Source: Mobula hypostoma (Eukaryota). Taken from it: DNA of 64,000 bases. Of the stretch, positions 1-64,000 are shown piece after piece. The notes under the pieces were generated by a model. The model searched no databases. It worked only from the letters and a program-made list of their open reading frames with translations, and was not told the DNA's origin. The stretch covers positions 23,064,001 to 23,128,000 of the forward strand of contig NC_086121.1 in the NCBI RefSeq assembly GCF_963921235.1, in the 5' to 3' direction. How positions within the stretch are numbered: the stretch's first letter is position 1; each line of letters starts with the position of its first letter. The translations under genes and the position numbers were made by a program.

Positions 1-478
1 CTCACTCCCAAATAAGGGACAAAAGTAGCAGTCAAATCCCGGGACACTTTACCCAAGGAAAGACTACCATGACCATGAAGCCTTGCGCGGGCACCTGTCT
101 GTGCATGTGTGACGTGCCAATTTTTCTTCCCCACAAATCGGTTTTGCCTTCATCTTCCTGACTATACTGTACATACATTATTTCTACTTCATATAGGCTG
201 TGTATTTATCATATCATTCCTGCTTTTACTATATGTTACTGTTATTGATTTTCGGTTTTATGTGTTATTTGGTATGATTTGTTAGGTTACTTTTTGGGTC
301 TGGGAACGCTGAAAAAATTTTCCCATATAAATTAATGGTAATTGGTTCTTCGCTTCACGCCATTTCGGCACGAAAGGTTTCATAGGAACGCTGTACCTTA
401 GCGGGGGAAATACAGGACAAACCAATTTAGCCCGAAATACGGGATGTCCCGGCAAATACGGGACAGTTGGCAACCCTA
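1..478. mobile_element. hAT-Blackjack/MER53-MER94-like non-autonomous DNA element; right TIR ends at 478, left TIR lies just outside the window
   Basis: Ends in ...GGGACAGTTGGCAACCCTA (reverse complement TAGGGTTGCCAACTGTCCCG), the terminal motif style of MER53/MER94-type hAT MITEs. Subterminal GGGAC/GTCCC motifs recur at 16-45 and 440-465. Confidence 0.55.
160..410 (+). mobile_element. Fragment of the 3' subterminal region of a Tigger element carried inside the hAT MITE
   Basis: Visibly homologous to ~5660-5700 plus ~5850-6078 of the Tigger in this window (shared ATCATATCATTCCTGCTTTTACTATATGTTACTG, TTTTCCCATATAAAT, TTTCATAGGAACGCT.TACCTT..GCGGGGGAAA). The terminal CCTG-TA is missing. Confidence 0.75.
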
Positions 479-568
479 TGTTCAAGTTCAACAGTGCGTG
501 ACAGGGAATGAGGAAAGGTGCAGCTGACTCGTATCGTTTCCTCACGGCCCGGTGGTTGGGGACCGCTG
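479..568 (-). mobile_element. hAT-Charlie (MER1-like) element end
   Basis: Minus strand begins CAGCGGTCCCCAACCACCGGGCCG, resembling the MER1/Charlie3 TIR CAGGGGTCCCCAAC. The flanking 8-mer ATCTACAG (569-576) is close to the Charlie target consensus NTCTAGAN. Confidence 0.55.
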
Positions 569-678
569 ATCTACAGCATAGTTGCAATGAAATGGAGATA
601 GGGTGGGAAAGAGTAAATACACACACAAAAACCGACAAAGCACATACCTTAGAGCTGAGACGCACTCTGTCTCGGTCT

Positions 679-703
679 CACACACACACACACACACACA
701 CAC
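679..703. repeat. (CA)n microsatellite, ~12 units; (UG)n in the gene's pre-mRNA
   Basis: Direct reading of the sequence. Confidence 0.95.
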
Positions 704-822
704 GACGGACAAAAGGTCTGACACGGACGTGGCGTGTTAAAGGGCCCACGTGCTGGGCGCCTCTGAATTTACGGCGCGTGCGCACACACAGAATGCGGAC
801 GCAGACACACATGCGCGTGCAC

Positions 823-973
823 CTTGTAGGCTGCTGATCTCCAGCTCCTTCTGCTGACGAAACTGCAGGTACTGCTGGCTGTGGGCCTCGGCTGCCTTCC
901 TGTGTTCCAGCTGCAGGCCGCTGTGCTGGAGCTGCAGCTCTGTGAGCTGCTTCCTCACCTCGTCGTGCTGGTT
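823..973 (-). CDS. GOLIM4: GOLIM4-like gene, internal coding exon (151 nt; equivalent of human exon 5), coiled coil
   Basis: Minus strand: ctctcacAG|AACCAGCAC...CTACAAG|GTgcac. Encodes NQHDEVRKQLTELQLQHSGLQLEHRKAAEAHSQQYLQFRQQKELEISSLQ(G), aligning without gaps to human GOLIM4 SQHEELKKQHSDLEEEHRKQGEDFSRTFNDHKQKYLQLQQEKEQELSKLK(E) as recalled. Phase 0 start matches the upstream exon. May be a paralogue rather than the orthologue. Confidence 0.88.
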
Positions 974-1391
974 CTGTGAGAGCGACGGCGTGCATCAGTC
1001 CAGGGCCGCACACCTCCTCCTCACCGTCCCACAACCCCCTCACTGCACGTACAGGGAGCGCAGACGTCAGGCAACAGAGGTCAGGGGGTCTCCACAGGAC
1101 CAGTCCGTGTTTGGGGAGTGGGGGGGCCCCGAAATTTTGCTCTCGGTCAGGATGTTAACGGTGGGCCTCAGTTGAGAGTGGGTGGGAAACAGTCTGGGCA
1201 AAGCCACAGCCCTTGCTAGACAAGGAGCCAGCACGGGATCTGGCTGCTCTACGATGCCTCTGCAGAGAAGATGCAGCGATGGCAGAGAAGGAACAATCAC
1301 AGGGGAAGCGAGAGGAAGTCTCCCCTAGTTTTAGATTCTCCCACCAGCAGAAACAGCCTCAAAATAGAAGGACGTTCCTTCAGAACAGCGA

Positions 1392-1640
1392 TAAGGAGCA
1401 TTTTTTTTAAGCTAAAAGGTGGTGAATTTGTGAAGTTCATTGTCACAGGCGGCTGTAGAGGCCAAGTCACTGGATATATTTACAGCAGAGGTTAGTAGGT
1501 TCTTGATTATTCAGGGTGTCAAAAGGTTATGGAGAGAAGGCAGGAGAATGGGGTTGAGAGGGATAATAAATCAGCCATGATGGAATGATAGAGCAGACTC
1601 AATGGGTCGAGTGGTCTAATTCTGCATCAATGGCTTACGG
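1392..1640 (+). mobile_element. CR1-type LINE 3' end (ORF2 C-terminus plus 3'UTR)
   Basis: Degenerate VVNL.NSL.QAAVEAKSLDIF.AEV.RFL..GVKGYGEKAGEWG motif, then the typical 3'UTR (TCAGCCATGATGGAATG...GACTCAATGGGTCGAGTGGTCTAATTCTG). Confidence 0.85.
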
Positions 1641-2044
1641 TAAGGACAAGAGCACGAAATTACAGTGAAAATCATCAGCGAGCAAGAAAACCCGTGAGCT
1701 GGTGACAAGAGAGACACTGACTAGAGGGTCTTCTGATGGTGCCGTGAGACTGCTGAATTGTCCCACTGTCTGTCCCCACCAGTTCGCCCTTCAACAACAG
1801 GTAACAGGCAACTGGGCCTGCAGAATAGCATCAGCTAAAAGGCCAGACATTTTGAATCGAGCCCAGGCTGCAGCGATGCGAGTGCCCGGAGTCTGCGACT
1901 CTCATCGGCTCTCCATTTATTGGGAACTGGACTGTGACTGCCCAACTCCTCCCAACATTAATAACTTAAAGAAAGACTAACTACCTCCCCCCCGCAATCT
2001 CATGAGGAGCCACTGCTGGTTCCTGTACCGGCAGCCATACCCAC

Positions 2045-2098
2045 CTTCAGGATCTTGTGCTGGGAACTGAGAGCGCCGTATCGATTCATGGCATCTTG
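2045..2098 (-). CDS. GOLIM4: GOLIM4-like gene, 54-nt coding exon (equivalent of human exon 4)
   Basis: ttttcttgcAG|CAAGATGCC...CTGAAG|GTgggt. Encodes QDAMNRYGALSSQHKILK versus human QDSNSRYSALNVQHQMLK (recalled). Phase 0/0 splices in frame to both neighbouring exons. Confidence 0.92.
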
Positions 2099-2689
2099 CT
2101 GCAAGAAAATCACACCAGAGTAGATTAGCCAATGCTCAAGGCACAGAGGGGCTGAACACACGGGCCGGGGGTCAGGTGCAACTGCATAAAATGGGCAACC
2201 CACCTCAAAGATGCACACACACTCTCAGTACCTCTCCCTCATGCAGTCCCAGCCTGGACCTGCAGCTAACTATGCCAGCCCAGTTCCTCCACCCCGCTAA
2301 AACCAGTGCAATCCCAAAACAGTATTCCGGCCCCCACCGCAGGAACAGCTTCCATCCCAATCCAATTGCAGTACTGCAGCCCCAAACCCAATGGTATTTC
2401 TTTATTCCATCTTCCAATCCATTCAGTGATACTCTCTGGTCCTTCAACCACATAGAGCCCAGAGTATTTTGGGAGCCAATCATTTAGAGCTAATTAAGTT
2501 GTTCTGGGGGAACCCTATGACTTCTGGATACATCTGGATCAGTGGGAGCATGAATGAAAAGAAGGGACTGGATCCAAGAGGTCTTGGTTTACTTAGTGTT
2601 AATTCTGTTCCCTGGGTGACAGAAAGGTTCCTGTTGGGAATGTTTTTCTTGTACTGGGATAACATATTCCACAAGAATAAAGGCAATTA

Positions 2690-3050
2690 ATATCATAGAC
2701 CATAAAACCATACACATCATCATCGTCATCATCATGTGCTGTGCCATATGACATCATCATCATGAGCCATGCCATATGACATCATCATCATGTGCCGTGT
2801 CATATGACGTGGATGATCACGGTCTTTCCATGACCATGATTGTTCTTGGCATATTTTTCTACAGAAGTGGTTTGCCATTGCCTTCTTCTGGGCAGTGTCT
2901 TTACCAGATGGGTGGCCCCAGCTATTATCAATACTCTTCAGAGATTGTCTGCCTGGCGTCAGTGGTCGCATCAGCAGGACTTGTGTTATGCACCCACTGC
3001 TCATATAACCATCCACCACCTGCTCCCATGGCTTCACATGACCCTGAATG
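2690..3050 (-). mobile_element. SINE-like retroposon with RTE-type 3' region and (GAT)n tail
   Basis: Minus strand contains GAAGAAGGCAATGGCAAACCACTTC, similar to the Bov-A/RTE-associated SINE motif GGAGAAGGCAATGGCAACCCACTCC, and ends in ATGATGATG repeats. Confidence 0.6.
2724..2807. repeat. Three tandem 28-bp units (CATCATCATCATGTGC.GTGCCATATGA) at the SINE 3' end
   Basis: Units at 2724-2751, 2752-2779 and 2780-2807, read directly. Confidence 0.85.
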
Positions 3051-3140
3051 AGTGCTACACCTTGCCCAAGGGTGACCTGCAGCCTAGTGGCTTACATCTC
3101 CTTTGGTAGAGGCATATCTCCACCCTGCCACCAGACCGTA

Positions 3141-3735
3141 ACATGTAGGAGAAGAGTAAGGCTATTTGATCCTGGGTGATTGATCATCTCTCTCAAACCC
3201 ACTCTCCTGCCTTTTCTCCATAACCTTTGATGCTTTTACTAACCAAGAACATATCAACCTCCACTTTAAACATACCCAATGACTTTGCCTCCACAGCTGT
3301 CTAAGGCAATGAAATTCCTTCCCATCTCTGTTCTAAAGGGATGTTCTTCTATTCTGAGACTGTGCCCTCTAGTCCTAGACACTTCCACTACTGGAAATAT
3401 CCTCTCCATGTCCACTCCATCCAGCCCTTTCAAGATTTGGTAGGTTTCAATGAGACCCCTTGTCATCCTTCTAAACTCCAGCGAGCACAGGCCCTGGGCC
3501 ATCAAACGCTCCTTATTTGATAATCATTCTGTCCCTGGGATCATTTTCATAAACGCCTTCAGGGCCATCTCCAATGCTAGCACATCCTTTCTTAGATACG
3601 GGGCCTAAAACTACCTGCAAAGTTCTAAATGTGGTCGGACCATCACCTTATAAAAGTCCGGCATTACATCCTTGCTTTTATATTCTAGTCCTCTTTAAAT
3701 GAAACGCTAACATCGCATTTTTGGCCTTGTACTCC
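3141..3735 (-). mobile_element. CR1-type LINE 3' fragment, degenerate; contains a single-copy homologue of the 61-bp satellite unit at 3361-3421
   Basis: ORF track gives GLCSLEFRRMTRGLIETYQILKGLDGVDMERIFPVVEVSRTRGHSLRIEEHPFRTEMGRNF, the CR1 ORF2 C-terminus. 3361-3421 matches the satellite consensus at ~51/61 positions (counted by eye). Confidence 0.9.
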
Positions 3736-3808
3736 TTGGCATCTATCCAAAAAAATAACATAATCAGCTTTGGCAGACAAACTACGTGGTCAAGCACTGA
3801 TGGAGCAT

Positions 3809-4078
3809 CATAAGAACCTAAGAAATAGGAGCAGCAGTAGGCCATCCGGCCCATCGAACCTGCCCCGCCATTCAGTAAGATCATGGCTGATCTGTCCGTA
3901 AACTGAGCTCCATCTACCTGCCTTTTCCCCATAACCCTTAATTCCCTTACTATGTAAAAATCTATCTAACTGTTTCTTAAATATATTTAGTGAAGAAGCC
4001 TCAACTGCTTCCCTGGCAGAGAATTCCACAGATTCACCACTCTCTGGGAAAAACAGTTTCTCCTCATCTCCGTCCTAA
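3809..4078 (-). mobile_element. 5'-truncated CR1-type LINE/SINE 3' end with (TTCTTATG)-like tail
   Basis: REAVEASSLNIFKKQLDRFLHSKGIKGYGEKAG motif, intact 3'UTR, tail read on the plus strand as CATAAGAACCTAAGAA. Confidence 0.88.
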
Positions 4079-4349
4079 GGAACCAGTGTCCTAACTGGGT
4101 TTAAACGCTGGCCACACAGCAGCTGCGTTACTTGACGAGTAACCAGTTGACCGACAGTCCAGACTATACCTTTCAAATTCCATGCCCTACAAGTAGGGAA
4201 CTTAAGCTGAGCATGGAAATGAAAATGTAATGTCAGGTAATAACTGAAGCTGTCATGTAATCATAAAACTCATCGTCCTTTCGGAAAAGAAGTTCCTCAT
4301 CTTGGCTTCTGTACAGTTCCAAAGACGTGGCAATATGTTTGATTTACAA

Positions 4350-4470
4350 CTCGTCATCGTCGTGGCTATCCCTCGAAGTCGAGGATGATGGTCTTCGTTC
4401 CGTCGACCTATTTATGGGCTCTCAAGTGGCAATCTTGGCTTTGAAAGTTCTTCCGCATTCGGGACAGGTA
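4350..4470 (-). mobile_element. RTE-clade LINE, extreme 3' end (left piece, split by the Tigger)
   Basis: Minus strand TCPECGRTFKAKI, then a shifted frame HLRAHK* (C2H2-like end of RTE ORF), followed by a (GAC/GAT)n tail at ~4350-4363. Confidence 0.75.
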
Positions 4471-6080
4471 CAGGTGTCCCCCACTTTTCCAATGTTCGCT
4501 TTACGAAACCTGTTACGAAAGACCTACACTAGTACCCTGTTTTCGCTTTCAGAAGGTGTTTTCACTGTTATGAAAAAAATCAGCGCACGATAAAAAAATC
4601 AGTGCGTGAAAAAATTAGCGCGCAATAAAAGGCAGCGCGCGCCCCGAGCAGCCGCTCTCCCCCGGATTCGGAACGGCATTGCTGAAACACGTTGCATTGA
4701 GCAGCCGTTTGCAAGATGAGTTCTGAGGTGTTGGAAAAGCCTGGAAGAGCTCGTAAGGGTGTTACATTTAGCGTAAAACTAGACATAGTGTTGATCGTGG
4801 TGAACGAAGTAAGGACAAAGTGAGTTTGACTTGTGGAAGCTGATGAAGATGATGTTGAAGAGGTTTTGGCATCCCATGAGCAAGAACTGATAGATGAAGA
4901 GCTGATGCAATTGGAAGAGGAAAGGATAACAATCGAAACCGAATGCAGTAGCGAAATGAACGTGAAGCCACTGCGTGAGATTTTCGCTGCAATGATAAAG
5001 TATGACTTTAATTTTGAAAGGGTACGTCGGTTTAGGGGATATTTACAAGGTGGTTTGAGTCCTTACAAAGAACTATATGATAGAAAAATGCGCGAGGCTC
5101 AGCAGTCAAGCAAGCCTTCCACATCAGCCACAGCAGACGACGAACCTCGACCTTCGACATCGAGGCGGGCAGTCATAGGAGAAGATGAGCTGCCTGCTGT
5201 AATGGAAACAGACGACGAGATGACACCCCAATGTCCCACCACCCCAACACTCAGGCCGCGGACAGATACTGTACCGATTCACGGAGAATGCAGCAGTAGC
5301 CAGGCGACACACAGCACATCTTTAAGAAAAAAGCCGAAATAAACATTCTAATTAAATAGGCGCCGCCCCACATTTAAATATCAGCCTAGATAAGAGGCGA
5401 AGCAATCGGCAATCGGCACTGATCTGGGCCGACAATTACGTGTCGGGCGGCACCGAATTAATTAGCATGTTTATTTCGGCTTTTTTCTCAAAGATGTGCT
5501 GGGTGCGTCCCGGCTACTGCTGGACCCCTGCGTGCTTCGCGGCAATGTATCGGTTGGTGGCCTGGAGGGTGGGGGCCACTGCACCACCCAGCCTGCGACG
5601 ACTCAGCCTAACACACCATCATCAGTGTGCTCGCTGTCTTCCCGATTCCCGTAAGTGATACTACACTGTACATACACTATTTCTACTTTATATCGGCTGC
5701 GTATTTTTACGTGTTACTTGGTATGATTTGGCAGCTTCATAGCTTAAAGGTTACTGGACAGCGGTTGCGCGAGATTTTCTGCCAAGAGTGCTTGCATGAG
5801 ATTTTCGCTACGGAGAACAGTGCAGTAATGATTGTGGAAAAGTATTTCTACTTTATATAGTCTGTGTATTAATCATATCATTCCTGCTTTTACTATATGT
5901 TACTGCTATTTTAGGTTTTATGTGTTATTTGGCATGATTTGGTAGGTTATTTTTGGGTCTGCGAATGCTCACAAAATTTTCCCATATAAATAAATGGTAA
6001 TTGCTTCTTTGCGTTATGACATTTCAGCTTACGAACCGTTTCATAGGAACGCTCTACCTTCGGATGGCGGGGGAAACCTG
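4471..6080 (+). mobile_element. Tigger (Tc1/mariner-pogo) internally deleted, non-autonomous transposon, 1610 bp
   Basis: TA target duplication at 4469-4470 and 6081-6082. TIRs CAGGTGTCCCCC / GGGGGAAACCTG (11 of 12 match). Transposase N- and C-terminal remnants inside. Confidence 0.88.
4716..5342 (+). pseudogene. Tigger transposase remnant: N-terminal HTH start fused to the acidic C-terminus, DDE domain absent
   Basis: ATG at 4716 gives MSSEVLEKPGRARKGVTFSVKLDIV, then after a frameshift DRGERSKD (CENP-B/psq HTH-like). ORF 4833-5342 EADEDDVEEVLASHEQELIDEELMQLEEE...KYDFNFER...YKELYDRK matches typical Tigger C-termini. Confidence 0.8.
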
Positions 6081-6362
6081 TAGTTCCAGATGGCAGATCA
6101 GGCTTCAGTTGTCGCTGCCTCTCTTTCCATTTTCTCTTTTCTTCTAATTCTGCACATCCGTTGGCTTCGAAAGTTGCTGTTCCTTCTCGGATGATGGCTT
6201 ACCAGAGTTTCCCGTCCTTGGCATTGGTTTCCCAATTGTTGATGTCGATGTTACATTTCTTCATGTTGGCTTTTAATACATCTTTGAATCTCTTCTGTTG
6301 TCTGCCTTTAACTACCTCTGGAGTGTCTGGCTCAGGCAGGAACGGACTGAAGTATTGCTTAG
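6081..6362 (-). mobile_element. RTE-clade LINE ORF C-terminal fragment (right piece, split by the Tigger)
   Basis: Minus strand KGRQQKRFKDVLKANMKKCNIDINNWETNAKDGKLW*AIIREG...PDLPSGT, which joins in frame to TCPECGR at 4470 once the Tigger and one TA are removed. Confidence 0.82.
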
Positions 6363-7071
6363 AAACAGACAGTAACAACCAGTGACAAGCACATCACACA
6401 GAGAACAAAACAGAAATCAATAATCCCAGTTCGGGTAACATCAAATCTTCACCGTTTTGAATTGCGGTTAGTTTTCAACAGGCCGGGGATCAGAATCCCT
6501 GGACATTTCCTCCAAGGGCCTGGATATATCCCTTCCTGCTCCAGGGAGTGCACTGGACTGCAGCCAAGCAGCTTTTAATGTGACTGCTCTGAAGGAACAA
6601 TTGAGTCTTCCTAAAATAGAAGTTACTTCAGTGAGACGCGGGAGAGCGAGCGGGGAGCTGGCAGTCGATGGGAACGGAAGGGAGCTTGTAAAGTTCTGGA
6701 GAGCCGATGAAATGCCCTCCAGGTCGGGGGGGGGCGCGGGCAGCTACCCTGAGGTCAGGTTACCACACGGGCCCTCGACAGACGGTCAATAAACTCCACC
6801 GTTCAAGTAAACAAGCCCTCGCCGGCACTGCAGAGAGAGAGAGGCAGACTCGCAATTACACAGCGCCTTTCAAGACACAAAGTACTTCACAGTCACTGAA
6901 ATAACCATTTGATGTAAGTCTCTGTGTGGGAAATGCAGCAGTCGATCTGCACATATAAATTCTCAGTCTGGAATAATCAATCAAGCAAGGCACTGAGCAT
7001 GCCTTCCCTGACCGTCTCAACCCCGGTCCTGTCTTCAATCTCAAGTGGCTATATCAGCCCTCAGGACACTT

Positions 7072-7175
7072 GGTATCATCTGAAAGGTGGCACCTCTGGC
7101 AGTGTAGTCCTCTCTTGGTACTGAGCTGGCACAGCAGCCCAGCCTTTTGTTCCCAAGTCTCTGGTGAGGGTCTCC
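7072..7175 (-). mobile_element. Degenerate DeuSINE (SacSINE1/AmnSINE1-like) Deu-domain fragment
   Basis: GAAAGGTGGCACCTCTGGCAGTGTAGTCCTCTCTTGGTACTG...CAAGTCTCTGG resembles the recalled reverse complement of the Deu domain (GAAAGACGGCACCTCCGACAGTGCAGCACTCCCTCAGTACTG...CAAGTCTCTGG). Confidence 0.5.
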
Positions 7176-7409
7176 TCCCACCAAGTAGTTCAATAGTTAA
7201 CGGTGGGCTTCAGACACGCCACCTGAAATTCCTCCTACGGTTTGGCCGGATCTAAAACACCAACCCAACGTCCACCCAGCTCTGCCTCTGTAGCAAGTGG
7301 ATGTCAAAGGCACAGAGCGGATAAAGCAAACACTTCACAAACTGGAATGAAAGCACAACCGGGAGGCCAAATAAAATAAACAACAGCACAAGGACAGGAT
7401 TAGGATGAT

Positions 7410-7690
7410 GCCACCTAGTCCTTCAAGTCCGAACATGGTTGATTTGCCTCAAGTTTCAACTCCTCTTGCCCCAGTTCTTCAAGGCCCTCAAGTCTCCAAT
7501 ATTTCAAATATTTATCTCCCTCCTCTTTAACTAGCCCCAGTCATCCAGCCTCCACTAATACCTCAGGTAGAGAATTCCAGAGATTCACCATCCTCTGTGA
7601 GACAGTTTCTAACCAGCTCAATTTTAGATGACCACCTCCTAATCTTGTCACCATGTCCCCTTGTTCGAGGCTCTCCCACTGGTGTAAACA
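7410..7690 (-). mobile_element. Old CR1 LINE 3' fragment
   Basis: GAATTCCAGAGATTCACCATCCTCTG and CATGTCCCCTTGTTCGAGGCTCTCCCAC correspond to the RVVNLWNS and GESRTRGH motifs. Confidence 0.65.
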
Positions 7691-7699
7691 GACCCACAG

Positions 7700-8494
7700 C
7701 TGCTCTACCGTTCTCCCTTAAGATTTCAGTTTTATCACCCCTTGTTCACATGCATCACCCTGACCGTCCGGGGACTGGAACGGGGAAGTAGGGGGAACAG
7801 ATACCAGAGTGAGGAGGCGGGAGAAGCAGGAGCTGGCGGGTGATGGGTGAGTCGAGGGCAAAGCCAAAGGTTGAAGTCCAGAGCTCAGCGAGAACGGAGT
7901 TAGAGGTCTGGAGGGCGAAGCCTCTGGGTCAGCTGGTCCAGAGGTAAAGGCCGAAAGGTCCAAGCCCCTGGGTCAGTTTGTATGGTCAGAGGCCTAAAAG
8001 CCCAGGCCCGTGGGTCAGCTTGTAAAGAGGTCAGAGGCCCAAAGGCCCAGGCCCCTGGGTCAGTTTGTACAGAGGTCAGAAGCCCAAAGGCCCAGGCCCC
8101 TGGGTCAGCTTGTACGGTCAGAGGCTCAAAGGCCCTAGCCCCTGCCAGGGTCAGCTGGTCCAGAGGTCAGAGTGCTGATATTTCCAAGTCTGCGAGTCCA
8201 AACAGTGTCTGGAGTCTGGAGGCCCAGAGGAGGCTTTTCCTGAGGCTGGAGGCCTGTCTGTGTGTGAGTGGGTGGGAAAGGAGTTTGATTGCTGCTGTTG
8301 TCTTCTTTTTGTGTTGTCGTTCCTGCTTGCGTTGTTCGGCCGCACGTTGCAGGCATGCTACGTTGGTGCCAGAGGGTGTTGCAACGTTTGCGGGCTACCC
8401 CCAGCACACCTTTGGGTGTGTTGGTTGTTAACGCAAACGACACGTTTCACCGTGGCTTTCGATAGACATGCGACAAATAAATCAGAATCTGAAT
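7700..8494 (+). mobile_element. Retroposon-like repeat with L2-type 3' end (AATAAA plus (AATCTG)n-like tail); 5' boundary uncertain
   Basis: Ends ...GACACGTTTCACCGTGGCTTTCGATAGACATGCGACAAATAAATCAGAATCTGAAT. Lies between two collinear CR1 pieces. Confidence 0.45.
7915..8170. repeat. 45-bp minisatellite, ~5-6 diverged copies (GAGGTCAGAGGCCCAAAGGCCCAGGCCCCTGGGTCAGCTTGTACA)
   Basis: Unit-start GGTCAG at 7984, 8029, 8074 (45-bp spacing) and 8116. Confidence 0.85.
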
Positions 8495-8504
8495 TCTTCG
8501 AACA

Positions 8505-8895
8505 ATGCTTTCATGAAAGGACAACCCTCCCATCTTATGACTTAGCCTACTGAATCTCTTCTGGACTGCTTCCAAGACTACCATATCCTTTCTTAGATAA
8601 GAGGATCCAAACTGCACGCAGTGCAGATGCAGCCTCACCAATACCCCGTATATTTGTAACAATATTTCTCTGTTGTTAAACTCCAGTCCCCGGCAATAAT
8701 GCCATTTGTCTTCTTAATTTCGTGCCACATCTGCACACTAATGTTTTGTGCATCATCAACATCAATGCCCAGATCGCTCATCTGCCGTCCCTGTCCAGAC
8801 TCTTTCTGAACCCTCACACCTGCTTTTTGATTCCTTCCACGGAGGCCGCTGACCTCGCACTTCCCCACACCAGAAGTCTCCAGCAAGGGTGTAAA
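8505..8895 (-). mobile_element. Old CR1 LINE ORF2 fragment (post-RT region)
   Basis: LQIYGVLVRLHLHCVQFGSSYLRKDMVVLEAVQKRFSRL and KCEV...RNQKA...SDLG...KKTNGIIA match CR1 ORF2 motifs [24 protein letters not shown] / KKANGML. Confidence 0.82.
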
Positions 8896-9177
8896 ATTCG
8901 GGGTGGCAGGGGAGTGAGACACACCTCACCCACCCGACTCCTCTCCCAGTTAACCGCTCACAGCGAATCTCACATCCAGGAAGGTCTTGCAGAACTCACA
9001 TCACTGTATGCAAAGCCGTAACAGTGAGGATGAAAAGACAAGGAGAGAAGATCAGATTAATCAAGGTCAGTGGTTAGGCGGTAAAGGATTTGCATCTTTA
9101 AACAGGAAGGCTTTGAAAGGAGATGAGTTTCAGCTTCGAGATGAAGAGGTACATTTATAAATAAAATGGGAACTCAC

Positions 9178-9227
9178 CTTCTCTTTGTTCAATGACTCTT
9201 GAGCTTCTAATTTATACACTAGAAAAT
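9178..9227 (-). CDS. GOLIM4: GOLIM4-like gene, 50-nt coding exon (equivalent of human exon 3)
   Basis: ttcctgtctctgcAG|ATTTTCTAGTG...GAGAAG|GTgagt. Encodes (D)FLVYKLEAQESLNKEK versus human DFLVYKLEAQETLNKGR (recalled). Phase 1/0. Confidence 0.93.
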
Positions 9228-9355
9228 CTGCAGAGACAGGAAAGGAAATGGAAATGAATTAACAATCATCAGGAACAGATGAATGCTTTTAATACTTTAA
9301 GCATTAGGCAGTCATCAATATCTCCATCAGACTACAAGGTACAGCAGCAGGCATA

Positions 9356-9545
9356 CCTGCCTTCTCCCCATAACCTTTGATGCTACAGTTGTCTGCGCCA
9401 ATGAATTCCACAGATCCCCCTCCCTCTGGCTAAAGAAATTCCTCCCCATCTCTGTTCTGAAGAGATGTCCTTCTACTCTGAGACTGTGCCCTCTGGCCCT
9501 AGACTCCCCCACTACTGGAAACATCCTCTCCACATCCACTCTATC
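9356..9545 (-). mobile_element. CR1 LINE 3' fragment whose last 61 bp are the first unit of the satellite
   Basis: ORF 9327-9539: DVERMFPVVGESRARGHSLRVEGHLFRTEMGRNFFSQREGDLWNSLAQ. There is an internal deletion before ATCAAAGGTTATGGGGAGAAGGCAGG. The sequence runs without a break into the array at 9485. Confidence 0.92.
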
Positions 9546-12500
9546 TGTGTCCTCTGGTCCGAGACTCCCCCCACCATAGGAAACATCCTCTCCACATCCA
9601 CTCTATCTGTGTCCTCTGGCCCTAGACTCCCCCACTACTGGAAACATCCTCTCCACATCCACTCTATCTGTGTCCTCTGGTCCTAGACTCCCCCACTACT
9701 GGAAACATCCTCTCCACATCCACTCTATCTGTGTCCTCTGGTCCTAGACTCCCCCACTACTGGAAACATCCTCTCCACATCCACTCTACCTGTGTCCTCT
9801 GGTCCGAGACTCCCCCCACCATAGGAAACATCCTCTCCACATCCACTCTATCTGTGTCCTCTGGTCCGAGACTCCCCCACTATAGGAAACATCCTCTCCA
9901 CATCCACTCTATCTGTGTCCTCTGGTCCGAGACTCCCCCACTACTGGAAACATCCTCTCCACATCCACTCTATCTGTGTCCTCTGGTCCGAGACTCCCCC
10001 ACTACTGGAAACATCCTCTCCACATCCACTCTATCTGTGTCCTCTGGTCCGAGACTCCCCCACTATAGGAAACATCCTCTCCACATCCACTCTATCTGTG
10101 TCCTCTGGTCCGAGACTCCCCCACTACTGGAAACATCCTCTCCACATCCACTCTATCTGTGTCCTCTGGTCCGAGACTCCCCCACTACTGGAAACATCCT
10201 CTCCACATCCACTCTATCTGTGTCCTCTGGTCCGAGACTCCCCCACTATAGGAAACATCCTCTCCACATCCACTCTATCTGTGTCCTCTGGTCCGAGACT
10301 CCCCCACTACTGGAAACATCCTCTCCACATCCACTCTATCTGTGTCCTCTGGTCCGAGACTCCCCCACTACTGGAAACATCCTCTCCACATCCACTCTAT
10401 CTGTGTCCTCTGGTCCTAGACTCCCCCACTACTGGAAACATCCTCTCCACATCCACTCTACCTGTGTCCTCTGGTCCGAGACTCCCCCACTACTGGAAAC
10501 ATCCTCTCCACATCCACTCTATCTGTGTCCTCTGGTCCGAGACTCCCCCCACCATAGGAAACATCCTCTCCACATTCACTCTACCTGTGTCCTCTGGTCC
10601 GAGACTCCCCCACTACTGGAAACATCCTCTCCACATCCACTCTATCTGTGTCCTCTGGTCCGAGACTCCCCCCACCATAGGAAACATCCTCTCCACATTC
10701 ACTCTACCTGTGTCCTCTGGTCCTAGACTCCCCCACTACTGGAAACATCCTCTCCACATCCACTCTATCTGTGTCCTCTGGCCCTAGACTCCCCCACTAC
10801 TGGAAACATCCTCTCCACATCCACTCTATCTGTGTCCTCTGGCCCTAGACTCCCCCACTACTGGAAACATCCTCTCCACATCCACTCTATCTGTGCCCTC
10901 TGGCCCTAGACTCCCCCACTACTGGAAACATCCTCTCCACATCCACTCTATCTGTGTCCTCTGGCCCTAGACTCCCCCACTACTGGAAACATCCTCTCCA
11001 CATCCACTCTATCTGTGCCCTCTGGCCCTAGACTCCCCCACTACTGGAAACATCCTCTCCACATCCACTCTATCTGTGTCCTCTGGTCCTAGACTCCCCC
11101 ACTACTGGAAACATCCTCTCCACATCCACTCTATCTGTGTCCTCTGGTCCGAGACTCCCCCACTACTGGAAACATCCTCTCCACATCCACTCTATCTGTG
11201 TCCTCTGGTCCGAGACTCCCCCACTACTGGAAACATCCTCTCCACATCCACTCTATCTGTGTCCTCTGGTCCGAGACTCCCCCACTACTGGAAACATCCT
11301 CTCCACATCCACTCTATCTGTGTCCTCTGGTCCTAGACTCCCCCACTATAGGAAACATCCTCTCCACATCCACTCTACCTGTGTCCTCTGGTCCTAGACT
11401 CCCCCACTACTGGAAACATCCTCTCCACATCCACTCTATCTGTGTCCTCTGGCCCTAGACTCCCCCACTACTGGAAACATCCTCTCCACATCCACTCTAT
11501 CTGTGTCCTCTGGTCCGAGACTCCCCCACTACTGGAAACATCCTCTCCACATCCACTCTATCTGTGTCCTCTGGTCCGAGACTCCCCCACTACTGGAAAC
11601 ATCCTCTCCACATCCACTCTATCTGTGTCCTCTGGTCCGAGACTCCCCCACTACTGGAAACATCCTCTCCACATCCACTCTATCTGTGTCCTCTGGCCCT
11701 AGACTCCCCCACTACTGGAAACATCCTCTCCACATCCACTCTATCTGTGTCCTCTGGCCCTAGACTCCCCCACTACTGGAAACATCCTCTCCACATCCAC
11801 TCTATCTGTGCCCTCTGGCCCTAGACTCCCCCACTACTGGAAACATCCTCTCCACATCCACTCTATCTGTGTCCTCTGGCCCTAGACTCCCCCACTACTG
11901 GAAACATCCTCTCCACATCCACTCTATCTGTGCCCTCTGGCCCTAGACTCCCCCACTACTGGAAACATCCTCTCCACATCCACTCTATCTGTGTCCTCTG
12001 GTCCTAGACTCCCCCACTACTGGAAACATCCTCTCCACATCCACTCTATCTGTGTCCTCTGGTCCGAGACTCCCCCACTACTGGAAACATCCTCTCCACA
12101 TCCACTCTATCTGTGTCCTCTGGTCCGAGACTCCCCCACTACTGGAAACATCCTCTCCACATCCACTCTATCTGTGTCCTCTGGTCCGAGACTCCCCCAC
12201 TACTGGAAACATCCTCTCCACATCCACTCTATCTGTGTCCTCTGGTCCTAGACTCCCCCACTATAGGAAACATCCTCTCCACATCCACTCTACCTGTGTC
12301 CTCTGGTCCTAGACTCCCCCACTACTGGAAACATCCTCTCCACATCCACTCTATCTGTGTCCTCTGGCCCTAGACTCCCCCACTACTGGAAACATCCTCT
12401 CCACATCCACTCTATCTGTGTCCTCTGGTCCGAGACTCCCCCACTACTGGAAACATCCTCTCCACATCCACTCTATCTGTGTCCTCTGGTCCGAGACTCC

Positions 12501-15500
12501 CCCACTACTGGAAACATCCTCTCCACATCCACTCTATCTGTGTCCTCTGGTCCGAGACTCCCCCACTACTGGAAACATCCTCTCCACATCCACTCTATCT
12601 GTGTCCTCTGGTCCGAGACTCCCCCACTACTGGAAACATCCTCTCCACATCCACTCTATCTGTGTCCTCTGGCCCTAGACTCCCCCACTACTGGAAACAT
12701 CCTCTCCACATCCACTCTATCTGTGTCCTCTGGTCCTAGACTCCCCCACTATAGGAAACATCCTCTCCACATCCACTCTACCTGTGTCCTCTGGTCCTAG
12801 ACTCCCCCACTACTGGAAACATCCTCTCCACATCCACTCTATCTGTGTCCTCTGGTCCTAGACTCCCCCACTACTGGAAACATCCTCTCCACATCCACTC
12901 TATCTGTGTCCTCTGGTCCGAGACTCCCCCACTACTGGAAACATCCTCTCCACATCCACTCTATCTGTGTCCTCTGGTCCGAGACTCCCCCACTACTGGA
13001 AACATCCTCTCCACATCCACTCTATCTGTGTCCTCTGGCCCTAGACTCCCCCACTACTGGAAACATCCTCTCCACATCCACTCTATCTGTGCCCTCTGGC
13101 CCTAGACTCCCCCACTACTGGAAACATCCTCTCCACATCCACTCTATCTGTGTCCTCTGGTCCGAGACTCCCCCACTACTGGAAACATCCTCTCCACATC
13201 CACTCTATCTGTGTCCTCTGGTCCGAGACTCCCCCACTACTGGAAACATCCTCTCCACATCCACTCTATCTGTGTCCTCTGGTCCGAGACTCCCCCACTA
13301 CTGGAAACATCCTCTCCACATCCACTCTATCTGTGTCCTCTGGTCCTAGACTCCCCCACTACTGGAAACATCCTCTCCACATCCACTCTATCTGTGTCCT
13401 CTGGTCCGAGACTCCCCCACTACTGGAAACATCCTCTCCACATCCACTCTATCTGTGTCCTCTGGCCCTAGACTCCCCCACTACTGGAAACATCCTCTCC
13501 ACATCCACTCTATCTGTGTCCTCTGGTCCGAGACTCCCCCACTATAGGAAACATCCTCTCCACATCCACTCTATCTGTGTCCTCTGGTCCGAGACTCCCC
13601 CACTACTGGAAACATCCTCTCCACATCCACTCTATCTGTGTCCTCTGGTCCTAGACTCCCCCACTACTGGAAACATCCTCTCCACATCCACTCTATCTGT
13701 GTCCTCTGGCCCTAGACTCCCCCACTACTGGAAACATCCTCTCCACATCCACTCTATCTGTGTCCTCTGGTCCGAGACTCCCCCCACCATAGGAAACATC
13801 CTCTCCACATCCACTCTATCTGTGTCCTCTGGTCCGAGACTCCCCCACTACTGGAAACATCCTCTCCACATCCACTCTATCTGTGTCCTCTGGTCCTAGA
13901 CTCCCCCACTACTGGAAACATCCTCTCCACATCCACTCTATCTGTGTCCTCTGGTCCGAGACTCCCCCACTACTGGAAACATCCTCTCCACATCCACTCT
14001 ATCTGTGTCCTCTGGTCCGAGACTCCCCCACTACTGGAAACATCCTCTCCACATCCACTCTATCTGTGTCCTCTGGTCCGAGACTCCCCCACTACTGGAA
14101 ACATCCTCTCCACATCCACTCTATCTGTGTCCTCTGGTCCGAGACTCCCCCACTACTGGAAACATCCTCTCCACATCCACTCTATCTGTGTCCTCTGGTC
14201 CGAGACTCCCCCACTATAGGAAACATCCTCTCCACATCCACTCTATCTGTGTCCTCTGGTCCGAGACTCCCCCACTACTGGAAACATCCTCTCCACATCC
14301 ACTCTATCTGTGTCCTCTGGTCCGAGACTCCCCCACTACTGGAAACATCCTCTCCACATCCACTCTACCTGTGTCCTCTGGTCCGAGACTCCCCCACTAC
14401 TGGAAACATCCTCTCCACATCCACTCTATCTGTGTCCTCTGGTCCTAGACTCCCCCACTACTGGAAACATCCTCTCCACATCCACTCTATCTGTGTCCTC
14501 TGGTCCGAGACTCCCCCACTACTGGAAACATCCTCTCCACATCCACTCTATCTGTGTCCTCTGGCCCTAGACTCCCCCACTACTGGAAACATCCTCTCCA
14601 CATCCACTCTATCTGTGTCCTCTGGTCCGAGACTCCCCCACTACTGGAAACATCCTCTCCACATCCACTCTATCTGTGTCCTCTGGTCCGAGACTCCCCC
14701 ACTACTGGAAACATCCTCTCCACATCCACTCTATCTGTGTCCTCTGGTCCGAGACTCCCCCACTACTGGAAACATCCTCTCCACATCCACTCTACCTGTG
14801 TCCTCTGGCCCTAGACTCTCCCACTACTGGAAACATCCTCTCCACATCCACTCTATCTGTGTCCTCTGGTCCGAGACTCCCCCACTACTGGAAACATCCT
14901 CTCCACATCCACTCTATCTGTGTCCTCTGGTCCGAGACTCCCCCACTACTGGAAACATCCTCTCCACATCCACTCTATCTGTGTCCTCTGGTCCGAGACT
15001 CCCCCACTACTGGAAACATCCTCTCCACATCCACTCTACCTGTGTCCTCTGGCCCTAGACTCCCCCACTACTGGAAACATCCTCTCCACATCCACTCTAT
15101 CTGTGTCCTCTGGTCCGAGACTCCCCCACTACTGGAAACATCCTCTCCACATCCACTCTATCTGTGTCCTCTGGCCCTAGACTCCCCCACTACTGGAAAC
15201 ATCCTCTCCACATCCACTCTATCTGTGTCCTCTGGTCCGAGACTCCCCCACTACTGGAAACATCCTCTCCACATCCACTCTATCTGTGTCCTCTGGTCCA
15301 AGACTCCCCCACTACTGGAAACATCCTCTCCACATCCACTCTATCTGTGTCCTCTGGTCCGAGACTCCCCCACTACTGGAAACATCCTCTCCACATCCAC
15401 TCTATCTGTGTCCTCTGGTCCGAGACTCCCCCACTACTGGAAACATCCTCTCCACATCCACTCTATCTGTGCCCTCTGGTCCGAGACTCCCCCACTATAG

Positions 15501-18500
15501 GAAACATCCTCTCCACATCCACTCTATCTGTGTCCTCTGGTCCGAGACTCCCCCACTACTGGAAACATCCTCTCCACATCCACTCTATCTGTGTCCTCTG
15601 GTCCGAGACTCCCCCGACTACTGGAAACATCCTCTCCACATCCACTCTATCTGTGTCCTCTGGTCCGAGACTCCCCCACTACTGGAAACATCCTCTCCAC
15701 ATCCACTCTATCTGTGTCCTCTGGTCCGAGACTCCCCCACTACTGGAAACATCCTCTCCACATCCACTCTATCTGTGTCCTCTGGCCCTAGACTCCCCCC
15801 ACCATAGGAAACATCCTCTCCACATCCACTCTACCTGTGTCCTCTGGTCCGAGACTCCCCCACTACTGGAAACATCCTCTCCACATCCACTCTATCTGTG
15901 CCCTCTGGCCCTAGACTCCCCCACTACTGGAAACATCCTCTCCACATCCACTCTATCTGTGTCCTCTGGTCCGAGACTCCCCCACTACTGGAAACATCCT
16001 CTCCACATCCACTCTATCTGTGTCCTCTGGCCCTAGACTCCCCCACTACTGGAAACATCCTCTCCACATCCACTCTATCTGTGTCCTCTGGTCCGAGACT
16101 CCCCCACTACTGGAAACATCCTCTCCACATCCACTCTATCTGTGTCCTCTGGTCCTAGACTCCCCCACTACTGGAAACATCCTCTCCACATCCACTCTAT
16201 CTGTGTCCTCTGGTCCGAGACTCCCCCACTACTGGAAACATCCTCTCCACATCCACTCTACCTGTGTCCTCTAGCCCTAGACTCCCCCACTACAGGAAAC
16301 ATCCTCTCCACATCCACTCTATCTGTGTCCTCTGGTCCGAGACTCCCCCACTACTGGAAACATCCTCTCCACATCCACTCTATCTGTGTCCTCTGGTCCT
16401 AGACTCCCCCACTACTGGAAACATCCTCTCCACATCCACTCTATCTGTGTCCTCTGGTCCGAGACTCCCCCACTACTGGAAACATCCTCTCCACATCCAC
16501 TCTATCTGTGTCCTCTGGTCCGAGACTCCCCCACTACTGGAAACATCCTCTCCACATCCACTCTATCTGTGTCCTCTGGTCCGAGACTCCCCCACTACTG
16601 GAAACATCCTCTCCACATCCACTCTATCTGTGTCCTCTGGTCCGAGACTCCCCCCACCATAGGAAACATCCTCTCCACATCCACTCTATCTGTGTCCTCT
16701 GGTCCGAGACTCCCCCACTACTGGAAACATCCTCTCCACATCCACTCTATCTGTGTCCTCTGGTCCGAGACTCCCCCACTACTGGAAACATCCTCTCCAC
16801 ATCCACTCTATCTGTGTCCTCTGGTCCGAGACTCCCCCCACCATAGGAAACATCCTCTCCACATCCACTCTATCTGTGTCCTCTGGTCCGAGACTCCCCC
16901 ACTACTGGAAACATCCTCTCCACATCCACTCTATCTGTGTCCTCTGGCCCTAGACTCCCCCACTACTGGAAACATCCTCTCCACATCCACTCTATCTGTG
17001 TCCTCTGGCCCTAGACTCCCCCACTACTGGAAACATCCTCTCCACATCCACTCTATCTGTGCCCTCTGGCCCTAGACTCCCCCACTACTGGAAACATCCT
17101 CTCCACATCCACTCTATCTGTGTCCTCTGGCCCTAGACTCCCCCACTACTGGAAACATCCTCTCCACATCCACTCTATCTGTGCCCTCTGGCCCCAGACT
17201 CCCCCACTACTGGAAACATCCTCTCCACATCCACTCTATCTGTGTCCTCTGGTCCTAGACTCCCCCACTACTGGAAACATCCTCTCCACATCCACTCTAT
17301 CTGTGTCCTCTGGTCCGAGACTCCCCCACTACTGGAAACATCCTCTCCACATCCACTCTATCTGTGTCCTCTGGTCCGAGACTCCCCCACTACTGGAAAC
17401 ATCCTCTCCACATCCACTCTATCTGTGTCCTCTGGTCCGAGACTCCCCCACTACTGGAAACATCCTCTCCACATCCACTCTATCTGTGTCCTCTGGTCCT
17501 AGACTCCCCCACTATAGGAAACATCCTCTCCACATCCACTCTATCTGTGTCCTCTGGTCCTAGACTCCCCCACTACTGGAAACATCCTCTCCACATCCAC
17601 TCTATCTGTGTCCTCTGGCCCTAGACTCCCCCACTACTGGAAACATCCTCTCCACATCCACTCTATCTGTGTCCTCTGGTCCGAGACTCCCCCACTACTG
17701 GAAACATCCTCTCCACATCCACTCTATCTGTGTCCTCTGGTCCGAGACTCCCCCACTACTGGAAACATCCTCTCCACATCCACTCTATCTGTGTCCTCTG
17801 GTCCGAGACTCCCCCACTACTGGAAACATCCTCTCCACATCCACTCTATCTGTGTCCTCTGGCCCTAGACTCCCCCACTACTGGAAACATCCTCTCCACA
17901 TCCACTCTATCTGTGTCCTCTGGCCCTAGACTCCCCCACTACTGGAAACATCCTCTCCACATCCACTCTATCTGTGTCCTCTGGCCCTAGACTCCCCCAC
18001 TACTGGAAACATCCTCTCCACATCCACTCTATCTGTGTCCTCTGGCCCTAGACTCCCCCACTACTGGAAACATCCTCTCCACATCCACTCTATCTGTGCC
18101 CTCTGGCCCTAGACTCCCCCACTACTGGAAACATCCTCTCCACATCCACTCTATCTGTGTCCTCTGGTCCTAGACTCCCCCACTACTGGAAACATCCTCT
18201 CCACATCCACTCTATCTGTGTCCTCTGGTCCGAGACTCCCCCACTACTGGAAACATCCTCTCCACATCCACTCTATCTGTGTCCTCTGGTCCGAGACTCC
18301 CCCACTACTGGAAACATCCTCTCCACATCCACTCTATCTGTGTCCTCTGGTCCGAGACTCCCCCACTACTGGAAACATCCTCTCCACATCCACTCTATCT
18401 GTGTCCTCTGGTCCTAGACTCCCCCACTATAGGAAACATCCTCTCCACATCCACTCTACCTGTGTCCTCTGGTCCTAGACTCCCCCACTACTGGAAACAT

Positions 18501-21500
18501 CCTCTCCACATCCACTCTATCTGTGTCCTCTGGCCCTAGACTCCCCCACTACTGGAAACATCCTCTCCACATCCACTCTATCTGTGTCCTCTGGTCCGAG
18601 ACTCCCCCACTACTGGAAACATCCTCTCCACATCCACTCTATCTGTGTCCTCTGGTCCGAGACTCCCCCACTACTGGAAACATCCTCTCCAAATCCACTC
18701 TATCTGTGTCCTCTGGTCCGAGACTCCCCCACTACTGGAAACATCCTCTCCACATCCACTCTATCTGTGTCCTCTGGTCCGAGACTCCCCCACTACTGGA
18801 AACATCCTCTCCACATCCACTCTATCTGTGTCCTCTGGCCCTAGACTCCCCCACTACTGGAAACATCCTCTCCACATCCACTCTATCTGTGTCCTCTGGT
18901 CCTAGACTCCCCCACTATAGGAAACATCCTCTCCACATCCACTCTACCTGTGTCCTCTGGTCCTAGACTCCCCCACTACTGGAAACATCCTCTCCACATC
19001 CACTCTATCTGTGTCCTCTGGTCCTAGACTCCCCCACTACTGGAAACATCCTCTCCACATCCACTCTATCTGTGTCCTCTGGTCCGAGACTCCCCCACTA
19101 CTGGAAACATCCTCTCCACATCCACTCTATCTGTGTCCTCTGGTCCGAGACTCCCCCACTACTGGAAACATCCTCTCCACATCCACTCTATCTGTGTCCT
19201 CTGGCCCTAGACTCCCCCACTACTGGAAACATCCTCTCCACATCCACTCTATCTGTGCCCTGGCCCTAGACTCCCCCACTACTGGAAACATCCTCTCCAC
19301 ATCCACTCTATCTGTGTCCTCTGGTCCGAGACTCCCCCACTACTGGAAACATCCTCTCCACATCCACTCTATCTGTGTCCTCTGGTCCGAGACTCCCCCA
19401 CTACTGGAAACATCCTCTCCACATCCACTCTATCTGTGTCCTCTGGTCCGAGACTCCCCCACTACTGGAAACATCCTCTCCACATCCACTCTATCTGTGT
19501 CCTCTGGTCCTAGACTCCCCCACTACTGGAAACATCCTCTCCACATCCACTCTATCTGTGTCCTCTGGTCCGAGACTCCCCCACTACTGGAAACATCCTC
19601 TCCACATCCACTCTATCTGTGTCCTCTGGCCCTAGACTCCCCCACTACTGGAAACATCCTCTCCACATCCACTCTATCTGTGTCCTCTGGTCCGAGACTC
19701 CCCCACTATAGGAAACATCCTCTCCACATCCACTCTATCTGTGTCCTCTGGTCCGAGACTCCCCCACTACTGGAAACATCCTCTCCACATCCACTCTATC
19801 TGTGTCCTCTGGTCCTAGACTCCCCCACTACTGGAAACATCCTCTCCACATCCACTCTATCTGTGTCCTCTGGCCCTAGACTCCCCCACTACTGGAAACA
19901 TCCTCTCCACATCCACTCTATCTGTGTCCTCTGGTCCGAGACTCCCCCACCATAGGAAACATCCTCTCCACATCCACTCTATCTGTGTCCTCTGGTCCGA
20001 GACTCCCCCACTACTGGAAACATCCTCTCCACATCCACTCTATCTGTGTCCTCTGGTCCTAGACTCCCCCACTACTGGAAACATCCTCTCCACATCCACT
20101 CTATCTGTGTCCTCTGGTCCGAGACTCCCCCACTACTGGAAACATCCTCTCCACATCCACTCTATCTGTGTCCTCTGGTCCGAGACTCCCCCACTACTGG
20201 AAACATCCTCTCCACATCCACTCTATCTGTGTCCTCTGGTCCGAGACTCCCCCACTACTGGAAACATCCTCTCCACATCCACTCTATCTGTGTCCTCTGG
20301 TCCGAGACTCCCCCACTACTGGAAACATCCTCTCCACATCCACTCTATCTGTGTCCTCTGGTCCGAGACTCCCCCACTATAGGAAACATCCTCTCCACAT
20401 CCACTCTATCTGTGTCCTCTGGTCCGAGACTCCCCCACTACTGGAAACATCCTCTCCACATCCACTCTATCTGTGTCCTCTGGTCCGAGACTCCCCCACT
20501 ACTGGAAACATCCTCTCCACATCCACTCTATCTGTGTCCTCTGGTCCGAGACTCCCCCACTACTGGAAACATCCTCTCCACATCCACTCTATCTGTGTCC
20601 TCTGGTCCTAGACTCCCCCACTACTGGAAACATCCTCTCCACATCCACTCTATCTGTGTCCTCTGGTCCGAGACTCCCCCACTACTGGAAACATCCTCTC
20701 CACATCCACTCTATCTGTGTCCTCTGGCCCTAGACTCCCCCACTACTGGAAACATCCTCTCCACATCCACTCTATCTGTGTCCTCTGGTCCGAGACTCCC
20801 CCACTACTGGAAACATCCTCTCCACATCCACTCTATCTGTGTCCTCTGGTCCGAGACTCCCCCACTACTGGAAACATCCTCTCCACATCCACTCTATCTG
20901 TGTCCTCTGGTCCGAGACTCCCCCACTACTGGAAACATCCTCTCCACATCCACTCTACCTGTGTCCTCTGGCCCTAGACTCTCCCACTACTGGAAACATC
21001 CTCTCCACATCCACTCTATCTGTGTCCTCTGGTCCGAGACTCCCCCACTACTGGAAACATCCTCTCCACATCCACTCTATCTGTGTCCTCTGGTCCGAGA
21101 CTCCCCCACTACTGGAAACATCCTCTCCACATCCACTCTATCTGTGTCCTCTGGTCCGAGACTCCCCCACTACTGGAAACATCCTCTCCACATCCACTCT
21201 ACCTGTGTCCTCTGGCCCTAGACTCCCCCACTACTGGAAACATCCTCTCCACATCCACTCTATCTGTGTCCTCTGGTCCGAGACTCCCCCACTACTGGAA
21301 ACATCCTCTCCACATCCACTCTATCTGTGTCCTCTGGCCCTAGACTCCCCCACTACTGGAAACATCCTCTCCACATCCACTCTATCTGTGTCCTCTGGTC
21401 CGAGACTCCCCCACTACTGGAAACATCCTCTCCACATCCACTCTATCTGTGTCCTCTGGTCCGAGACTCCCCCACTACTGGAAACATCCTCTCCACATCC

Positions 21501-24500
21501 ACTCTATCTGTGTCCTCTGGTCCGAGACTCCCCCACTACTGGAAACATCCTCTCCACATCCACTCTATCTGTGTCCTCTGGTCCGAGACTCCCCCACTAC
21601 TGGAAACATCCTCTCCACATCCACTCTATCTGTGTCCTCTGGTCCGAGACTCCCCCACTATAGGAAACATCCTCTCCACATCCACTCTATCTGTGTCCTC
21701 TGGTCCGAGACTCCCCCACTACTGGAAACATCCTCTCCACATCCACTCTACCTGTGTCCTCTGGTCCGAGACTCCCCCCACTACTGGAAACATCCTCTCC
21801 ACATCCACTCTATCTGTGTCCTCTGGTCCGAGACTCCCCCACTACTGGAAACATCCTCTCCACATCCACTCTATCTGTGTCCTCTGGTCCGAGACTCCCC
21901 CACTACTGGAAACATCCTCTCCACATCCACTCTATCTGTGTCCTCTGGCCCTAGACTCCCCCCACCATAGGAAACATCCTCTCCACATCCACTCTACCTG
22001 TGTCCTCTGGTCCGAGACTCCCCCACTACTGGAAACATCCTCTCCACATCCACTCTATCTGTGTCCTCTGGTCCTAGACTCCCCCACTACTGGAAACATC
22101 CTCTCCACATCCACTCTATCTGTGTCCTCTGGTCCGAGACTCCCCCACTACTGGAAACATCCTCTCCACATCCACTCTATCTGTGTCCTCTGGCCCTAGA
22201 CTCCCCCACTACTGGAAACATCCTCTCCACATCCACTCTATCTGTGTCCTCTGGTCCGAGACTCCCCCACTACTGGAAACATCCTCTCCACATCCACTCT
22301 ATCTGTGTCCTCTGGTCCGAGACTCCCCCACTACTGGAAACATCCTCTCCACATCCACTCTATCTGTGTCCTCTGGTCCGAGACTCCCCCACTACTGGAA
22401 ACATCCTCTCCACATCCACTCTATCTGTGTCCTCTGGTCCGAGACTCCCCCACTACTGGAAACATCCTCTCCACATCCACTCTACCTGTGTCCTCTGGCC
22501 CTAGACTCCCCCACTACTGGAAACATCCTCTCCACATCCACTCTATCTGTGTCCTCTGGTCCGAGACTCCCCCACTACTGGAAACATCCTCTCCACATCC
22601 ACTCTATCTGTGTCCTCTGGTCCGAGACTCCCCCACTACTGGAAACATCCTCTCCACATCCACTCTATCTGTGTCCTCTGGTCCGAGACTCCCCCACTAC
22701 TGGAAACATCCTCTCCACATCCACTCTACCTGTGTCCTCTGGCCCTAGACTCCCCCACTACTGGAAACATCCTCTCCACATCCACTCTATCTGTGTCCTC
22801 TGGTCCGAGACTCCCCCACTACTGGAAACATCCTCTCCACATCCACTCTATCTGTGTCCTCTGGCCCTAGACTCCCCCACTACTGGAAACATCCTCTCCA
22901 CATCCACTCTATCTGTGTCCTCTGGTCCGAGACTCCCCCACTACTGGAAACATCCTCTCCACATCCACTCTATCTGTGTCCTCTGGTCCGAGACTCCCCC
23001 ACTACTGGAAACATCCTCTCCACATCCACTCTATCTGTGTCCTCTGGTCCGAGACTCCCCCACTACTGGAAACATCCTCTCCACATCCACTCTATCTGTG
23101 TCCTCTGGTCCGAGACTCCCCCACCATAGGAAACATCCTCTCCACATCCACTCTATCTGTGTCCTCTGGTCCGAGACTCCCCCACTACTGGAAACATCCT
23201 CTCCACATCCACTCTATCTGTGTCCTCTGGTCCGAGACTCCCCCACTACTGGAAACATCCTCTCCACATCCACTCTATCTGTGTCCTCTGGTCCGAGACT
23301 CCCCCCACCATAGGAAACATCCTCTCCACATCCACTCTATCTGTGTCCTCTGGTCCGAGACTCCCCCACTACTGGAAACATCCTCTCCACATCCACTCTA
23401 TCTGTGTCCTCTGGTCCTAGACTCCCCCACCATAGGAAACATCCTCTCCACATCCACTCTATCTGTGTCCTCTGGCCCTAGACTCCCCCCACCATAGGAA
23501 ACATCCTCTCCACATCCACTCTATCTGTGTCCTCTGGCCCTAGACTCCCCCCACCATAGGAAACATCCTCTCCACATCCACTCTATCTGTGTCCTCTGGC
23601 CCTAGACTCCCCCACTACTGGAAACATCCTCTCCACATCCACTCTATCTGTGTCCTCTGGCCCTAGACTCCCCCACTACTGGAAACATCCTCTCCACATC
23701 CACTCTATCTGTGTCCTCTGGCCCTAGACTCCCCCACTACTGGAAACATCCTCTCCACATCCACTCTATCTGTGTCCTCTGGTCCGAGACTCCCCCACTA
23801 CTGGAAACATCCTCTCCACATCCACTCTATCTGTGTCCTCTGGCCCTAGACTCCCCCCACCATAGGAAACATCCTCTCCACATCCACTCTATCAGTGTCC
23901 TCTGGCCCTAGACTCCCCCACTACTGGAAACATCCTCTCCACATCCACTCTATCTGTGTCCTCTGGCCCTAGACTCCCCCACTACTGGAAACATCCTCTC
24001 CACATCCACTCTATCTGTGTCCTCTGGTCCTAGACTCCCCCACTACTGGAAACATCCTCTCCACATCCACTCTATCTGTGTCCTCTGGTCCGAGACTCCC
24101 CCACTACTGGAAACATCCTCTCCACATCCACTCTATCTGTGTCCTCTGGTCCGAGACTCCCCCACTACTGGAAACATCCTCTCCACATCCACTCTACCTG
24201 TGTCCTCTGGTCCTAGACTCCCCCCACCATAGGAAACATCCTCTCCACATCCACTCTATCTGTGTCCTCTGGTCCGAGACTCCCCCCACCATAGGAAACA
24301 TCCTCTCCACATCCACTCTTTCTGTGTCCTCTGGTCCTAGACTCCCCCACTACTGGAAACATCCTCTCCACATCCACTCTACCTGTGTCCTCTGGTCCTA
24401 GACTCCCCCCACCATAGGAAACATCCTCTCCACATCCACTCTATCTGTGTCCTCTGGTCCGAGACTCCCCCCACCATAGGAAACATCCTCTCCACATTCA

Positions 24501-27500
24501 CTCTACCTGTGTCCTCTGGTCCTAGACTCCCCCACTACTGGAAACATCCTCTCCACATCCACTCTATCTGTGTCCTCTGGCCCTAGACTCCCCCACTACT
24601 GGAAACATCCTCTCCACATCCACTCTATCTGTGTCCTCTGGCCCTAGACTCCCCCACTACTGGAAACATCCTCTCCACATCCACTCTATCTGTGTCCTCT
24701 GGTCCGAGACTCCCCCACTACTGGAAACATCCTCTCCACATCCACTCTATCTGTGTCCTCTGGTCCGAGACTCCCCCCACCATAGGAAACATCCTCTCCA
24801 CATTCACTCTACCTGTGTCCTCTGGTCCTAGACTCCCCCACTACTGGAAACATCCTCTCCACATCCACTCTATCTGTGTCCTCTGGCCCTAGACTCCCCC
24901 ACTACTGGAAACATCCTCTCCACATCCACTCTATCTGTGTCCTCTGGCCCTAGACTCCCCCACTACTGGAAACATCCTCTCCACATCCACTCTATCTGTG
25001 TCCTCTGGTCCGAGACTCCCCCACTACTGGAAACATCCTCTCCACATCCACTCTATCTGTGTCCTCTGGTCCGAGACTCCCCCACTACAGGAAACATCCT
25101 CTCCACATCCACTCTACCTGTGTCCTCTGGTCCGAGACTCCCCCCACTACTGGAAACATCCTCTCCACATCCACTCTATCTGTGTCCTCTGGTCCGAGAC
25201 TCCCCCACTACAGGAAACATCCTCTCCACATCCACTCTATCTGTGTCCTCTGGTCCGAGACTCCCCCACTACTGGAAACATCCTCTCCACATCCACTCTA
25301 CCTGTGTCCTCTGGTCCTAGACTCCCCCACTACTGGAAACATCCTCTCCACATCCACTCTATCTGTGTCCTCTGGTCCGAGACTCCCCCCACCATAGGAA
25401 ACATCCTCTCCACATTCACTCTACCTGTGTCCTCTGGTCCTAGACTCCCCCACTACTGGAAACATCCTCTCCACATCCACTCTATCTGTGTCCTCTGGCC
25501 CTAGACTCCCCCACTACTGGAAACATCCTCTCCACATCCACTCTATCTGTGTCCTCTGGCCCTAGACTCCCCCACTACTGGAAACATCCTCTCCACATCC
25601 ACTCTATCTGTGTCCTCTGGTCCGAGACTCCCCCACTACTGGAAACATCCTCTCCACATCCACTCTATCTGTGTCCTCTGGTCCGAGACTCCCCCACTAC
25701 AGGAAACATCCTCTCCACATCCACTCTATCTGTGTCCTCTGGTCCGAGACTCCCCCACTACTGGAAACATCCTCTCCACATCCACTCTATCTGTGTCCTC
25801 TGGTCCGAGACTCCCCCACTACTGGAAACATCCTCTCCACATCCACTCTATCTGTGTCCTCTGGTCCGAGACTCCCCCACTACTGGAAACATCCTCTCCA
25901 CATCCACTCTATCTGTGTCCTCTGGTCCTAGACTCCCCCCACCATAGGAAATATCCTCTCCACATCCACTCTATCTGTGTCCTCTGGTCCGAGACTCCCC
26001 CACTACTGGAAACATCCTCTCCACATCCACTCTATCTGTGTCCTCTGGTCCGAGACTCCCCCACTACTGGAAACATCCTCTCCACATCCACTCTATCTGT
26101 GTCCTCTGGCCCCAGACTCCCCCACTACTGGAAACATCCTCTCCACATCCACTCTATCTGTGTCCTCTGGTCCGAGACTCCCCCACTACTGGAAACATCC
26201 TCTCCACATCCACTCTATCTGTGTCCTCTGGTCCTAGACTCCCCCACTACTGGAAACATCCTCTCCACATCCACTCTATCTGTGTCCTCTGGTCCTAGAC
26301 TCCCCCACTATAGGAAACATCCTCTCCACATCCACTCTATCTGTGTCCTCTGGTCCGAGACTCCCCCACTACTGGAAACATCCTCTCCACATCCACTCTA
26401 TCTGTGTCCTCTGGTCCTAGACTCCCCCACTATAGGAAACATCCTCTCCACATCCACTCTATCTGTGTCCTCTGGTCCTAGACTCCCCCACTACTGGAAA
26501 CATCCTCTCCACATCCACTCTATCTGTGTCCTCTGGTCCTAGACTCCCCCACTACTGGAAACATCCTCTCCACATCCACTCTATCTGTGTCCTCTGGTCC
26601 GAGACTCCCCCACTACTGGAAACATCCTCTCCACATCCACTCTACCTGTGTCCTCTGGTCCTAGACTCCCCCACTACTGGAAACATCCTCTCCACATCCA
26701 CTCTATCTGTGTCCTCTGGTCCTAGACTCCCCCACTACTGGAAACATCCTCTCCACATCCACTCTATCTGTGTCCTCTGGTCCGAGACTCCCCCACTACT
26801 GGAAACATCCTCTCCACATCCACTCTATCTGTGTCCTCTGGTCCGAGACTCCCCCACTACTGGAAACATCCTCTCCACATCCACTCTATCTGTGTCCTCT
26901 GGTCCGAGACTCCCCCACTACTGGAAACATCCTCTCCACATCCACTCTATCTGTGTCCTCTGGTCCTAGACTCCCCCACTACTGGAAACATCCTCTCCAC
27001 ATCCACTCTACCTGTGTCCTCTGGTCCTAGACTCCCCCACTACTGGAAACATCCTCTCCACATCCACTCTATCTGTGTCCTCTGGTCCTAGACTCCCCCA
27101 CTACTGGAAACATCCTCTCCGCATCCACTCTATCTGTGTCCTCTGGTCCGAGACTCCCCCACTACTGGAAACATCCTCTCCACATCCACTCTATCTGTGT
27201 CCTCTGGTCCTAGACTCCCCCACTACTGGAAACATCCTCTCCACATCCACTCTATCTGTGTCCTCTGGTCCGAGACTCCCCCACTACTGGAAACATCCTC
27301 TCCACATCCACTCTATCTGTGTCCTCTGGTCCGAGACTCCCCCACTACTGGAAACATCCTCTCCACATCCACTCTACCTGTGTCCTCTGGTCCGAGACTC
27401 CCCCACTACTGGAAACATCCTCTCCACATCCACTCTATCTGTGTCCTCTGGTCCGAGACTCCCCCACTACTGGAAACATCCTCTCCACATCCACTCTATC

Positions 27501-30500
27501 TGTGTCCTCTGGTCCGAGACTCCCCCACTACTGGAAACATCCTCTCCACATCCACTCTATCTGTGTCCTCTGGTCCGAGACTCCCCCACTACTGGAAACA
27601 TCCTCTCCACATCCACTCTATCTGTGTCCTCTGGTCCGAGACTCCCCCACTACTGGAAACATCCTCTCCACATCCACTCTATCTGTGTCCTCTGGTCCGA
27701 GACTCCCCCACTACTGGAAACATCCTCTCCACATCCACTCTATCTGTGTCCTCTGGTCCGAGACTCCCCCACTACTGGAAACATCCTCTCCACATCCACT
27801 CTATCTGTGTCCTCTGGTCCGAGACTCCCCCACTACTGGAAACATCCTCTCCACATCCACTCTATCTGTGTCCTCTGGTCCGAGACTCCCCCCACCATAG
27901 GAAACATCCTCTCCACATCCACTCTATCTGTGTCCTCTGGTCCGAGACTCCCCCACTACTGGAAACATCCTCTCCACATCCACTCTATCTGTGTCCTCTG
28001 GTCCGAGACTCCCCCACTACTGGAAACATCCTCTCCACATCCACTCTACCTGTGTCCTCTGGTCCGAGACTCCCCCACTACTGGAAACATCCTCTCCACA
28101 TCCACTCTATCTGTGTCCTCTGGTCCGAGACTCCCCCACTACTGGAAACATCCTCTCCACATCCACTCTATCTGTGTCCTCTGGTCCTAGACTCCCCCAC
28201 TACTGGAAACATCCTCTCCACATCCACTCTATCTGTGTCCTCTGGTCCGAGACTCCCCCACTACTGGAAACATCCTCTCCACATCCACTCTATCTGTGTC
28301 CTCTGGTCCTAGACTCCCCCACTACTGGAAACATCCTCTCCACATCCACTCTATCTGTGTCCTCTGGTCCTAGACTCCCCCACTATAGGAAACATCCTCT
28401 CCACATCCACTCTATCTGTGTCCTCTGGTCCTAGACTCCCCCACTACTGGAAACATCCTCTCCACATCCACTCTATCTGTGTCCTCTGGCCCTAGACTCC
28501 CCGACTACTGGAAACATCCTCTCCACATCCACTCTATCTGTGTCCTCTGGTCCTAGACTCCCCCACTACTGGAAACATCCTCTCCACATCCACTCTATCT
28601 GTGTCCTCTGGCCCTAGACTCCCCCACTACTGGAAACATCCTCTCCACATCCACTCTATCTGTGTCCTCTGGCCCTAGACTCCCCCACTACTGGAAACAT
28701 CCTCTCCACATCCACTCTATCTGTGTCCTCTGGTCCTAGACTCCCCCACTACTGGAAACATCCTCTCCACATCCACTCTATCTGTGTCCTCTGGTCCTAG
28801 ACTCCCCCACTACTGGAAACATCCTCTCCACATCCACTCTATCTGTGTCCTCTGGTCCGAGACTCCCCCACTACTGGAAACATCCTCTCCACATCCACTC
28901 TATCTGTGTCCTCTGGTCCGAGACTCCCCCACTACTGGAAACATCCTCTCCACATCCACTCTATCTGTGTCCTCTGGTCCGAGACTCCCCCACTACTGGA
29001 AACATCCTCTCCACATCCACTCTACCTGTGTCCTCTGGTCCGAGACTCCCCCACTACTGGAAACATCCTCTCCACATCCACTCTATCTGTGTCCTCTGGT
29101 CCGAGACTCCCCCACTACTGGAAACATCCTCTCCACATCCACTCTATCTGTGTCCTCTGGTCCGAGACTCCCCCACTACTGGAAACATCCTCTCCACATC
29201 CACTCTATCTGTGTCCTCTGGTCCGAGACTCCCCCACTACTGGAAACATCCTCTCCACATCCACTCTATCTGTGTCCTCTGGTCCGAGACTCCCCCACTA
29301 CTGGAAACATCCTCTCCACATCCACTCTACCTGTGTCCTCTGGTCCGAGACTCCCCCACTACTGGAAACATCCTCTCCACATCCACTCTATCTGTGTCCT
29401 CTGGTCCGAGACTCCCCCACTACTGGAAACATCCTCTCCACATCCACTCTATCTGTGTCCTCTGGTCCGAGACTCCCCCACTACTGGAAACATCCTCTCC
29501 ACATCCACTCTATCTGTGTCCTCTGGTCCGAGACTCCCCCACTACTGGAAACATCCTCTCCACATCCACTCTATCTGTGTCCTCTGGTCCGAGACTCCCC
29601 CACTACTGGAAACATCCTCTCCACATCCACTCTATCTGTGTCCTCTGGTCCGAGACTCCCCCACTACTGGAAACATCCTCTCCACATCCACTCTATCTGT
29701 GTCCTCTGGTCCGAGACTCCCCCACTACTGGAAACATCCTCTCCACATCCACTCTACCTGTGTCCTCTGGTCCGAGACTCCCCCACTACTGGAAACATCC
29801 TCTCCACATCCACTCTATCTGTGTCCTCTGGTCCGAGACTCCCCCACTACTGGAAACATCCTCTCCACATCCACTCTATCTGTGTCCTCTGGTCCGAGAC
29901 TCCCCCACTACTGGAAACATCCTCTCCACATCCACTCTACCTGTGTCCTCTGGTCCGAGACTCCCCCACTACTGGAAACATCCTCTCCACATCCACTCTA
30001 TCTGTGTCCTCTGGTCCGAGACTCCCCCACTACTGGAAACATCCTCTCCACATCCACTCTATCTGTGCCCTCTGGTCCGAGACTCCCCCACTACAGGAAA
30101 CATCCTCTCCACATCCACTCTATCTGTGTCCTCTGGCCCTAGACTCCCCCACTACTGGAAACATCCTCTCCACATCCACTCTATCTGTGTCCTCTGGTCC
30201 GAGACTCCCCCACTACTGGAAACATCCTCTCCACATCCACTCTATCTGTGTCCTCTGGCCCTAGACTCCCCCACTACTGGAAACATCCTCTCCACATCCA
30301 CTCTATCTGTGTCCTCTGGTCCGAGACTCCCCCACTACTGGAAACATCCTCTCCACATCCACTCTATCTGTGTCCTCTGGTCCGAGACTCCCCCACTACT
30401 GGAAACATCCTCTCCACATCCACTCTATCTGTGTCCTCTGGTCCGAGACTCCCCCACCATAGGAAACATCCTCTCCACATCCACTCTATCTGTGTCCTCT

Positions 30501-33500
30501 GGTCCGAGACTCCCCCACTACTGGAAACATCCTCTCCACATCCACTCTATCTGTGTCCTCTGGTCCGAGACTCCCCCACTACTGGAAACATCCTCTCCAC
30601 ATCCACTCTATCTGTGTCCTCTGGCCCTAGACTCCCCCACTACTGGAAACATCCTCTCCACATCCACTCTATCTGTGTCCTCTGGTCCGAGACTCCCCCA
30701 CTATAGGAAACATCCTCTCCACATCCACTCTATCTGTGTCCTCTGGTCCGAGACTCCCCCACTACTGGAAACATCCTCTCCACATCCACTCTATCTGTGT
30801 CCTCTGGTCCGAGACTCCCCCACTACTGGAAACATCCTCTCCACATCCACTCTATCTGTGTCCTCTGGTCCGAGACTCCCCCACTACTGGAAACATCCTC
30901 TCCACATCCACTCTATCTGTGTCCTCTGGTCCGAGACTCCCCCACTACTGGAAACATCCTCTCCACATCCACTCTATCTGTGTCCTCTGGTCCGAGACTC
31001 CCCCACTACTGGAAACATCCTCTCCACATCCACTCTATCTGTGTCCTCTGGTCCGAGACTCCCCCACTACTGGAAACATCCTCTCCACATCCACTCTACC
31101 TGTGTCCTCTGGTCCGAGACTCCCCCCACTACTGGAAACATCCTCTCCACATCCACTCTATCTGTGTCCTCTGGTCCGAGACTCCCCCACTACTGGAAAC
31201 ATCCTCTCCACATCCACTCTATCTGTGTCCTCTGGTCCGAGACTCCCCCACTATAGGAAACATCCTCTCCACATCCACTCTATCTGTGTCCTCTGGTCCG
31301 AGACTCCCCCACTACTGGAAACATCCTCTCCACATCCACTCTATCTGTGTCCTCTGGTCCGAGACTCCCCCACTACTGGAAACATCCTCTCCACATCCAC
31401 TCTATCTGTGTCCTCTGGTCCGAGACTCCCCCACTACTGGAAACATCCTCTCCACATCCACTCTATCTGTGTCCTCTGGTCCGAGACTCCCCCACTACTG
31501 GAAACATCCTCTCCACATCCACTCTATCTGTGTCCTCTGGTCCGAGACTCCCCCACTACTGGAAACATCCTCTCCACATCCACTCTATCTGTGTCCTCTG
31601 GTCCGAGACTCCCCCACTACTGGAAACATCCTCTCCACATCCACTCTACCTGTGTCCTCTGGTCCGAGACTCCCCCCACTACTGGAAACATCCTCTCCAC
31701 ATCCACTCTATCTGTGTCCTCTGGTCCGAGACTCCCCCACTACTGGAAACATCCTCTCCACATCCACTCTATCTGTGTCCTCTGGTCCGAGACTCCCCCA
31801 CTACTGGAAACATCCTCTCCACATCCACTCTATCTGTGTCCTCTGGTCCTAGACTCCCCCACTACTGGAAACATCCTCTCCACATCCACTCTATCTGTGT
31901 CCTCTGGTCCGAGACTCCCCCACTACTGGAAACATCCTCTCCACATCCACTCTATCTGTGTCCTCTGGTCCGAGACTCCCCCACTACTGGAAACATCCTC
32001 TCCACATCCACTCTATCTGTGTCCTCTGGTCCGAGACTCCCCCACTACTGGAAACATCCTCTCCACATCCACTCTATCTGTGTACTCTGGTCCGAGACTC
32101 CCCCACTACTGGAAACATCCTCTCCACATCCACTCTACCTGTGTCCTCTGGTCCTAGACTCCCCCACTACTGGAAACATCCTCTCCACATCCACTCTATC
32201 TGTGTCCTCTGGTCCTAGACTCCCCCACTACTGGAAACATCCTCTCCACATCCACTCTATCTGTGTCCTCTGGTCCTAGACTCCCCCACTACTGGAAACA
32301 TCCTCTCCACATCCACTCTATCTGTGTTCTCTGGTCCTAGACTCCCCCACTACTGGAAACATCCTCTCCACATCCACTCTATCTGTGTCCTCTGGTCCGA
32401 GACTCCCCCACTACTGGAAACATCCTCTCCACATCCACTCTATCTGTGTCCTCTGGTCCGAGACTCCCCCACTACTGGAAACATCCTCTCCACATCCACT
32501 CTATCTGTGTCCTCTGGTCCGAGACTCCCCCACTACTGGAAACATCCTCTCCACATCCACTCTATCTGTGTCCTCTGGTCCGAGACTCCCCCACTACTGG
32601 AAACATCCTCTCCACATCCACTCTATCTGTGTCCTCTGGTCCGAGACTCCCCCACTACTGGAAACATCCTCTCCACATCCACTCTATCTGTGTCCTCTGG
32701 TCCGAGACTCCCCCACTACTGGAAACATCCTCTCCACATCCACTCTATCTGTGTCCTCTGGTCCGAGACTCCCCCACTACTGGAAACATCCTCTCCACAT
32801 CCACTCTACCTGTGTCCTCTGGCCCTAGACTCCCCCACTACTGGAAACATCCTCTCCACATCCACTCTACCTGTGTCCTCTGGTCCGAGACTCCCCCACT
32901 ACTGGAAACATCCTCTCCACATCCACTCTATCTGTGTCCTCTGGTCCTAGACTCCCCCACTACTGGAAACATCCTCTCCACATCCACTCTATCTGTGTCC
33001 TCTGGTCCGAGACTCCCCCACTACTGGAAACATCCTCTCCACATCCACTCTATCTGTGTCCTCTGGTCCTAGACTCCCCCACTACTGGAAACATCCTCTC
33101 CACATCCACTCTATCTGTGTCCTCTGGTCCTAGACTCCCCCACTACTGGAAACATCCTCTCCACATCCACTCTATCTGTGTCCTCTGGTCCTAGACTCCC
33201 CCACTACTGGAAACATCCTCTCCACATCCACTCTATCTGTGTCCTCTGGTCCTAGACTCCCCCACTACTGGAAACATCCTCTCCACATCCACTCTATCTG
33301 TGTCCTCTGGTCCGAGACTCCCCCACTACTGGAAACATCCTCTCCACATCCACTCTATCTGTGTCCTCTGGTCCGAGACTCCCCCACTACTGGAAACATC
33401 CTCTCCACATCCACTCTATCTGTGTCCTCTGGTCCGAGACTCCCCCACTACTGGAAACATCCTCTCCACATCCACTCTATCTGTGTCCTCTGGTCCGAGA

Positions 33501-36500
33501 CTCCCCCACTACTGGAAACATCCTCTCCACATCCACTCTATCTGTGTCCTCTGGTCCTAGACTCCCCCACTACTGGAAACATCCTCTCCACATCCACTCT
33601 ATCTGTGTCCTCTGGTCCGAGACTCCCCCACTACTGGAAACATCCTCTCCACATCCACTCTATCTGTGTCCTCTGGTCCTAGACTCCCCCACTACTGGAA
33701 ACATCCTCTCCACATCCACTCTATCTGTGTCCTCTGGTCCGAGACTCCCCCACTACTGGAAACATCCTCTCCACATCCACTCTATCTGTGTCCTCTGGTC
33801 CGAGACTCCCCCACTACTGGAAACATCCTCTCCACATCCACTCTATCTGTGTCCTCTGGTCCGAGACTCCCCCACTACTGGAAACATCCTCTCCACATCC
33901 ACTCTATCTGTGTCCTCTGGTCCGAGACTCCCCCACTACTGGAAACATCCTCTCCACATCCACTCTATCTGTGTCCTCTGGTCCGAGACTCCCCCACTAC
34001 TGGAAACATCCTCTCCACATCCACTCTATCTGTGTCCTCTGGCCCTAGACTCCCCCACTACTGGAAACATCCTCTCCACATCCACTCTACCTGTGTCCTC
34101 TGGTCCGAGACTCCCCCCACTACTGGAAACATCCTCTCCACATCCACTCTATCTGTGTCCTCTGGTCCGAGACTCCCCCACTACTGGAAACATCCTCTCC
34201 ACATCCACTCTATCTGTGTCCTCTGGTCCGAGACTCCCCCACTACTGGAAACATCCTCTCCACATCCACTCTACCTGTGTCCTCTGGTCCGAGACTCCCC
34301 CACTACTGGAAACATCCTCTCCACATCCACTCTATCTGTGTCCTCTGGCCCTAGACTCCCCCACTACTGGAAACATCCTCTCCACATCCACTCTACCTGT
34401 GTCCTCTGGTCCGAGACTCCCCCCACTACTGGAAACATCCTCTCCACATCCACTCTATCTGTGTCCTCTGGTCCGAGACTCCCCCACTACTGGAAACATC
34501 CTCTCCACATCCACTCTATCTGTGTCCTCTGGTCCGAGACTCCCCCACTACTGGAAACATCCTCTCCACATCCACTCTACCTGTGTCCTCTGGTCCGAGA
34601 CTCCCCCACTACTGGAAACATCCTCTCCACATCCACTCTACCTGTGTCCTCTGGTCCGAGACTCCCCCACTACTGGAAACATCCTCTCCACATCCACTCT
34701 ATCTGTGTCCTCTGGTCCTAGACTCCCCCACTACTGGAAACATCCTCTCCACATCCACTCTACCTGTGTCCTCTGGTCCGAGACTCCCCCACTACTGGAA
34801 ACATCCTCTCCACATCCACTCTACCTGTGTCCTCTGGTCCGAGACTCCCCCACTACTGGAAACATCCTCTCCACATCCACTCTATCTGTGTCCTCTGGTC
34901 CGAGACTCCCCCACTACTGGAAACATCCTCTCCACATCCACTCTATCTGTGTCCTCTGGTCCGAGACTCCCCCACTACTGGAAACATCCTCTCCACATCC
35001 ACTCTATCTGTGTCCTCTGGTCCGAGACTCCCCCACTACTGGAAACATCCTCTCCACATCCACTCTATCTGTGTCCTCTGGTCCGAGACTCCCCCACTAC
35101 TGGAAACATCCTCTCCACATCCACTCTATCTGTGTCCTCTGGTCCGAGACTCCCCCACTACTGGAAACATCCTCTCCACATCCACTCTACCTGTGTCCTC
35201 TGGTCCGAGACTCCCCCACTACTGGAAACATCCTCTCCACATCCACTCTATCTGTGTCCTCTGGTCCGAGACTCCCCCACTACTGGAAACATCCTCTCCA
35301 CATCCACTCTATCTGTGTCCTCTGGTCCGAGACTCCCCCACTACTGGAAACATCCTCTCCACATCCACTCTATCTGTGTCCTCTGGTCCGAGACTCCCCC
35401 ACTACTGGAAACATCCTCTCCACATCCACTCTATCTGTGTCCTCTGGTCCGAGACTCCCCCACTACTGGAAACATCCTCTCCACATCCACTCTATCTGTG
35501 TCCTCTGGTCCGAGACTCCCCCACTACTGGAAACATCCTCTCCACATCCACTCTATCTGTGTCCTCTGGTCCGAGACTCCCCCACTACTGGAAACATCCT
35601 CTCCACATCCACTCTATCTGTGTCCTCTGGTCCGAGACTCCCCCACTACTGGAAACATCCTCTCCACATCCACTCTATCTGTGTCCTCTGGTCCGAGACT
35701 CCCCCACTACTGGAAACATCCTCTCCACATCCACTCTACCTGTGTCCTCTGGTCCGAGACTCCCCCACTACTGGAAACATCCTCTCCACATCCACTCTAT
35801 CTGTGTCCTCTGGTCCGAGACTCCCCCACTACTGGAAACATCCTCTCCACATCCACTCTATCTGTGTCCTCTGGTCCGAGACTCCCCCACTATGGAAACA
35901 TCCTCTCCACATCCACTCTATCTGTGTCCTCTGGTCCGAGACTCCCCCACTACTGGAAACATCCTCTCCACATCCACTCTACCTGTGTCCTCTGGTCCTA
36001 GACTCCCCCACTACTGGAAACATCCTCTCCACATCCACTCTACCTGTGTCCTCTGGTCCTAGACTCCCCCACTACTGGAAACATCCTCTCCACATCCACT
36101 CTATCTGTGTCCTCTGGCCCTAGACTCCCCCACTACTGGAAACATCCTCTCCACATCCACTCTATCTGTGTCCTCTGGCCCTAGACTCCCCCACTACTGG
36201 AAACATCCTCTCCACATCCACTCTATCTGTGTCCTCTGGTCCGAGACTCCCCCACTACTGGAAACATCCTCTCCACATCCACTCTATCTGTGTCCTCTGG
36301 TCCGAGACTCCCCCACTACTGGAAACATCCTCTCCACATCCACTCTATCTGTGTCCTCTGGTCCGAGACTCCCCCACTACTGGAAACATCCTCTCCACAT
36401 CCACTCTATCTGTGTCCTCTGGTCCGAGACTCCCCCACTACTGGAAACATCCTCTCCACATCCACTCTACCTGTGTCCTCTGGTCCTAGACTCCCCCACT

Positions 36501-39500
36501 ACTGGAAACATCCTCTCCACATCCACTCTACCTGTGTCCTCTGGTCCTAGACTCCCCCACTACTGGAAACATCCTCTCCACATCCACTCTATCTGTGTCC
36601 TCTGGCCCTAGACTCCCCCACTACTGGAAACATCCTCTCCACATCCACTCTATCTGTGTCCTCTGGCCCTAGACTCCCCCACTACTGGAAACATCCTCTC
36701 CACATCCACTCTATCTGTGTCCTCTGGTCCGAGACTCCCCCACTACTGGAAACATCCTCTCCACATCCACTCTATCTGTGTCCTCTGGTCCGAGACTCCC
36801 CCACTACTGGAAACATCCTCTCCACATCCACTCTATCTGTGTCCTCTGGTCCGAGACTCCCCCACTACTGGAAACATCCTCTCCACATCCACTCTATCTG
36901 TGTCCTCTGGTCCTAGACTCCCCCACTACTGGAAACATCCTCTCCACATCCACTCTATCTGTGTCCTCTGGTCCGAGACTCCCCCACTACTGGAAACATC
37001 CTCTCCACATCCACTCTATCTGTGTCCTCTGGTCCGAGACTCCCCCACTACTGGAAACATCCTCTCCACATCCACTCTATCTGTGTCCTCTGGTCCGAGA
37101 CTCCCCCACTACTGGAAACATCCTCTCCACATCCACTCTATCTGTGTACTCTGGTCCGAGACTCCCCCACTACTGGAAACATCCTCTCCACATCCACTCT
37201 ACCTGTGTCCTCTGGTCCTAGACTCCCCCACTACTGGAAACATCCTCTCCACATCCACTCTATCTGTGTCCTCTGGTCCTAGACTCCCCCACTACTGGAA
37301 ACATCCTCTCCACATCCACTCTATCTGTGTCCTCTGGTCCTAGACTCCCCCACTACTGGAAACATCCTCTCCACATCCACTCTATCTGTGTTCTCTGGTC
37401 CTAGACTCCCCCACTACTGGAAACATCCTCTCCACATCCACTCTATCTGTGTCCTCTGGTCCGAGACTCCCCCACTACTGGAAACATCCTCTCCACATCC
37501 ACTCTATCTGTGTCCTCTGGTCCGAGACTCCCCCACTACTGGAAACATCCTCTCCACATCCACTCTATCTGTGTCCTCTGGTCCGAGACTCCCCCACTAC
37601 TGGAAACATCCTCTCCACATCCACTCTATCTGTGTCCTCTGGTCCGAGACTCCCCCACTACTGGAAACATCCTCTCCACATCCACTCTATCTGTGTCCTC
37701 TGGTCCGAGACTCCCCCACTACTGGAAACATCCTCTCCACATCCACTCTATCTGTGTCCTCTGGTCCGAGACTCCCCCACTACTGGAAACATCCTCTCCA
37801 CATCCACTCTATCTGTGTCCTCTGGTCCGAGACTCCCCCACTACTGGAAACATCCTCTCCACATCCACTCTACCTGTGTCCTCTGGCCCTAGACTCCCCC
37901 ACTACTGGAAACATCCTCTCCACATCCACTCTACCTGTGTCCTCTGGTCCGAGACTCCCCCACTACTGGAAACATCCTCTCCACATCCACTCTATCTGTG
38001 TCCTCTGGTCCTAGACTCCCCCACTACTGGAAACATCCTCTCCACATCCACTCTATCTGTGTCCTCTGGTCCGAGACTCCCCCACTACTGGAAACATCCT
38101 CTCCACATCCACTCTATCTGTGTCCTCTGGTCCTAGACTCCCCCACTACTGGAAACATCCTCTCCACATCCACTCTATCTGTGTCCTCTGGTCCTAGACT
38201 CCCCCACTACTGGAAACATCCTCTCCACATCCACTCTATCTGTGTCCTCTGGTCCTAGACTCCCCCACTACTGGAAACATCCTCTCCACATCCACTCTAT
38301 CTGTGTCCTCTGGTCCTAGACTCCCCCACTACTGGAAACATCCTCTCCACATCCACTCTATCTGTGTCCTCTGGTCCGAGACTCCCCCACTACTGGAAAC
38401 ATCCTCTCCACATCCACTCTATCTGTGTCCTCTGGTCCGAGACTCCCCCACTACTGGAAACATCCTCTCCACATCCACTCTATCTGTGTCCTCTGGTCCG
38501 AGACTCCCCCACTACTGGAAACATCCTCTCCACATCCACTCTATCTGTGTCCTCTGGTCCGAGACTCCCCCACTACTGGAAACATCCTCTCCACATCCAC
38601 TCTATCTGTGTCCTCTGGTCCTAGACTCCCCCACTACTGGAAACATCCTCTCCACATCCACTCTATCTGTGTCCTCTGGTCCGAGACTCCCCCACTACTG
38701 GAAACATCCTCTCCACATCCACTCTATCTGTGTCCTCTGGTCCTAGACTCCCCCACTACTGGAAACATCCTCTCCACATCCACTCTATCTGTGTCCTCTG
38801 GTCCGAGACTCCCCCACTACTGGAAACATCCTCTCCACATCCACTCTATCTGTGTCCTCTGGTCCGAGACTCCCCCACTACTGGAAACATCCTCTCCACA
38901 TCCACTCTATCTGTGTCCTCTGGTCCGAGACTCCCCCACTACTGGAAACATCCTCTCCACATCCACTCTATCTGTGTCCTCTGGTCCGAGACTCCCCCAC
39001 TACTGGAAACATCCTCTCCACATCCACTCTATCTGTGTCCTCTGGTCCGAGACTCCCCCACTACTGGAAACATCCTCTCCACATCCACTCTATCTGTGTC
39101 CTCTGGCCCTAGACTCCCCCACTACTGGAAACATCCTCTCCACATCCACTCTACCTGTGTCCTCTGGTCCGAGACTCCCCCCACTACTGGAAACATCCTC
39201 TCCACATCCACTCTATCTGTGTCCTCTGGTCCGAGACTCCCCCACTACTGGAAACATCCTCTCCACATCCACTCTATCTGTGTCCTCTGGTCCGAGACTC
39301 CCCCACTACTGGAAACATCCTCTCCACATCCACTCTACCTGTGTCCTCTGGTCCGAGACTCCCCCACTACTGGAAACATCCTCTCCACATCCACTCTATC
39401 TGTGTCCTCTGGCCCTAGACTCCCCCACTACTGGAAACATCCTCTCCACATCCACTCTACCTGTGTCCTCTGGTCCGAGACTCCCCCCACTACTGGAAAC

Positions 39501-42500
39501 ATCCTCTCCACATCCACTCTATCTGTGTCCTCTGGTCCGAGACTCCCCCACTACTGGAAACATCCTCTCCACATCCACTCTATCTGTGTCCTCTGGTCCG
39601 AGACTCCCCCACTACTGGAAACATCCTCTCCACATCCACTCTACCTGTGTCCTCTGGTCCGAGACTCCCCCACTACTGGAAACATCCTCTCCACATCCAC
39701 TCTACCTGTGTCCTCTGGTCCGAGACTCCCCCACTACTGGAAACATCCTCTCCACATCCACTCTATCTGTGTCCTCTGGTCCTAGACTCCCCCACTACTG
39801 GAAACATCCTCTCCACATCCACTCTACCTGTGTCCTCTGGTCCGAGACTCCCCCACTACTGGAAACATCCTCTCCACATCCACTCTACCTGTGTCCTCTG
39901 GTCCGAGACTCCCCCACTACTGGAAACATCCTCTCCACATCCACTCTATCTGTGTCCTCTGGTCCGAGACTCCCCCACTACTGGAAACATCCTCTCCACA
40001 TCCACTCTATCTGTGTCCTCTGGTCCGAGACTCCCCCACTACTGGAAACATCCTCTCCACATCCACTCTATCTGTGTCCTCTGGTCCGAGACTCCCCCAC
40101 TACTGGAAACATCCTCTCCACATCCACTCTATCTGTGTCCTCTGGTCCGAGACTCCCCCACTACTGGAAACATCCTCTCCACATCCACTCTATCTGTGTC
40201 CTCTGGTCCGAGACTCCCCCACTACTGGAAACATCCTCTCCACATCCACTCTACCTGTGTCCTCTGGTCCGAGACTCCCCCACTACTGGAAACATCCTCT
40301 CCACATCCACTCTATCTGTGTCCTCTGGTCCGAGACTCCCCCACTACTGGAAACATCCTCTCCACATCCACTCTATCTGTGTCCTCTGGTCCGAGACTCC
40401 CCCACTATAGGAAACATCCTCTCCACATCCACTCTATCTGTGTCCTCTGGTCCGAGACTCCCCCACTACTGGAAACATCCTCTCCACATCCACTCTATCT
40501 GTGTCCTCTGGTCCGAGACTCCCCCACTACTGGAAACATCCTCTCCACATCCACTCTATCTGTGTCCTCTGGTCCGAGACTCCCCCACTACTGGAAACAT
40601 CCTCTCCACATCCACTCTATCTGTGTCCTCTGGTCCGAGACTCCCCCACTACTGGAAACATCCTCTCCACATCCACTCTATCTGTGTCCTCTGGTCCGAG
40701 ACTCCCCCACTACTGGAAACATCCTCTCCACATCCACTCTATCTGTGTCCTCTGGTCCGAGACTCCCCCACTACTGGAAACATCCTCTCCACATCCACTC
40801 TACCTGTGTCCTCTGGTCCGAGACTCCCCCACTACTGGAAACATCCTCTCCACATCCACTCTATCTGTGTCCTCTGGTCCGAGACTCCCCCACTACTGGA
40901 AACATCCTCTCCACATCCACTCTATCTGTGTCCTCTGGTCCGAGACTCCCCCACTATAGGAAACATCCTCTCCACATCCACTCTATCTGTGTCCTCTGGT
41001 CCGAGACTCCCCCACTACTGGAAACATCCTCTCCACATCCACTCTACCTGTGTCCTCTGGTCCTAGACTCCCCCACTACTGGAAACATCCTCTCCACATC
41101 CACTCTACCTGTGTCCTCTGGTCCTAGACTCCCCCACTACTGGAAACATCCTCTCCACATCCACTCTATCTGTGTCCTCTGGCCCTAGACTCCCCCACTA
41201 CTGGAAACATCCTCTCCACATCCACTCTATCTGTGTCCTCTGGCCCTAGACTCCCCCACTACTGGAAACATCCTCTCCACATCCACTCTATCTGTGTCCT
41301 CTGGTCCGAGACTCCCCCACTACTGGAAACATCCTCTCCACATCCACTCTATCTGTGTCCTCTGGTCCGAGACTCCCCCACTACTGGAAACATCCTCTCC
41401 ACATCCACTCTATCTGTGTCCTCTGGTCCGAGACTCCCCCACTATAGGAAACATCCTCTCCACATCCACTCTATCTGTGTCCTCTGGTCCGAGACTCCCC
41501 CACTACTGGAAACATCCTCTCCACATCCACTCTACCTGTGTCCTCTGGTCCTAGACTCCCCCACTACTGGAAACATCCTCTCCACATCCACTCTACCTGT
41601 GTCCTCTGGTCCTAGACTCCCCCACTACTGGAAACATCCTCTCCACATCCACTCTATCTGTGTCCTCTGGCCCTAGACTCCCCCACTACTGGAAACATCC
41701 TCTCCACATCCACTCTATCTGTGTCCTCTGGCCCTAGACTCCCCCACTACTGGAAACATCCTCTCCACATCCACTCTATCTGTGTCCTCTGGTCCGAGAC
41801 TCCCCCACTACTGGAAACATCCTCTCCACATCCACTCTATCTGTGTCCTCTGGTCCAGACTCCCCCACTACTGGAAACATCCTCTCCACATCCACTCTAT
41901 CTGTGTCCTCTGGTCCGAGACTCCCCCACTACTGGAAACATCCTCTCCACATCCACTCTATCTGTGTCCTCTGGTCCTAGACTCCCCCACTACAGGAAAC
42001 ATCCTCTCCACATCCACTCTATCTGTGTCCTCTGGTCCGAGACTCCCCCACTACTGGAAACATCCTCTCCACATCCACTCTATCTGTGTCCTCTGGTCCG
42101 AGACTCCCCCACTACTGGAAACATCCTCTCCACATCCACTCTATCTGTGTCCTCTGGTCCGAGACTCCCCCACTACTGGAAACATCCTCTCCACATCCAC
42201 TCTATCTGTGTCCTCTGGTCCTAGACTCCCCCACTACTGGAAACATCCTCTCCACATCCACTCTACCTGTGTCCTCTGGCCCTAGACTCCCCCACTATAG
42301 GAAACATCCTCTCCACATCCACTCTATCTGTGTCCTCTGGTCCTAGACTCCCCCACTACTGGAAACATCCTCTCCACATCCACTCTACCTGTGTCCTCTG
42401 GCCCTAGACTCCCCCACTACTGGAAACATCCTCTCCACATCCACTCTATCTGTGTCCTCTGGTCCTAGACTCCCCCACTACTGGAAACATCCTCTCCACA

Positions 42501-45500
42501 TCCACTCTACCTGTGTCCTCTGGCCCTAGACTCCCCCACTATAGGAAACATCCTCTCCACATCCACTCTATCTGTGTCCTCTGGTCCTAGACTCCCCCAC
42601 TATAGGAAACATCCTCTCCACATCCACTCTACCTGTGTCCTCTGGTCCGAGACTCCCCCACTACTGGAAACATCCTCTCCACATCCACTCTATCTGTGTC
42701 CTCTGGCCCTAGACTCCCCCACTACTGGAAACATCCTCTCCACATCCACTCTATCTGTGTCCTCTGGTCCTAGACTCCCCCACTACTGGAAACATCCTCT
42801 CCACATCCACTCTACCTGTGTCCTCTGGTCCGAGACTCCCCCACTACTGGAAACATCCTCTCCACATCCACTCTATCTGTGTCCTCTGGTCCTAGACTCC
42901 CCCACTACTGGAAACATCCTCTCCACATCCACTCTATCTGTGTCCTCTGGCCCTAGACTCCCCCACTACTGGAAACATCCTCTCCACATCCACTCTATCT
43001 GTGTCCTCTGGTCCTAGACTCGCCCACTACAGGAAACATCCTCTCCATATCCACTCTATCTGTGTCCTCTGGTCCGAGACTCCCCCACTACTGGAAACAT
43101 CCTCTCCACATCCACTCTATCTGTGTCCTCTGGTCCTAGACTCCCCCACTACTGGAAACATCCTCTCCACATCCACTCTATCTGTGTCCTCTGGTCCTAG
43201 ACTCCCCCACTATAGGAAACATCCTCTCCACATTCACTCTATCTGTGTCCTCTGGTCCTAGACTCCCCCACTACTGGAAACATCCTCTCCACATCCACTC
43301 TATCTGTGTCCTCTGGTCCTAGACTCCCCCACTACTGGAAACATCCTCTCCACATCCACTCTATCTGTGTCCTCTGGTCCTAGACTCCCCCACTACTGGA
43401 AACATCCTCTCCACATCCACTCTATCTGTGTCCTCTGGTCCTAGACTCCCCCACTACTGGAAACATCCTCTCCACATCCACTCTATCTGTGTCCTCTGGT
43501 CCTAGACTCCCCCACTATAGGAAACATCCTCTCCACATCCACTCTATCTGTGTCCTCTGGTCCTAGACTCCCCCACTATAGGAAACATCCTCTCCACATC
43601 CACTCTATCTGTGTCCTCTGGTCCGAGACTCCCCCACTACTGGAAACATCCTCTCCACATCCACTCTATCTGTGTCCTCTGGTCCTAGACTCCCCCACTA
43701 CTGGAAACATCCTCTCCACATCCACTCTATCTGTGTCCTCTGGTCCGAGACTCGCCCACTACAGGAAACATCCTCTCCATATCCACTCTATCTGTGTCCT
43801 CTGGTCCGAGACTCCCCCACTACTGGAAACATCCTCTCCACATCCACTCTATCTGTGTCCTCTGGTCCTAGACTCCCCCACTACTGGAAACATCCTCTCC
43901 ACATCCACTCTATCTGTGTCCTCTGGTCCTAGACTCCCCCACTATAGGAAACATCCTCTCCACATTCACTCTATCTGTGTCCTCTGGTCCTAGACTCCCC
44001 CACTACTGGAAACATCCTCTCCACATCCACTCTATCTGTGTCCTCTGGTCCTAGACTCCCCCACTACTGGAAACATCCTCTCCACATCCACTCTATCTGT
44101 GTCCTCTGGTCCGAGACTCCCCCACTACTGGAAACATCCTCTCCACATCCACTCTATCTGTGTCCTCTGGTCCTAGACTCCCCCACTACTGGAAACATCC
44201 TCTCCACATCCACTCTATCTGTGTCCTCTGGTCCGAGACTCGCCCACTACAGGAAACATCCTCTCCATATCCACTCTATCTGTGTCCTCTGGTCCGAGAC
44301 TCCCCCACTACTGGAAACATCCTCTCCACATCCACTCTATCTGTGTCCTCTGGTCCTAGACTCCCCCACTACTGGAAACATCCTCTCCACATCCACTCTA
44401 TCTGTGTCCTCTGGTCCTAGACTCCCCCACTATAGGAAACATCCTCTCCACATCCACTCTATCTGTGTCCTCTGGTCCTAGACTCCCCCACTACTGGAAA
44501 CATCCTCTCCACATCCACTCTATCTGTGTCCTCTGGTCCTAGACTCCCCCACTACTGGAAACATCCTCTCCACATCCACTCTATCTGTGTCCTCTGGTCC
44601 TAGACTCCCCCACTACTGGAAACATCCTCTCCACATCCACTCTATCTGTGTCCTCTGGTCCTAGACTCCCCCACTACTGGAAACATCCTCTCCACATCCA
44701 CTCTACCTGTGTCCTCTGGTCCTAGACTCCCCCACTACAGGAAACATCCTCTCCACATCCACTCTATCTGTGTCCTCTGGTCCTAGACTCCCCCACTACA
44801 GGAAACATCCTCTCCACATCCACTCTATCTGTGTCCTCTGGTCCGAGACTCCCCCACTACTGGAAACATCCTCTCCACATCCACTCTACCTGTGTCCTCT
44901 GGTCCGAGACTCCCCCACTACTGGAAACATCCTCTCCACATCCACTCTACCTGTGTCCTCTGGTCCGAGACTCCCCCACTACTGGAAACATCCTCTCCAC
45001 ATCCACTCTACCTGTGTCCTCTGGTCCTAGACTCCCCCACTACTGGAAACATCCTCTCCACATCCACTCTATCTGTGTCCTCTGGTCCGAGACTCCCCCA
45101 CTACTGGAAACATCCTCTCCACATCCACTCTATCTGTGTCCTCTGGTCCGAGACTCCCCCACTACTGGAAACATCCTCTCCACATCCACTCTACCTGTGT
45201 CCTCTGGTCCTAGACTCCCCCACTACTGGAAACATCCTCTCCACATCCACTCTATCTGTGTCCTCTGGCCCTAGACTCCCCCACTACTGGAAACATCCTC
45301 TCCACATCCACTCTATCTGTGTCCTCTGGTCCGAGACTCCCCCACTACTGGAAACATCCTCTCCACATCCACTCTATCTGTGTCCTCTGGTCCGAGACTC
45401 CCCCACTACTGGAAACATCCTCTCCACATCCACTCTATCTGTGTCCTCTGGCCCTAGACTCCCCCACTACTGGAAACATCCTCTCCACATCCACTCTATC

Positions 45501-48500
45501 TGTGTCCTCTGGCCCTAGACTCCCCCACTACTGGAAACATCCTCTCCACATCCACTCTATCTGTGTCCTCTGGCCCTAGACTCCCCCACTACTGGAAACA
45601 TCCTCTCCACATCCACTCTACCTGTGTCCTCTGGTCCGAGACTCCCCCACTACTGGAAACATCCTCTCCACATCCACTCTATCTGTGTCCTCTGGTCCGA
45701 GACTCCCCCACTACTGGAAACATCCTCTCCACATCCACTCTATCTGTGTCCTCTGGTCCTAGACTCCCCCACTACTGGAAACATCCTCTCCACATCCACT
45801 CTATCTGTGTCCTCTGGTCCGAGACTCCCCCACTACTGGAAACATCCTCTCCACATCCACTCTATCTGTGTCCTCTGGCCCTAGACTCCCCCACTACTGG
45901 AAACATCCTCTCCACATCCACTCTATCTGTGTCCTCTGGCCCTAGACTCCCCCACTACTGGAAACATCCTCTCCACATCCACTCTACCTGTGTCCTCTGG
46001 TCCGAGACTCCCCCACTACTGGAAACATCCTCTCCACATCCACTCTATCTGTGTCCTCTGGTCCGAGACTCCCCCACTACTGGAAACATCCTCTCCACAT
46101 CCACTCTATCTGTGTCCTCTGGTCCGAGACTCCCCCACTACTGGAAACATCCTCTCCACATCCACTCTATCTGTGTCCTCTGGTCCGAGACTCCCCCACT
46201 ACTGGAAACATCCTCTCCACATCCACTCTATCTGTGTCCTCTGGTCCGAGACTCCCCCACTATAGGAAACATCCTCTCCACATCCACTCTATCTGTGTCC
46301 TCTGGTCCGAGACTCCCCCACTACTGGAAACATCCTCTCCACATCCACTCTATCTGTGTCCTCTGGTCCGAGACTCCCCCACTACTGGAAACATCCTCTC
46401 CACATCCACTCTACCTGTGTCCTCTGGTCCGAGACTCCCCCACTACTGGAAACATCCTCTCCACATCCACTCTATCTGTGTCCTCTGGTCCGAGACTCCC
46501 CCACTACTGGAAACATCCTCTCCACATCCACTCTACCTGTGTCCTCTGGTCCGAGACTCCCCCACTACTGGAAACATCCTCTCCACATCCACTCTATCTG
46601 TGTCCTCTGGTCCTAGACTCCCCCACTACTGGAAACATCCTCTCCACATCCACTCTATCTGTGTCCTCTGGTCCTAGACTCCCCCACTACTGGAAACATC
46701 CTCTCCACATCCACTCTATCTGTGTCCTCTGGTCCTAGACTCCCCCACTACTGGAAACATCCTCTCCACATCCACTCTATCTGTGTCCTCTGGTCCTAGA
46801 CTCCCCCACTACTGGAAACATCCTCTCCACATCCACTCTATCTGTGTCCTCTGGTCCTAGACTCCCCCACTACTGGAAACATCCTCTCCACATCCACTCT
46901 ACCTGTGTCCTCTGGTCCTAGACTCCCCCACTACTGGAAACATCCTCTCCACATCCACTCTATCTGTGTCCTCTGGCCCTAGACTCCCCCACTACTGGAA
47001 ACATCCTCTCCACATCCACTCTATCTGTGTCCTCTGGTCCAGACTCCCCCACTACTGGAAACATCCTCTCCACATCCACTCTATCTGTGTCCTCTGGTCC
47101 TAGACTCCCCCACTACTGGAAACATCCTCTCCACATCCACTCTATCTGTGTCCTCTGGTCCGAGACTCCCCCACTACTGGAAACATCCTCTCCACATCCA
47201 CTCTATCTGTGTCCTCTGGTCCTAGACTCCCCCACTACTGGAAACATCCTCTCCACATCCACTCTACCTGTGTCCTCTGGTCCTAGACTCCCCCACTACT
47301 GGAAACATCCTCTCCACATCCACTCTATCTGTGTCCTCTGGCCCTAGACTCCCCCACTACTGGAAACATCCTCTCCACATCCACTCTATCTGTGTCCTCT
47401 GGTCCGAGACTCCCCCACTACTGGAAACATCCTCTCCACATCCACTCTATCTGTGTCCTCTGGTCCGAGACTCCCCCACTACTGGAAACATCCTCTCCAC
47501 ATCCACTCTATCTGTGTCCTCTGGTCCGAGACTCCCCCACTACTGGAAACATCCTCTCCACATCCACTCTATCTGTGTCCTCTGGTCCGAGACTCCCCCA
47601 CTACTGGAAACATCCTCTCCACATCCACTCTATCTGTGTCCTCTGGCCCTAGACTCCCCCCACCATAGGAAACATCCTCTCCACATCCACTCTATCTGTG
47701 TCCTCTGGCCCTAGACTCCCCCCACTACAGGAAACATCCTCTCCACATCCACTCTATCTGTGTCCTCTGGTCCTAGACTCCCCCCACTACAGGAAACATC
47801 CTCTCCACATCCACTCTATCTGTGTCCTCTGGTCCGAGACTCCCCCACTACTGGAAACATCCTCTCCACATCCACTCTATCTGTGTCCTCTGGCCCTAGA
47901 CTCCCCCCACTACAGGAAACATCCTCTCCACATCCACTCTATCTGTGTCCTCTGGTCCTAGACTCCCCCCACTACAGGAAACATCCTCTCCACATCCACT
48001 CTATCTGTGTCCTCTGGCCCTAGACTCCCCCACTACTGGAAACATCCTCTCCACATCCACTCTATCTGTGTCCTCTGGTCCTAGACTCCCCCCACTACTG
48101 GAAACATCCTCTCCACATCCACTCTATCTGTGTCCTCTGGTCCGAGACTCCCCCACTACAGGAAACATCCTCTCCACATCCACTCTATCTGTGTCCTCTG
48201 GTCCGAGACTCCCCCACTACTGGAAACATCCTCTCCACATCCACTCTATCTGTGTCCTCTGGTCCGAGACTCCCCCACTACTGGAAACATCCTCTCCACA
48301 TCCACTCTATCTGTGTCCTCTGGTCCGAGACTCCCCCACTACTGGAAACATCCTCTCCACATCCACTCTATCTGTGTCCTCTGGTCCGAGACTCCCCCAC
48401 TACTGGAAACATCCTCTCCACATCCACTCTATCTGTGTCCTCTGGTCCGAGACTCCCCCACTACTGGAAACATCCTCTCCACATCCACTCTATCTGTGTC

Positions 48501-51500
48501 CTCTGGTCCGAGACTCCCCCACTACTGGAAACATCCTCTCCACATCCACTCTATCTGTGTCCTCTGGCCCTAGACTCCCCCACTACTGGAAACATCCTCT
48601 CCACATCCACTCTATCTGTGTCCTCTGGTCCGAGACTCCCCCACTACTGGAAACATCCTCTCCACATCCACTCTATCTGTGTCCTCTGGTCCGAGACTCC
48701 CCCACTACTGGAAACATCCTCTCCACATCCACTCTATCTGTGTCCTCTGGTCCGAGACTCCCCCACTACTGGAAACATCCTCTCCACATCCACTCTATCT
48801 GTGTCCTCTGGTCCGAGACTCCCCCACTACTGGAAACATCCTCTCCACATCCACTCTATCTGTGTCCTCTGGTCCTAGACTCCCCCACTACTGGAAACAT
48901 CCTCTCCACATCCACTCTACCTGTGTCCTCTGGTCCTAGACTCCCCCACTACTGGAAACATCCTCTCCACATCCACTCTATCTGTGTCCTCTGGTCCGAG
49001 ACTCCCCCACTACTGGAAACATCCTCTCCACATCCACTCTATCTGTGTCCTCTGGTCCGAGACTCCCCCACTACTGGAAACATCCTCTCCACATCCACTC
49101 TATCTGTGTCCTCTGGTCCGAGACTCCCCCACTACTGGAAACATCCTCTCCACATCCACTCTATCCTGTGTCCTCTGGTCCGAGACTCCCCCACTACTGG
49201 AAACATCCTCTCCACATCCACTCTATCTGTGTCCTCTGGCCCTAGACTCCCCCACTACTGGAAACATCCTCTCCACATCCACTCTATCTGTGTCCTCTGG
49301 TCCGAGACTCCCCCACTACTGGAAACATCCTCTCCACATCCACTCTATCTGTGTCCTCTGGTCCGAGACTCCCCCACTACTGGAAACATCCTCTCCACAT
49401 CCACTCTATCTGTGTCCTCTGGCCCTAGACTCCCCCACTACTGGAAACATCCTCTCCACATTCACTCTATCTGTGTCCTCTGGCCCTAGACTCCCCCACT
49501 ACTGGAAACATCCTCTCCACATCCACTCTATCTGTGTCCTCTGGTCCGAGACTCCCCCACTACTGGAAACATCCTCTCCACATCCACTCTATCTGTGTCC
49601 TCTGGTCCGAGACTCCCCCACTACTGGAAACATCCTCTCCACATCCACTCTATCTGTGTCCTCTGGTCCGAGACTCCCCCACTACTGGAAACATCCTCTC
49701 CACATCCACTCTATCTGTGTCCTCTGGTCCTAGACTCCCCCACTACTGGAAACATCCTCTCCACATCCACTCTATCTGTGTCCTCTGGCCCTAGACTCCC
49801 CCACTACTGGAAACATCCTCTCCACATCCACTCTATCTGTGTCCTCTGGTCCTAGACTCCCCCACTACAGGAAACATCCTCTCCACATCCACTCTATCTG
49901 TGTCCTCTGGTCCGAGACTCCCCCCACTACTGGAAACATCCTCTCCACATCCACTCTATCTGTGTCCTCTGGTCCGAGACTCCCCCACTACTGGAAACAT
50001 CCTCTCCACATCCACTCTATCTGTGTCCTCTGGTCCTAGACTCCCCCACTACTGGAAACATCCTCTCCACATCCACTCTATCTGTGTCCTCTGGCCCTAG
50101 ACTCCCCCCACTACTGGAAACATCCTCTCCACATCCACTCTATCTGTGTCCTCTGGTCCGAGACTCCCCCCACTACTGGAAACATCCTCTCCACATCCAC
50201 TCTATCTGTGTCCTCTGGTCCAGACTCCCCCACTACAGGAAACATCCTCTCCACATCCACTCTACCTGTGTCCTCTGGTCCTAGACTCCCCCACTACTGG
50301 AAACATCCTCTCCACATCCACTCTATCTGTGTCCTCTGGCCCTAGACTCCCCCACTACTGGAAACATCCTCTCCACATTCACTCTATCTGTGTCCTCTGG
50401 CCTAGACTCCCCCACTACTGGAAACATCCTCTCCACATTCACTCTACCTGTGTCCTCTGGCCCTAGACTCCCCCACTACTGGAAACATCCTCTCCACATT
50501 CACTCTATCTGTGTCCTCTGGCCCTAGACTCCCCCACTACTGGAAACATCCTCTCCACATCCACTCTATCTGTGTCCTCTGGCCCTAGACTCCCCCACTA
50601 CTGGAAACATCCTCTCCACATCCACTCTATCTGTGTCCTCTGGCCCTAGACTCCCCCACTACTGGAAACATCCTCTCCACATCCACTCTATCTGTGTCCT
50701 CTGGCCCTAGACTCCCCCACTACTGGAAACATCCTCTCCACATCCACTCTATCTGTGTCCTCTGGCCCTAGACTCCCCCACTACTGGAAACATCCTCTCC
50801 ACATCCACTCTATCTGTGTCCTCTGGCCCTAGACTCCCCCACTACTGGAAACATCCTCTCCACATTCACTCTACCTGTGTCCTCTGGTCCTAGACTCCCC
50901 CACTACTGGAAACATCCTCTCCACATCCACTCTATCTGTGTCCTCTGGTCCTAGACTCCCCCACTACTGGAAACATCCTCTCCACATCCACTCTACCTGT
51001 GTCCTCTGGTCCGAGACTCCCCCCACCATAGGAAACATCCTCTCCACATCCACTCTATCTGTGTCCTCTGGTCCGAGACTCCCCCACTACTGGAAACATC
51101 CTCTCCACATCCACTCTACCTGTGTCCTCTGGTCCGAGACTCCCCCACTACTGGAAACATCGTCTCCACATCCACTCTATCTGTGTCCTCTGGTCCTAGA
51201 CTCCCCCACTACTGGAAACATCCTCTCCACATCCACTCTATCTGTGTCCTCTGGTCCGAGACTCCCCCACTACTGGAAACATCCTCTCCACATCCACTCT
51301 ATCTGTGTCCTCTGGCCCTAGACTCCCCCACTACTGGAAACATCCTCTCCACATCCACTCTATCTGTGTCCTCTGGTCCGAGACTCCCCCACTACTGGAA
51401 ACATCCTCTCCACATCCACTCTACCTGTGTCCTCTGGCCCTAGACTCCCCCACTACTGGAAACATCCTCTCCACATCCACTCTACCTGTGTCCTCTGGTC

Positions 51501-54500
51501 CTAGACTCCCCCACTACTGGAAACATCCTCTCCACATCCACTCTATCTGTGTCCTCTGGTCCGAGACTCCCCCACTACTGGAAACATCCTCTCCACATCC
51601 ACTCTATCTGTGTCCTCTGGTCCGAGACTCCCCCACTACTGGAAACATCCTCTCCACATCCACTCTACCTGTGTCCTCTGGCCCTAGACTCCCCCACTAC
51701 TGGAAACATCCTCTCCACATCCACTCTATCTGTGTCCTCTGGTCCGAGACTCCCCCACTACTGGAAACATCCTCTCCACATCCACTCTATCTGTGTCCTC
51801 TGGTCCGAGACTCCCCCACTACTGGAAACATCCTCTCCACATCCACTCTATCTGTGTCCTCTGGCCCTAGACTCCCCCACTACTGGAAACATCCTCTCCA
51901 CATCCACTCTATCTGTGTCCTCTGGCCCTAGACTCCCCCACTACTGGAAACATCCTCTCCACATCCACTCTATCTGTGTCCTCTGGTCCGAGACTCCCCC
52001 ACTACTGGAAACATCCTCTCCACATCCACTCTATCTGTGTCCTCTGGTCCGAGACTCCCCCACTACTGGAAACATCCTCTCCACATCCACTCTATCTGTG
52101 TCCTCTGGTCCGAGACTCCCCCACTATAGGAAACATCCTCTCCACATCCACTCTATCTGTGTCCTCTGGTCCGAGACTCCCCCACTACTGGAAACATCCT
52201 CTCCACATCCACTCTACCTGTGTCCTCTGGTCCTAGACTCCCCCACTACTGGAAACATCCTCTCCACATCCACTCTACCTGTGTCCTCTGGTCCTAGACT
52301 CCCCCACTACTGGAAACATCCTCTCCACATCCACTCTATCTGTGTCCTCTGGCCCTAGACTCCCCCACTACTGGAAACATCCTCTCCACATCCACTCTAT
52401 CTGTGTCCTCTGGCCCTAGACTCCCCCACTACTGGAAACATCCTCTCCACATCCACTCTATCTGTGTCCTCTGGTCCGAGACTCCCCCACTACTGGAAAC
52501 ATCCTCTCCACATCCACTCTATCTGTGTCCTCTGGTCCGAGACTCCCCCACTACTGGAAACATCCTCTCCACATCCACTCTATCTGTGTCCTCTGGTCCT
52601 AGACTCCCCCACTACTGGAAACATCCTCTCCACATCCACTCTATCTGTGTCCTCTGGTCCTAGACTCCCCCACTACAGGAAACATCCTCTCCACATCCAC
52701 TCTATCTGTGTCCTCTGGTCCTAGACTCCCCCACTACTGGAAACATCCTCTCCACATCCACTCTATCTGTGTCCTCTGGTCCTAGACTCCCCCACTACTG
52801 GAAACATCCTCTCCACATCCACTCTACCTGTGTCCTCTGGTCCGAGACTCCCCCCACTACTGGAAACATCCTCTCCACATCCACTCTATCTGTGTCCTCT
52901 GGTCCTAGACTCCCCCACTACTGGAAACATCCTCTCCACATCCACTCTACCTGTGTCCTCTGGTCCTAGACTCCCCCACTATAGGAAACATCCTCTCCAC
53001 ATCCACTCTATCTGTGTCCTCTGGTCCTAGACTCCCCCACTACTGGAAACATCCTCTCCACATCCACTCTATCTGTGTCCTCTGGCCCTAGACTCCCCCA
53101 CTACTGGAAACATCCTCTCCACATCCACTCTATCTGTGTCCTCTGGTCCTAGACTCCCCCACTACTGGAAACATCCTCTCCACATCCACTCTACCTGTGT
53201 CCTCTGGCCCTAGACTCCCCCACTATAGGAAACATCCTCTCCACATCCACTCTATCTGTGTCCTCTGGTCCTAGACTCCCCCACTACTGGAAACATCCTC
53301 TCCACATCCACTCTACCTGTGTCCTCTGGCCCTAGACTCCCCCACTACTGGAAACATCCTCTCCACATCCACTCTATCTGTGTCCTCTGGCCCTAGACTC
53401 CCCCACTACTGGAAACATCCTCTCCACATCCACTCTATCTGTGTCCTCTGGTCCGAGACTCCCCCACTACTGGAAACATCCTCTCCACATCCACTCTACC
53501 TGTGTCCTCTGGTCCGAGACTCCCCCACTACTGGAAACATCCTCTCCACATCCACTCTATCTGTGTCCTCTGGTCCTAGACTCCCCCACTACTGGAAACA
53601 TCCTCTCCACATCCACTCTATCTGTGTCCTCTGGCCCTAGACTCCCCCACTACTGGAAACATCCTCTCCACATCCACTCTATCTGTGTCCTCTGGTCCTA
53701 GACTCGCCCACTACAGGAAACATCCTCTCCATATCCACTCTATCTGTGTCCTCTGGTCCGAGACTCCCCCACTACTGGAAACATCCTCTCCACATCCACT
53801 CTATCTGTGTCCTCTGGTCCTAGACTCCCCCACTACTGGAAACATCCTCTCCACATCCACTCTATCTGTGTCCTCTGGTCCTAGACTCCCCCACTATAGG
53901 AAACATCCTCTCCACATTCACTCTATCTGTGTCCTCTGGTCCTAGACTCCCCCACTACTGGAAACATCCTCTCCACATCCACTCTATCTGTGTCCTCTGG
54001 TCCTAGACTCCCCCACTACTGGAAACATCCTCTCCACATCCACTCTATCTGTGTCCTCTGGTCCTAGACTCCCCCACTACTGGAAACATCCTCTCCACAT
54101 CCACTCTATCTGTGTCCTCTGGTCCTAGACTCCCCCACTACTGGAAACATCCTCTCCACATCCACTCTATCTGTGTCCTCTGGTCCTAGACTCCCCCACT
54201 ATAGGAAACATCCTCTCCACATCCACTCTATCTGTGTCCTCTGGTCCTAGACTCCCCCACTATAGGAAACATCCTCTCCACATCCACTCTATCTGTGTCC
54301 TCTGGTCCGAGACTCCCCCACTACTGGAAACATCCTCTCCACATCCACTCTATCTGTGTCCTCTGGTCCTAGACTCCCCCACTACTGGAAACATCCTCTC
54401 CACATCCACTCTATCTGTGTCCTCTGGTCCGAGACTCGCCCACTACAGGAAACATCCTCTCCATATCCACTCTATCTGTGTCCTCTGGTCCGAGACTCCC

Positions 54501-57500
54501 CCACTACTGGAAACATCCTCTCCACATCCACTCTATCTGTGTCCTCTGGTCCTAGACTCCCCCACTACTGGAAACATCCTCTCCACATCCACTCTATCTG
54601 TGTCCTCTGGTCCTAGACTCCCCCACTATAGGAAACATCCTCTCCACATTCACTCTATCTGTGTCCTCTGGTCCTAGACTCCCCCACTACTGGAAACATC
54701 CTCTCCACATCCACTCTATCTGTGTCCTCTGGTCCTAGACTCCCCCACTACTGGAAACATCCTCTCCACATCCACTCTATCTGTGTCCTCTGGCCCTAGA
54801 CTCCCCCACTACTGGAAACATCCTCTCCACATCCACTCTATCTGTGTCCTCTGGTCCTAGACTCCCCCACTACTGGAAACATCCTCTCCACATCCACTCT
54901 AACTGTGTCCTCTGGTCCTAGACTCCCCCACTACTGGAAACATCCTCTCCACATCCACTCTATCTGTGTCCTCTGGTCCTAGACTCCCCCACTATAGGAA
55001 ACATCCTCTCCACATCCACTCTATCTGTGTCCTCTGGTCCTAGACTCCCCCACTACTGGAAACATCCTCTCCACATCCACTCTACCTGTGTCCTCTGGTC
55101 CTAGACTCCCCCACTACTGGAAACATCCTCTCCACATCCACTCTACCTGTGTCCTCTGGTCCTAGACTCCCCCACTACTGGAAACATCCTCTCCACATCC
55201 ACTCTATCTGTGTCCTCTGGTCCTAGACTCCCCCACTACTGGAAACATCCTCTCCACATCCACTCTATCTGTGTCCTCTGGTCCTAGACTCCCCCACTAC
55301 TGGAAACATCCTCTCCACATCCACTCTATCTGTGTCCTCTGGTCCGAGACTCCCCCACTACTGGAAACATCCTCTCCACATCCACTCTATCTGTGTCCTC
55401 TGGTCCTAGACTCCCCCACTACTGGAAACATCCTCTCCACATCCACTCTATCTGTGTCCTCTGGCCCTAGACTCCCCCACTACTGGAAACATCCTCTCCA
55501 CATCCACTCTATCTGTGTCCTCTGGTCCGAGACTCCCCCACTACTGGAAACATCCTCTCCACATCCACTCTATCTGTGTCCTCTGGTCCGAGACTCCCCC
55601 ACTACTGGAAACATCCTCTCCACATCCACTCTATCTGTGTCCTCTGGCCCTAGACTCCCCCACTACTGGAAACATCCTCTCCACATCCACTCTATCTGTG
55701 TCCTCTGGCCCTAGACTCCCCCACTACTGGAAACATCCTCTCCACATCCACTCTATCTGTGTCCTCTGGTCCTAGACTCCCCCACTACTGGAAACATCCT
55801 CTCCACATCCACTCTACCTGTGTCCTCTGGTCCTAGACTCCCCCACTATAGGAAACATCCTCTCCACATCCACTCTATCTGTGTCCTCTGGTCCAAGACT
55901 CCCCCACTACTGGAAACATCCTCTCCACATCCACTCTATCTGTGTCCTCTGGTCCGAGACTCCCCCACTACTGGAAACATCCTCTCCACATCCACTCTAT
56001 CTGTGTCCTCTGGTCCGAGACTCCCCCACTACTGGAAACATCCTCTCCACATCCACTCTATCTGAGTCCTCTGGCCCTAGACTCCCCCACTACTGGAAAC
56101 ATCCTCTCCACATCCACTCTATCTGTGTCCTCTGGTCCTAGACTCCCCCACTATAGGAAACATCCTCTCCACATCCACTCTACCTGTGTCCTCTGGTCCG
56201 AGACTCCCCCACTACTGGAAACATCCTCTCCACATCCACTCTATCTGTGTCCTCTGGTCCTAGACTCCCCCACTACTGGAAACATCCTCTCCACATCCAC
56301 TCTATCTGTGTCCTCTGGTCCGAGACTCCCCCACTACTGGAAACATCCTCTCCACATCCACTCTATCTGTGTCCTCTGGTCCTAGGCTCCCCTACTACAG
56401 GAAACATCCTCTCCACATCCACCCTATCTGTGTCCTCTGGTCCGAGACTCTCCCAGTATAGGAAACATCCTCTCCACATCCACTCTATCTGTGTCCTCTG
56501 GTCCGAGACTCCCCCACTACTGGAAACATCCTCTCCACATCCACTCTATCTGTGTCCTCTGGTCCTAGACTCCCCCACTATTGGAAACATCCTCTCCACA
56601 TCCACTCTATCTGTGTCCTCTGGTCCGAGACTCCCCCACTACTGGAAACATCCTCTCCACATCCACTCTATCTGTGTCCTCTGGTCCGAGACTCCCCCAC
56701 TACTGGAAACATCCTCTCCACATCCACTCTACCTGTGTCCTCTGGTCCGAGACTCCCCCACTACTGGAAACATCCTCTCCACATCCACTCTATCTGTGTC
56801 CTCTGGTCCTAGACTCCCCCACTACTGGAAACATCCTCTCCACATCCACTCTATCTGTGTCCTCTGGTCCTAGACTCCCCCACTACTGGAAACATCCTCT
56901 CCACATCCACTCTATCTGTGTCCTCTGGTCCTAGACTCCCCCACTACTGGAAACATCCTCTCCACATCCACTCTATCTGTGTCCTCTGGTCCTAGACTCC
57001 CCCACTACTGGAAACATCCTCTCCACATCCACTCTATCTGTGTCCTCTGGTCCTAGACTCCCCCACTACTGGAAACATCCTCTCCACATCCACTCTACCT
57101 GTGTCCTCTGGTCCTAGACTCCCCCACTACTGGAAACATCCTCTCCACATCCACTCTATCTGTGTCCTCTGGCCCTAGACTCCCCCACTACTGGAAACAT
57201 CCTCTCCACATCCACTCTATCTGTGTCCTCTGGTCCGAGACTCCCCCACTACTGGAAACATCCTCTCCACATCCACTCTATCTGTGTCCTCTGGTCCAGA
57301 CTCCCCCACTACTGGAAACATCCTCTCCACATCCACTCTATCTGTGTCCTCTGGTCCGAGACTCCCCCACTACTGGAAACATCCTCTCCACATCCACTCT
57401 ATCTGTGTCCTCTGGTCCTAGACTCCCCCACTACTGGAAACATCCTCTCCACATCCACTCTACCTGTGTCCTCTGGTCCTAGACTCCCCCACTACTGGAA

Positions 57501-59556
57501 ACATCCTCTCCACATCCACTCTATCTGTGTCCTCTGGCCCTAGACTCCCCCACTACTGGAAACATCCTCTCCACATCCACTCTATCTGTGTCCTCTGGTC
57601 CAGACTCCCCCACTACTGGAAACATCCTCTCCACATCCACTCTATCTGTGTCCTCTGGTCCGAGACTCCCCCACTACTGGAAACATCCTCTCCACATCCA
57701 CTCTATCTGTGTCCTCTGGTCCTAGACTCCCCCACTACTGGAAACATCCTCTCCACATCCACTCTATCTGTGTCCTCTGGTCCGAGACTCCCCCACTACT
57801 GGAAACATCCTCTCCACATCCACTCTATCTGTGTCCTCTGGCCCTAGACTCCCCCCACCATAGGAAACATCCTCTCCACATCCACTCTATCTGTGTCCTC
57901 TGGCCCTAGACTCCCCCCACTACAGGAAACATCCTCTCCACATCCACTCTATCTGTGTCCTCTGGTCCTAGACTCCCCCCACTACTGGAAACATCCTCTC
58001 CACATCCACTCTATCTGTGTCCTCTGGTCCTAGACTCCCCCACTACTGGAAACATCCTCTCCACATCCACTCTATCTGTGTCCTCTGGTCCTAGACTCCC
58101 CCACTACAGGAAACATCCTCTCCACATCCACTCTATCTGTGTCCTCTGGTCCTAGACTCCCCCACTACAGGAAACATCCTCTCCACATCCACTCTATCTG
58201 TGTCCTCTGGTCCTAGACTCCCCCACTACTGGAAACATCCTCTCCACATCCACTCTACCTGTGTCCTCTGGTCCTAGACTCCCCCCACTACTGGAAACAT
58301 CCTCTCCACATCCACTCTACCTGTGTCCTCTGGTCCTAGACTCCCCCACTACAGGAAACATCCTCTCCACATCCACTCTAGCTGTGTCCTCTGGTCCTAG
58401 ACTCCCCCACTACAGGAAACATCCTCTCCACATCCACTCTGTCTGTGTCCTCTGGTCCGAGACTCCCCACTACAGGAAACATCCTCTCCACATCCACTCT
58501 ATCTGTGTCCTCTGGTCCTAGACTCCCCCACTACTGGAAACATCCTCTCCACATCCACTCTACCTGTGTCCTCTGGTCCTAGACTCCCCCACTACTGGAA
58601 ACATCCTCTCCACATCCACTCTATCTGTGTCCTCTGGTCCAAGACTCCCCCACTACTGGAAACATCCTCTCCACATCCACTCTATCTGTGTCCTCTGGTC
58701 CGAGACTCCCCCACTACTGGAAACATCCTCTCCACATCCACTCTATCTGTGTCCTCTGGCCCTAGACTCCCCCACTACTGGAAACATCCTCTCCACATCC
58801 ACTCTATCTGTGTCCTCTGGTCCGAGACTCCCCCACTACTGGAAACATCCTCTCCACATCCACTCTATCTGTGTCCTCTGGTCCTAGACTCCCCCACTAC
58901 TGGAAACATCCTCTCCACATCCACTCTATCTGTGTCCTCTGGTCCAGAGACTCCCCCACTACTGGAAACATCCTCTCCACATCCACTCTATCTGTGTCCT
59001 CTGGTCCGAGACTCCCCCACTACTGGAAACATCCTCTCCACATCCACTCTATCTGTGTCCTCTGGCCCTAGACTCCCCCACTACTGGAAACATCCTCTCC
59101 ACATTCACTCTACCTGTGTCCTCTGGTCCGAGACTCCCCCACTACTGGAAACATCCTCTCCACATCCACTCTATCTGTGTCCTCTGGTCCGAGACTCCCC
59201 CACTACAGGAAACATCCTCTCCACATCCACTCTATCTGTGTCCTCTGGTCCGAGACTCCCCCACTACTGGAAACATCCTCTCCACATCCACTCTACCTGT
59301 GTCCTCTGGTCCGAGACTCCCCCACTACTGGAAACATCCTCTCCACATCCACTCTATCTGTGTCCTCTGGTCCGAGACTCCCCCACTACTGGAAACATCC
59401 TCTCCACATCCACTCTACCTGTGTCCTCTGGCCCTAGACTCCCCCACTACTGGAAACATCCTCTCCACATCCACTCTATCTGTGTCCTCTGGTCCTAGAC
59501 TCCCCCACTACTGGAAACATCCTCTCCACATCCACTCTATCTGTGTCCTCTGGTCC
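9485..59556. repeat. CR1-LINE-derived 61-bp satellite, ~50 kb, ~820 copies, with multi-kb higher-order structure
   Basis: Consensus TGTGTCCTCTGGTCCGAGACTCCCCCACTACTGGAAACATCCTCTCCACATCCACTCTATC, head-to-tail. Few recurrent variants (GGTCCG/GGTCCT/GGCCCT; CTACTGG/CTATAGG/CTACAGG/CCATAGG; TATC/TACC; C5/C6). Truncated by the gap. Confidence 0.99.
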
Positions 59557-59756
59557 NNNNNNNNNNNNNNNNNNNNNNNNNNNNNNNNNNNNNNNNNNNN
59601 NNNNNNNNNNNNNNNNNNNNNNNNNNNNNNNNNNNNNNNNNNNNNNNNNNNNNNNNNNNNNNNNNNNNNNNNNNNNNNNNNNNNNNNNNNNNNNNNNNNN
59701 NNNNNNNNNNNNNNNNNNNNNNNNNNNNNNNNNNNNNNNNNNNNNNNNNNNNNNNN
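59557..59756. other. Assembly gap (200 N, probably a fixed-size scaffold join)
   Basis: Run of exactly 200 N between two unrelated satellites. Confidence 0.97.
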
Positions 59757-62700
59757 GAGGGACTGAGAGACACCGGTCAGTGTACAGATCTCCCCCTTAG
59801 AGAGAGGGACTGAGAGACACCGGTCAGTGTACAGATCTCCCCCTGAGAGAGAGGGACCGAGAGGCACCGGTCAGTGTACAGATCTCCCCCTGAGAGAGAG
59901 GGGCTGAGAGACACCGGTCAGTGTACAGATCTCCCCCTGAGAGAGAGGGACTGAGAGACACCGGTCAGTGTACAGATCTCCCCCTGAGAGAGAGGGACTG
60001 AGAGACACCGGTCAGTGTACAGATCTCCCCCTGAGAGAGAGGGACGGAGAGACACCGGTCAGTGTACAGATCTCCCCCTGAGAGAGAGGGACCGAGAGAC
60101 ACCGGTCAGTTTACAGATCTCCCCCTGAGAGAGAGGGACTGAGAGACACCGGTCAGTGTACAGATCTCCCCCTGAGAGAGAGGGACTGACAGACACCGGT
60201 CAGTGTACAGATCTCCCCCTGAGAGAGAGGGACTGAGAGACACCGGTCAGTGTACAGATCTTCCCCTGAGAGAGAGGGACTGACAGACACCGGTCAGTGT
60301 ACAGATCTCCCCCTGAGAGAGAGGGACTGAGAGACACCGGTCAGTGTACAGATCTTCCCCTGAGAGAGAGGGACTGAGAGACACCGGTCAGTGTACTGAT
60401 CTCCCCTGAGAGAGAAGGACTGAGAGACACCGGTCAGGGTACAGATCTCCCCCTGAGAGAGAGAGGGACTGAGAGACACCGGTCAGTGTACCGATCTCCC
60501 TTGGAGAGTGAGGGACCGAGAGACACCGGTCAGTGTACAGATCTCCCCCTGAGAGAGAGGGACTGAGAGACACCGGTCAGTGTACAGATCTCCCCCTGAG
60601 AGAGAGAGTGATTGAGAGACACCGGTCAGTGTACAGATCTCCCCCTGAGAGAGAGGGACTGAGAGACACCGGTCAGTGTACAGATCTTCCCCTGAGAGAG
60701 AGGGACTGAGAGACACCGGTCAGTGTACAGATCTCCCCCTGAGAGAGAGGGACTGAGAGACACCGGTCAGTGTACAGATCTCCCCCTGAGAGAGAGGGAC
60801 TGAGAGACACCGGTCAGTGTACTGATCTCCCCTGAGAGAGAAGGACTGAGAGACACCGGTCAGGGTACAGATCTCCCCCTGAGAGAGAGGGACCGAGAGG
60901 CACCGGTCAGTGTACAGATCTCCCCCTGAGAGAGAGGGACTGAGAGACGCCGGTCAGTGTACAGATCACCCCTGAGAGAGAGGGACCGAGAGACACCGGA
61001 CAGTGTACAGATCTCCCCCTGAGAGAGAGGAACTGAGAGACACAGGTCAGTGTACAGATCTCCCCCTGAGAGAGAGGGACTGAGAGACACCGGTCAGTGT
61101 ACAGATCTCCCCCTGAGAGAGAGGGACTGACAGACACCGGTCAGTGTACAGATCTCCCCCTGAGAGAGGGGGACTGATAGACACCGGTCAGTGTACAGAT
61201 CTCCCCCTGAGAGAGAGGGACTGAGAGGCACCGGTCAGTGTACAGATCTCCCCCTGAGAGAGAGGGACTGAGCGACACCGGTCAGTGTACAGATCTCCCC
61301 CTGAGAGAGAGGGACTGAGCGACACCGGTCAGTGTACAGATCTCCCCCTGAGAGAGAGGGACTGAGAGACACCGGTCAGTGTACAGATCTCCCCCTGAGA
61401 GAGAGGGACTGAGAGACACCGGTCAGTGTACAGATCTCCCCCTGAGAGAGAGGGACTGAGAGACACCGGTCAGTGTACAGATCTCCCCCTGAGAGAGAGG
61501 GACTGAGAGACACCGGTCAGTGTACAGATCTCCCCCTGAGAGAGAGGGACTGAGAGACACCGGTCAGTGTACAGATCTCCCGCTGAGAGAGAGGGACTGA
61601 GAGACACCGGTCAGTGTACAGATCTCCTGCTGAGAGAGAGGGGCTGAGAGACACCGGTCAGTGTACAGATCTCCCCCTGAGAGAGAGGGACTGAGAGACA
61701 CGGGTCAGTGTACAGATCTCCCCCTGAGAGAGAGGGACTGAGAGACACCGGTCAGTGTACAGATCTCCCCCTGAGAGAGAGGGACTGAGAGACACCGGTC
61801 AGTGTACAGATCTCCCCCTGAGAGAGAGGGACTGAGAGACACCGGTCAGTGTACAGATCTTCCCCTGAGAGAGAGGGACTGAGAGACACCGGTCAGTGTA
61901 CAGATCTCCCCCTGAGAGAGAGGGACTGAGAGACACCGGTCAGTGTACAGATCTCCCCCTGAGAGAGAGGGACTGAGAGACACCGGTCAGTGTACTGATC
62001 TCCCCTGAGAGAGAAGGACTGAGAGACACCGGTCAGGGTACAGATCTCCCCCTGAGAGAGAGGGACCGAGAGGCACCGGTCAGTGTACAGATCTCCCCCT
62101 GAGAGAGAGAGGGACAGAGAGACGCCAGTCAGTGTACAGATCACCCCTGAGAGAGAGGGACCGAGAGACACCGGACAGTGTACAGATCTCCCCCTGAGAG
62201 AGAGGAACTGAGAGACACAGGTCAGTGTACAGATCTCCCCCTGAGAGAGAGGGACTGAGAGACACCGGTCAGTGTACAGATCTCCCCCTGAGAGAGAGGG
62301 ACTGACAGACACCGGTCAGTGTACAGATCTCCCCCTGAGAGAGAGGGACTGATAGACACCGGTCAGTGTACAGATCTCCCCCTGAGAGAGAGAGGCTGAG
62401 AGACACCGGTCAGTGTACAGATCTCCCCCTGAGAGAGAGGGACTGAGAGGCACCGGTCAGTGTACGGATCTCCCCCTGAGAGAGAGGGACTGAGCGACAC
62501 CGGTCAGTGTACAGATCTCCCCCTGAGAGAGAGGGACTGAGAGACACCGGTCAGTGTACAGATCTCCCCCTGAGAGAGAGGGACTGAGAGACACCGGTCA
62601 GTGTACAGATCTCCCGCTGAGAGAGAGGGGCTGAGAGACACCGGTCAGTGTACAGATCTCCCCCTGAGAGAGAGGGACTGAGAGACACGGGTCAGTGTAC

Positions 62701-64000
62701 AGATCTCTCCCTGAGAGAGAGGGACTGAGAGGCACTGGTCAGTGTACAGATCTCCCCCTGAGAGAGAGGGACTGAGAGACACCGGTCAGTGTACAGATCT
62801 CCCCCTGAGAGAGAGGGACTGAGAGACACCGGTCAGTGTACAGATCTCCCCCTGAGAGAGAGGGACTGAGAGACACCGGTCAGTGTACAGATCTCCCCCT
62901 GAGAGAGAGGGACCGAGAGGCACCGGTCAGTGTACAGATCTCCCCCTGAGAGAGAGGGGCTGAGAGACACCGGTCAGTGTACAGATCTCCCCCTGAGAGA
63001 GAGGGACTGAGAGACACCGGTCAGTGTACAGATCTCCCCCTGAGAGAGAGGGACTGAGAGACACCGGTCAGTGTACAGATCTCCCCCTGAGAGAGAGGGA
63101 CGGAGAGACACCGGTCAGTGTACAGATCTCCCCCTGAGAGAGAGGGACCGAGAGACACCGGTCAGTTTACAGATCTCCCCCTGAGAGAGAGGGACTGAGA
63201 GACACCGGTCAGTGTACAGATCTCCCCCTGAGAGAGAGGGACTGACAGACACCGGTCAGTGTACAGATCTCCCCCTGAGAGAGAGGGACTGAGAGACACC
63301 GGTCAGTGTACAGATCTTCCCCTGAGAGAGAGGGACTGACAGACACCGGTCAGTGTACAGATCTCCCCCTGAGAGAGAGGGACTGAGAGACACCGGTCAG
63401 TGTACAGATCTTCCCCTGAGAGAGAGGGACTGAGAGACACCGGTCAGTGTACTGATCTCCCCTGAGAGAGAAGGACTGAGAGACACCGGTCAGGGTACAG
63501 ATCTCCCCCTGAGAGAGAGAGGGACTGAGAGACACCGGTCAGTGTACCGATCTCCCTTGGAGAGTGAGGGACCGAGAGACACCGGTCAGTGTACAGATCT
63601 CCCCCTGAGAGAGAGGGACTGAGAGACACCGGTCAGTGTACAGATCTCCCCCTGAGAGAGAGAGTGATTGAGAGACACCGGTCAGTGTACAGATCTCCCC
63701 CTGAGAGAGAGGGACTGAGAGACACCGGTCAGTGTACAGATCTTCCCCTGAGAGAGAGGGACTGAGAGACACCGGTCAGTGTACAGATCTCCCCCTGAGA
63801 GAGAGGGACTGAGAGACACCGGTCAGTGTACAGATCTCCCCCTGAGAGAGAGGGACTGAGAGACACCGGTCAGTGTACTGATCTCCCCCTGAGAGAGAAG
63901 GACTGAGAGACACCGGTCAGGGTACAGATCTCCCCCTGAGAGAGAGGGACCGAGAGGCACCGGTCAGTGTACAGATCTCCCCCTGAGAGAGAGAGGGACT
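59757..64000. repeat. 47-bp satellite/minisatellite, ~90 copies in window, continuing past the window end
   Basis: Consensus GAGAGACACCGGTCAGTGTACAGATCTCCCCCTGAGAGAGAGGGACT. No evident similarity to the 61-mer. Confidence 0.98.

What the first reader, a model, noticed from the sequence alone, without database searches (positions are those of the whole stretch)
9178..64000. The giant array appears to lie inside an intron of a GOLIM4-like gene, starting ~256 bp from an exon acceptor
Seen: the exon 3 acceptor is at 9228-9229 and the array starts at 9485. I found no upstream exon (human exon 2 equivalent, VYEHRSRLEKSLQKER...) anywhere in 9230-64000. Inference: intron 2 is at least 50 kb of nearly pure satellite (over 54 kb if the gap join is right), transcribed in LINE-sense orientation if the gene is expressed. 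This would be a satellite-filled gigantic intron in an ordinary Golgi protein gene. All three exons have intact frames and GT-AG sites, suggesting the gene tolerates it.
Basis: partly seen in the sequence, partly recalled or inferred. Interest (0 to 1): 0.7.

Follow-up and report, generated by a model that had tools for sequence, protein, structure and literature searches.

The report
Satellite-swollen intron of ray GOLIM4-like gene
In the devil ray Mobula hypostoma, at least 50 kb of a young 61-letter tandem repeat, grown from a dead LINE fragment, sits 256 bases upstream of an intact exon of a conserved Golgi-protein gene. The gene spans 200 kb here against about 57 kb in a sister species, but whether it is transcribed and spliced across the repeat could not be tested.

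Summary
Three minus-strand exons (9227-9178, 2098-2045, 973-823), all GT-AG, splice into a peptide identical to residues 89-172 of the RefSeq protein "Golgi integral membrane protein 4-like" of Mobula hypostoma.

The 61-bp array (9484-59556, 820 copies, about 97% alike) starts 256 bp from the exon-3 acceptor. It has no interruption that could hide an exon.

The species' own protein has exon 2, and nothing in 9230-64000 matches it. The annotated gene spans 200.1 kb on one scaffold. The orthologue spans 57.2 kb in M. yarae/birostris, 55.9 kb in Hypanus and 41 kb in Pristis. So the array most likely lies in the intron upstream of exon 3.

- The 200-N gap separates two unrelated satellites. Beyond it is a 47-bp repeat with opposite strand composition. 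The 61-bp array therefore ends at a contig end, and the join is a scaffolding inference.
- Exon 2 itself was never seen.

On the gene-sense strand the 61-mer has no polyA hexamers and no splice-like sites, which fits tolerance of the array.

This is a new member of a known kind: satellite-containing long introns, and a TE-born satellite. The scan has noted other intronic satellites in this genome. Interest is moderate.

The parts
823..973 (-). Coding exon 5 of the GOLIM4-like gene (151 nt, residues 123-172 plus 1 nt)
   Evidence: AG/GT borders. The translation is identical to P0021. phmmer against 1.84 billion proteins finds GOLIM4-like proteins only.
2045..2098 (-). Coding exon 4 (54 nt, QDAMNRYGALSSQHKILK)
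   Evidence: AG/GT borders, identical to P0021 residues 105-122.
9178..9227 (-). Coding exon 3 (50 nt, (D)FLVYKLEAQESLNKEK). It starts inside the D codon, so the upstream exon must supply 1 nt.
   Evidence: AG at 9229-9228 and GT at 9177-9176. Identical to P0021 residues 88-104.
9228..9328 (-). Conserved 3' splice-site region of the upstream intron: polypyrimidine tract and branch-point-like CTGAT
   Evidence: About 88% identical to the sawfish orthologous intron. Similarity stops abruptly at about 9328. Highest acceptor score of the unique sequence (1-9483) on the gene strand.
9329..9483 (-). 3' tail of a LINE-like dispersed repeat, in gene sense, that runs seamlessly into the array
   Evidence: ORF 9327-9539(-) reads from the array into the tail. 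It aligns to another copy at 3266-3520(-). It is absent from the sawfish intron at this point.
9484..59556 (-). 61-bp satellite, 820 monomers, derived from the LINE segment just upstream of the retained tail
   Evidence: Tandem Repeats Finder. 342 monomers are identical to the consensus. The array is uninterrupted. It holds multi-kb internal duplications. The gene-sense strand has no polyA hexamers and no donor- or acceptor-like sites.
59557..59756 (.). 200-N assembly gap between two contigs
   Evidence: The assembly was scaffolded with YaHS on Omni-C data (bioRxiv 10.64898/2026.10.27.761883). The gap was left unfilled.
59757..64000 (.). Unrelated 47-bp satellite (at least 90 copies) that runs off the window. 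Its placement and orientation depend on the scaffold join.
   Evidence: On the minus strand each unit carries a strong acceptor-like site, about 20 per kb.

Best explanation
The window is part of the Mobula hypostoma gene for 'Golgi integral membrane protein 4-like'.

A LINE-like element inserted in gene sense about 100 bp upstream of the exon-3 acceptor, just outside a deeply conserved splice-site block. A 61-bp piece of that element then amplified in place to at least 50 kb, by tandem duplication and later multi-kb unequal exchange.

The array, the gap, and possibly the 47-bp array and further sequence lie in the intron between coding exon 2 (or exon 1 when exon 2 is skipped) and exon 3. This inflates the gene to about 200 kb.

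The gene probably still works, for three reasons. The array left the branch point, pyrimidine tract and acceptor untouched. Its gene-sense strand offers no polyadenylation hexamers and no usable splice sites, so RNA polymerase II would simply read through it. The intron would then be removed as one unit.

Shown here: the anatomy, the identity of the gene, the LINE origin of the monomer, the lineage-specific gene length, and the lack of processing signals. Inferred: that exon 2 lies directly beyond the arrays, that the array is transcribed, and that the intron is spliced normally.
For: - The spliced exons are an exact match to P0021 residues 89-172, and not to the M. yarae/birostris, Hypanus or Pristis proteins.
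- P0021 is named GOLIM4-like by NCBI, and relatives match at E down to 1e-118.
- P0021 contains exon 2, and exon 2 is absent from 9230-64000.
- The gene range is 200,124 bp on one 47.18-Mb record of GCA_963921235.1. The orthologue spans 57,220 bp in GCA_030028105.1, 55.9 kb in Hypanus and 41 kb in Pristis, where intron 2 is about 6.3 kb.
- Fndc10 follows about 10 kb downstream in both mobulids, so the locus is syntenic.
- RefSeq models for this assembly used the species' own RNA-seq (paper).
- Orthology with the sawfish runs up to 9328 and stops where the LINE tail begins.
- The monomer is homologous to another LINE-like copy in the window.
- The 61-mer in gene sense has 0 polyA hexamers in 50 kb. 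Its best donor score is 2.5 and best acceptor score 1.9, against 0.1-8.3 and 2.6-5.8 for the real sites (the weight matrix is rough and taken from memory).
Against: - Exon 2 and everything beyond 64000 were not seen, because the tool gave no DNA for the 200-kb locus.
- The 61-bp array ends at a contig end, so the link to exons 1-2 rests on Omni-C scaffolding plus a Gnomon model, whose evidence I could not inspect.
- No reads could be laid on the window, so there is no direct evidence for transcription or for the exon 2-3 junction.
- If the 47-bp array is really in the same intron in this orientation, it offers about 20 strong acceptor-like sites per kb, which fits a 'splice-inert' intron less well.
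- The short gene in M. yarae could partly reflect collapse or gaps in that assembly.
Confidence: 0.75

Rival explanations
1. Scaffolding artefact in part. The 61-bp array really abuts exon 3, but the 47-bp contig, and perhaps more of the extra 143 kb, are satellite-only contigs wrongly slotted into the intron by Hi-C scaffolding. The true intron length and content would then differ from the assembly.
For: The gap joins two unrelated satellites with opposite strand composition. Both contig ends are pure repeat, where proximity-ligation reads map ambiguously (own knowledge). The satellite seen in the window explains only 54.3 kb of the 142.9-kb excess.
Against: The annotated model still needs exons 1-2 upstream on the same scaffold. 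The published curation reports few manual edits and a clean contact map. None of this removes the contiguous 50 kb next to exon 3.
Confidence: 0.3
2. The array is not intronic. Exons 1-2 lie elsewhere, or transcripts start in the 256 bp (or LINE tail) between array and exon 3. The array would then be upstream flanking DNA, or the gene would be broken.
For: Exon 2 was not observed. The array sits at a contig end. LINE fragments can carry promoters (own knowledge).
Against: Exon 3 begins inside a codon and has no start codon. The membrane anchor is in exon 1 (P0021), so a transcript starting here could not make the Golgi protein. The RefSeq model has all exons on one scaffold, and the protein is 98% identical to the sister species' protein with no breaks. 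The acceptor region is conserved since the sawfish split.
Confidence: 0.08
3. The array length is an assembly artefact. Raw-nanopore assembly of a 97%-identical repeat mis-sized it, and the multi-kb internal duplicates are assembler errors.
For: Near-identical blocks recur at lags of 5064, 6163-6166 and 10684 bp. The assembly is built from Nanopore reads filtered and then polished.
Against: Assemblers more often collapse such arrays than expand them (own knowledge). Monomer variants are richly patterned: 63 distinct monomers and six variable columns, as expected of a real array. Contig N50 is 23 Mb.
Confidence: 0.12

Closest known systems
Satellite-containing gigantic introns of Drosophila Y-linked fertility genes (kl-3, kl-5 and others; PMC6508621, PMC11207136, PMC12965833)
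   Same: An intact protein-coding gene whose intron is filled with tandem satellite DNA that must be transcribed in gene sense and removed. Intron content changes quickly between related species.
   Different: The fly introns are megabase-sized, made of simple 5-10-bp repeats, Y-linked and expressed only in spermatocytes with a dedicated programme. Here the array is 50 kb or more of a 61-bp TE-derived unit. The gene belongs to a widely conserved Golgi-protein family. The chromosome is not known to be a sex chromosome. Expression was not tested.
Satellites born in place from a piece of a transposable element (same-genome cases in the scan: s1-141869, s1-141887, s1-142417)
   Same: The monomer is a short internal piece of a LINE-like element. 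The parent copy is still attached and in register. The array is highly homogeneous.
   Different: This case is defined by where it lies: 100 bp beyond a conserved splice-site block inside a conserved gene.
Pathogenic intronic repeat expansions in humans (FXN GAA, C9orf72 GGGGCC, RFC1 AAGGG; own knowledge)
   Same: A tandem repeat grows inside an intron of a housekeeping-type gene. A purine-rich or G-rich sense strand could favour R-loops.
   Different: Those are micro-repeats of a few kb that impair transcription or splicing. Here a 61-bp unit reaches at least 50 kb, and the gene appears intact and is annotated as complete.

Membership tests
GOLIM4 (GPP130) protein family gene | Significant sequence similarity to annotated GOLIM4 or GOLIM4-like proteins | tested here: met
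   Exon 5 alone finds only GOLIM4-like proteins (best E 1e-11). The spliced exons are an exact substring of P0021, 'Golgi integral membrane protein 4-like [Mobula hypostoma]'.
GOLIM4 (GPP130) protein family gene | N-terminal signal anchor, coiled-coil stem and acidic C-terminal tail | tested here: inconclusive
   These are visible by eye in the RefSeq protein P0021, but exon 1 and the 3' exons lie outside the window. Pfam gave no family for P0021.
GOLIM4 (GPP130) protein family gene | One-to-one orthology with human GOLIM4 rather than a 'GOLIM4-like' paralogue | not tested
   NCBI names vary between 'GOLIM4' and 'GOLIM4-like' among the hits. No tree was built.
Satellite DNA array | Long head-to-tail array of one unit with high homogeneity | tested here: met
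   820 copies of 61 bp, 97% matches, uninterrupted.
TE-derived satellite born in situ | Monomer homologous to an internal piece of a dispersed element, with the parent copy adjacent and in register | tested here: met
   ORF 9327-9539(-) runs from the array into the LINE tail. The region aligns with the copy at 3266-3520. The LINE family (CR1/L2) was not determined: Pfam gave nothing.
Satellite-containing giant intron | Array flanked on both sides by exons of one gene, same strand, contiguous sequence | tested here: inconclusive
   The 3' side is met: exon 3 is 256 bp away on the same contig. The 5' side rests on the RefSeq gene range of 200 kb across at least one scaffold gap, and exon 2 was not seen.
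Satellite-containing giant intron | Array transcribed in gene sense and removed by splicing | not testable with these tools
Satellite-containing giant intron | Intron size of hundreds of kb to megabases ('gigantism' as in the fly and human literature) | tested here: not met
   At least 50 kb is shown. The whole gene is 200 kb, so the intron is at most about 150 kb. That is long, but below the megabase class.

The most novel reading that the evidence does not exclude
Within about 20 million years, M. hypostoma added about 143 kb, largely young satellite DNA, to one intron of a conserved and probably broadly expressed Golgi-protein gene. The gene stays functional because only repeat units and orientations free of splice and polyA signals survive in introns. 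Together with the other intronic satellites noted in this genome (TUFM and a metabolic gene), this would make the devil ray a vertebrate model, outside the Y chromosome and the testis, for how ordinary genes are transcribed and spliced across tens of kb of satellite.
Probability: 0.25. Interest if true: 0.6.

Novelty: new member of a known kind. Interest (0 to 1): 0.4.

Why it matters
If the gene is expressed across the array, it is a natural test of how much homogeneous satellite an ordinary vertebrate gene can carry in an intron. At the usual polymerase speed of 2-4 kb per minute (own knowledge), the extra 143 kb would add roughly 35-70 minutes per transcript.

It also gives a dated (under about 20 My) example of a LINE fragment turning into a satellite inside a gene.

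It also carries a practical warning. The array ends a contig, and its plus strand carries ORFs of up to 920 codons that could seed false gene models.

It does not reveal a new mechanism.

Tried and rejected
I therefore made no read-laying run and have no junction or coverage evidence.
- Upstream DNA: the look-up of encoding contigs returned no DNA for the 200-kb M. hypostoma locus, nor for M. yarae or Hypanus.
- Nested gene models: I tried to reach the locus through the two models listed inside the gene (744 aa on the + strand, 184 aa on the - strand). I searched with the Tigger-like ORF 4833-5339 and with an array-encoded ORF. Neither search found them, and both remain unidentified.
- Other look-ups: P0042, P0001 and P0022 are not on record.
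- Family and feature searches: the protein Atlas on exon 5 gave only generic coiled-coil look-alikes. Pfam gave nothing for P0021 or the LINE ORFs. Rfam gave nothing in 1-11000.
- Earlier findings: searching near the place, or by the 47-mer sequence, gave nothing.
- Rejected ideas: that the 47-mer is a diverged continuation of the 61-mer, and that an exon hides inside either array.
Full report
**Observation**

The minus strand carries three short exons with AG/GT borders: 9227-9178 (50 nt), 2098-2045 (54 nt) and 973-823 (151 nt). Spliced together they give an 84-residue peptide. That peptide is an exact substring, at residues 89-172, of protein P0021 and of no other relative tested.

Tandem Repeats Finder reports a 61-bp array at 9484-59556 with 820 copies, 97% matches and no indels. 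Of the 820 monomers, 342 are identical to the consensus, and only six columns vary appreciably.

**The gap, tested first**

The left flank stops in the middle of a 61-mer. The right flank begins a different satellite of 47 bp (59757 to the end of the window, at least 90 copies, 95% matches).

The two consensus units share no meaningful similarity on either strand (best local score 8). The right-hand flank shares almost no 11-mers with everything left of the gap (5 of 407, none of them in the array). Strand composition also flips, with GC skew -0.54 on the left and +0.12 on the right.

So the gap is a join between two contigs that each end in a different repeat. It is not a hole inside one array. 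The published description of the assembly says it was built from Nanopore reads and scaffolded with YaHS on Omni-C data (bioRxiv 10.64898/2026.10.27.761883). A 200-N gap is that scaffolder's conventional spacer (own knowledge). The region is non-coding, so frame across it has no meaning.

**What the gene is**

Exon 5 alone, searched against 1.84 billion representative proteins, finds 15 proteins (best E 1e-11). The four whose sequences were fetched show the GOLIM4-type N-terminus, and three of them carry NCBI GOLIM4-like names.

A search with the best hit lists "Golgi integral membrane protein 4(-like)" from sharks, rays, birds and reptiles. P0021 is XP_062889588.1 of Mobula hypostoma. Its 98%-identical partner P0133 is from M. 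birostris (now M. yarae) and differs inside exon 5, with A instead of T at residue 133. The window has T, so the window is M. hypostoma. An earlier follow-up note in the scan names the same species (s1-141971).

**Where exon 2 is**

P0021 contains the exon-2 peptide (VVYEHRSRLERSLQKERNEHKKTKE). tblastn of P0021 against the window hits only the three exons.

A k-mer scan shows that 9501-59556 has no non-repeat stretch of 25 bp or more. The second array has only two 26-bp variant patches. Exon 2 therefore cannot be in 9230-64000.

The collection that holds the NCBI annotation gives the gene a range of 200,124 bp on one 47.18-Mb record of GCA_963921235.1. It lists two other gene models nested inside, and Fndc10 about 10 kb downstream. 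The tool returned no DNA for a range this long, so I never saw exon 2 or the sequence beyond 64000.

According to the paper, RefSeq models for this assembly were built with RNA-seq from the same project plus protein alignments. I could not inspect the evidence for this particular model.

**Comparison across species**

| Species | Gene range | Source |
|---|---|---|
| M. hypostoma | 200,124 bp | |
| M. yarae/birostris | 57,220 bp, with Fndc10 again about 10 kb downstream | |
| Hypanus sabinus | 55.9 kb | |
| Pristis pectinata | 41 kb | |

In the sawfish locus (L001), intron 2 is about 6.3 kb and intron 1 about 4.4 kb. The M. hypostoma gene is thus 142.9 kb longer than that of a congener. The paper says the two mobulids diverged about 20 Mya. 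The satellites visible in the window account for at least 54.3 kb of that excess. The rest lies outside the window.

**Anatomy of the 256 bp between array and acceptor**

The devil-ray and sawfish sequences align from exon 5 up to window position 9328. In the last about 100 bp before exon 3 they are about 88% identical. Similarity then ends abruptly.

From 9329 to 9483 the window holds the 3' tail of a LINE-like dispersed repeat, in gene sense. An ORF (9327-9539, minus strand) reads straight out of the first monomers into that tail. The whole stretch aligns with another copy of the repeat at 3266-3520.

So the element inserted just outside a conserved splice-site block. A 61-bp piece of it then amplified in place.

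Inside the array there are near-identical multi-kb blocks at lags of 5064, 6163-6166 and 10684 bp. This pattern is the signature of later unequal exchange. Less likely, it reflects assembly error.

**Would a transcript survive the array?**

On the gene-sense strand the 61-mer array has no AATAAA or ATTAAA in 50 kb. Its best donor-like score is 2.5 and its best acceptor-like score is 1.9. The three real donors score 0.1-8.3 and the three real acceptors 2.6-5.8.

The sense strand is 41% G and 68% purine, so it has no pyrimidine tracts. This fits read-through and removal of the intron as one unit, but it is an inference.

The 47-mer behaves differently. In the orientation given by the scaffold, each unit carries a pyrimidine tract plus CAG|G that scores above the real exon-3 acceptor, about 20 such sites per kb, with no donors. 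If that array really lies in the same intron in this orientation, the splicing machinery must ignore about 90 decoy acceptors in the window alone. Alternatively the contig is misplaced or inverted.

**What could not be done**

Attempts to reach the upstream DNA through the nested gene models failed.

**Verdict**

The far side of the gap is another satellite held only by a scaffold join. The intron's 5' boundary and its expression rest on the RefSeq model, not on anything seen here.

The closest known systems are the satellite-filled giant introns of Drosophila Y-linked fertility genes (PMC6508621, PMC11207136, PMC12965833) and satellites born in place from TE fragments. The scan has recorded several of the latter in this same genome, along with first-reader notes of other intronic satellites (s1-143241, s1-143135, unchecked).

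This is a new member of a known kind, of moderate interest: a clean, dated vertebrate case that becomes valuable only if expression across the array is demonstrated.

Noticed in passing
window 9229-9328 (minus strand) and L001 13041-13141: The about 100 bp of intron just upstream of exon 3 is about 88% identical between devil ray and sawfish, as conserved as the exon itself. The LINE inserted exactly at its outer edge. It may be a splicing-regulatory block for the small exon 3 or the cassette exon 2.
   Followed up: partly
window 9731-59498, plus strand: The consensus 61-mer is open in all three frames on the plus strand, giving mechanical ORFs of up to 920 codons (33361-36123). No annotated protein of 81-257 aa resembles them. 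They are a trap for gene predictors.
   Followed up: partly
window 59757-64000, minus strand: Each 47-bp unit carries a near-consensus 3' splice site: a branch-point-like CTGAC, a 13-nt pyrimidine tract and CAG|G. That is about 20 per kb, with no donor sites.
   Followed up: partly
window 31671-35899, 10708-15588, 42647-44218: Multi-kb blocks of the array recur almost identically at lags of 5064, 6163-6166 and 10684 bp. They are either segmental duplications within the array or an assembly artefact.
   Followed up: partly
window 4833-5342 (+): A 169-codon ORF in intron 3 is 68% identical to 'tigger transposable element-derived protein 1-like [Mobula hypostoma]' (P0134). It also resembles the tails of two Hypanus 'LSM12 homolog' models, which probably include TE sequence.
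   Followed up: partly
window 7920-8172: A 45/87-bp minisatellite (about 5.7 copies, 80% matches) in intron 3.
   Followed up: no
P0001 (Amblyraja radiata isoform X3) compared with P0021: The skate isoform joins exon 1 directly to exon 3, so the 75-nt exon 2 is a skipped cassette in at least one batoid. In such transcripts the array-bearing intron would run from exon 1 to exon 3.
   Followed up: no
RefSeq locus of P0021, outside or overlapping the window: Two gene models are nested in the 200-kb gene. One is a 744-aa model on the gene strand at gene-relative 54.7-60.5 kb. The other is a 184-aa model on the opposite strand spanning 98 kb (63-161 kb), which probably bridges the satellite region. 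Neither could be identified.
   Followed up: partly

What the first reader, a model, noticed from the sequence alone, without database searches (positions are those of the whole stretch)
9356..59556. A ~50-kb satellite apparently born in situ from 61 bp of a CR1 LINE coding region, with its parent copy still attached
Seen: the reverse complement of the monomer encodes RVDVERMFPVVGESRTRGH, part of the CR1 ORF2 C-terminus. The array's first unit (9485-9545) is continuous with the rest of a LINE 3' end (9356-9484) and keeps the LINE-like TGTGCCC start that most later units have as TGTGTCC. An unamplified homologue sits in another CR1 copy at 3361-3421 (~51/61 identical), so ancestor-type and amplified states are both in the window. 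Established: TE-derived satellites are known in general. Inference: this one amplified at this locus, possibly at the 5'-truncation point of the insertion, giving an unusually complete snapshot of a LINE-to-satellite transition. I do not recognise this satellite as described, but cannot confirm novelty.
Basis: partly seen in the sequence, partly recalled or inferred. Interest (0 to 1): 0.8.

Follow-up and report, generated by a model that had tools for sequence, protein, structure and literature searches.

The report
LINE-derived 61-bp satellite array
A dead copy of a common jumping gene (a CR1-type LINE) in a stingray genome has had 61 bases of its coding sequence copied head-to-tail more than 820 times, giving at least 50 kb of satellite DNA still joined to its parent; it is a clean example of a process that is already well known.

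Summary
Window 9484-59556 is one uninterrupted tandem array: period 61, about 820 units, 97.6% mean pairwise identity. It runs into a 200-N assembly gap, so 50 kb is a minimum. The reverse complement of the consensus reads RVDVERMFPVVGESRTRGH. This stretch is homologous to the conserved C-terminal region of CR1-type LINE ORF2 proteins, about 140 residues after the reverse-transcriptase domain. The first unit continues without a break into the rest of a minus-strand CR1 3' fragment. That fragment reaches about 9324, not 9356, and has two internal deletions.

Three corrections. The LINE-like TGTGCCC start is not unique to unit 1: 12 units have it (a 13th is a 59-bp half-unit), nearly all in the LINE-proximal 10 kb. 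Unit 1 carries a non-LINE base at position 14. Identity to the unamplified copy at 3360-3420 is 52/61.

There is no regular higher-order repeat. The array grew by block duplications of 0.9 to 10.7 kb.

Birth at this locus is the best reading (about 0.65), but it could not be tested genome-wide and the far junction lies in the gap. LINE-ORF2-derived and CR1-derived satellites are already described. The scan has also noted several other TE-born arrays in this same genome. I rate it a new member of a known kind, of modest interest.

The parts
9324..9483 (-). Parent CR1-type LINE fragment (copy B). It holds ORF2 C-terminal codons (HSLRVEGHLFRTEMGRNFFSQREGDLWNSL..., then ...IKGYGEKAG) and the extreme 3' tail. 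It has two internal deletions and a frameshift.
   Evidence: Minus-strand translation. DNA alignments with copies A, D, E and L001. BLASTP against P0151, E 2e-12, and against the stork CR1-type tail P0057, E 5e-7.
9484..9544 (-). First unit of the array. It is both the next 61 bases of the LINE fragment and unit 1. Its haplotype at unit positions 6/14/17 is C/C/T.
   Evidence: Identical to 8 other units. 52/61 identical to copy A.
9484..59556 (.). 61-bp satellite array: 820 units, uninterrupted by any foreign insertion, strongly C-rich on the + strand (GC skew about -0.54).
31712..42205 (.). Tandem duplication of a block of about 5.06 kb (83 units) inside the array. 84 of 89 units are identical at an offset of 5064 bp.
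10769..22302 (.). Block duplication at an offset of about 6165 bp (75 of 86 units identical). Nested within it is a 15-unit duplication at an offset of 915 bp (10769-12598).
41170..54841 (.). Block duplication at an offset of 10682 bp (38 of 49 units identical).
59557..59756 (.). Assembly gap (200 N) that cuts the array. The far junction and the true array length are unknown.
3209..3700 (-). Unamplified CR1-type copy A. Its homologue of the monomer lies at 3360-3420. It serves as an outgroup for ancestral states.

Best explanation
A 5'-incomplete, dead CR1-type LINE copy lies on the minus strand with its 3' end near 9324. A 61-bp piece of its ORF2 C-terminal coding sequence (codons DRVDVERMFPVVGESRTRGH) was duplicated in tandem at the DNA level. 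The first duplication was probably slippage or a microhomology-mediated event, because the unit ends share only 1-2 bases. The duplicate then expanded by repeated unequal exchange or replication-based block duplication to at least 820 units. New variants spread stepwise while the LINE-like variant survived only at the LINE-proximal edge. The array has no coding capacity in the LINE frame, with a stop in every unit, and there is no sign that the LINE's own enzymes were involved.

Shown: the array, its LINE homology, the seamless junction, the variant chain and the block duplications.

Inferred: that the first duplication happened at this locus, and its mechanism.
For: The array is real and homogeneous.

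LINE homology:
- A search with the copy A ORF found 259 proteins at E<=1e-3. The best are from whale shark, elephant shark and zebra shark, and one is a stork CR1-type tail.
- The copy B ORF aligns to residues 381-449 of P0151, whose RVT_1 domain spans 21-242.
- The copy B ORF aligns to the stork tail at 343-394.
- It is 78% identical in DNA to an independent CR1 copy on a Logan contig.

Junction: the flank and unit 1 are colinear with copy A, and homology stops at the unit end.

Variant chain: haplotypes at unit positions 6/14/17 are CCT 9, TCT 119, TTT 204, TTG 424. TCG and CTT are absent, so the chain is linear. The CCT type is the one attached to the LINE and lies within the first 142 units.

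Growth by block duplication: offsets of 915, 5064, about 6165 and 10682 bp.

No unit longer than a double unit was found, so there is no TE insertion in 50 kb. This fits recent growth or ongoing turnover.
Against: No genome-wide search was possible, so other arrays of this monomer cannot be excluded.

Unit 1 has C at position 14, where three other CR1 copies have T. It is identical to 8 other units. It may therefore have been overwritten by gene conversion rather than being the untouched ancestor.

Rooting the variant chain at TTT is equally parsimonious. Either rooting needs one coincidence with the LINE state.

The clustering of C6 units near the edge is inflated by the block duplications. 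The number of independent events is small.

The far junction is in a gap.
Confidence: 0.65

Rival explanations
1. The 61-bp satellite is a multi-locus family that arose at some other CR1 copy. It reached this locus by ectopic recombination or gene conversion through the shared CR1 homology, or as part of a segmental duplication carrying the flank. The junction then looks seamless although the birth was elsewhere.
For: CR1-group elements make up 22-34% of elasmobranch genomes (PMC13343379), so homologous landing sites are everywhere. Unit 1 is identical to other array units and differs from the LINE state at position 14, as expected if the edge was converted by array sequence.
Against: Nothing in the window shows a second array. 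The LINE-like C6 variant is confined to the LINE-proximal edge, which a transferred mature array would not predict. The array was not found in a metagenome scan, two protein searches or the literature, though these blanks are weak.
Confidence: 0.25
2. The first few tandem copies were made by the LINE's reverse transcriptase during insertion, through repeated template switching at the 5' end of the cDNA. DNA-level unequal exchange then did the rest.
For: The array lies on the 5' side of the retained LINE fragment, where target-primed reverse transcription ends. This rests on the geometry only.
Against: There is no direct evidence. The monomer reads GATGTG in the sense strand where copies A and L001 read GACATG. 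Whether this is decay after insertion was not established. The far junction is unseen. A 50-kb array cannot be a retrotransposition product.
Confidence: 0.07
3. Assembly artefact: the array length, the internal block duplications or the LINE-array join were produced by the assembler.
For: The contig ends inside the array at a 200-N gap. Near-perfect multi-kb internal duplications are the kind of thing assemblers can create or collapse.
Against: The join is in phase with LINE homology, and 61 bases is far below long-read length, so a false join is unlikely. The 65 unit variants show structured, non-random order. The existence of a long array is not in doubt, only its exact length.
Confidence: 0.03

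Closest known systems
Satellites derived from LINE ORF2 sequence (PROsat of Phodopus roborovskii, Pvc20 of harbour seal), as listed in the review PMC9659126
   Same: The monomer is a short piece of LINE ORF2 coding sequence amplified in tandem at the DNA level, with loss of coding capacity.
   Different: Those derive from mammalian L1, not CR1. The parent copy attached to the array is not a described feature of them in the text I read. Their chromosomal distribution is known; here it is not.
Chicken HinfI repeat with an embedded CR1 element (Li and Leung 2006, cited in PMC9659126)
   Same: A tandem repeat that contains CR1 3' UTR and partial ORF2 sequence. It is precedent for CR1-to-satellite transitions in vertebrates.
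   Different: According to the review, the chicken repeat contains CR1 3' UTR plus partial ORF2. Here the whole 61-bp unit is CR1 coding sequence and nothing else. I did not compare the sequences.
Other TE-born arrays noted by this scan in the same stingray genome: a 26-bp Rex1/Babar array of 14.9 kb, Penelope-derived arrays of 1.1 and 36 kb, and an LTR-internal array of 19.6 kb
   Same: Same genome and same pattern. A short internal piece of a dead retroelement is expanded in place to tens of kb with the parent still attached.
   Different: A different source element and monomer. This one is the longest listed among those followed up. Those are AI notes that I did not re-test.

Membership tests
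TE-derived satellite DNA | Long head-to-tail array of near-identical monomers | tested here: met
   820 units, period 61, 97.6% mean pairwise identity.
TE-derived satellite DNA | Monomer homologous to an internal segment of a transposable element | tested here: met
   52/61 identity to copy A. 78% DNA identity of unit plus flank to L001. Protein-level matches to ORF2 C-terminal regions.
TE-derived satellite DNA | Satellite family in the strict sense: presence at characteristic chromosomal sites or at several loci | not testable with these tools
   No collection here holds this genome. Metagenome, protein and literature searches were blank.
CR1-group LINE (source of the monomer) | Segment lies in the conserved C-terminal region of an ORF that carries a non-LTR reverse transcriptase domain | tested here: met
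   P0151 has RVT_1 at 21-242. The copy B ORF aligns to residues 381-449, E 2e-12.
CR1-group LINE (source of the monomer) | Similarity to the avian CR1 ORF2 tail | tested here: met
   Alignment to the CR1-type tail embedded in a stork gene model, E 5e-7. That this tail is CR1 rests on my knowledge that CR1 is the dominant LINE of birds.
CR1-group LINE (source of the monomer) | Placement of the RT domain within the CR1 clade rather than L2, Rex1 or Zenon | not tested
   Copy B has no RT domain left. No tree was built. 'CR1-type' is therefore meant in the group sense.
Higher-order-repeat satellite (alpha-satellite-like) | Regular multi-monomer period across the array | tested here: not met
   Unit-identity autocorrelation shows no regular period, only a few local block duplications.

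The most novel reading that the evidence does not exclude
This array is one instance of a genome-wide habit of this stingray lineage. Short internal pieces of many unrelated dead retroelements (CR1, Rex1/Babar, Penelope, LTR elements) are repeatedly expanded in place to arrays of 10-50 kb. That would point to a lineage-specific property of replication or repair, and would make the genome a natural series of satellite births caught at different stages.
Probability: 0.3. Interest if true: 0.6.

Novelty: new member of a known kind. Interest (0 to 1): 0.3.

Why it matters
Satellite origins are usually inferred long after the parent sequence has been lost. Here the parent LINE fragment, the in-phase junction, a stepwise chain of variants and the block duplications that enlarged the array are all readable in one contig. 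It is a tidy teaching example and a possible marker for dating array growth among related stingrays. It does not change what is known about how satellites arise. The more interesting question is why this genome shows so many such cases.

Tried and rejected
- **Array in public data.** I translated the open + strand of the array and searched the 5.8-billion-protein collection with a 250-aa piece and a 92-aa piece. Nothing was found. Short-read assemblies collapse satellites, so these blanks are weak.
- **Metagenome scan.** An exact scan of metagenome contigs for the unit-to-unit junction gave 0 hits.
- **Literature.** A full-text search for four 20-21-mers of the monomer gave 0 papers.
- **Pfam.** No Pfam family covers the CR1 C-terminal pieces, so homology was shown through a protein search instead.
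- **Scan notes.** Look-ups by place and by sequence returned nothing for this locus.
- **Host gene.** The ESM Atlas returned only generic coiled-coil look-alikes. Whether the array lies in an intron remains untested.
- **Regular higher-order repeat.** Rejected.
- **A palindromic CR1 arrangement at 1290-1400.** Reading the sequence showed an ordinary diverged sense-strand copy.
- **A source for the 47-bp satellite.** No similar sequence was found in the left flank.

Full report
**What is there**

Tandem Repeats Finder reports a single array at 9484-59556: period 61, 820.3 copies, 97% matches and no indels to speak of. The array is strongly C-rich on the + strand, with GC skew about -0.54 throughout.

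Cutting the array at the unit start gives 820 units. Of these, 763 are 61 bp, 47 are 62 bp and 8 are 60 bp. One is a double unit whose second half lacks two bases, and the last is a partial unit. There are 65 distinct variants, and mean pairwise identity is 97.6%. No unit is long enough to hide an inserted element, so 50 kb carries no foreign insertion.

The array runs straight into a 200-N gap at 59557-59756. Beyond the gap lies an unrelated 47-bp satellite that continues to the end of the window. Fifty kilobases is therefore a lower bound, and the far junction is unknown.

**What the monomer is**

The reverse complement of the consensus reads RVDVERMFPVVGESRTRGH and then a stop. The minus strand of 9327-9539 continues this as HSLRVEGHLFRTEMGRNFFSQREGDLWNSL. 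After a deletion and a frameshift it reads IKGYGEKAG.

A second, unamplified copy (copy A, about 3209-3700, minus strand) gives the same protein region with more upstream sequence. Pfam has no model for this region. I therefore searched 1.84 billion representative proteins with the copy A ORF.

- 259 proteins scored E<=1e-3.
- Those I looked up come from whale shark, elephant shark, zebra shark and a stork.
- One relative, P0151, carries an RVT_1 domain at residues 21-242. It aligns to the copy B ORF at residues 381-449, E 2e-12.
- The stork protein is a chimeric gene model that contains a typical avian CR1-type tail. It aligns at 343-394, E 5e-7.
- A Logan contig, L001, carries another copy that is 78% identical in DNA to unit 1 plus flank.

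The monomer is therefore a piece of the conserved region that follows the reverse transcriptase in CR1-type ORF2. I did not build an RT tree, and this copy has no RT left. 'CR1' is therefore meant in the group sense. CR1-group elements make up 22-34% of elasmobranch genomes (PMC13343379).

**The junction**

Copy A and copy B are colinear from the shared GYGEKAG-coding stretch through the flank into unit 1. Nothing marks position 9484. Homology to copy A stops exactly at the end of unit 1, where copy A continues with upstream LINE sequence and copy B starts unit 2.

The unit ends share one or two bases with the LINE sequence that would have followed, judged from copy A and L001. This fits slippage or a microhomology-mediated first duplication. 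It is an inference, because copy B's own upstream sequence is gone.

On the other side, 9324-9350 aligns with the extreme 3' tail of copies D, E, A and L001. Copy B therefore has its true 3' end, plus two internal deletions. The parent fragment starts near 9324 rather than 9356.

**Is unit 1 the ancestor?**

Three sites carry most of the variation: unit positions 6, 14 and 17. Other CR1 copies (A, L001 and, for position 14 only, the diverged copy E) indicate C, T, T as the LINE state. Haplotype counts among the 61-bp units are as follows.

| Haplotype (6/14/17) | Units |
|---|---|
| TTG | 424 |
| TTT | 204 |
| TCT | 119 |
| CCT | 9 |
| CTG | 2 |
| other singletons and rare types (TTA 3, CCC 1, TCC 1) | 5 |
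| TCG | 0 |
| CTT | 0 |

This is a linear chain, CCT to TCT to TTT to TTG, with abundance rising along it. The CCT type is the one attached to the LINE. All nine CCT units lie in the first 142 units.

Three cautions apply:
- Unit 1 is not unique. Twelve units start TGTGCCC, and eight other units are identical to unit 1.
- Unit 1 has C at position 14 where the LINE state is T. Either copy B had a private change that the array later reversed, or the chain is rooted at TTT and the edge was overwritten. Each rooting needs one coincidence.
- The block duplications copy the rare units, so their clustering reflects few independent events.

**How the array grew**

There is no regular higher-order repeat. 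Instead there are several large internal duplications.

| Units identical | Offset (bp) | First copy | Second copy |
|---|---|---|---|
| 84 of 89 | 5064 | 31712-37141 | 36776-42205 |
| 75 of 86 | about 6165 | 10769-16139 | 16935-22302 |
| 38 of 49 | 10682 | 41170-44157 | 51852-54841 |
| 15 of 15 | 915 | 10769-11683 | 11684-12598 |

The first of these is a tandem duplication of an 83-unit block. This is the pattern expected from unequal exchange or replication-based duplication within a satellite. An assembler could distort the lengths, but not the existence of the array.

**In situ or not**

Three things favour birth at this copy: the in-phase junction, survival of the LINE-like variant only at the LINE-proximal edge, and the stepwise chain.

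Against certainty, no tool here holds this genome. Searches of metagenome contigs, of predicted proteins (using the open + strand of the array) and of the literature were blank, which says little. CR1 copies are so abundant that an array born in one copy could recombine into another through LINE homology and still look seamless.

I put in-situ birth at about 0.65, a multi-locus family at about 0.25, and the remainder on minor rivals.

**Comparison with what is known**

The review PMC9659126 lists satellites derived from LINE ORF2 (PROsat, Pvc20). It also lists a chicken tandem repeat that contains CR1 3' UTR and partial ORF2.

The scan's own notes describe this genome as a stingray's. They list other arrays grown in place from Rex1/Babar, Penelope-like and LTR elements. 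Those are unchecked AI notes, and I used them only as context.

This array is therefore a new member of a known kind. It is clean, large and well preserved, but not surprising. The recurrence of such arrays in one genome is the more interesting lead, and it needs a genome-wide count.

Noticed in passing
window 59757-63993: A second, unrelated satellite: period 47, about 90 copies, 95% matches, G-rich on the + strand. It starts right after the 200-N gap and runs to the window end. No source sequence was found in the left flank.
   Followed up: partly
window 1290-1640 (+), 3209-3700 (-), 3740-4029 (-), 8447-8662 (-): At least four further CR1-type fragments lie in the 9.4 kb left of the array, in both orientations and at different stages of decay. 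None of them is amplified.
   Followed up: partly
window 9176-9228 (-) and 737-958 (-): Exon-like pieces on the minus strand. One is a 50-nt open segment (reading ...FLVYKLEAQESLNKEK) flanked by a good acceptor and a gtgagt donor. The other is a coiled-coil-like ORF. The ESM Atlas gave only generic coiled-coil look-alikes, so the host gene, and whether the array is intronic, remain open.
   Followed up: partly
window 28784-49489 (+): The consensus unit has no stop in any + strand frame, so the array holds spurious ORFs of up to 920 aa (33361-36123). Ab initio gene finders could call these as proteins.
   Followed up: yes
window 7920-8172: A short minisatellite: period 45 (or 87), about 5.7 copies, 80% matches.
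   Followed up: no
window 4833-5342 (+): A 169-aa acidic ORF with no Pfam match. From memory it resembles the C-terminal part of pogo/Tigger-type transposases. Not tested.
   Followed up: no
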